Shown in pieces: positions 1-36,798 of a stretch of DNA of 36,798 nucleotides; the stretch's first letter is position 1; each line of letters opens with the position of its first letter. This DNA is from a virus. Its lineage: Duplodnaviria > Caudoviricetes. The position numbers and the translations under genes were made by a program. The notes under the pieces were generated by a model that searched no databases, was not told the origin of the DNA, and saw nothing but the letters and a program-made list of their open reading frames with translations. The stretch covers positions 1-36,798 of IMG/VR virus record IMGVR_UViG_3300030330_005218. One strand, written 5' to 3'.

Positions 1-2
1 GT

Positions 3-176
3 AGTCCTTATGATACAGATAAAAATTATAATTTAAGCACGTCTGGAGATAATATTTTAGCTATAACTAGAACTTCTAATCCTAAAAATGTAGCTGTTTC
101 TGGAGCTGGTTCTACAAGCACAGATTTAGATGGATTGAGCTATCATTATCTAGATGTGCATTTAAGAGAGTACTAA
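3..176 (+). CDS. 3' end of upstream gene (partial), hypothetical, probably structural
   Basis: Open frame from the window edge: SPYDTDKNYNLSTSGDNILAITRTSNPKNVAVSGAGSTSTDLDGLSYHYLDVHLREY*. TAA at 174-176 sits 1 nt before the next ATG. Confidence 0.75.
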   Translation, partial: SPYDTDKNYNLSTSGDNILAITRTSNPKNVAVSGAGSTSTDLDGLSYHYLDVHLREY

Positions 177-177
177 A

Positions 178-1827
178 ATGTCTACCTTCTACACAGCTCC
201 GCCCATCTACAATACCGGAGGCTGGGGCTTCCGAGGAAACATACCTACATTTAATCCTACAGGCTCAACCGATAACGTCCTAGAAACTGGGAAAGTTGCG
301 GTCTCAACTTCTGATATACAATACTTCACGAAAGAAAGTAGAAAAGATGTAAATTTAAAAATAGATCCGACTTTTAATTTAAATAACTTAATCACGCCTA
401 GAGTAGATTTTGAAATTGATCCTTCTTTTAAGTCAAACTATTTAATTGCTCCAAGAATAGATTTTGAAGTAAAACCAAATATTTTTCATGTTGGAAAGTC
501 TCTGCCTAAAGCAAAAGTCTCTAGAACTTTAAACCTTGAGTATGCTTCGATAACTTTTATTAAGGGCAAGACTTTTGTCAGAGGTATCGAAGATATTAAT
601 TATTATAGTAAATCTTTTATAGAAGGAAAAAATTATAATACAACAGAAGCGAATTATTACGGCAAATCTTTTATTAAGGGTAAAACTTTTTCTCAGTTTG
701 GAGCTAATTACTTTTCAGATGATTTTACTGAAGGAAAAAATTATTTAGTCTTGCGATCTGATTACTTTTTAGATGATTTTACTGAAGGTAAAAGCTCAAG
801 GTCTGTAAATATTAATTTAGCGAAACAAGAAAGATTAGCGACAAGAGTTAGTGCAGGTAGAAGCTTAGATCTTCAAAATCCTTACAGAATAGAAGGACGT
901 CTGGGTTTAGGCAGAAAAGTAAATATTAACCATGTTTACAATTTTAGTCAAAGAGTTGGCTTAAGTAGAAGCGTCGGAATTAATCATGCTAGAAACTTTG
1001 AAAAACAGAAATACTCTTTATCCACTTCTATACACAACCCAAGAAATAGTTTCCATAGATACAAATATACAAATACTTTAAGTAATTTAAATTATTTCGC
1101 TAGAGATGATTTCGAAGGAGTCTTTTCGGCAAATATATCTTTAAATAATATAGAAAAATTTAGAATACCTTTCTACAAAGGATTTACAGAAAACAGATTA
1201 TCAAATGTAAATTATTTTTCAAAACCTTTTTATAAAGCATTTACAGAAAATAGATTATCAGATACAAATTATTTTTCCACATCTTTTGAAAGGTTTTCCG
1301 AAACAAATACTTTAAATAGAATAGACTATAATTCTGATCCTGTTCCTAAAGAAGCTAAAACCGAGGCTTCTTTTCCAACTGGGGTTGAATTTCCAAAAAT
1401 AAGATATCAAACAGCAGAGCCTGATTATACAAAAGCTTCAACGGGCAGCAATACTTATGGCTATTTGCAATACGAAGGAATTGAAGAGGGTAATCTTTTT
1501 TTCTACGAACCAGACACTGGGTCCTACCAGTGGGAATATTTTCATTATGGAATTAGAAGCGGCATTTTTAATCCTTGCGAATTCCCAGAAACAGCAGACA
1601 GGACTTTAGATCCAGTTCAAATAAGCTCTAGGTCAAACAAAAAAGATAACCCTTATTGGTATTTACCTGACCTTTTAACAGTAGATTCAACTATTCATTT
1701 AGCAGACGGAGCTCCATGCCAATACATATCTCAAGAAAATAGTAGATATGCAGAAATATTTTTAGAAGATGGATTATTACTACTCCCGGAGAACTATACA
1801 AATACAGGACAGTTATATACGATATGA
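178..1827 (+). CDS. Hypothetical 549-aa protein with 18-19-aa internal repeats
   Basis: Long ORF. Repeats include IDPTFNLNNLITPRVDFE/IDPSFKSNYLIAPRIDFE, SKSFIEGKNY/GKSFIKGKTF/SDDFTEGKNY and PFYKGFTENRLSNVNYF/PFYKAFTENRLSDTNYF. No family recognised. Confidence 0.8.
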   Translation: MSTFYTAPPIYNTGGWGFRGNIPTFNPTGSTDNVLETGKVAVSTSDIQYFTKESRKDVNLKIDPTFNLNNLITPRVDFEIDPSFKSNYLIAPRIDFEVKPNIFHVGKSLPKAKVSRTLNLEYASITFIKGKTFVRGIEDINYYSKSFIEGKNYNTTEANYYGKSFIKGKTFSQFGANYFSDDFTEGKNYLVLRSDYFLDDFTEGKSSRSVNINLAKQERLATRVSAGRSLDLQNPYRIEGRLGLGRKVNINHVYNFSQRVGLSRSVGINHARNFEKQKYSLSTSIHNPRNSFHRYKYTNTLSNLNYFARDDFEGVFSANISLNNIEKFRIPFYKGFTENRLSNVNYFSKPFYKAFTENRLSDTNYFSTSFERFSETNTLNRIDYNSDPVPKEAKTEASFPTGVEFPKIRYQTAEPDYTKASTGSNTYGYLQYEGIEEGNLFFYEPDTGSYQWEYFHYGIRSGIFNPCEFPETADRTLDPVQISSRSNKKDNPYWYLPDLLTVDSTIHLADGAPCQYISQENSRYAEIFLEDGLLLLPENYTNTGQLYTI

Positions 1828-1834
1828 TTAAAAA

Positions 1835-1841
1835 GTGTAAT
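1835..1841 (+). promoter_or_regulatory. GTGTAAT motif (candidate phage late promoter)
   Basis: Intergenic AAAAGTGTAAT, 14 nt before ATG 1856. The same heptamer recurs in six other intergenic gaps. Confidence 0.6.
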
Positions 1842-1855
1842 ATATTTAGCTAAGT

Positions 1856-4800
1856 ATGGCAGGAACAAGGATATCACAATTCCCTAATTTACCATCAGGG
1901 AGTTTAGCGTCGGAAGATGTTTTATTAGTAGTAGACATCAGTGATACTTTTTATTCTCCTAGTGGAACGAATAAGTCTACCACTATAGGGGATCTTTCCA
2001 ATTTCTTTTCTAACGAATCCGGGGTCACTACTTTTACTGGGCTCACAGATACTCCAAATACCCTAGGCACAGCGGGCCAATCCGTAGTCGTAAGTTCTGA
2101 TGGCAATTCTTTAATATTTTCTGGAGTAACAGGCGGAGGAGGAGGGACTGGAAGCGCTTCTTCTTTTACAGACTTAACGGATACTCCAACAGGACTAGGG
2201 ACAGAAGGGCAGGCTGTAGTTGTTTCTGGTTCGTCGTTAATTTTTTCTGGTATAACAGGAGGGTCAGCAGGACCAACAGGACCAACAGGACCGACTGGGC
2301 CAGCAGGGCCTAGTGGTGCAACAGGACCGACTGGACCAACAGGACCGACTGGGCCAACAGGACCAGCAGGACCTGCTGGTTCTGGTACTACTTTTTCGGG
2401 ACTAAATGATACTCCTACTGGCTACGGTTCGCCGGGGCAATCTGTAGTAGTAGGGACGGACGGCTCTTCTTTAGTATTCTCTGGTATAACTGGAGGATCA
2501 GGAGGCACCGGGCCTACGGGACCGACAGGACCGACTGGGCCTAGTGGCGCGACTGGAGCAACTGGCCCAACAGGCCCTACGGGTCCAACAGGCCCTACGG
2601 GTCCAACAGGCCCTACGGGTCCAACAGGTCCTACGGGTCCGACCGGTCCAGCCGGAGCAGGAGGAGGGACTACGACTTCCAATAGTGGAATATTAGGAGA
2701 AGATTTATTCACGGGAGATGGAGTAACGACCGGGTTCATGATGACTCGAGCTCCAGTAAATGATTTTAGTATAACAGTAGCAGTAAATGGGCTACTTCAA
2801 ATACCCGGTAATAACTATGATTTAATAAGTGGTAGAAGCGGACTGCTATTTCCAGAAGCTCCTTCTAGCGGCGTAGAAATAGACGTTAGACATTTGGGAG
2901 GTTTAGTAGGCCCGTCCGGAGAACAGGGTATACAAGGAGAAGTAGGAGCGACAGGAGCGACAGGCCCAACAGGACCAGCGGGTTCAACAGGACCAAGTGG
3001 CCCAACAGGACCTACTGGCCCAACAGGACCAACGGGTCCTACAGGTTCGACAGGACCTACCGGCCCAACTGGGCCTACTGGCGCGACTGGCCCTCAAGGA
3101 ATACAAGGCGAATCAACAGGAGTGATAGGAGCTTTAGCTTCTGACTTGTTTACTGGAGACGGAGCAACAGCGAGTTATAATTTAACAAATAGCATAGGTG
3201 AAGCTAAAAATATTATAGTAAGTATTAATGGATTGCTACAATCGCCGATAACCAACTATACAATTAGTGGCTCAGGTTTAACTTTCCCAGAAGCTCCGTC
3301 TAGTGGACTCGAGATAGAAGTTCGTCATCTTCAAGGTATACAAGGCCCAACTGGAGCAACCGGTCCTTCAGGGGCTGGAGGAGCTACTTCTTTTGTCGGT
3401 CTTAGCGACACTGTAGGGAGTCTAGGTATAGAAGGCCAAGTGCCAGTTGTCTCTGGTACGACTTTGGCATTCTCAGGAATAACAGCAGGGTCAAGTATAG
3501 ATTTGTCAGGAGTTGATCAAAATATCGTTCCTGACGTTTCAGATACTCGCGATTTAGGAACAGCAAGTAAAAGATGGAGAGATCTTTATTTATCTGGTAC
3601 TTCTATATATTTAGGGCAACAAGTGTTATTGGAGTCTGGAACGAGGCTAAAACTTAGCACTGATGATGGACAAACTTTTTCTAACGTTGCCACAGTAGCG
3701 GTGGCTGATGATTCTTATGTTGCTATATCGGCTTCTGAAAGTCATTCCGCTTTTAATTTTGATAGCACTTCAGACTTTAATAATACTTCCGCTGCATTTT
3801 CAGACGGCTTGCTGAATCCCGCAACTGGCGGAAGACTGGAGCTAGATTTAGCTACCGGAATGTTTATAGAAGAGTATAGTAATACAAATAAAATAGACTC
3901 TGACAATAGCAGTAATTTTGCAGTCGATGGCAAATTAAAAATTAAACAAGTATTGAACACTGGCGACGGTTCAGACGGAGACGTGAGCGTTACGGGTTCT
4001 AGTACGTATACTATAGATGAAGATACTTTAATAGCAGGGAGAACAGTCGCAGATGCGGTTTCTTATACTTTAACAAATCTAACTTCAACAGTCGCAACTT
4101 GTAGCGCAACGGTTAGTGGTATAGCAGCAGGAGATGAAGTTATGCTTTACTGCGTGCAAGGCTACAGTTCAGCGGATACCGATAACTGGGGCAATTATGA
4201 GTTTTTAACAGTAGATTCAGTTAGTACAACTGATATAACCTTTACTACCTCTAAATCTAAATTTTATGGATCTGCAGCTAATGGCGATGCCAATATCGGA
4301 ACAAGCGCTAGCGCAATGAAGGTGGTAGTTCAAAGAGTTCCAAATTATCAAAACTTAACTGTAGAAAACGGCTCCACTATGACTTGTAAAAGTTATGAGG
4401 ATACCGGAGGCACAGGAGGCAAGATGGTTTTCAGAGTCGGCGGATCTCTAAGTTTACAAGGATTACTAAGCGTTAACCAAAAAGGTTATAGAGAAGGAAC
4501 TACAAATGGAGCGGAGCCCGGTGGCTCGTTTCGAAAACCATATAATCAGAGTGATTACAATAGTTCTAGAAACTATTCCGGAGGTGGAGGTAGATGGTCA
4601 GACACAGGAGGAAATACTGGTGGTGGTGGCGCTAACTACGCAGATGGAAGCAGTGGATCTGCTCAAGGGGGCCAGTCTTACGTTAACCTAGGAATGATAT
4701 CGTCGAATACGGACGATTCAAAAATATTCATGGGTGGTGGTGGTGGTATAAGTCCCGGGCCAGTACCCGGTGGCCATGGTGGCGGTTTGGCATATATCCA

Positions 4801-6115
4801 TGCGGCAGATTTAACAACAACATCAACGGCAGATTTTGAAGCTAGAGGAGAAAATGGAACGACAGGAGGCTATGGTGGTAATTATGGTTCGCGAGGTGGC
4901 GGCGGCGGTTCTTTTTACATAAGCGTAAATACTACAACTCTTAATTCTACAAATATAGATTTAAGAGGAGGTTATAATAGCAACTTCGGCTATAACGGAG
5001 GCTATGGTAGATTTTTATTTAAATATGTTACTCTTTCTGCGGGGGCGCTTTTAACTGGGGATGGTATAGATAATATAGATTTAGATGGTGTTTTTCAGTC
5101 AAGCGCAATTATACAATCTACAAATATATTATCCACTGCTGGACAGGTTGATTCAATTAATAGACTTTTAACAACTGTCACCAGCTTGCCCGGAGGCTCG
5201 CAAGCCACTATACAGTTTGCTACGGGAACTGGAGCAGGTTTCTATTGGCAAGACGCAACGGGAGGCTCTGGTTTAAGCACGACTCTAACAGCAGGGACAG
5301 ATACAGTAACAGACCTGTCTTCTTTGAACTGGTCTGGCACTAATTTTTATTACAAGATAGCACTAACTGGTAACGGCGCTAGTACTCCTGAAATTGACAC
5401 TCTTAAGTTAGATTATGATCCCGATTTATTTATCGGTACTGAGCAAACTTGGACGTCGCAAGCTTTAGGGGGTGGCGTGAAGAGAATAACTCCTACTTCA
5501 CTTTTAGCTTCGTGGACTGACGATTCAGATAACATAAAGCCAAAATATCAATTGCTTGGTTCTGATACATCTGATTTTTCTTCTATCAACTATTACCCGG
5601 GAGCTAGTGACTACTATCAAAACGGTGGCACATACAATATAGATAATGGCAGCCAGCTTGATCTAACTACAGCTATAACTCAACATAACAAATATTGGAA
5701 GATAAAAGTTTATATTTCAAGCGGCCCAACAGCAGCAGATGCTCCCACGGTAAATAGAGTAAGATTAAATGCTAATTTAGCAAACGATTTTGATATAAAA
5801 GGTATTGGAAAAGCATGGGTTAATTTTATAGGAGTAACTGGAGGCGACGCCACTATAACAGATAGCCTAAACGTAAACAGTGTTAGCAGAATATCGACAG
5901 GAGTTTATACTGTTAATTTTAGCGGCCATTTTGACGATACTAATTATATGTTTACGGCCGGTGGATATCAAAACGAAGGTGGCCACGCAGTCATGCCGGT
6001 GCGTGACGCTACGGGGACTACTTCGGTCTCAGGTTATCAAATAGCAATAGTTTCTGGTCAAAGTAGAATAGATTCAACAGGACAAGGAGTTTATCTAAGT
6101 TTCCTAGGAAGTTAA
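1856..6115 (+). CDS. Tail fibre protein (1419 aa): collagen-like GPT repeats, FTGDG beta-modules, Gly-rich domain, C-terminal KAWVNF domain
   Basis: N-terminal RISQFP..D.LLVVD anchor-type motif. Four 'T/SF.GL.DTP' repeats, several (GPT)n tracts, two FTGDG modules and a P..D.RDLG...RW.DLYL fibre motif. The C-terminal KAWVNF domain is shared with the cassette genes. Confidence 0.85.
2567..2638 (+). repeat. 18-bp tandem repeat (CCAACAGGCCCTACGGGT)x4 within collagen-coding tract
   Basis: Three perfect copies plus one copy with a single mismatch, read directly from the sequence. Confidence 0.9.
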
Positions 6116-6117
6116 TA

Positions 6118-6124
6118 GTGTAAT
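6118..6124 (+). promoter_or_regulatory. GTGTAAT motif (candidate late promoter)
   Basis: In the 22-nt gap between 6115 and GTG 6138, followed by an AAGGA SD-like sequence. Confidence 0.6.
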
Positions 6125-6137
6125 AAAGGAATAAGAA

Positions 6138-7880
6138 GTGTCAAATATTAAGAAAATATTACCAAATTTAATAGACAGCGGCGATTTAACCATCGTTGGA
6201 GATCTTGAGATCTCTGGCACTATCTTTCAGAGCGGCTCTGTGTTCGAGGGAGGAGGCGGAGGAGGCGGCGGAGGAGGATCTTCGACCTTCACCGGTTTGA
6301 GCGACACGCCTAATTCATTTACCGCTAATAAAGTTCTTACGATTAACTCAGCAGGAAATGCGGTAGAAACGACTTTCAATGCTTCTGCTTTATCTGGTCA
6401 TCAATCTATAGAGCAGGGATACTTCACCGGTCTTACTATAAGCGGAACAAGTACAGGCATATTACAAAATGCAAGTGGTACAATTTCTAATTTAGATCTC
6501 GCCGATAACAAGTTCGATGTTAGTGTTATAGAAGAGAGAGATGCGACTGTCGGAGACACAAATTTTGATAAAGTAGAGTTACTTCTTCCGTTTGATGGCG
6601 CGAATGACGACACTTCAACCACAGACGAAAGCGACAATAATCATACCGTAACCTTTAACGGCAGCGCCGATATTTCTACAGCGCAAAGTAAGTTCGGAGG
6701 GAGCAGTCTTTATATAGGTGGAGGGAGTAACAATTGGGTTAATATAGCTGGAAGTTCTGATTTTAATTTTGGTACAGATGATTTTACCATAGAATGTTGG
6801 ATTTATAGAAATGGTACTTCCTATGGATTTGTATTTGAAACAAGAGGAGGAGAAGATACTACTAGTACTGATGGAATAGGTTTATACATGGGAAGCGGGG
6901 GAAACAATGAAATAGGAGTTGCTGTAAATCGCTCTAGTGTTATTCTCATAAATCAAGATCATCAAACTAATGACCAATGGCAGCATTTTGCTGTAGTTAG
7001 AGAAGGTTCTACGATGACTCTTTATATAGACGGAACGGCTAGAGGCACCGGTTCTAACTCTACTGATTTTAATAGATCCAGACCATTTAGGTTAGGCAAC
7101 TTCCACGGGTCTAGCTCTGGGGGTTACGGATTTCCCGGTTATATAGATGATTTTAGAGTTACAAAAGGACTTGCTCGTTATACTAGCAATTTTACTCCTC
7201 CATCTGCCTCCCATCCAACATCAAACAGTGTCACAGAAAATAAGTACATTGGTCAAATTGGCGGTATAGATGACAGTGATGTGGATTACGGTATAGAGAA
7301 GTTATCTAACTCTCAGCTGATGATTAAGAAGTTGTCAGATAATACTTTTACTCCAGATAGACTTTATGTAAATGTTAATAAATTAGGCGCGCTGGGACAA
7401 GGTGTAGCTTTCGATCAAGTTTATACTGGAGATGGTACAACTACTAATTACGCACTTTCAGAGAACGTCTCTAACGCGAGAGATGTATTAGTGTCGGTCG
7501 AAGGTCTAATACAAACGCCGATAACCGATTATACTCTTTTAGGTCAGACGGGAGTTTCGTTTACAACCGGCGTTACAAGTGGTCATGAAATTAGTTTCCG
7601 GCACTTGGCTTTAGGGCCTTCAGGCGCAACTGGGCCTTCGGGAGCCGACGGAGCTTCGGCGAATATTAGTTATTTAACTAACAGATTTACCGGTAACGGA
7701 GTTGTTAGTGGCTTTGAAATGACAAGATCAATATCAACTGCAGATGAAATTTTTGTTTTTGTGAATGGATTAGCACAAGATAGTGGAGAGAACTTTAGCG
7801 TTACTAACGGAACAGGACTATTTTTCTCCAGCGGAGAAATAGCTAGTGGAGATAAAATCATGGTGAGGCATGTATACTAA
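6138..7880 (+). CDS. Short fibre/scaffold protein (580 aa) with embedded LamG-like domain and two FTGDG modules
   Basis: GTG start with SD-like AAGGA. Poly-Gly, then LamG-like motifs (DFTIECW, WQHFAVVR, LYIDG, GYIDDFRVTKG). Ends IMVRHVY like the 2835-aa protein. Confidence 0.85.
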   Translation: MSNIKKILPNLIDSGDLTIVGDLEISGTIFQSGSVFEGGGGGGGGGGSSTFTGLSDTPNSFTANKVLTINSAGNAVETTFNASALSGHQSIEQGYFTGLTISGTSTGILQNASGTISNLDLADNKFDVSVIEERDATVGDTNFDKVELLLPFDGANDDTSTTDESDNNHTVTFNGSADISTAQSKFGGSSLYIGGGSNNWVNIAGSSDFNFGTDDFTIECWIYRNGTSYGFVFETRGGEDTTSTDGIGLYMGSGGNNEIGVAVNRSSVILINQDHQTNDQWQHFAVVREGSTMTLYIDGTARGTGSNSTDFNRSRPFRLGNFHGSSSGGYGFPGYIDDFRVTKGLARYTSNFTPPSASHPTSNSVTENKYIGQIGGIDDSDVDYGIEKLSNSQLMIKKLSDNTFTPDRLYVNVNKLGALGQGVAFDQVYTGDGTTTNYALSENVSNARDVLVSVEGLIQTPITDYTLLGQTGVSFTTGVTSGHEISFRHLALGPSGATGPSGADGASANISYLTNRFTGNGVVSGFEMTRSISTADEIFVFVNGLAQDSGENFSVTNGTGLFFSSGEIASGDKIMVRHVY

Positions 7881-9028
7881 TGAAAGAATTTAAACTAGAC
7901 AAAATCAAAGCGACCGGCACGACGGTTGGAGACGTGCATTTTCCGAAAGTTAAATGGCTGTCGCCTTTCGATGGGTCAAACGGAGCGACGACTACGACTG
8001 ACTCGAGCAACTCTAATCTTTCGTTAACTATACAGGGGTCAACTGTAATTTCTACAGCGCAAAGTAAATTTGGCGGAAGTAGTTTATATGTGACAAATTC
8101 TAGCTCAGAAGGAGTTTACGCTTCTGCAGCTGGCAGTACAATTAATTTGACGGGAGATTTTACTGTAGAGTATTGGTTTCGTAGAGTACAGGTAACACTT
8201 GCGGATAACATGGTATTAGGACCGTTGTACGGAGCTAATAGCACTACAAACCCTACAGGTTATAGCGGACTTTTAATTGGATATTATTACAGTTCGGTAA
8301 GCACATCTCAAGCTCTTTTATACAGCAGTAGTAATGGATCTAGCTGGAATGTAGCGCAAAATGTTCAAATGGGTACTGGCAGTCTTGGCACTGTAGGGCA
8401 ATGGGTGCATATGGCACTGGTCAGGTCTGGCACGACTTGGAGCTATTATGTTGACGGCACGAGGACTTATACTGGGACTCTTGGTTCTGATACATTAGCA
8501 ACTCCCGGGTCCTATATTATTCTGGGCAAAAGTTGGGGGAGTGGCACAAACAATGCAGAGGGTTACTACGACGATTTTAGAATCACCCAAGGATTAGCGC
8601 GTTATTCTGGAGCTTCTTTCACGCCGCCTACTACTGCGCATCTAACTTCCGCCGGAGATGTTAACAAGCACATCGTCGTCAACCCTGACGCAGATGGTGT
8701 TGCGATTGGCACAGGCGGCATTTCCCAAGAACGGGTCGCTAAAGCTTGGGTGAACTTTAACGGAACAGGGACTGTAGCTATAAATGGAAGCTATAACGTA
8801 TCTAGTATAACTGACGATGGGACAGGAGATTACGATATAAACTTTAGTACAGCGCTCGCAGACACAAATTATGCAGTTGTTGGTACGGTTGGAGGGTCAA
8901 ATATAGTGGAATTCAAAAGAGACCAAAATGAAACGAGAACAACAAGTAAAGCGGGAGTATATAGTCTTAACGGAAGTCATGCTTTAGCTGATGGCCCTCA
9001 TATAGAAGCAATAGTTTTCGGCAATTAA
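7880..9028 (+). CDS. LamG/ConA-like adhesin cassette 1 (putative receptor-binding protein)
   Basis: TTVGDVHFPKV, SKFGGSS, DFTVEYW, WVHMALVR, GYYDDFRIT, AHLTSAGDVNKHIVV, AKAWVNFNG, ending FGN*. Confidence 0.82.
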   Translation: MKEFKLDKIKATGTTVGDVHFPKVKWLSPFDGSNGATTTTDSSNSNLSLTIQGSTVISTAQSKFGGSSLYVTNSSSEGVYASAAGSTINLTGDFTVEYWFRRVQVTLADNMVLGPLYGANSTTNPTGYSGLLIGYYYSSVSTSQALLYSSSNGSSWNVAQNVQMGTGSLGTVGQWVHMALVRSGTTWSYYVDGTRTYTGTLGSDTLATPGSYIILGKSWGSGTNNAEGYYDDFRITQGLARYSGASFTPPTTAHLTSAGDVNKHIVVNPDADGVAIGTGGISQERVAKAWVNFNGTGTVAINGSYNVSSITDDGTGDYDINFSTALADTNYAVVGTVGGSNIVEFKRDQNETRTTSKAGVYSLNGSHALADGPHIEAIVFGN

Positions 9029-9031
9029 AAA

Positions 9032-10174
9032 ATGAATTTACAAAAATTAAGATTAGGGCAACTGAAACCAGCGGACGGAGCGACGACGGTTGGGGATGTG
9101 CATTTTCCGAAAGTGAAGCTTCTGTTGCCTTTTGATGGGTCGAACGGAGCAACGTCAACAGCCGATAGTAGTAGCATGGGTAATGCAATTACTTTTAATG
9201 GTAATGCACAAATATCTACGTCACAAAGCAAGTTTGGTTCATCAAGTGCTTATTTTGATGGTACTGGCGACTACATTGATGCCGGAGGAAGCTCTCTGAG
9301 GTCTGCGTGCGACAGCGGAGATTTTGCTCTAGAGTTTTGGTTCTACCAAGACTCAAGGCCTGATTACGCAAGCTTAATAACTAACTACGGAACAGGTAAT
9401 GGAGGGTGGGCTGTTTATATAAACAGCGGATCGCCACAGCAGGTATACTGGTGGCACTACAATGGATCTGGATGGGTCTACTTAAACCAGTCGCAAGGAA
9501 CTAGAACAACTATCACATTAGATACGTGGCACCACGTAGCAGTGACAAGAAGCGGAAGTACTTTTCGGCTATTTCTAAATGGAACACAGGAGGATACCAT
9601 AACCGACAGTAATAATATAACTGCTAGCAATGGTGCTGTTTTCAATGGCTTACGTTTCGGAACAATAAACGCAGGGCTACAGTATGCTTTCCACGGTTAC
9701 ATAGATGATGTTCGCATCACAAATGGAGATGCTCGTTATACTTCAAATTTCACACCGCCAACAACTGCGCATCTAACTTCTGCCGGAGACGTAAATAAAC
9801 ACATCGTCGTCAACTCGGACGCAGATGGCGTGGCGATCGGCACGGGTGGCATTAACCAAGCGCGGATTGCGAAAGCATGGGTAAACTTTAATGGAACGAG
9901 CACTGTAGCCATAAGAGAAAGTTATAACATAAGCTCTTTAGCTGATAGAGGAACGGGGCTTTACTCGTTGAACCTTTCGACAGCCTTGTCTTCTGTAGAG
10001 TGCGCAGGAGCAGGCTCCGCGACAGATCAAGACACAGGAACAGATACTACTCAGAGAAATAGAATGGTTACTATAATTCCAGAGTCAACAAGCCTTGTAT
10101 ATGTAAATGGTTTCGATACTAGTGGAAACGCAGACGATATAGCGATAGCGACAGCTATAATTTTCGGGAATTAA
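9032..10174 (+). CDS. LamG/ConA-like adhesin cassette 2
   Basis: Same architecture as cassette 1. N-terminus nearly identical to cassette 6. Confidence 0.82.
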   Translation: MNLQKLRLGQLKPADGATTVGDVHFPKVKLLLPFDGSNGATSTADSSSMGNAITFNGNAQISTSQSKFGSSSAYFDGTGDYIDAGGSSLRSACDSGDFALEFWFYQDSRPDYASLITNYGTGNGGWAVYINSGSPQQVYWWHYNGSGWVYLNQSQGTRTTITLDTWHHVAVTRSGSTFRLFLNGTQEDTITDSNNITASNGAVFNGLRFGTINAGLQYAFHGYIDDVRITNGDARYTSNFTPPTTAHLTSAGDVNKHIVVNSDADGVAIGTGGINQARIAKAWVNFNGTSTVAIRESYNISSLADRGTGLYSLNLSTALSSVECAGAGSATDQDTGTDTTQRNRMVTIIPESTSLVYVNGFDTSGNADDIAIATAIIFGN

Positions 10175-10179
10175 AAAAA

Positions 10180-10887
10180 ATGAGAGATTTTCTAGTAACA
10201 TACCTAAGTCCAAAATTAAAGTTGGAAGAAAACACCACTGTTAATTTAGATAACAGTATGTCCGCGGCAACTATCAATGCATTAATCGCCGCACAGCCGA
10301 AAGACTTGAATGGCTACATACTCACTTTTCAGTTCGCGGATGGGACATATACTCTGAACGAAACGTTAGATTTTTCTGGTTTTCGCGGAGGAGGAAGTTT
10401 AAGAATTCATGGCAACTCGTCAGATAACTCACTTAGTACGACAAAATCTGTAAATTTAGATTTTTCCGGTACTGCTGGACTGGATGGCTTACATGTTTTT
10501 AACAACGCAGGAGTACTATCAGACGTAATGTATCTTAAAATAACTACTAACTCTAGTAGTAGCGTATATTCATTATATTTTCGAAACTGCAGTTGGGCAA
10601 TAGTCTATTATAATTATGTTACTGCTTCTAGCGCTGCCAACGGCTTCGGATATACTTCATACGCTTCGCATTGCACTTTTCAGAATAACTATATTACAGG
10701 TCACTGGGCGGGATTCTATTTCACATACAGCTCTCATAATATGGCATGGGCAAATGATGATTCTGGAACTCTTCCATCACGCGCATATTACGGAGATGGC
10801 GGGTCAAGAACAGGGTATTATTCAACCGTCCCCTCTGCTTCAACCACACAAATCGTCCAAAATGGTGGGTCAAAAATAACTTCGTAA
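10180..10887 (+). CDS. Putative beta-helix (pectin-lyase-like) tail-associated protein
   Basis: 'INALIAAQPKDLNG..LTFQFADGTYTL' N-cap motif typical of right-handed beta-helix proteins, followed by Asn/aromatic-rich short strands. Lies within the fibre operon. Confidence 0.55.
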   Translation: MRDFLVTYLSPKLKLEENTTVNLDNSMSAATINALIAAQPKDLNGYILTFQFADGTYTLNETLDFSGFRGGGSLRIHGNSSDNSLSTTKSVNLDFSGTAGLDGLHVFNNAGVLSDVMYLKITTNSSSSVYSLYFRNCSWAIVYYNYVTASSAANGFGYTSYASHCTFQNNYITGHWAGFYFTYSSHNMAWANDDSGTLPSRAYYGDGGSRTGYYSTVPSASTTQIVQNGGSKITS

Positions 10888-10889
10888 AA

Positions 10890-11192
10890 ATGAAAGCTTT
10901 ATACAATAAAACAACAAAAGAGGTTCTTGAATGGCTTGACTCCACCTCAAACGCAATGGGCCTCGGTCCTGACATTGGTTTTATTAATCTACCTGACGTT
11001 TCAGAAGAAGATTCAAAAAGTATTACAAATCTAAACGATGTCACTGGATTTTCTCTCAAAGAATGCCAAGATAATAGAAAAGCCGAATATCCCAGTTTAG
11101 AGGAGCAACTAGACCACATATATCACAACGGAATTGATTCTTGGAAAACAAATGTAGTTCAACCAGTCAAAGATAAATATCCGAAACCATAA
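10890..11192 (+). CDS. Small phage protein, possible fibre-assembly chaperone
   Basis: C-terminal R..EYPSLEEQLD..YH.GID.WK....VKDKYPKP motif, which I recall next to tail-fibre genes in aquatic phages. The function is inferred from position. Confidence 0.55.
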   Translation: MKALYNKTTKEVLEWLDSTSNAMGLGPDIGFINLPDVSEEDSKSITNLNDVTGFSLKECQDNRKAEYPSLEEQLDHIYHNGIDSWKTNVVQPVKDKYPKP

Positions 11193-11201
11193 AGCAAAAA
11201 A

Positions 11202-11208
11202 GTGTAAT
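11202..11208 (+). promoter_or_regulatory. GTGTAAT motif (candidate late promoter)
   Basis: Intergenic AAAAAAGTGTAAT, 13 nt before ATG 11222. Confidence 0.6.
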
Positions 11209-11221
11209 TAAACTCTAAGGA

Positions 11222-14200
11222 ATGGCAACGGAAATTAAAAAGTTAAGACCGGAAAGTATAAGGACCACAGGAGCATCGGCTAATGACGTGCTTACTATTA
11301 GTGGCGGCGAAACAGTTTTCGCAAATGAACTTTCTTTGTCCGGCTTAAATATCGGCACTTCTGAGTCATTAGCTGGTAAAAAACTAAATATAGTTGGCGA
11401 TGTAGAGATTTCAGGAACTCTTTTCCAAAGCGGTGATATTTTCACTTCAAGCCCAGATTTGACTCAATCCGGATTTCTTACTGAAGAAAGCACTTCTGGG
11501 ACATATTCAACTCAATTTAATGTAAGTGTCGTAAATGATGGAGGGAATAAATATTATTTAAGTGAGGTAACTGGGGCTAGTCACACAAATGTCTCTCAAG
11601 TCAAACAGTTAGAAATATATCTTCAAAGAGGAAATACCTACAAATTTACTACTGATTCCAGCACAAATACTCATCCGTTTATTTTTGTTACTCAAGGAAA
11701 TGGAGGAAATTATACTTACGAATATACTTCTGGAGTAACAAATTCCAGAGCTCAGAACGGAGGGATTCTTTATTTTAGAGTCCCTCAATCCGTTCCTGAT
11801 ACTCTTTACTATCATTGTGGTGCTCATGGCGGTATGGGCGGAACCGTTAATATAGTAGGGGCTAGCGGAGCTGCTGGTTCTGACGGAGCGACTGGTCCTA
11901 CTGGCCCAACGGGTCCGACCGGCCCAACAGGTCCAACTGGCCCCGGCGGCACTGGCCCTGCCGGTCCAACTGGTCCGACTGGTCCAACGGGGCCTACAGG
12001 CCCAACAGGCCCAACAGGTCCAGTTGGAGCAACAGAGGACTTATCTGCTTCAGGCTTCGTAGACTCATCAACCAACCAAACAATTGGCGGTAATAAAACT
12101 TTTACGAGTGACGTTTCTATTAACAATTTAACTGTAACGGGAACTACGACAACAGTAAATACTACTGACCTTAATGTTAAAGATAATATAATTAAGATAA
12201 ACAGCGGTGAGAGTAGTGCTGGGATTGCCCTTAACTCTGGAGGACTAGTAATAGACAGAGGCAGTGCTACTGATGCAAATATATTGTTTAACGATACTAC
12301 TGATAGATTTGAAGTAAACTTTCCTATAGCTACTGAAAATAATTTAATATTAACAGAAGAAAGCACTTCTGGCACGTACTCTACTCAATTTAACGTAACC
12401 GTTTCTAATCCGGGAGCAGGTAATAAATACTATTTAAGTGAAATAACAGCAGGTAGTCACACAACGACTTCTCAAGTTCAACAGTTGCCAATATATCTTC
12501 AAAGAGGCAATAGTTATAAATTTGTGACAGACTCTAGCACAAATACCCATCCTTTTATTCTTGTGACTCAAGGAGGAGGCGGAGGATATACTTACGAATA
12601 TACTTCCGGAGTGACAAACTCTAGAGCTCAAAATGGAAGCACGCTTTATTTCAGAGTCCCACAATCCGCCCCAAATACTCTTTACTATCAGTGCGGCGCT
12701 CATGGTAATATGGGAGCACCTGTTTATATCGTAGGAGCGAGCGGAGCAACTGGTCCCGCGGGTTCAACCGGTCCGACTGGTCCAACTGGGCCAACAGGAC
12801 CTAGCGGTGCTGATGGCGCGGCTGGTTCGGCCGGTCCAACTGGACCAACGGGCCCAACTGGTCCTACGGGACCAACAGGACCAACAGGTCCAACTGGACC
12901 TGCGGGAGCAGGTGGAGGCGGAGGAGCTTCGGCGACTATAACTTCCGACACTTTTACAGCCAACGGAATACTTACTGGATTTTCTCTTTCTCTTACTCCT
13001 TCAGGAGTAAATAATATATTAGTAAGTGTTGGTGGTATACTTCAGACTCCAACTACAAACTATGTATTAGATGGCAGTACTCTTAATTTAACAAGTGCAC
13101 CTCCTTCTGGAGCAGAAATAGAAGTAAGAAATTTAGACTATCAAGGTGCTAGCGGCGCGACTGGCGCGACTGGTCCAGCCGGTCCGACAGGCCCTACGGG
13201 TCCTACCGGCCCAGCGGGTGCGACTGGGCCAAGTGGCGCATCAGGCGTTGCAGGTCCCGCCGGTCCCGCCGGTCCCGCCGGGGCAGACGGCGCAACCGTT
13301 ACTGGTGTCGGAATAGCTTCCAACAAGCTTTTTACCGGAGACGGAACCACAACAACTTACGCGATAGGTTCAAACGTTTCTCACGTTAAGGACGTAATGG
13401 TTTCGGTGGAAGGGTTAACTCAGATCCCCACAACAGACTATACTCTAACGGGTAGTACAGGAGTTGTATTTACAACTGCAGTCACAAGCGGGCGTTTAAT
13501 AGACATACGCCATTTGGCAATGGGGCCGAGCGGTGTGGCGGGTCCAGCGGGTTCGACTGGTCCAGCAGGTTCGACAGGGCCGAGTGGTGCAACAGGTGCG
13601 GCTGGCCCAACTGGTCCGACCGGACCAACTGGTCCGACCGGCCCTACAGGTCCTAGTGGCGCGACAGGCGCTACAGGCCCGGCTGGTTCTACAGGCCCTG
13701 CGGGTCCAGCGGGCGCTGACGGTGTTGCTTCGGGTGTTCAAAACGTAACCCAAGGATACTTCACTGGCTTAACTTTGACCGGAAGCAGTGTAGGAATAGT
13801 AAGCGGTGCCAGCGGAGTAGTATCTAACCTTGATCTTGCAGATAACAAATTCGACGTTAGTGTTATAGAAGAGAGAGACCTCATAGCAGGAGAAGAAAAT
13901 TTCGGTTCTGTAGAATTATTATTACCTTTCGATGGTTCGAATGGAGCTACAAGCACTTCTGATTCAAGTGATAGAGGTAATTCAATTACTTTCAACGGAA
14001 ACGCTCAAATTTCAACAGCTCAAAGTAAGTTTGGAGGAAGCAGTCTTGGCCTTGATGGCACTGGAGATTATTTAGATGTAGGGGACACTTATTGGAATAC
14101 CGCTCTCAACAATACTGATTTTACTATTGAGTTCTGGGTTAGATTTGACAGTCTAACCGGTGTTACACAGAGGCTCATAGTTAATAACAGCGGTTCAAAT

Positions 14201-17200
14201 GGTCTTGGTGTTTATCTGAATTCAAGTGGGTATTTAGATGCCTTTTTCTATTCTGGCACTTGGCGCTACATGCAGTATAGCGATGGATCAGCAACTCAAA
14301 CGGCTGTGTCTACAAATACTTGGTATCACGTTGCTTGGACAAGAAGCGGCAACGTTTGGACTTTTTTTCTAAATGGAAACATAGAGAGACAAAAAACTAT
14401 GTCGTACACTATAGCGGCAAGCTCTCTTAATAAGTTGATTATAGGCAGAAGAGGAGATACTAGTGGGCAAGAATTAGATGGGTATTTAGACGATATTAGA
14501 ATAACTGTAGGTGTTGCGCGATACACTTCGAGCTTCACGCCTCCGACTTCTGCTCATCCAACATCGTTAGGACATTCAGAAGCTAAGTATATTGGCCAAA
14601 TAGGTGGCATAAACGACGATGATGTAGACTACGGAATACAGAAATTATCTAACTCGCAGTTGATGATTAAAAAGTTATCGAGTAATGATTTTACTCCTGA
14701 CAGACTCTACGTAAACGTCACAGAACTGGGAGCTTTGGGGCATGGTGTGGCTTTTGATGATCTTTATACAGGTGATGGCACAACCACTAATTATGCACTT
14801 TCGAGTAGCGTATCAAACGCTAGAGACCTCTTAGTTTCTGTTCAAGGTTATGTCCAGACTCCTTCAGTAGATTATAGTCTAGTTGGCGGCACAGGAATTT
14901 CATTTAATACAGGTATAGTCAGCGGGCAAGAAATTAATATTAGACATCTAGCTCTTGGCCCAAGCGGCGTTGCGGGAGCGACAGGCCCAACAGGCCCAGC
15001 GGGTTCGACAGGGCCAAGTGGCGCAACAGGTGCGGCTGGTCCTACGGGTCCTACCGGTCCAGCGGGCTCAACCGGTCCGGCTGGCCCAACTGGCCCAACT
15101 GGGCCTACGGGGCCAACCGGTCCCACCGGCCCATCAGGAGCAACAGAAAATTTGTCTGCTTCTGGCTTTATAACAACTGGAGACACAGGGAATTTTGCTG
15201 ATACGACTATATTAGAAAGTTTTTCTCAAGGATTAAACGTTGGCACTAGTTCTAATTTAGCAAGCAGAAAATTGCACGTCGTTGGTGACGTAGAGATTTC
15301 AGGAACTATCTTCCAAAGTGGCTCAGTATTTGAAGGCGGCGGTGGAGGCGGTGGCTCATCTACTTTCGTAGGGTTAAGTGATACCCCGGGAAGCTTTACA
15401 GCCAATAAATATGTTAGAGTTAATTCAGCAGGCAACGCTTTAGAATTTACAGAAACTGTTGGGGGCATAAATAGTACTGATATTTTCACAGGAGATGGAT
15501 CAGTTTCAGGCTTTTTACTAACTCCTACCGCAGTCACTTCTACAAAAGATTTATTAGTATCTATAAATGGCGTTCTTCAAAGACCAGATACTGACTATAG
15601 TATCGTAGGTAATACTGGATTATTTTTTAATACTAGTGTTACTAGTGGATACTTTGTAGAGGCCAGACATATAGTTGGAGTGAGCGGCGCAGCGGGTCCA
15701 GCGGGTCCAGCGGGTCCAGCAGGTCCGGCCGGAGCAGACGGCGCAAGCGTAACTGGCGTCGGGATAGCCTCTAACAATCTTTTCACTGGAGACGGAACCA
15801 CAACGACTTATGCGATAGGTTCAAGCGTCTCTAATGTTAGAGATGTTATGGTTTCGGTAGAAGGACTAGTGCAAATCCCTACGATCGACTATACTTTAAC
15901 AGGTGCTACAGGAATCGTTTTTACGACTGGGGTTACAAGCGGCGATTTAATAGATATACGTCATCTAGCGATGGGGCCGAGCGGTACGGCAGGCGCAGCG
16001 GGCCCTGCAGGTTCCGCGGGCCCAAGTGGAGCAACTGGCGCAGCTGGTCCTACGGGTCCAACCGGCCCAACTGGTCCGACCGGTCCAGCGGGTGCGGCAG
16101 GGCCAAGTGGAGCGAATGGGGCTGCGGGGCCAACGGGGCCAACGGGTCCGACTGGTCCTAGTGGCGCGACAGGCGCTACAGGCCCGGCCGGTTCTACAGG
16201 CCCTACAGGCCCTACGGGTCCAGCGGGTCCAGCGGGCGCTGATGGTGTTGCTTCGGGCGTTCAAAACGTAACCCAAGGCTACTTCACCGGTCTTACTTTA
16301 GACGGAACAGGGACTGGGATATTACAAAACGCAAGCGGCACGATTTCTAATTTAGATCTCGCCGATAATAAATTCGACGTTAGCGTTATTGAAGAATACG
16401 ATTCTGTGGGAGACTCCAGTTGGAGCAACACCAAGTTAATTCTTGAGTTCGCAAGCTCGACATCTACAGAAACATCAACTACGGACAGCAGCTCTAGTAA
16501 TCATCCCATAACATTTGTTGGCAATACAAGAGTTGACTCGACACATAGCAAATTCGGAGGAAAGAGTATTTATTTTGATGGAAGTAGCGATTACCTTAGT
16601 ATACCAGACAGCTCAGATTGGCATATTGGCACAAACGAATTTACTATAGAATTCTGGTGGAGATATACTGCTATCCCTAGTAATACTTGGAATAGTTTCT
16701 GTAGTCAAAGATACCAGTGGAATAATGATGCTGCTTTTGATTTTAATTATAAAACATACGGGGGAGCTAACCAGCTGGCGATTAACTTTAATAATGGCAC
16801 CGCATCCGCAACCGCGTCGTGGAGTCCAAGTATAAATACTTGGTATCATATAGCTGTTTGTCGTGACAGTTCAAATATAAGATTTTTTGTTGATGGCGTG
16901 CAAGTAGGCTCGAATACAGCCAACACTACAGATATATCTAATAGCTCTCAAGACCTTCGAATAGGAGCGTCTAATGCGGGAGGGTCCCCCACGTCTTCAT
17001 CGAATGGGCATATGGACAGCTTCAGGTTTACGAACGGTACGGCTCGTTATACTGCCAACTTTACTCCTCCATCAGCACCTCATCCTGATCAACCTGTAGA
17101 AACAGATGTCAAATATATAGGACAAGTTGGTGGTTGGGACGACACAGACGTCGATTACGGAATAAAGAAACTTTCCAGCACTGAGCTGTCGGTCAAAAAA

Positions 17201-19729
17201 ATGTCATCCAGCGTAGCCGACAGACTTTATGTAAACGTTACGGAACTAGGAGCTTTGGGACATGGGGTAGCTTCCAACAATCTTTTTACCGGAGACGGAA
17301 GTACTACAAATTACGCTATAGGCTCAAGCGTTTCTAATTCTAGAGATGTCATGGTTTCAGTAGAGGGAATGTTACAAGTTCCTACGATTGATTATACTTT
17401 AACAGGGGCAACCGGGATTTCATTTACAACTGCGGTTACTAGTGGGCATTTAATAGACATACGTCACCTTGCGCTGGGGCCGAGCGGTACGGCAGGCGCA
17501 GCGGGTTCGACTGGTCCAGCAGGTTCGACAGGGCCGAGTGGTGCAACAGGTGCGGCTGGCCCAACTGGTCCGACTGGCCCAACGGGCCCGACCGGTCCAG
17601 CGGGTGCGGCAGGTCCGGCTGGTCCGGCTGGCCCTGCGGGAGCAGACGGCGCAACAGTAACTGGCGTAGGCATAGCTTTTGATCAGTCTTATACAGGCGA
17701 CGGGTCAACTACTAACTATGCTTTGTCTAGCAGCGTTTCTCATGTTAGGGACTTGTTGGTGGTAGTTGAGGGGATGGTTCAATCTCCAACTATAGATTAT
17801 ACTTTAACTGGTAACACAGGTATAGTTTTTACTACCGGAGTTCCAAGTGGACAAGAATTAAATATTCGTCATCTTGCGATGGGACCGAGCGGTGTTGCAG
17901 GTCCTGCGGGTTCAACAGGTCCAGCGGGTCCAGCGGGTTCGGCGGGCCCAAGTGGCGCAGCAGGTGCGGCTGGTCCTACGGGTCCTACAGGTCCAGCGGG
18001 TTCGACTGGCCCAGCGGGTCCAGCGGGTCCAGCGGGTTCGGCGGGGCCGAGTGGCGCTGCAGGTGCGGCTGGTCCTACGGGTCCTACGGGTCCGACTGGC
18101 CCTGCGGGGGCAGACGGTGCAACAGTAACTGGCGTTGGGGTAGCTTTTAGCCAAACATTCACGGGTGACGGAGCTACATCAAATTATGCTCTTAGCGCAG
18201 GGGTCAGTGCTACTAAAGACATATTGGTAACAATTCAAGGATTTGCTCAAACACCTGACATAGATTATAACTTATTAGGGACAACTGGTATTTCTTTTAA
18301 TGGAAGTATAATAAATGGACAAGAAGTTAATATAAGGCATCTTGCAATGGGCCCAAGCGGCGTTGCGGGAGCGACAGGCCCAACTGGTCCAGCGGGTTCA
18401 ACCGGTCCGACTGGTCCTACTGGCCCCACAGGGCCTACAGGTCCGACTGGCCCTTCAGCTGCCGCAGCTGTCGAAGGAACGGGAGTTTCTGGCTATGTGG
18501 CAAGGTGGGCTAGCGCCGATACTCTAACAAGCGGAGCGCTTTTTGATAACGGAACCAGAGTTAGCATAGGAACAAATTCACCTGATAGTAAATTACATAT
18601 AGTTGGGGATAATGGAGATCAATTAAAACTAGATAATGATGGAGATCAATGGACTCAGCTTAATTTCGCCAATAATGACACCAATAAAACTTTTCTTGCT
18701 TTAGATCATACTAATCATATTTTTGCATTAGGGGCGCAAGGAGGGTACTCTGATTTAGATTATATCGCTTTTAGGCCTGATGGCACTAATGATGATATGG
18801 TCATTCAGCGTGATGGTAAGGTCGGTATAAATCAGGTAAATCCGCAAAGAAGGCTCCACGTCGTTGGTGACGTAGAAATCTCTGGAACTATATTCCAAAG
18901 CGGTTCTGTATTCGAAGGAGGCGGAGGCGGAGGCGGTGGTTCATCCACGTTCGTCGGCCTGAGCGATACTCCTGCTAACTTTACAAGTTCTGCTGGCAAA
19001 TTCTTACAAGTTAATTCTGCCGCTAATGCGCTAGAGTTTGTAGATGGTAATGGCCTGCTTGATATAACTACAACTAGATTTACTGGGGATGGTGCAACCT
19101 CTGGTTATGCTTTATCTGAAACTATAAACAAAGAGCAAAACTTAATAGTAACAGTTGGCGGTCTTGTGCAAACTCCGGTAGAAGATTATACTTTAGTTGG
19201 AGGAACCGGAGTATTTCTAGACGAGAATGTAGTAAGCGGAGCGGTAGTAGAAGTAAGAAAAATAGCGCAAAATTCTTTCTCTCAAAACGATTCTGTAGCA
19301 GAAGCATTTACAGGAAATGGAACAACTTCTGGATTCGCGCTTTCTGTCGCGCCTCTTAACGCTGACCCGGCAAATGTGCTTGTAGCGCTGAACGGTGTTT
19401 TACAGCAGCCGACTACTTCGTATGTTGTAGATGGATTAAATGTTAACTTTGCTTCTGGCACAGTTGCAAGTGGTGATATAGTTGATGTAAGACATACGAC
19501 TTTGAGTAAGGCTCAACCGAACTATCATCAAGATATATTTACAGGTAACGGAGTCGTATCCGGCTTTTCAATGGGCAGAACAGTTTCTAATATTCTAGAA
19601 ACAACTGTATTTGTAAATGGCCTAGCTCAAATATCCGATGTAAACTATTTCGTAGATGGAACGAGCTTGACTTTTGCTTCTGGTGATATAGCCAGCGGCG
19701 ATTTAATAATGGTGAGACATGTATACTAA
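11222..19729 (+). CDS. Giant modular fibre/scaffold protein (2835 aa): 2 cupredoxin-like domains, 11 FTGDG modules, 2 embedded LamG domains, many collagen tracts
   Basis: Single 8.5-kb ORF with GPT/GPA/GPS tracts, duplicated HPF...LYYxCGAHGxMG domains, repeated FTGDG...RHL modules and GIGT..P..KLHIVG-type fibre repeats. Ends IMVRHVY. Confidence 0.88.
13545..13620 (+). repeat. 76-bp exact direct repeat, copy 1 (copy 2 at 17499-17574)
   Basis: CAGCGGGTTCGACTGGTCCAGCAGG...CCAACTGGTCCGAC is identical at both loci, including synonymous positions. Confidence 0.85.
17499..17574 (+). repeat. 76-bp exact direct repeat, copy 2
   Basis: Identical to 13545-13620. Confidence 0.85.
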
Positions 19730-20838
19730 TGAAGTTACCTAAATTAACAAATTTATCAGTTACCGGTACGACGGTTGGGGATGTGCATTTTCCAAAAGTG
19801 AAGCTGTTGTTGCCTTTTGATGGTTCGAACGGCGCCACGTCAACGACTGATAGCAGCAACACTAATAACTCAGTGACTTTTGTCGGTACTGCTCAGTTAT
19901 CTACGGCGCAAAGCAAATTTGGTGGGAGCAGCCTTCTACTGGATGGTAATAGCGACTACATATATATAGCTAACGATGACTTAGATTTTTCAAGCACTGA
20001 AAGTTTTACTCTTGAATTTTGGGTCTATTTTAATAATATAGACGATGGAAATATAGTAAATTTTTACTCTGATTATTCTGGAGCCAGCAACGGAATGTCA
20101 ATTGATAAGAGTACTGGTAATGTGCTTAGAGCTCATAATGGAGACTCGACCCGTATTACTGGAACAACGACAGTTTCAGCTGGCCAATGGTATCACATAG
20201 CGCTATCTGGCACTTCTGGGAGTTATAAACTATTTCTAAACGGAACTCAAGAAGGCAGCACTAGCAGTAATGGCTTCACAGGCGGCACTACTAATAAGTA
20301 TATAGGGACTTTCTATTGGGCAGGTTTAGGAGGGGCGGTTCGTCTCTTGAACGGGTATATTGAAGATTTTCGTATCACGAAAGGTGAAGCGCGCTATACT
20401 TCAAACTTTACCCCGCCGACTTCCGCTCATTTAACTTCCGCAGGCGACGTAAATAAGCACATTGTCGTCAACTCGGACGCGGACGGTGTAGCGATTGGTA
20501 CAGGCGGAATTAACCAAGCTCGGATTGCGAAAGCGTGGTGTAACTGGGACCAGACAGGAACAATCGCTATAAGATCTAGTTATAACATTTCTAGTATAAG
20601 TGACCTTGGTACTGGACGCACAGATGTAAATTTTTCAACCGCTATGGCTGATACAAATTATACCGCGGCCGTATACGGAAATCATTCAAGCTCTAATTCT
20701 GCATATACAAATTTTTCTGAGTATCAATCTTATGGAGCGGTATTGAGAACAGTAAACGATATTGAAGTCACTCATTATAAAGCTGGCACAGGCTACATTG
20801 ACTCAAAGCAGGCAGATTTAATAATTTTCGGGAATTAA
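19729..20838 (+). CDS. LamG/ConA-like adhesin cassette 3
   Basis: Same architecture. Start overlaps the stop of the giant fibre gene (TAATG). Confidence 0.82.
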   Translation: MKLPKLTNLSVTGTTVGDVHFPKVKLLLPFDGSNGATSTTDSSNTNNSVTFVGTAQLSTAQSKFGGSSLLLDGNSDYIYIANDDLDFSSTESFTLEFWVYFNNIDDGNIVNFYSDYSGASNGMSIDKSTGNVLRAHNGDSTRITGTTTVSAGQWYHIALSGTSGSYKLFLNGTQEGSTSSNGFTGGTTNKYIGTFYWAGLGGAVRLLNGYIEDFRITKGEARYTSNFTPPTSAHLTSAGDVNKHIVVNSDADGVAIGTGGINQARIAKAWCNWDQTGTIAIRSSYNISSISDLGTGRTDVNFSTAMADTNYTAAVYGNHSSSNSAYTNFSEYQSYGAVLRTVNDIEVTHYKAGTGYIDSKQADLIIFGN

Positions 20839-20841
20839 AAA

Positions 20842-21972
20842 ATGAGAGAATTAAAACTAAGTAATGTTAAGGTCGCGGGTCAGTCTAGCGGAGAGACTAA
20901 CTTTAATAAAGTATCTCTGCTCCTTCCTTTTGATGGGTCGGATACCGCAACTTCTACTAGCGACGAAAGTGATAATTCTCATACAATAACTTTTGCCGGT
21001 ACAGCTCAGCTAGATACAGCTCAAAAGAAATTTGGAACAGCTAGCCTTTTGCTAGATGGAGATAGTGATTATATTCAAGTCGCAGACCACGATTCATTTG
21101 ATTTTGACGCCGGAGACTTTACTGCTGAATGTTGGATTAGATTTGCAGCTTTGGGCAACAACACTATATTCAGTCATTGGGCAAATGGTACGGCAAGCTC
21201 AATGTCTTACTATTTAACATACTTTAACAGTAGCGGTATTTTAAGACTAGGTTATTATTTGGGCGGTAATCTCGATTCGACTTATTCGTGGTCGCCTTCT
21301 ACTGGTACTTGGTATCATGTCGCGCTAGAAAGAAGCGGTACAACAATAAAAGTATATATAGATGGTACGTCGGTAATTTCTGTATCTGCCTCTACTACAG
21401 CTTTAAGAGATTCTGAGGATCCGTTTAGAATAGGAGTATTTAATGACGCTACAACTGGCAGCCCGAGTTTAGATTGGTATTTTAATGGTCACATAGACGA
21501 CCTTAGAATAACTAAAGGTATTGCTCGTTATGGTACTAACTTTACTCCTCCAACTTCAGCGCATGAAACAACCGGAGGAGATGGAAACTTGCCTGTAGTA
21601 TTAGACGCTGATGCTACTGGAGTTAGAGTGGATTATGATGGGACAACTAACCAAACGCGACTTGCAAAAGCGTGGGTGAATTTTAATGGATCCGGGACAG
21701 TTCAAATAAGGAGCAGTTATAATATAAGTAGTATTACGGATCAAGCAACTGGATTCTACGTGGCCAACTTTTCAACAGCTATGGCAAACCATGATTATTG
21801 TGCGACCGTCAGCTCAGGTTGGAACACTGTGACTTGGGGCATTCCTATGTTTGGAACTATATCGGGAGAAACCACCCCTTTCACTGCTAGTAAAATAGGA
21901 GTTACGGTGAACGATCCGTCCGATACTGACACAGATAATGCGTTCGTAATGATACAAGTTTTCGGGAATTAA
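20842..21972 (+). CDS. LamG/ConA-like adhesin cassette 4 (divergent linker)
   Basis: LamG motifs and AKAWVNF...FGN present. Linker AHETTGGDGNLPVVLDADATG differs from the others. Confidence 0.82.
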   Translation: MRELKLSNVKVAGQSSGETNFNKVSLLLPFDGSDTATSTSDESDNSHTITFAGTAQLDTAQKKFGTASLLLDGDSDYIQVADHDSFDFDAGDFTAECWIRFAALGNNTIFSHWANGTASSMSYYLTYFNSSGILRLGYYLGGNLDSTYSWSPSTGTWYHVALERSGTTIKVYIDGTSVISVSASTTALRDSEDPFRIGVFNDATTGSPSLDWYFNGHIDDLRITKGIARYGTNFTPPTSAHETTGGDGNLPVVLDADATGVRVDYDGTTNQTRLAKAWVNFNGSGTVQIRSSYNISSITDQATGFYVANFSTAMANHDYCATVSSGWNTVTWGIPMFGTISGETTPFTASKIGVTVNDPSDTDTDNAFVMIQVFGN

Positions 21973-21975
21973 AAA

Positions 21976-23115
21976 ATGAATATAACCAAGCCAAGATTAG
22001 ACCAATTTAAAATAACCGGAAGCACGGTTGGAGATTTGCATTTTCCGAACGTCATCTTTCTCGCTAAGTTTGATGGCTCAAATGGCAGCACCAGTATCAC
22101 AGATTCTAGCAACAAAAATAATTCAATAACTGTGAACGGGGGCGCTCAAATTTCGACGGCGGCTAGCAAGTTCGGTGGAAGTAGCCTTAAGCTTGATTAC
22201 GAAAATGCGGGAACGGGAGATAGATTAATTGCCGATACAGTGGCGGATAATTTAACGTCAACTACTCATACTATAGAATTTTGGTTTAAAACTGATATGG
22301 CAGATAGTCATATCACTAGTCAAGATCCTGCCTTTTTTGGATTTAATGATGCTGGTAACAGTTATGATAATAGAATCATGCTGCAGATGACTTCCAAGAC
22401 TAATCTTCGTTTTTATCGCGGGGCTAGTAACTATCACGACATGACAGTCAGCGCTATGAATGATGACGCATGGCATCATATAGCAATTGTTTCTGACGGA
22501 ACAGATTATGATATATATTTCGATGGCAGCAGAATAAGTTCAGATGCAGGGGATTCTAGGCAAATAAATTCAAACGATACTTTTATGATTGGCGCAGAGT
22601 ATGACTCTGGTCCAAGTACAGGTAATTATTTTAGCGGTTATATAGATGATTTTAGAATTACTAACGCAGTAGCTAGATACACCGGAGATTCTTTTGCTTT
22701 ACCTACGACACATCTAACTTCCGAGGGAGATGTCAATAAACACATTGTCGTCAACTCTGACGCAGACGGTGTGGCGATAGGAACGGGCGGAATTTCTCAA
22801 GCTCGGATTGCTAAAGCTTGGGTAAACTTTAACGGAACGGGAACTGTGGCGATTAGGAGCAGTTACAATGTGAGTAGCATTACAGATGACGGAACGGGCC
22901 GGTATGATGTTAATTTTTCAACAGCGATGCCTGACAATGATTACAGCGTAGTTTCGGATGGTCGTTACAACACTGGAGATAGCGCTGGATCATCTGTCGT
23001 TACTGTAAGAAGAGAAGCTTTAACTACTTCGAAGTTCGGCGTGAGAGGAGCTAATGTTGCAACAGAAGCTTTCAATGATTTTGAAATGGTATCAGCAATA
23101 GTTTTCGGGAATTAA
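21976..23115 (+). CDS. LamG/ConA-like adhesin cassette 5
   Basis: Same architecture as the other cassettes. Confidence 0.82.
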   Translation: MNITKPRLDQFKITGSTVGDLHFPNVIFLAKFDGSNGSTSITDSSNKNNSITVNGGAQISTAASKFGGSSLKLDYENAGTGDRLIADTVADNLTSTTHTIEFWFKTDMADSHITSQDPAFFGFNDAGNSYDNRIMLQMTSKTNLRFYRGASNYHDMTVSAMNDDAWHHIAIVSDGTDYDIYFDGSRISSDAGDSRQINSNDTFMIGAEYDSGPSTGNYFSGYIDDFRITNAVARYTGDSFALPTTHLTSEGDVNKHIVVNSDADGVAIGTGGISQARIAKAWVNFNGTGTVAIRSSYNVSSITDDGTGRYDVNFSTAMPDNDYSVVSDGRYNTGDSAGSSVVTVRREALTTSKFGVRGANVATEAFNDFEMVSAIVFGN

Positions 23116-23121
23116 AAAAAT

Positions 23122-24264
23122 ATGGCTTTATCAAAATTAAGACTAGGACAGTTAAAACCAGCGGACGGAGCGACGACGGTTGGAGATGTGCATTTTCCGA
23201 ACGTGAAGCTTCTCTTGCCTTTTGATGGTTCAAACGGCGCTACTAGCACTAGCGATTCAAGCAATTCGAGTCAATCTGTTACATTTAATAACTCTGCAGA
23301 GATTTCAACTACGCAAAGCAAATTCGGAGGTAGCAGCTTAAGCTGCCCGGATGGATTAACGAGTGACGTTAGTACTTCTTGGAATGCTATGCCAACTGGC
23401 ACTGAGGATTTTACTATCGAATTGTGGGCCTACTTTATCGACAGAACAGGAGGGGGCAGAACCGAAACTGATTTTGGTATTTGGGGCAATAGAAATACTT
23501 CGGGTACAGACAATATCCATCTATATGTAGGTTATCCTGACGATAATATGCTAGGGTTTCTAATTAACGATACGGATGTGCAACTGACGACAACTTGGAA
23601 TGTTACTTCTAATTTGAACGCTTGGCATCATATAGCTCTAACAAGAGCAAGTAATACTTTTAAACTTTTTGTTGATGGTACTCAGGTAGGAACTACTACT
23701 TCTACAGCAACTATGACAAGATCTTATAGCGATTTATTTATCGGAAGCAGTGGGCATACGTGGAATGCAACCAGAGCCACAAGGGGATTCATTGACGGTT
23801 TTAGAATAACCAGAGGGACAGCAAGATACACATCTGCTTTTACTGCCCCTTCTTCTGCGCATCTGACTTCCGCCGGAGATGTTAACAAGCACATCGTTGT
23901 AAACTCCGATGCTGATGGAGTGGCAATTGGAACGGGCGGGATAAACCAAGCGCGGATTGCGAAAGCTTGGATAAATTATAATGGAACTACAGCAAGTATT
24001 AGAGACAGTTACAATATTGGGAGTATCACAGATAATGGCACTGGTCAACATACTATTAATTACTCAACAGCAATGTCAGATGCTAATTATAGTATAACTG
24101 TATTTGCGCATGATGATCAAACGAGCAGTTATTGGTGGAGATCAGCAGTATCTCAAGAAGGAGTTGCCCAAGCAGCAGGGTCCTTCAAAGTCGAAACAAT
24201 ACATCCGACAGTTGGGGACATTCGTGACAGTGATACTGTATGCGCACAAATTTTCGGGAATTAA
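23122..24264 (+). CDS. LamG/ConA-like adhesin cassette 6
   Basis: Same architecture. KLRLGQLKPADGATTVGDVHFP is shared with cassette 2. Confidence 0.82.
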   Translation: MALSKLRLGQLKPADGATTVGDVHFPNVKLLLPFDGSNGATSTSDSSNSSQSVTFNNSAEISTTQSKFGGSSLSCPDGLTSDVSTSWNAMPTGTEDFTIELWAYFIDRTGGGRTETDFGIWGNRNTSGTDNIHLYVGYPDDNMLGFLINDTDVQLTTTWNVTSNLNAWHHIALTRASNTFKLFVDGTQVGTTTSTATMTRSYSDLFIGSSGHTWNATRATRGFIDGFRITRGTARYTSAFTAPSSAHLTSAGDVNKHIVVNSDADGVAIGTGGINQARIAKAWINYNGTTASIRDSYNIGSITDNGTGQHTINYSTAMSDANYSITVFAHDDQTSSYWWRSAVSQEGVAQAAGSFKVETIHPTVGDIRDSDTVCAQIFGN

Positions 24265-24267
24265 AAA

Positions 24268-24501
24268 ATGAAAAAACTTTTACTAACTTTTACTTTAATT
24301 TTCTCCGGTTGTTCAACCGTAGACGATCAAGGTAGGTTGGAAAAAGTCAGAATCGCCGTACCAGCTTTCTTCCAAATAGAAATGGACTACTATAAAGATA
24401 AAGAGAATAAAGGCAAGGGAAGTGTAAATACTAACGTCGTACATTCTCCTTACGGGACTGTTAACGGTTATCCTAAATTAATGGACATGATAAGAAAATG
24501 A
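24268..24501 (+). CDS. Small lipoprotein (77 aa)
   Basis: MKKLLLTFTLIFSG|C: basic n-region, hydrophobic h-region, lipobox-like FSGC. Starts 3 nt after the cassette 6 stop; its stop overlaps the cassette 7 start (ATGA). Confidence 0.75.
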   Translation: MKKLLLTFTLIFSGCSTVDDQGRLEKVRIAVPAFFQIEMDYYKDKENKGKGSVNTNVVHSPYGTVNGYPKLMDMIRK

Positions 24502-25631
24502 GTTTTAACGCGCCAGATATAAGACAGTTTAAGTTGACCGGAAGTACGGTTGGAGATCTGCATTTTCCGAAAACGGAATTGCTGTTGCCTTTTGACGGAA
24601 CGAACGGCTCAACGTCAACAACTGATAGTAGCAATCGGAATAATTCAATTACTTTTAATGGTAATGCTCAAATATCTACGGCGCAAAGCAAATTCGGCGG
24701 AAGTAGTCTTTTGTTGGATGGGGCGGGAGATTATTTACAAGTCGCTAATCAAGATTATTTTGATTTTGGCAGTAGTGATTTTACTATAGAGTGCTGGTTT
24801 TATTTTGACTCTTCCTCAAGTGAAACTTATAACACTTTATTAGATATGGGTAATGGAAGTGCAGCGGGAAGCGGGCCGTATTGGACAGGAGTGAAAAGTG
24901 ATAGCGGAACTTATACTTTATTTGTGCAGATGGATAGCACAGCTGGGGGAGACTGGGATCTCATAAACAATGTGGCGATTACTACTGTATCAGCAAGCAC
25001 TTGGCACCATTTTGCAATAAGCAGAGAGGGTAGTAGTTTTAAAGTATTTTTAGATGGAACTTCTGTTTTAACAACGACTAATTCTAATCCTTTACGAGAC
25101 GAAAATAGCGCTCTGCAAATTGGAGCGAGAGGCCAGAATACGGCATCTCATTATTTTAAAGGGTATATAGATGACGTTCGCATAACGAATGGTGTTGGCC
25201 GCTATACATCAAATTTTACTGCTCCAACTACTGCGCACCTAACTTCCGCCGGAGATGCAAATAAACAAATAATTGTAAACTCCAGCGCCGATGGAATTGA
25301 TGTAGGAACGGGCGGAATAAACCAAGCGCGGATTTCTAAAGCGTGGGTAAACTTTAACGGATCAGGAACAGTTGCTATTAGAGACAGTTATAACGTAAGT
25401 AGTATCACAGATAATGGAACAGGCGACTACTCTGTCGTTTTTTCAACAGCGATGTCAGATGCTAATTATTGCATGAACATGAACTCAGGAGACAAGGCTA
25501 GTACGTGGGGAATTCCTATTTATGACGGAGTATCAAACTATACCACTTCGCTTTGCAGATTTTTGACACAAGGCCCAGATGACGGTCCAAATGACAACGT
25601 TATAGTGTGCGCAAGTTTTTTCGGGAATTAA
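24498..25631 (+). CDS. LamG/ConA-like adhesin cassette 7
   Basis: Same architecture as the other cassettes. Confidence 0.82.
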   Translation: MSFNAPDIRQFKLTGSTVGDLHFPKTELLLPFDGTNGSTSTTDSSNRNNSITFNGNAQISTAQSKFGGSSLLLDGAGDYLQVANQDYFDFGSSDFTIECWFYFDSSSSETYNTLLDMGNGSAAGSGPYWTGVKSDSGTYTLFVQMDSTAGGDWDLINNVAITTVSASTWHHFAISREGSSFKVFLDGTSVLTTTNSNPLRDENSALQIGARGQNTASHYFKGYIDDVRITNGVGRYTSNFTAPTTAHLTSAGDANKQIIVNSSADGIDVGTGGINQARISKAWVNFNGSGTVAIRDSYNVSSITDNGTGDYSVVFSTAMSDANYCMNMNSGDKASTWGIPIYDGVSNYTTSLCRFLTQGPDDGPNDNVIVCASFFGN

Positions 25632-25634
25632 AAA

Positions 25635-26735
25635 ATGAAAAAGTTACCTCTAGATTATATAAAAACTTTTGGGTCGACAGCTGGAGATGATCAATTTGCA
25701 AAAGTGACTGCGCTGTTCAACTTTGATGGCAGTGATGGGGACACTACTGCATCAGGACTAGATTCGAGTAATAAAAATCTCACTGTTAGCTATAGTTCAG
25801 GAGATCAGTTAAGCAACACTCAAAAAAAATTCGGTGCGACTAGTTTATATGTTGCCGATAACGTAGCACTCTCTTCTAGTGACGGATTTAATATGGGAAC
25901 GGGAGATTTTACTATTGAAGCATGGTATTATTTTACTTCTTTTAGTAATAGCTTCGGTCATTACGATCAATGGGCGGGAAGCTCAACTGGAGTGGGCAAC
26001 GTTCAAATGTGGAACTCAACTTCAGCCCAAGGGAAAATAAAGTGGTATTACAACGGTAACAGTAATTTTACATCTAGTACTACAATGTCTACCGGTCAGT
26101 GGTATCATGTAGCTTATGTCAGAGAAAGTGGGACTTTAAAAATGTACTTCAACGGTACAGTTGACTCGAATACTCAAAGTTATAGCAGCCAATTTGGTAA
26201 AACTGGCACAGTGTATCTTGGGGATCAACACGCAGGTGGCGGAGGAGCGCCACAGTATTACATAGACGACTTAAGAGTCACAAAAGGATTAGCTAGATAT
26301 ACTTCCAACTTTACTGCGCCGACTACTGCGCATTTAACTTCTGCGGGAGATTCTCTTAAGAATATTATTGTCAACGAAGATGCTGATGGAGTCATAATTG
26401 GAACAAGCGGCATAAGCACAACGCGGATTGCGAAAGCATGGGCAGAATTTGATGGATCTGGAGTGACTTTAAACGCATCTTATAACGTAAGCAGTATTAC
26501 TGATCATGGCAATAGAGATTATACTATAAACTTTTCTGCAGCAATGGCAGACGCAAATTACAGTATAGTAGGATCAAACATAGGGCAGACCGCTTCGTAC
26601 AACTGGTCTGTGGTCACAGGGATGGGGACAGCGAAAACTACTAGCGCAGCAAGAATAAATGTACCTCATATTAATGATAATAGTTTGTACGGTAACGACC
26701 CAGACGCAGTAAATGTAATAGCCTTCGGGAATTAA
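25635..26735 (+). CDS. LamG/ConA-like adhesin cassette 8
   Basis: Same architecture, with a more divergent N-terminus. Confidence 0.82.
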   Translation: MKKLPLDYIKTFGSTAGDDQFAKVTALFNFDGSDGDTTASGLDSSNKNLTVSYSSGDQLSNTQKKFGATSLYVADNVALSSSDGFNMGTGDFTIEAWYYFTSFSNSFGHYDQWAGSSTGVGNVQMWNSTSAQGKIKWYYNGNSNFTSSTTMSTGQWYHVAYVRESGTLKMYFNGTVDSNTQSYSSQFGKTGTVYLGDQHAGGGGAPQYYIDDLRVTKGLARYTSNFTAPTTAHLTSAGDSLKNIIVNEDADGVIIGTSGISTTRIAKAWAEFDGSGVTLNASYNVSSITDHGNRDYTINFSAAMADANYSIVGSNIGQTASYNWSVVTGMGTAKTTSAARINVPHINDNSLYGNDPDAVNVIAFGN

Positions 26736-26738
26736 AAA

Positions 26739-27845
26739 ATGAGACAATTTAAACTAGATAAAATTAAAGCTACTGGAACGACGGTTGGGGATGTGCATTT
26801 TCCGAAAGTGAGCCTGCATCTTACTTGCGAAGGGAGCAACGGTTCTACTACCGTGACTGATTCAAGTAATACTAATGCAAGTATAACGTGCATTGGATCA
26901 GCTCAAATTTCAACAGCTCAAAGCAAATTTGGCAGCTCTAGTTTAGCTACTGCTTCCGGAGATATTTCTATATCAACAACTAATATATTTAATTTTGGCA
27001 CTTCAGATTTTACTGTAGAGTTTTGGTTTTATAGAACAGGATTAGGATCTAGCAATAATTTTATCGTTGATGGAAGACCAAGCGGGAACAATTCTAATAC
27101 ATTTATGTTATATATGCCAACCAGTACAACCGCTCCAAGATATCATACTGCCTCTTCTGACCAGATAACTTCATCAATAAATTTAGGAACGAATGCTTGG
27201 ACGCATATAGCAGTAGTTAGAAACTCGGGGACTACAACTCTTTATATGAATGGTGTCAGCGGCGGGAGCTTTTCTGATAGCACTGATTATATCGATACAG
27301 GTGGCACAACATTAGGATTTTGGGCAGGCTCCTCAACTGATTATTCTATGTATACAACGCCCGGTTATTTTGATGATTTTAGAGTCACCAAAGGAGTCGC
27401 TCGTTATACTTCAAATTTCACGCCGCCAACTACTGCACATCTAACTTCCGCCGGAGATGTTAATAAACAAATCGTCGTCAACTCCGACGCAGACGGTGTG
27501 GCGATTGGAACGGGCGGCATTTCTCAAGCGCGGATTGCAAAAGCGTGGGTGTATTTTAATGGAGAAAATTCGGCGGCGAATATGATTCAAGGAAGTTATA
27601 ACATTTCCAGTATAGCTGATGACGGAACTGGGAAATATCAAATAAATTTTTCAACAAATATGTCTGACACTAATTATTCAGTTGTTGGTGGACTTGGCGG
27701 TACTTCCAATAGCTACTCTAGCACTATAGCAATTGTGAGGTTTTCTCATACTCCCGACGCAACACACCAAAACATGTCCACCGCGTATAGTAGTGGGAGT
27801 TTTTACGACTTTCCTAGAGTATACGTAGTATTTTTCGGGAATTAA
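26739..27845 (+). CDS. LamG/ConA-like adhesin cassette 9
   Basis: Same architecture. FKLDKIKATGTTVGDVHFPKV is shared with cassette 1. Confidence 0.82.
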   Translation: MRQFKLDKIKATGTTVGDVHFPKVSLHLTCEGSNGSTTVTDSSNTNASITCIGSAQISTAQSKFGSSSLATASGDISISTTNIFNFGTSDFTVEFWFYRTGLGSSNNFIVDGRPSGNNSNTFMLYMPTSTTAPRYHTASSDQITSSINLGTNAWTHIAVVRNSGTTTLYMNGVSGGSFSDSTDYIDTGGTTLGFWAGSSTDYSMYTTPGYFDDFRVTKGVARYTSNFTPPTTAHLTSAGDVNKQIVVNSDADGVAIGTGGISQARIAKAWVYFNGENSAANMIQGSYNISSIADDGTGKYQINFSTNMSDTNYSVVGGLGGTSNSYSSTIAIVRFSHTPDATHQNMSTAYSSGSFYDFPRVYVVFFGN

Positions 27846-27851
27846 AAAAAA

Positions 27852-27879
27852 TTGACTTTTAGCAAAAAAAATCTATAAT
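27852..27879 (+). promoter_or_regulatory. Sigma70-like promoter TTGACT-N16-TATAAT
   Basis: -35 TTGACT at 27852-27857 and perfect -10 TATAAT at 27874-27879, intergenic, upstream of ORF 27897. Confidence 0.6.
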
Positions 27880-27881
27880 AA

Positions 27882-27888
27882 GTGTAAT
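27882..27888 (+). promoter_or_regulatory. GTGTAAT motif (candidate late promoter)
   Basis: 8 nt before ATG 27897. Confidence 0.6.
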
Positions 27889-27896
27889 ATAGTAAA

Positions 27897-28133
27897 ATGG
27901 ACATCACAGGAAGAATTATTTATCCGACAGCTCCCGCAGAAGGAGAGAGTCATAGCGGTGTCGCAGTAGTTGTCCCGGCTCCTCAAGCCGTTGAACGAGG
28001 CGAAACCCATGAAGAGTTTATGGCTAGAATCGCCGCTAAAGACGTACCTGCAGGAGTTCCTTATCAAATTATTCCTATCGGCGATCTCCCTGCCGACAGG
28101 TATTTTAGAAACGCTTGGGAGTATGCGGAGTAA
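27897..28133 (+). CDS. Small phage protein, putative tail-fibre assembly protein (part 1)
   Basis: IAAKDVP.G.PY.I....DLP.DRYFRNAW motif, which I recall downstream of fibre genes in aquatic phages. Confidence 0.65.
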   Translation: MDITGRIIYPTAPAEGESHSGVAVVVPAPQAVERGETHEEFMARIAAKDVPAGVPYQIIPIGDLPADRYFRNAWEYAE

Positions 28134-28139
28134 TAAATT

Positions 28140-28412
28140 ATGCCAATCGGAGTAAATATCGCAAAAGCTAAGGAGCTCCAGAAGGAGCGCTTTCGCCAAG
28201 TTCGCAAGCCGCTTTTAGAGGCACTAGATATTGATTATCAACGTGCTGACGAAGCTGGAGATGCGTCCAAGAAAACAGAAATCGCCACTAAAAAGCAAGC
28301 TTTGAGAGATGTGACAAACAGTACGGCTCTTAACGACGCATCTTCGGCGACTGAAGTTCGCGCTGTGTGGGACACTGACGTTCTTGGTGCTAGGCCTGCC
28401 GAACATACTTAA
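28140..28412 (+). CDS. Putative tail-fibre assembly chaperone (Tfa-like helical domain, part 2)
   Basis: R..R..LL..LD......E......KQALRD.T pattern resembles Tfa-type chaperone C-termini. Confidence 0.65.
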   Translation: MPIGVNIAKAKELQKERFRQVRKPLLEALDIDYQRADEAGDASKKTEIATKKQALRDVTNSTALNDASSATEVRAVWDTDVLGARPAEHT

Positions 28413-28434
28413 TTTTCCAAAAAAACTTCATATA

Positions 28435-28441
28435 GTGTAAT
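28435..28441 (+). promoter_or_regulatory. GTGTAAT motif (candidate late promoter)
   Basis: 9 nt before ATG 28451. Confidence 0.6.
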
Positions 28442-28450
28442 TTATACTAT

Positions 28451-29005
28451 ATGAAAGTTGTCGATATCGCTGACGAAATCTTCAGAGAACTCTCTGAACC
28501 TTCAACTTTGTCTATTCCCGCTATTGCCTACTGGGTTAGAAGCAATGTCGGCGAATTGAATAATTACCTGAATACTTCTTTCAGAGTAAGCCATGAAACT
28601 TTTGAAATAACAGAGCAAGTAGAAGCTACTGGAAGAGAACCCACTTCTTTTAATAGTTCTGTTGATAATGATACTTTAGAGCTCCAGTTCGAAGAAAAGG
28701 CAGTTCTTAAAAAAATGTATAATGTTCATTATTATGATCAACAACTTAGATCTACTTTAGGGGCAGCTTCTAATGACCCAGTAGTGGAAGTAGTTTCTGA
28801 TGGATCCAAAGTCCGCAAAATTAATAAAAATGAACTTAGTAAAACTTACGCATCTTTAAAACGTCAAGAATATGACGAATTAAGTGATATGATAAATGCG
28901 TATAAACTAAGACTTTCGGCCCCAGTCCAAGTCGCAGGAGATGATACTACAGTTGGCGCGCACGATCCGTTTAGGACTCAGCACTTTAATAGGTCTACTA
29001 TTTAA
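28451..29005 (+). CDS. Hypothetical virion protein, possible head-tail adaptor
   Basis: 184-aa ORF. Function inferred only from its position as the first of four genes before the tail tube. Confidence 0.55.
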   Translation: MKVVDIADEIFRELSEPSTLSIPAIAYWVRSNVGELNNYLNTSFRVSHETFEITEQVEATGREPTSFNSSVDNDTLELQFEEKAVLKKMYNVHYYDQQLRSTLGAASNDPVVEVVSDGSKVRKINKNELSKTYASLKRQEYDELSDMINAYKLRLSAPVQVAGDDTTVGAHDPFRTQHFNRSTI

Positions 29006-29006
29006 A

Positions 29007-29444
29007 ATGGCATCTTTAATTCCAGAGTCGAGTAAGACAGACTTTATTTCAGCCCTTAATGATCATTTCGATACTTTTAAGGAAGATATTACTATATTTA
29101 AAGAGCCTAAAAAAGTTATCACAAATCAAAGCCAAAGTATTTACGCTGGCTATGGAGCGCAGAAAGAAATAGTGGAATATGAAACAGTCAGCCAAAGCTT
29201 TAGCGCTTTAGTGAATTTTAGAGAAAGGCAAGACGAAGAATTTATTGATGATATAAAAATTAAAGATATCCGAGGAGATATTAGAATTAAAGTCGAGCAA
29301 GATTGCAGAGATTATATTAAAAACAATGGTAAGACAGAAGCTGTAGTTGTCCAAGGAAAAAACTATAACGTCATAACTGACGACGGAACTAGAGAATTTT
29401 TGGGGCAAAAGTATTTTGTCTTTCATTTAGAGTCTACTTCGTAA
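29007..29444 (+). CDS. Hypothetical virion protein, possible head-closure/stopper
   Basis: Start reassigned to ATG 29007 (MASLIP...), 1 nt after the previous stop, giving 145 aa. Beta-rich C-terminal half and position fit a stopper. Confidence 0.55.
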   Translation: MASLIPESSKTDFISALNDHFDTFKEDITIFKEPKKVITNQSQSIYAGYGAQKEIVEYETVSQSFSALVNFRERQDEEFIDDIKIKDIRGDIRIKVEQDCRDYIKNNGKTEAVVVQGKNYNVITDDGTREFLGQKYFVFHLESTS

Positions 29445-30043
29445 TGGCTAGAAAACTAAAGCTGAACCTGCAACAAATGCTCAAGAAACAGTTTGACCCG
29501 AGCAAATCAAAAGCTTTAGAAAACTTAGCTTATTCGGCCGCTTCTAAAAGATTAAAGACGGCTCAACAAATGTTACTAGAAGAAATTAATAATCATCAAG
29601 TAACACAAAGTATAGAAAAAGGCACTAAAAGTCCTTCGTTGGGATTCCAAGGAAATCTTTTTGAGTTTCTAGGATTTAGCAGAGGAGATAGGCCTGTAGA
29701 AGTTTTAAGAAATGCTTATTCAAATTTTGTACATTTAAAAAGAGTTCCGCTAAAGAAGAAAGTTAGTGCTACTAAAATAAATTATGATTTTACAGTAACC
29801 TTTCCCAGTTTGACAGAAATTTACAGTCAAACTCCATTGCCATGGGGCGGCGGCCGAAGCTGGGTAAAAGCTATTGAAAAAGGCGGAGTTAGTAATTTTA
29901 ATTATACTTTAGCTAATTCTGACTATAATACAAGTAGATCAGGAACGGCTATACAATCAAGATACGTAGTAAGAGATTTTAATTATAAGCCAGTCCCTTA
30001 CTTATCTCCTATAATAAATAAGTTTATAGCCAATATATCATAA
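29444..30043 (+). CDS. Hypothetical basic protein, possible tail-completion/neck protein
   Basis: 199 aa, Lys/Arg-rich, ending in P..YLSPIINKF. Function inferred from position. Confidence 0.55.
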   Translation: MARKLKLNLQQMLKKQFDPSKSKALENLAYSAASKRLKTAQQMLLEEINNHQVTQSIEKGTKSPSLGFQGNLFEFLGFSRGDRPVEVLRNAYSNFVHLKRVPLKKKVSATKINYDFTVTFPSLTEIYSQTPLPWGGGRSWVKAIEKGGVSNFNYTLANSDYNTSRSGTAIQSRYVVRDFNYKPVPYLSPIINKFIANIS

Positions 30044-30909
30044 TGAAACCGCAATTTGATAACAAAGTGATGTCGAGCTTCTTTTTATGGTTCGATAATA
30101 AACTATTAAAGAAGGGAGAAGCTTTCGAAAATGTCACTGGTCAATTCTATGATTCTTCTGTAGAATATCAAGGATATAGTACATATTCCAGTTCTTATTC
30201 TCAGCTTGTTGCAGACGCATCTATAACTGGAGCTACTATACCAACAGGATTGTACGTTGGGGATAACTTAGTAAATGTTGGCGAAGGTGGGTCGGATGGC
30301 CTATTTGCAATAAACTATAACGAAGGTAGAGCTTACTTTTCAGGAGACCAATCATCTGATGTCACCGGTTCTTTTGCTATAAAAGACTTTAACGTATTTC
30401 TAACGAATCAACCAGAGGATAAGATTCTTTTTGAAACTAAATATACAGAAAGAACAAAAACAGATATAAGGCCGACTGGGCTGGCTTCTGATACAAAAAC
30501 ATATCCTGTTATCTACTTGAAAAATATGGGAACCGCTAACCAGCCTATAGCTTTTGGCGGCCAAGATCAAACTACTATTAATATAAGAGCTATTATTTTA
30601 TCACAAAGTCAGTTCGAGTTGGATGCCGTGGGGTCAATATTTAGAGATACTCAGAAAACTTTAGTCCCGCTTTTTGAAGAAACTGAAATGCCGTTCAATT
30701 CTTTTGGAGGTTATAAAGACGGGGCACAGTTTAACTATTCTATATCTACAAACTCTAAAAATTCTGCAACTTCTTGTTTCGTCGAGGAGGTATATGTGTC
30801 AAATCTAGAGAGAGGTGTTCAAACTAGGATGAGATCCCTTAATCCGGATATTTTCACTAGTATTATTGATTTTGAGCTTACTAAGTTCAGATATCCCCGA
30901 GATTGCTGA
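30043..30909 (+). CDS. Hypothetical virion protein, possible tail terminator
   Basis: 288 aa with a YPVIYL motif, immediately upstream of the tail tube gene. Function is positional inference. Confidence 0.5.
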   Translation: MKPQFDNKVMSSFFLWFDNKLLKKGEAFENVTGQFYDSSVEYQGYSTYSSSYSQLVADASITGATIPTGLYVGDNLVNVGEGGSDGLFAINYNEGRAYFSGDQSSDVTGSFAIKDFNVFLTNQPEDKILFETKYTERTKTDIRPTGLASDTKTYPVIYLKNMGTANQPIAFGGQDQTTINIRAIILSQSQFELDAVGSIFRDTQKTLVPLFEETEMPFNSFGGYKDGAQFNYSISTNSKNSATSCFVEEVYVSNLERGVQTRMRSLNPDIFTSIIDFELTKFRYPRDC

Positions 30910-30973
30910 TTTTTATTTCTCTTTTGCTTATATTAACTGTAATATCAAATAACAACTTAAAAAAGGTTTTAAC

Positions 30974-32635
30974 ATGGCTAGAAATAGAATTATTTATCAA
31001 AGTGAGGCGCTTTTCGCAGGTCAGTTGACCGGTGTTACAGACGCGCATAACGAAAATCAAATAAAGCAGCTGCACCGAGTCCAATCGGCCAACTACGCTT
31101 TTAACATATCTAGAACTGACGTTAACCAATTTGGTGAACTGGCAGCTATAGATAGAGTCGTACTAGATACCCCGACGGTTTCTCTAGATTTCTCTTATTA
31201 TTTAGCTAATTTTGCTAATGAAGCTAATCTTGGTTTTACTGTTAATGGAGTAAGCTCAAGTGCCGACAGTATGACTTCTGCTTTATCTGGTATTTTAAAT
31301 AGAACTGCTGACGAAAGAAACTTTTTTATTCAGACATCTAGAGAAGGTGAAGATGCAGTTGGAGATGAGAATAGGCATAGCATATCAGACTCTAGTATTT
31401 CAGCTAGCACTATAGGTATCGGCAATGCTTTCATGACTTCTTATAGTTCAGAAGCTTCGGTTGGAGGATTTCCAACTGTTTCTATCGCTGCTGAAGGCAT
31501 GAATATGAATTTCAGCACTGGAACTACTGGTGTTCCGAATCCGGGTATCGATAGAATCAACGGAACTGCTGCCACTACTCTTTGCGACCTTCCTCCAGCT
31601 AGCGGAAGCGCTACTCTTGAGTCTTCTGACGATCCTACTTCTGGAATTCTAGGTCTTAGTACCTTACGCCCCGGAGATATTACTATCAAGGTCGCGGAAA
31701 ATGATGGAACTAACGTTTTTGGTACTACTAATTATGATCTTGGTGGCGCGAAGCTTCCAACTAGCGCCGGAGATGCTACAAGCTCAGCTAATATTCAGAG
31801 CTATAATATTTCTTTTGATCTTGGAAGAACTCCGATTCAGAGACTTGGAAATAGATTTGCGTTTGCTCGTGAGATTGATTTCCCAGTGAATCTTTCACTT
31901 AGCGTAGACGCTATTTTGACTGATTTAACCACCGGTAACTTGAATGACCTTATTGATTGTGAAAAATCGTATAACGTTGAAATTGAGCTTAAAGGCGCTA
32001 CTGGAGATGTTTGCGGCGCTGCTGGCAAAACTACAGTTGCTAAATATATCTTAAAAGACATGAGGCCAGATTCACAGTCTTTCAGTTCTTCTATCGGAGA
32101 TAACAAGACTGTTACTATCGACTTCACTAGCCAAATCGGTGGTCCAAGACAGAACGATGTTGGATTATTCATGGCTGGTGTTACTCAGGCTAATACAGTT
32201 GATCAAACTGGCCCAACGTTTGAAACCTTCGAGGTTCAAAGCGCTAACCAGCACGTCAATGGAACTGTTAGTGGCGATTTGGTATTTAAATTCAACGAGC
32301 CAGTACAGCACAAAAGAGCTGACGGAACCACGAGAGATCTTCTTACTTCTGATTTTGTCCTCAAGACCGGAGCTACCGCTTCGATGACCGATCCAGACAC
32401 CTTAACAAGTGGAACTCATTATCAATTAATAAATAACGTATCTGATAAGACATTTGTTTTGAGATTCGTTGCGCCGGGCGGTATAGCCAAAATGAATACT
32501 GCCGCAGGAAGCGACTTGTTTATATCTGGTAATGTTCAAGCTACCACGAACGATTTGCTTGGTAATGCCATAGCAGCTGCAGAAGCTCCGATTCATACAC
32601 CAATCGATTCTCAGATATTCGGAACACAACCATAA
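30974..32635 (+). CDS. Major tail tube protein with C-terminal Ig-like domain
   Basis: Beta-rich, Gly/Ser/Thr-rich, internally two-part (RVQSANYAFNISRTDVNQFG / NIQSYNISFDLGRTPIQRLG). C-terminal D..GPT...FKFNEPV...DLLGN. Lies upstream of chaperones and tape measure. Confidence 0.7.
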   Translation: MARNRIIYQSEALFAGQLTGVTDAHNENQIKQLHRVQSANYAFNISRTDVNQFGELAAIDRVVLDTPTVSLDFSYYLANFANEANLGFTVNGVSSSADSMTSALSGILNRTADERNFFIQTSREGEDAVGDENRHSISDSSISASTIGIGNAFMTSYSSEASVGGFPTVSIAAEGMNMNFSTGTTGVPNPGIDRINGTAATTLCDLPPASGSATLESSDDPTSGILGLSTLRPGDITIKVAENDGTNVFGTTNYDLGGAKLPTSAGDATSSANIQSYNISFDLGRTPIQRLGNRFAFAREIDFPVNLSLSVDAILTDLTTGNLNDLIDCEKSYNVEIELKGATGDVCGAAGKTTVAKYILKDMRPDSQSFSSSIGDNKTVTIDFTSQIGGPRQNDVGLFMAGVTQANTVDQTGPTFETFEVQSANQHVNGTVSGDLVFKFNEPVQHKRADGTTRDLLTSDFVLKTGATASMTDPDTLTSGTHYQLINNVSDKTFVLRFVAPGGIAKMNTAAGSDLFISGNVQATTNDLLGNAIAAAEAPIHTPIDSQIFGTQP

Positions 32636-32654
32636 TCCAGAAAGATAAAATATT

Positions 32655-32810
32655 ATGAGTTACGCAAATAAGTTATATAAGAAAAAAACGGAAGCTCCTG
32701 CTCCTACTCCGGCCCCAGCGCCTGAACCGGAGCCAGCCCCGGAGCCTCCCGCTCCGGAACCTTCGGATGGTCCAGATTTGGGAATAGAAAGAGCAGGAGA
32801 ATTAGGTTAG
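32655..32810 (+). CDS. Small Pro/Glu/Ala-rich protein (51 aa), not in ORF track
   Basis: MSYANKLYKKKTEAPAPTPAPAPEPEPAPEPPAPEPSDGPDLGIERAGELG*. Lies between the tail tube stop and a terminator. Confidence 0.65.
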   Translation: MSYANKLYKKKTEAPAPTPAPAPEPEPAPEPPAPEPSDGPDLGIERAGELG

Positions 32811-32867
32811 TTTATTTCACAAAGTTAACGCTCTAGAAGCGTTTCACACCTTCAATAAACAAAATCC

Positions 32868-32891
32868 AAGCCCCTTTTTAGGGGCTTTTTT
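32868..32891 (+). terminator. Rho-independent terminator
   Basis: AAGCCCCT-TTTT-AGGGGCTT hairpin running into a T-tract. Confidence 0.85.
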
Positions 32892-32902
32892 CTTGTTTTT
32901 GT

Positions 32903-32909
32903 GTGTAAT
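32903..32909 (+). promoter_or_regulatory. GTGTAAT motif (candidate late promoter)
   Basis: Directly after the terminator, 34 nt before ATG 32944. Confidence 0.6.
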
Positions 32910-32943
32910 TATTTATAGGTAAAAGGTACAGTAAAGGTATATT

Positions 32944-33174
32944 ATGGAAAAAGATATTGTCGAAAACTTTTTCTCGTTTCAATTAAAGAGAAAAATTACA
33001 GGATTATACAAAACATTCTTCTTTATTTTAGAAGACCTTAATTCAGAAGGTATACAAATCCCCGAAGAAAACTACAAAAGAATACGTAAACGTATTCTTG
33101 ATCAAGGCAACGATACTATTCGAGAACTTGAAGAATATTTTGACAAATACTTAGAATTCCATAAGAATAAATAA
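32944..33174 (+). CDS. Hypothetical protein (76 aa, helical)
   Basis: ORF preceded by AAAGGT SD-like sequences. Confidence 0.7.
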   Translation: MEKDIVENFFSFQLKRKITGLYKTFFFILEDLNSEGIQIPEENYKRIRKRILDQGNDTIRELEEYFDKYLEFHKNK

Positions 33175-33175
33175 G

Positions 33176-33946
33176 ATGAAAAGGTTATACGAATTCACCG
33201 TAAAGAAAAAGGAATCGGTCGAGAAGGAAGTCCAAGACGTAAATAAGGCTGGAGAAGAAATTACAGTCAAGAAAACTGTCGAGGAAGAGGTAGAAAAAAA
33301 GTTCTTCTTACGAAGACCAACTCGCGCAATGCTAGACGAAGGAGAACTTTATTATGGCGTAGAATTAGGCAAAGCTATTCGCGCTGGAATGATTACTCGG
33401 CCGCTGCTGCATAAACGTTATACTAACGACGGAGGTATAATGAATGACCTCCAACAAAAAGCTTTCGACGAACTTACTAAAGAGCTTAGAGAGATATATA
33501 AACAGCAGGAAGAGATTAACGTAATCGACGAAAAGAAAAGAACCAACGCTCAAAAGAAAAAGCATAAGGAGCTAGAGGATAAGGCTAAACCATATCTTGA
33601 AACCATGAGAAGATATAACATGGCCGAAGAGTCTATCTTTGAAGATACCGCCGAATCTCGCGCTAGAAATAAAGCAATTTTGTGGTGGGTGTTGTTCATG
33701 TCATATAATGATGATGAGACTCCATTTTTTGACAAAGGAGAATTAGAAGATCGCATCGAAAAATATGATGAAATTGACGAAGGTCAAGATCCGTTTTTGA
33801 CTTCTGTAGTAGGAGAGTTCACCTATAATATCAGCCTATGGTACTTCGCCCGTCCAAACAGTAAAGAACAATTCGAGGAATTGAAGAAAGGCGTCACTGA
33901 CTTGGAAGAGGAGCCGGAGGAAAAAGAAGAGAAGAAAAAGAAATAG
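33176..33946 (+). CDS. Probable tail assembly chaperone 1
   Basis: Highly charged helical 256-aa protein with an F.LRRPTR motif, located between tail tube and tape measure. Confidence 0.5.
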   Translation: MKRLYEFTVKKKESVEKEVQDVNKAGEEITVKKTVEEEVEKKFFLRRPTRAMLDEGELYYGVELGKAIRAGMITRPLLHKRYTNDGGIMNDLQQKAFDELTKELREIYKQQEEINVIDEKKRTNAQKKKHKELEDKAKPYLETMRRYNMAEESIFEDTAESRARNKAILWWVLFMSYNDDETPFFDKGELEDRIEKYDEIDEGQDPFLTSVVGEFTYNISLWYFARPNSKEQFEELKKGVTDLEEEPEEKEEKKKK

Positions 33947-33965
33947 TTTAGTTGTTAAAACCTTG

Positions 33966-33991
33966 GCCCCCCTTAATCGGGGGGCTTTTTT
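33966..33991 (+). terminator. Rho-independent terminator abutting next start codon
   Basis: GCCCCCC-TTAATC-GGGGGGC-TTTTTT followed immediately by ATG 33992. Confidence 0.8.
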
Positions 33992-34987
33992 ATGGAAAGG
34001 CAGGAATTAAAATTAGTATTTTCGGAGATAGTCGAGGGATATTCCTTGACTCGCTCTGAACTATTCGGCGATTTAAAAATTAAACATATCAATAACTATG
34101 ATTCGGCGAAAACAGATATTAAAAATAATTACTATTTTGAAAAAGCCGTATCACAAGGACTGCCTAAAAGAGAAGAAAAAGTAGAATATTTGATAAAAGA
34201 AAAACTCTGGGATCCTGAGAAAGATAAAGAGGCAGATAGATTAAAAGAAATGCTGAAGGGTATGAACAGGACGAAGTCAAAATTGTTCCTACAAGCTCAA
34301 ATAGACGCTATAAAAAAAGATATAGTAAATAACGAAATGAAGTTAAGTAACATATTGGCTGAGAAAGAATCTGTTATAGGATTCACCGCCGAAGAATATG
34401 CTAACAGAAGAATCAACGAATACTATATGCACATATCTATTCTCGACGAAGAGGGTAAACAGCTTTTCGGCGAAAATGAATTTGATGAATTAGAACAGGA
34501 TCAAGTAAATGATATAATGCAGGTTTACGAAAAGAATAATCGTAAATTTAAAGCTGAAATTTTAAAAAAAATATCTTTAGCAGACTTTTTTACAAATATC
34601 TTTTATCTCTGCGAAGATAACGTATTTAATTTTTATGGGAAACCAGTAATAGATCTCACTTTTTACCAAATAGAAATATACAGTTACGGTAGATATTTCA
34701 AAAGTATTATACAAAACTCGGAAGAAAAGATACCTGACCACATAGTCGAGGATCCGGATAAACTGATAGAATGGGCCGAATCTAGCAAGAATGTAAAAGA
34801 AGTCCTTGAGAAGAGCTCTGGGGACGCAGAAAGCGGCGCTTCTAGCATCATGGGAGCCACGAAACAAGACTTGGCAAAAGCCGGAATAGATGAAAACCAA
34901 GATGTTATAGATTTATCTCAAAAAGCCCAAGAAAAGGGCGGAAGACTCACTATGGAAGATATGATGAAATTGCACGGAGTCAAGTAA
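33992..34987 (+). CDS. Probable tail assembly chaperone 2 / pre-tape-measure protein
   Basis: Charged helical 331-aa protein with FYGKPVIDLTFYQ, immediately before the tape measure gene. Confidence 0.5.
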   Translation: MERQELKLVFSEIVEGYSLTRSELFGDLKIKHINNYDSAKTDIKNNYYFEKAVSQGLPKREEKVEYLIKEKLWDPEKDKEADRLKEMLKGMNRTKSKLFLQAQIDAIKKDIVNNEMKLSNILAEKESVIGFTAEEYANRRINEYYMHISILDEEGKQLFGENEFDELEQDQVNDIMQVYEKNNRKFKAEILKKISLADFFTNIFYLCEDNVFNFYGKPVIDLTFYQIEIYSYGRYFKSIIQNSEEKIPDHIVEDPDKLIEWAESSKNVKEVLEKSSGDAESGASSIMGATKQDLAKAGIDENQDVIDLSQKAQEKGGRLTMEDMMKLHGVK

Positions 34988-34991
34988 AAAA

Positions 34992-34998
34992 GTGTAAT
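34992..34998 (+). promoter_or_regulatory. GTGTAAT motif (candidate late promoter)
   Basis: AAAAAAGTGTAAT, 7 nt before GTG 35006. Confidence 0.6.
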
Positions 34999-35005
34999 TT
35001 AATAC

Positions 35006-36798
35006 GTGGCGGAGAAGTTACGGGCAGAATTAGAGATACTAACGGCAAAGGCTGAAAAGGATTTAAAAAGGTTTGATAGATCTTTAGCTGGTGTCGAGAG
35101 AAGAATTACGTCTATGGGCGGCAAAGGAGGCAAGTCCCTAAAGCCTCTTGGAGAAGGTTTATCCGCCGCTACAGTAAATGCCAACGAATTTGAGAAATCG
35201 ATGGCAGCGGCGAATGCCCGTGTTATTGCGTTCGGTGCTTCTGCTGGTCTGATAATGGCCGTCCAACGTGCGTTAAGAGAAACTGTCCGCGCCACTGTTG
35301 AAGTTGAAAAATCTCTTGCTGATATTAACGTTGTATTAAATACTAATAATAGAACTCTACAGCAGTTCGGAGACAATCTTTTTAAAGTAGCAGGACAGAC
35401 CGGACAAGGATTTAAAGCCGTAGCTACTGCTGCGACAGAATTAGCAAGGCAAGGTCTAGGAATGGAGAAAACTCTTCTCCGTACTAAAGACGCTCTCATT
35501 CTTACAAGGCTTACTGGAATGGGCGCTGAAGAAGCGGTGTCTTCCTTAACTGCTGCTGTTAACTCTTTTTCTAAAGCTGGGATAACTTCTGCTCAAGTGG
35601 TTAATAAAATGGCAAAAGTCGATCAGGCTTTTGCTGTAAGTTCAGACGATTTAGCTAAAGCTATTTCTCGTGTTGGTTCATCTGCAGTTGATGCCGGAGT
35701 TAGCATGGACGAACTTCTTGCTATTACGACCGCGGTACAACAGAGAACTGCTCGTGGCGGCGCCGTAATAGGTAACGCTTTCAAAACTATTTTTACTAGG
35801 ATTGGGAGAACTGACGTTCAGAAAAAGTTGTCTGACATAGGTGTTGCGACTAGGGATATGGCTACAGGAGCCATGCTCCCTGCTACGAAAGTATTGCAAA
35901 ACCTTTCTAAACAATTTAAAACCCTTAGTCAAACTCAACAAAACCAGATAGCAGAAAGCGTGGCTGGAGTTTTCCAAGTTAATATTCTGCGTGCTGCTTT
36001 AGGAGATCTATCAAATAAATATGGGGTATATAATAGAGCCGTAAGAGAGTCCGCTACCGCTACTGATGAAGCTTATAGAAAAAATGAACAATTAAACCAA
36101 ACTTTAGATGCGCTAACAAATAAAACTTTAGCAAACTTAACTAAAGCTGGAGCTGCTATAGGCGGGGCGACTTTAAAACCTGCTATAGAAAATGTTTTAA
36201 ATTTAGTAAACGGAGCTATAGGAGCATTTAGCAAAGGAGGTAGGTTCGAAGAATTTGGCAAGGGTATAGGAAAAGATCTACTAGAAGGCTTAGGTAAATT
36301 TATATCAGGACCCGGGTTAGTTATATTAACTGCTGGAATTGTTAAGCTTGGAGCAAGTTTCGCAGGGTTTGCTTTCGATGCGCTGAAAGGATTCGCGGCT
36401 ATAGGAAAAGAGGCTGCTAATAGAAAAGCTTTAGAAGCACAAATAACCGCAGAGCTGCAGAGACAGCCAAATATAATAAAACAAATAGAAAGAGGCGAAC
36501 TATCTGCCGCTAACGCTGCTAGAGATATGTTGGCAGCCATGAAAGCTTCAAATCTAGAAGCTACAAAACTTGCTACAACTACTTCAAGAATATCTGCTAG
36601 TATGATAGGAATGGGCGGTCTTAGAAGACCCGGTCGAGCCCAAGGTTTTATTCCTAACTTCGCCGATCCAAATGCAGAAAGAGCTTCCGCCGCTATGGGC
36701 GGATATAAAGCTGGCGCTATTAAAAACATGAACATTCCGGGGCAGGGCTCTGTGATGTATAATAGCGCAGAAACTGTTAAGAGATTCCCGGGTATGCA
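35006..36798 (+). CDS. Tail tape measure protein, TP901-family core (partial, runs off window; not in ORF track)
   Basis: Frame from GTG 35006: MAEKLRAELEILTAKAEKDLKRF...EVEKSLADINVVL...ATELARQGLG...LTRLTG...DDLAKAISRVGSSAVDAGVSMDELLAITTAVQQRTARGGAVIGNAFKTIFTRI. Ala/Gly-rich and helical. Confidence 0.9.
   Translation, partial: MAEKLRAELEILTAKAEKDLKRFDRSLAGVERRITSMGGKGGKSLKPLGEGLSAATVNANEFEKSMAAANARVIAFGASAGLIMAVQRALRETVRATVEVEKSLADINVVLNTNNRTLQQFGDNLFKVAGQTGQGFKAVATAATELARQGLGMEKTLLRTKDALILTRLTGMGAEEAVSSLTAAVNSFSKAGITSAQVVNKMAKVDQAFAVSSDDLAKAISRVGSSAVDAGVSMDELLAITTAVQQRTARGGAVIGNAFKTIFTRIGRTDVQKKLSDIGVATRDMATGAMLPATKVLQNLSKQFKTLSQTQQNQIAESVAGVFQVNILRAALGDLSNKYGVYNRAVRESATATDEAYRKNEQLNQTLDALTNKTLANLTKAGAAIGGATLKPAIENVLNLVNGAIGAFSKGGRFEEFGKGIGKDLLEGLGKFISGPGLVILTAGIVKLGASFAGFAFDALKGFAAIGKEAANRKALEAQITAELQRQPNIIKQIERGELSAANAARDMLAAMKASNLEATKLATTTSRISASMIGMGGLRRPGRAQGFIPNFADPNAERASAAMGGYKAGAIKNMNIPGQGSVMYNSAETVKRFPGM

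Follow-up and report, generated by a model that had tools for sequence, protein, structure and literature searches.

A phage from marine metagenomes probably carries a branched receptor-binding apparatus, in which non-enzymatic adhesins are attached along collagen by the principle of gp10-like domains paired with docking peptides. The branching principle itself is already known; the predicted variation lies in the collagen-spaced racks and the non-enzymatic adhesins. In the window (the whole 36,798-nt stretch analyzed), one scaffold gene has 2 copies of an FTGDG module and precedes 2 cassette genes, and another has 11 copies and precedes 7; the cassette genes are tightly coupled, and the GTGTAAT motif is absent between them (table 1). 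A preliminary description had proposed that the modules are docking hubs on a collagen fiber displaying many adhesins. This proposal is supported by the module fold, a predicted tag-module complex, and the co-variation of module and cassette numbers, and all ORFs, lengths, and coordinates were as described.

Table 1. Features of the module/cassette loci in the window.
Feature	Position	Strand	Remarks
GTGTAAT promoter-like motif 5' of upstream fiber	1835..1841	+	Same position in relatives L303 and L158
Upstream fiber, 1419-aa collagen	1856..6115	+	2 modules (2693-2899, 3134-3334); cassette-type C-terminal domain
GTGTAAT motif, unit A	6118..6124	+	
Scaffold A, 580 aa	6138..7880	+	LamG, then 2 modules (7407-7610, 7671-7877)
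Cassette A1	7880..9028	+	N-peptide + LamG + neck + C-terminal domain
Cassette A2	9032..10174	+	
235-aa predicted right-handed beta-helix protein	10180..10887	+	Possible extra client; Atlas feature score 0.95
100-aa protein	10890..11192	+	Travels with beta-helix domain; adjoins that domain in G004 too
GTGTAAT motif, unit B	11202..11208	+	
Scaffold B, 2835 aa	11222..19729	+	~200 Gly-X-Y triplets, 2 LamG, 11 modules
Scaffold B modules 1-6	12938-13138, 13316-13519, 14750-14953, 15470-15676, 15767-15970, 17270-17473	+	
Scaffold B modules 7-11	17675-17878, 18143-18346, 19064-19267, 19292-19501, 19523-19726	+	
Cassette B1	19729..20838	+	
Cassette B2	20842..21972	+	
Cassette B3	21976..23115	+	
Cassette B4	23122..24264	+	
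77-aa lipoprotein-like ORF within array	24268..24501	+	70-87% identical copies in relatives' arrays
Cassette B5	24498..25631	+	
Cassette B6	25635..26735	+	
Cassette B7	26739..27845	+	
GTGTAAT motif 5' of 78+90-aa pair	27882..27888	+	
78-aa conserved ORF	27897..28133	+	Closes array in relatives
90-aa ORF	28140..28412	+	Phage_tail_APC match below cut-off

Each of the nine cassette genes is intact and has its own ATG, and eight of them overlap or sit at most 6 nt from the preceding stop. Both scaffolds end in IASGD(K/L)IMVRHVY, as had been noted, and the nearly identical scaffold/cassette junction is a 23-nt sequence with exactly two occurrences (none in 100 shuffles). Beyond the earlier description, the fiber at 1856-6115 carries two further modules and the same C-terminal domain as the cassettes; this candidate primary fiber has an orthologue lying before both scaffolds in G005. 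Scaffold A is close to the C-terminal part of a 2720-aa fiber of G001, the modules being 94% and 86% identical. Four public runs, none flagged as a possible source, contained near-identical contigs over 29-30 of the 30 bins of positions 18500-28700, with no single piece across the whole range. Cassette-skipping joints in public contigs were rejected as rearrangements: their sides are short, they fall at shared blocks, and they could derive from unit A or other strains.

When the repeats were turned into an HMM, it recovered 2 modules in scaffold A (6138-7880) and 11 in scaffold B (11222-19729), with domain E <= 1.4e-24; these are the copy numbers first reported. Their spacing by collagen holds for 8 of the 10 gaps in the long fiber, which contain Gly-X-Y runs, but not for the last two. 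The module is predicted to be a ~65-aa beta-jellyroll resembling XD2/XD3. Its AF2 model (pLDDT 94.3, from 131 sequences) matched CBA120 TSP4 at residues 189-250 (XD2; Z 9.1, 1.7 A, 62 aligned) and 265-335 (XD3; Z 8.7, 2.2 A, 67 aligned), as well as residues 163-250 of the 602-aa chain of T4 baseplate 5IV5 (Z 7.2, 1.9 A, 67 aligned). The suggested relationship to T4 gp10 is thus borne out for the D2 fold by a predicted model of one module, which shares its fold with the CBA120 (Ackermannviridae) TSP complex and T4 gp10 D2/D3; T4 gp10 was not among the top 50 matches of a wide VIA search and surfaced only in a second look. A chain of the B2 gp48/gp49 complex (Z 8.8), T5/DT57C neck proteins (Z 8.5), and the T7 gp17 anchor (Z 8.0-10.1, as high as or above the XD matches) were also matched. 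Since the T7 anchor and the neck proteins share the fold, the fold has no power to dictate peptide docking.

At the sequence level, the module profile matched a Kp7 adaptor, HRP29 gp44 (187-222), and TSP2 (43-77), and scaffold B matched Pfam Phage_T7_tail (E 1.9e-29), the family of the gp17 N-terminal anchor. That anchor is a single N-terminal copy which fixes the fiber to the tail, whereas the repeats here are internal and C-terminal. A gp17-type anchored fiber was rejected, because no module lies at the extreme N-terminus and the first begins at residue 280, 424, or 573 in the three fibers. About 1500 IMG/VR stretches are estimated to contain the module core pattern, and 245 of the 609 examined were confirmed as relatives.

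The genes described as LamG cassettes do contain LamG in all nine cases (Pfam Laminin_G_3, E 1e-13 to 2e-21), but LamG is joined in each by a neck of ~30 aa and a C-terminal domain (C-domain) of ~105 aa. They are anchorless and start with a short conserved peptide, as had been stated. Across 85 aligned genes, this tag has L/I at position 8 (85/85), L/I/F/V at position 11 (85/85), and K/R at position 12 (69/85). Tag, LamG, and C-domain are swapped independently among genomes: LamG identity has the same median, 27%, whether tag types are shared or differ, and LamG may be absent, as in five natural genes with tag and C-domain. Pfam detected no enzyme domain in the cassettes (9/9 are LamG plus C-domain); only the 235-aa ORF is beta-helix-like, and the clients are not polysaccharide-degrading beta-helix tailspikes. 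In an AF2 model of a whole cassette (pLDDT 54.6) the C-domain and tag were unfolded and the LamG part alone was used; Foldseek with this model matched LamG-like domains and the Pan3 tailspike. A search of the C-domain against PDB sequences gave no match at E <= 1, H_lectin was found in 2 of 35 family members, and Atlas values of 0.80-0.82 for H-type lectin/Gp53-like_C are a lead only. The cassettes are probably glycan-binding proteins.

A loose form of the tag motif was discarded: it has no discriminating power, because it occurs in 80/454 genes of tail-tube loci without a module, compared with 61/458 in module loci and 13/464 in LamG loci without a module. A stricter form, chosen post hoc after the module loci had been viewed, does discriminate (29/458, 0/464, and 7/454 for module, LamG-only, and tail-tube loci). 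An address code of one tag for one site is likewise not supported, as 30 arrays with 99 genes contain 6 same-type pairs (9.2 +/- 2.9 shuffled, P 0.17).

To model binding, we used a 3:3 complex of the terminal module of relative L009 and a natural 116-aa protein consisting of peptide and C-domain. The complex reached an ipSAE of 0.69 (runs 0.13, 0.69, and 0.75), compared with 0.00 for the best of three controls; the mark is reached by 116/157 solved and 2/215 mismatched pairs, counts that are only roughly valid here. At least 51% of contacts were common to the runs, with partner pLDDT of at least 89. Confident contacts involve client residues 1-7, 9, 10, and 12 only, though the C-domain was also on offer. 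This predicted complex supports 3:3 binding of tag to module trimer for the relative's pair, in line with the N-peptide docking first suggested. Solved XD complexes exist, and the pass may therefore reflect likeness to them. The contacted Gln is present in 15/15 window modules and 108/126 aligned modules; mean conservation is 0.47 at the interface and 0.47 at other module positions. All 15 window modules are net negative and all nine tags net positive. The modeled module is a terminal one, neither a window protein nor collagen-flanked, and one of its three runs gave the value of 0.13.

Module number and cassette number rise together (rho 0.87 across 10 complete units, which are related to each other), though not 1:1 (11:7, 8:5, 3:2, 2:1). 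In G001 (144 kb, 90% complete), the whole record contains 2 modules and as many cassettes; both elements are absent from two tail-tube relatives (83% and 87% complete), and one scaffold in L194 has no following cassette; whole-record searches covered records other than L088, L228, and L267. Relatives with many modules and no cassette genes, which the preliminary description would count as contrary evidence, occur in part outside the close family: 90/306 loci have modules without a LamG plus C-domain cassette, and a complete 296-kb genome has 5 modules and no C-domain. Such loci often contain other genes starting with a similar peptide.

One alternative is that docking is confined to the terminal module or a few modules, that cassettes compete so that each fiber or virion bears one or few tips in a mixed population, and that internal modules are folding or trimerization knots between collagen segments. 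The modeled complex is indeed that of a terminal module, modules outnumber cassettes in both complete long units (11:7, 8:5), same-type tags recur in some arrays, and G7C has one of its two XD domains occupied in the available accounts (PMC8825819, PMC6872550). However, internal modules retain the contacted Gly/Gln strand (15/15) and the negative charge, and cassette number climbs with module number, short 2-module scaffolds nearly always having 2 cassettes; we regard this alternative as unlikely. Less likely still, the cassettes might, like T-even gp38, be tip adhesins or separately anchored fibers, or might attach to another virion part, and the modules, like the T7 gp17 anchor, might bind other structural proteins. 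T7-type anchors are among the best structural matches, and some arrays include Gly_rich_2 proteins, whose domain is known from gp38-type adhesins and whose N-termini are off the tag profile. Yet the prediction places the tag on the module (controls 0.00), and a module is present in 56/59 cassette-bearing loci (a ratio inflated by the many loci fetched by scaffold queries), the other three being cut short. That the array mainly stores donor copies that recombine into one expressed site, or that it codes for soluble decoy/exclusion proteins instead of virion parts, is very improbable: the DNA blocks are 60-83% identical with a near-constant inter-cassette junction (TTTTCGGGAATTAAAAAATG), parts are shuffled among genomes, and a lipoprotein gene lies inside the array, but the nine genes are intact and closely packed, synonymous codon differences exceed non-synonymous ones within tag types (288 vs 183, with a bias because types were set by amino-acid pattern), and the 28 window proteins scanned, from a genome fragment, include no recombinase or reverse transcriptase.

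For the branched apparatus, a possible mechanism can be outlined. By analogy with collagen and the XD precedent, the scaffold would be a homotrimer, and each module position would therefore be a three-fold docking face. Every module trimer would hold one cassette trimer by its 12-residue N-terminal tags; in the prediction, which concerns a relative's terminal module, each tag sits on the NGxxQ strand between two adjacent modules. One virion would then display several different proteins, probably glycan-binding ones, at once. Scaffold B itself has a tag-like N-terminus (profile score 5.9; 5/838 background starts reach 5) and would probably hang on an upstream-fiber module, giving a two-tier tree; this is supported for scaffold B alone, because scaffold A scores -8.0 and the beta-helix protein -0.1. 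The apparatus may serve reversible adsorption to variable surface glycans, and DNA entry would be the job of a separate lambda-J-like tail tip, found in a relative.

Comparison with known systems draws on the available portions of their reports. In CBA120, trimeric XD faces of TSP1-4 bind partner trimers, with an acidic XD3 and a basic client N-terminus (PMC8825819). As described there, two docking XDs are packed in the tailspike head of a myovirus baseplate and the clients are LPS-cleaving beta-helix enzymes, whereas here up to 11 stand along collagen, the clients are LamG plus C-domain, and a lambda-like tail tip is seen in a relative. K1-5 joins an anchorless second RBP via an N-terminal peptide of 7-11 residues (PMC6872550), and in KP32 genetic validation showed that RBP2 incorporation needs both branching domain and docking peptide (PMC13352976). 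The likeness to KP32, K1-5, and G7C is one of arrangement; these podoviruses are reported with two RBPs, compared here with 7-9 clients, tags in about a dozen variants, and exchange of the payloads behind them. Tiers of many RBPs are found in the hyperbranched fibers of RaK2/phiK64-1 and phiKp24: the RaK2 long fiber has 9 proteins, with five predicted XD domains in gp528, and phiKp24 has 14 predicted (PMC10253068, bioRxiv 10.1101/2022.03.15.484430). In the available text, these are jumbo myoviruses with depolymerases whose branching extends over several enzymes, not one rack, and collagen spacing is not described. Chain-like fibers of A1002, GP4, and VP1 offer an analogy only: the A1002 rope protein has many docking sites and carries 11 fiber dimers by beta-augmentation (PMC13730344), and these accounts, in the portions available, describe one or two proteins attached as dimers to an extended rope, and neither an XD module nor trimeric collagen. 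In the literature covered, chiefly the main texts of openly accessible papers, no collagen-spaced XD rack bearing LamG clients was described.

If the proposed reading is right, the rule of branching domain and docking peptide reaches beyond enzyme tailspikes to a collagen rack, and 11 docking modules per chain exceed the compared systems as far as their reports were available (five, predicted, in RaK2 gp528). Module count and tagged genes would also be a signature for the number of receptor-binding tips available to an uncultured phage. To our knowledge, branched host-recognition machines are known mainly from enterobacterial depolymerase phages. More tentatively, and with the balance slightly against it, the FTGDG module and a [TS]-[KR]-hydrophobic-x4-hydrophobic N-terminal tag could be a general plug-and-socket system by which aquatic phages build multi-tier antenna trees, so that such machines would be common in uncultured viruses, with wiring readable from sequence. 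An antenna tree of this kind may comprise a primary fiber, collagen racks of ~170 nm, and, at the ends, a dozen tips (lectin, beta-helix, or glycine-rich) that can be swapped. Many genes labeled "hypothetical" or "baseplate wedge" may belong to such trees. The minimal pair, a 70-aa module and a 12-aa tag, is testable in E. coli, the host not being needed.

Tail-tube relatives were found in MAGs (8 loci) of Flavobacteriales (3-4 records), Pseudomonadales, Halobacteriovorax, Neomarinimicrobiota, and an archaeon; because they are spread over several lineages, a host was not obtainable by binning. Regarding the small ORFs, a relationship between the 77-aa lipoprotein and the 76-aa one 5' of L005-type scaffolds is not clear (21%, E 0.017). 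The chaperone-like pair assigned to unit B is present as ORFs but has its own GTGTAAT at 27882, and therefore need not belong to unit B alone. The label "chaperone" is weakly supported: the 90-aa ORF matches Phage_tail_APC below the Pfam cut-off (E 0.0012, 19.1 bits vs 26.6), and the 78- and 100-aa ORFs have no Pfam match. The 78-aa ORF might be an assembly factor and the 100-aa protein a chaperone. A sigma-70 scan was uninformative (48 sites vs 42.2 +/- 7.0), and RNA runs contained at most 0.18 of the words and gave no evidence of expression. GTGTAAT, reported before each unit, is not over-represented by number in the window (7 vs 5.0 +/- 2.3 expected), but its placement agrees with that report: all seven copies are intergenic, on the + strand, and 14-41 nt upstream of a start, although intergenic DNA makes up 1.8% of the window.

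The preliminary description had proposed two units, each consisting of a scaffold with FTGDG modules (~65 aa; two in scaffold A, 11 in scaffold B) and a following array of LamG cassettes (two and seven), and this layout was confirmed in the window. In addition, the upstream collagen-like fibre (1419 aa) was found to carry two modules. A module alignment of 131 rows, drawn from the window and the loci of relatives, yielded an AF2 model with a pLDDT of 94.3. As had been suggested, this predicted model matches T4 gp10: residues 163–250 of a 602-aa chain of the T4 baseplate 5IV5 (Z 7.2, 1.9 Å, 67 residues) are taken to be gp10 D2, based on chain length and the ranges in the accessible part of PMC6872550. 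The model also matches the gp10-like branching domains XD2 (Z 9.1, 1.7 Å, 62 residues) and XD3 (Z 8.7, 2.2 Å, 67 residues) of CBA120 TSP4 and a T5/DT57C neck protein (Z 8.5), and N-terminal anchors of T7-type fibres match equally or better (Z up to 10.1). According to the accessible part of PMC8825819, the termini of XD2/XD3 lie next to each other, so that the other face of the trimer is available to a partner trimer. Such geometry would suit a module that emerges from a collagen rod as a loop. Collagen rises 0.29 nm per residue, so the about 200 Gly-X-Y triplets of scaffold B would give a rod of roughly 170 nm. Near its N-terminus, scaffold B also contains a duplicated, possibly metal-binding domain of ~100 aa (79% DNA identity) whose end ([20 protein letters not shown]) contains His and Cys.

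Every cassette in the window has a conserved neck and C-terminal domain (C-domain), the latter also present at the C-terminus of the upstream fibre. The N-peptides (tags) of 85 genes, comprising 80 full cassettes (<90% identity) and five genes with tag and C-domain but no LamG, all fall in one register. Position 8 is L/I and position 11 is L/I/F/V in all 85, and position 12 is K/R in 69. Roughly twelve tag variants are found repeatedly in different genomes, and their order varies. Considering that LamG domains are no more alike within than between these variants (median identity 27% in both), that LamG-less genes occur and that some arrays have glycine-rich (Gly_rich_2) proteins in place of LamG cassettes, the tag is the constant part and the payload is exchangeable. 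The N-termini of the Gly_rich_2 proteins do not match the cassette tag profile and are common to long scaffolds of four relatives' loci (L005, L006, L086, L208), which points to a second docking mode. In the arrays, a lipoprotein-like gene has a conserved position, mostly directly before an MSFNAPD-type cassette; a putative role in superinfection exclusion or receptor masking is possible.

The modules had been proposed as docking hubs for the anchorless cassettes, and a multimer prediction passed for the pair of a relative's locus, L009, whose terminal module is ~79% identical to that of scaffold B. Three copies of this module and three of the natural 116-aa tag and C-domain protein from the same locus scored 0.69 (runs 0.13, 0.69, 0.75), against 0.00 for the best of three controls. 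In calibration, 116 of 157 solved pairs reached the mark, as did 2 of 215 mismatched ones; these counts apply to the present job only approximately. The runs had at least 51% of contacts in common and a partner pLDDT of at least 89. In the predicted complex, each tag contacts two modules; confident contacts involve residues 1–7, 9, 10 and 12 of the captured protein and residues 32–39, 42–43, 53–54, 57, 59, 61–63 and 65 of the module, with the lowest-error contacts made by Thr4 of the tag. Residues 8 and 11, which are invariant in the tag, do not appear in this interface; they may be packed between the three tags. Taken together, the interface positions show no higher conservation than the remaining ones (0.47 vs 0.47), and the Gln of the module's NGxxQ motif is present in 108 of 126 modules. 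Because solved XD complexes exist, the passed prediction may reflect likeness to them rather than binding.

When the module, the cassette, the scaffold linker and the tail tube were used as queries, 305 loci were gathered, redundancy included. Cassette and module numbers, expected to correlate if modules are docking sites, co-vary in ten hand-compiled units with both ends visible (2:2 five times, 2:1, 3:2, 4:4, 8:5 and 11:7, modules first), with rho 0.87 and p 0.0012, both overstated since the units are kin. Incomplete units were excluded, such as L005 (6 modules, at least 6 cassettes), L009 (at least 4 modules, 5 cassettes), L189 (at least 5 modules, one cassette and two glycine-rich genes) and one L194 scaffold without a cassette behind it. 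As for individual records, G001 (whole) has 2 modules and 2 cassettes, the complete G004 has 5 modules and lacks the C-domain, and G006 and G007 have neither modules nor cassettes. In 71 loci, the visible stretch before the tail tube is 6 kb or longer. Modules and cassettes are both missing from 62 of these and both present in seven (five of them found by module or linker searches); two, both cut before the scaffold, have cassettes only, and none has modules only. One evolutionary event could explain this co-occurrence, as the 71 loci represent one clade.

On a cassette-derived tag profile (among 838 background starts, five reached a score of 5 and one reached 8), the N-terminus of scaffold B scored 5.9 and its counterpart in relative G002 scored 9.0. 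For the N-terminus of scaffold A, which scored -8.0, and that of the beta-helix protein, with -0.1, the profile gave no support, and a two-tier tree is thus a lead. In G001-type phages, a scaffold without tag is placed after a 127-aa gene whose weak match to the L-shaped tail fibre assembly family (E 1.5e-4) hints at the lateral tail collar as the fibre location; the head or neck would also be a candidate because of the gene position adjoining the capsid gene.

The window is the complete record of a virus fragment. 3' of the fibre/cassette region, sequence reading and synteny place a gene resembling a tail tube and the first part of a tape-measure-like gene, neither with a family match. The fibre block of relatives is flanked by a capsid-like gene (weak Phage_capsid_4 match, E 0.042) on one side and the neck and tail genes on the other. 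Farther along, the relative G001 (144 kb) has a central fibre J and minor tail genes of lambda type (PHROG E down to 4.5e-123), indicating that the phage is most likely a siphovirus. The arrangement seen in the window recurs in G005, whose upstream fibre has 2 modules and whose scaffolds A and B have module:cassette counts of 2:2 and 8:5. The GTGTAAT motif, which precedes the starts of structural genes by 14–41 nt and recurs at matching positions in relatives, is likely a late-promoter element of this phage group. At least half of the array's words were found in 15 sequencing runs; after six possible-source runs were set aside, all nine left (four studies) are labelled marine metagenome.

Coordinates of features in the window and in loci of relatives
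Feature	Window	Relatives	Remark
549-aa repetitive protein	178-1827		
Upstream fibre	1856-6115		
Scaffold A	6138-7880		
Scaffold B	11222-19729		
Duplicated domain of scaffold B	11542-11841, 12418-12717		
GTGTAAT	1835, 6118, 11202, 27882, 28435, 32903, 34992		7/7 intergenic, coding strand
Lipoprotein-like gene	24268-24501	L003:398, L215:6206, L304:11037, L188:4104, L194:8632	in arrays
Gly_rich_2 proteins		L197:5298-6269, L189:5559-7499, L199:8937-9920	
C-domain-only genes		L305:3151-4182	G005 C12
Tandem tail-tube genes		L176:16079-18790, L177:16096-18815	

The 549-aa protein, which has no Pfam or PHROG match, lies directly before the upstream fibre, a position kept in five other loci, and is a candidate anchor. 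Tail-tube genes form a tandem pair in L176, L177 and several other loci. More distant tail-tube relatives (L267, upstream of the tail tube, L277 and L285) lack modules and have other tandem arrays of 250–290-aa paralogues at the same genomic position. The two tiny C-domain-only genes of L305 are neighbours of a 117-aa gene, one of a kind that precedes scaffolds in other relatives, and lie a long way from the main fibre block.

As far as the accessible parts of the sources describe them (PMC8825819, PMC13352976, PMC6872550, PMC10253068, PMC11654681, PMC13730344; preprints bioRxiv 10.1101/2022.03.15.484430 and 10.64898/2026.05.12.724579), the systems of KP32, K1-5, G7C, CBA120 and RaK2 combine gp10-like domains with docking peptides; the window system probably works like these, and its genes and predicted models agree with them in sequence and fold. 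The class of tailspike-depolymerase complexes was rejected for it. The branching principle is already known; a collagen-spaced XD rack with LamG clients was not found in the accessible parts of the literature searched, whose supplements may list similar architectures.

In distant module-bearing loci, neighbouring genes often start with a [TSQ]-[KR]-hydrophobic-x4-hydrophobic peptide (29 of 458 genes, whereas one control set has 0 of 464 and another 7 of 454), a motif picked after seeing the data; a looser form fails. The lowest-error contacts of Thr4 in the predicted complex are in keeping with this motif, and general tag use is putative. In seven loci (L027, L040, L042, L062, L074, L080, L081), one gene type combines an M-[AP]-Y-[IL]-G start with 1–3 modules and alternates with genes starting M-A-L-[TS]-K; these loci are candidate multi-tier trees in unrelated aquatic phages.
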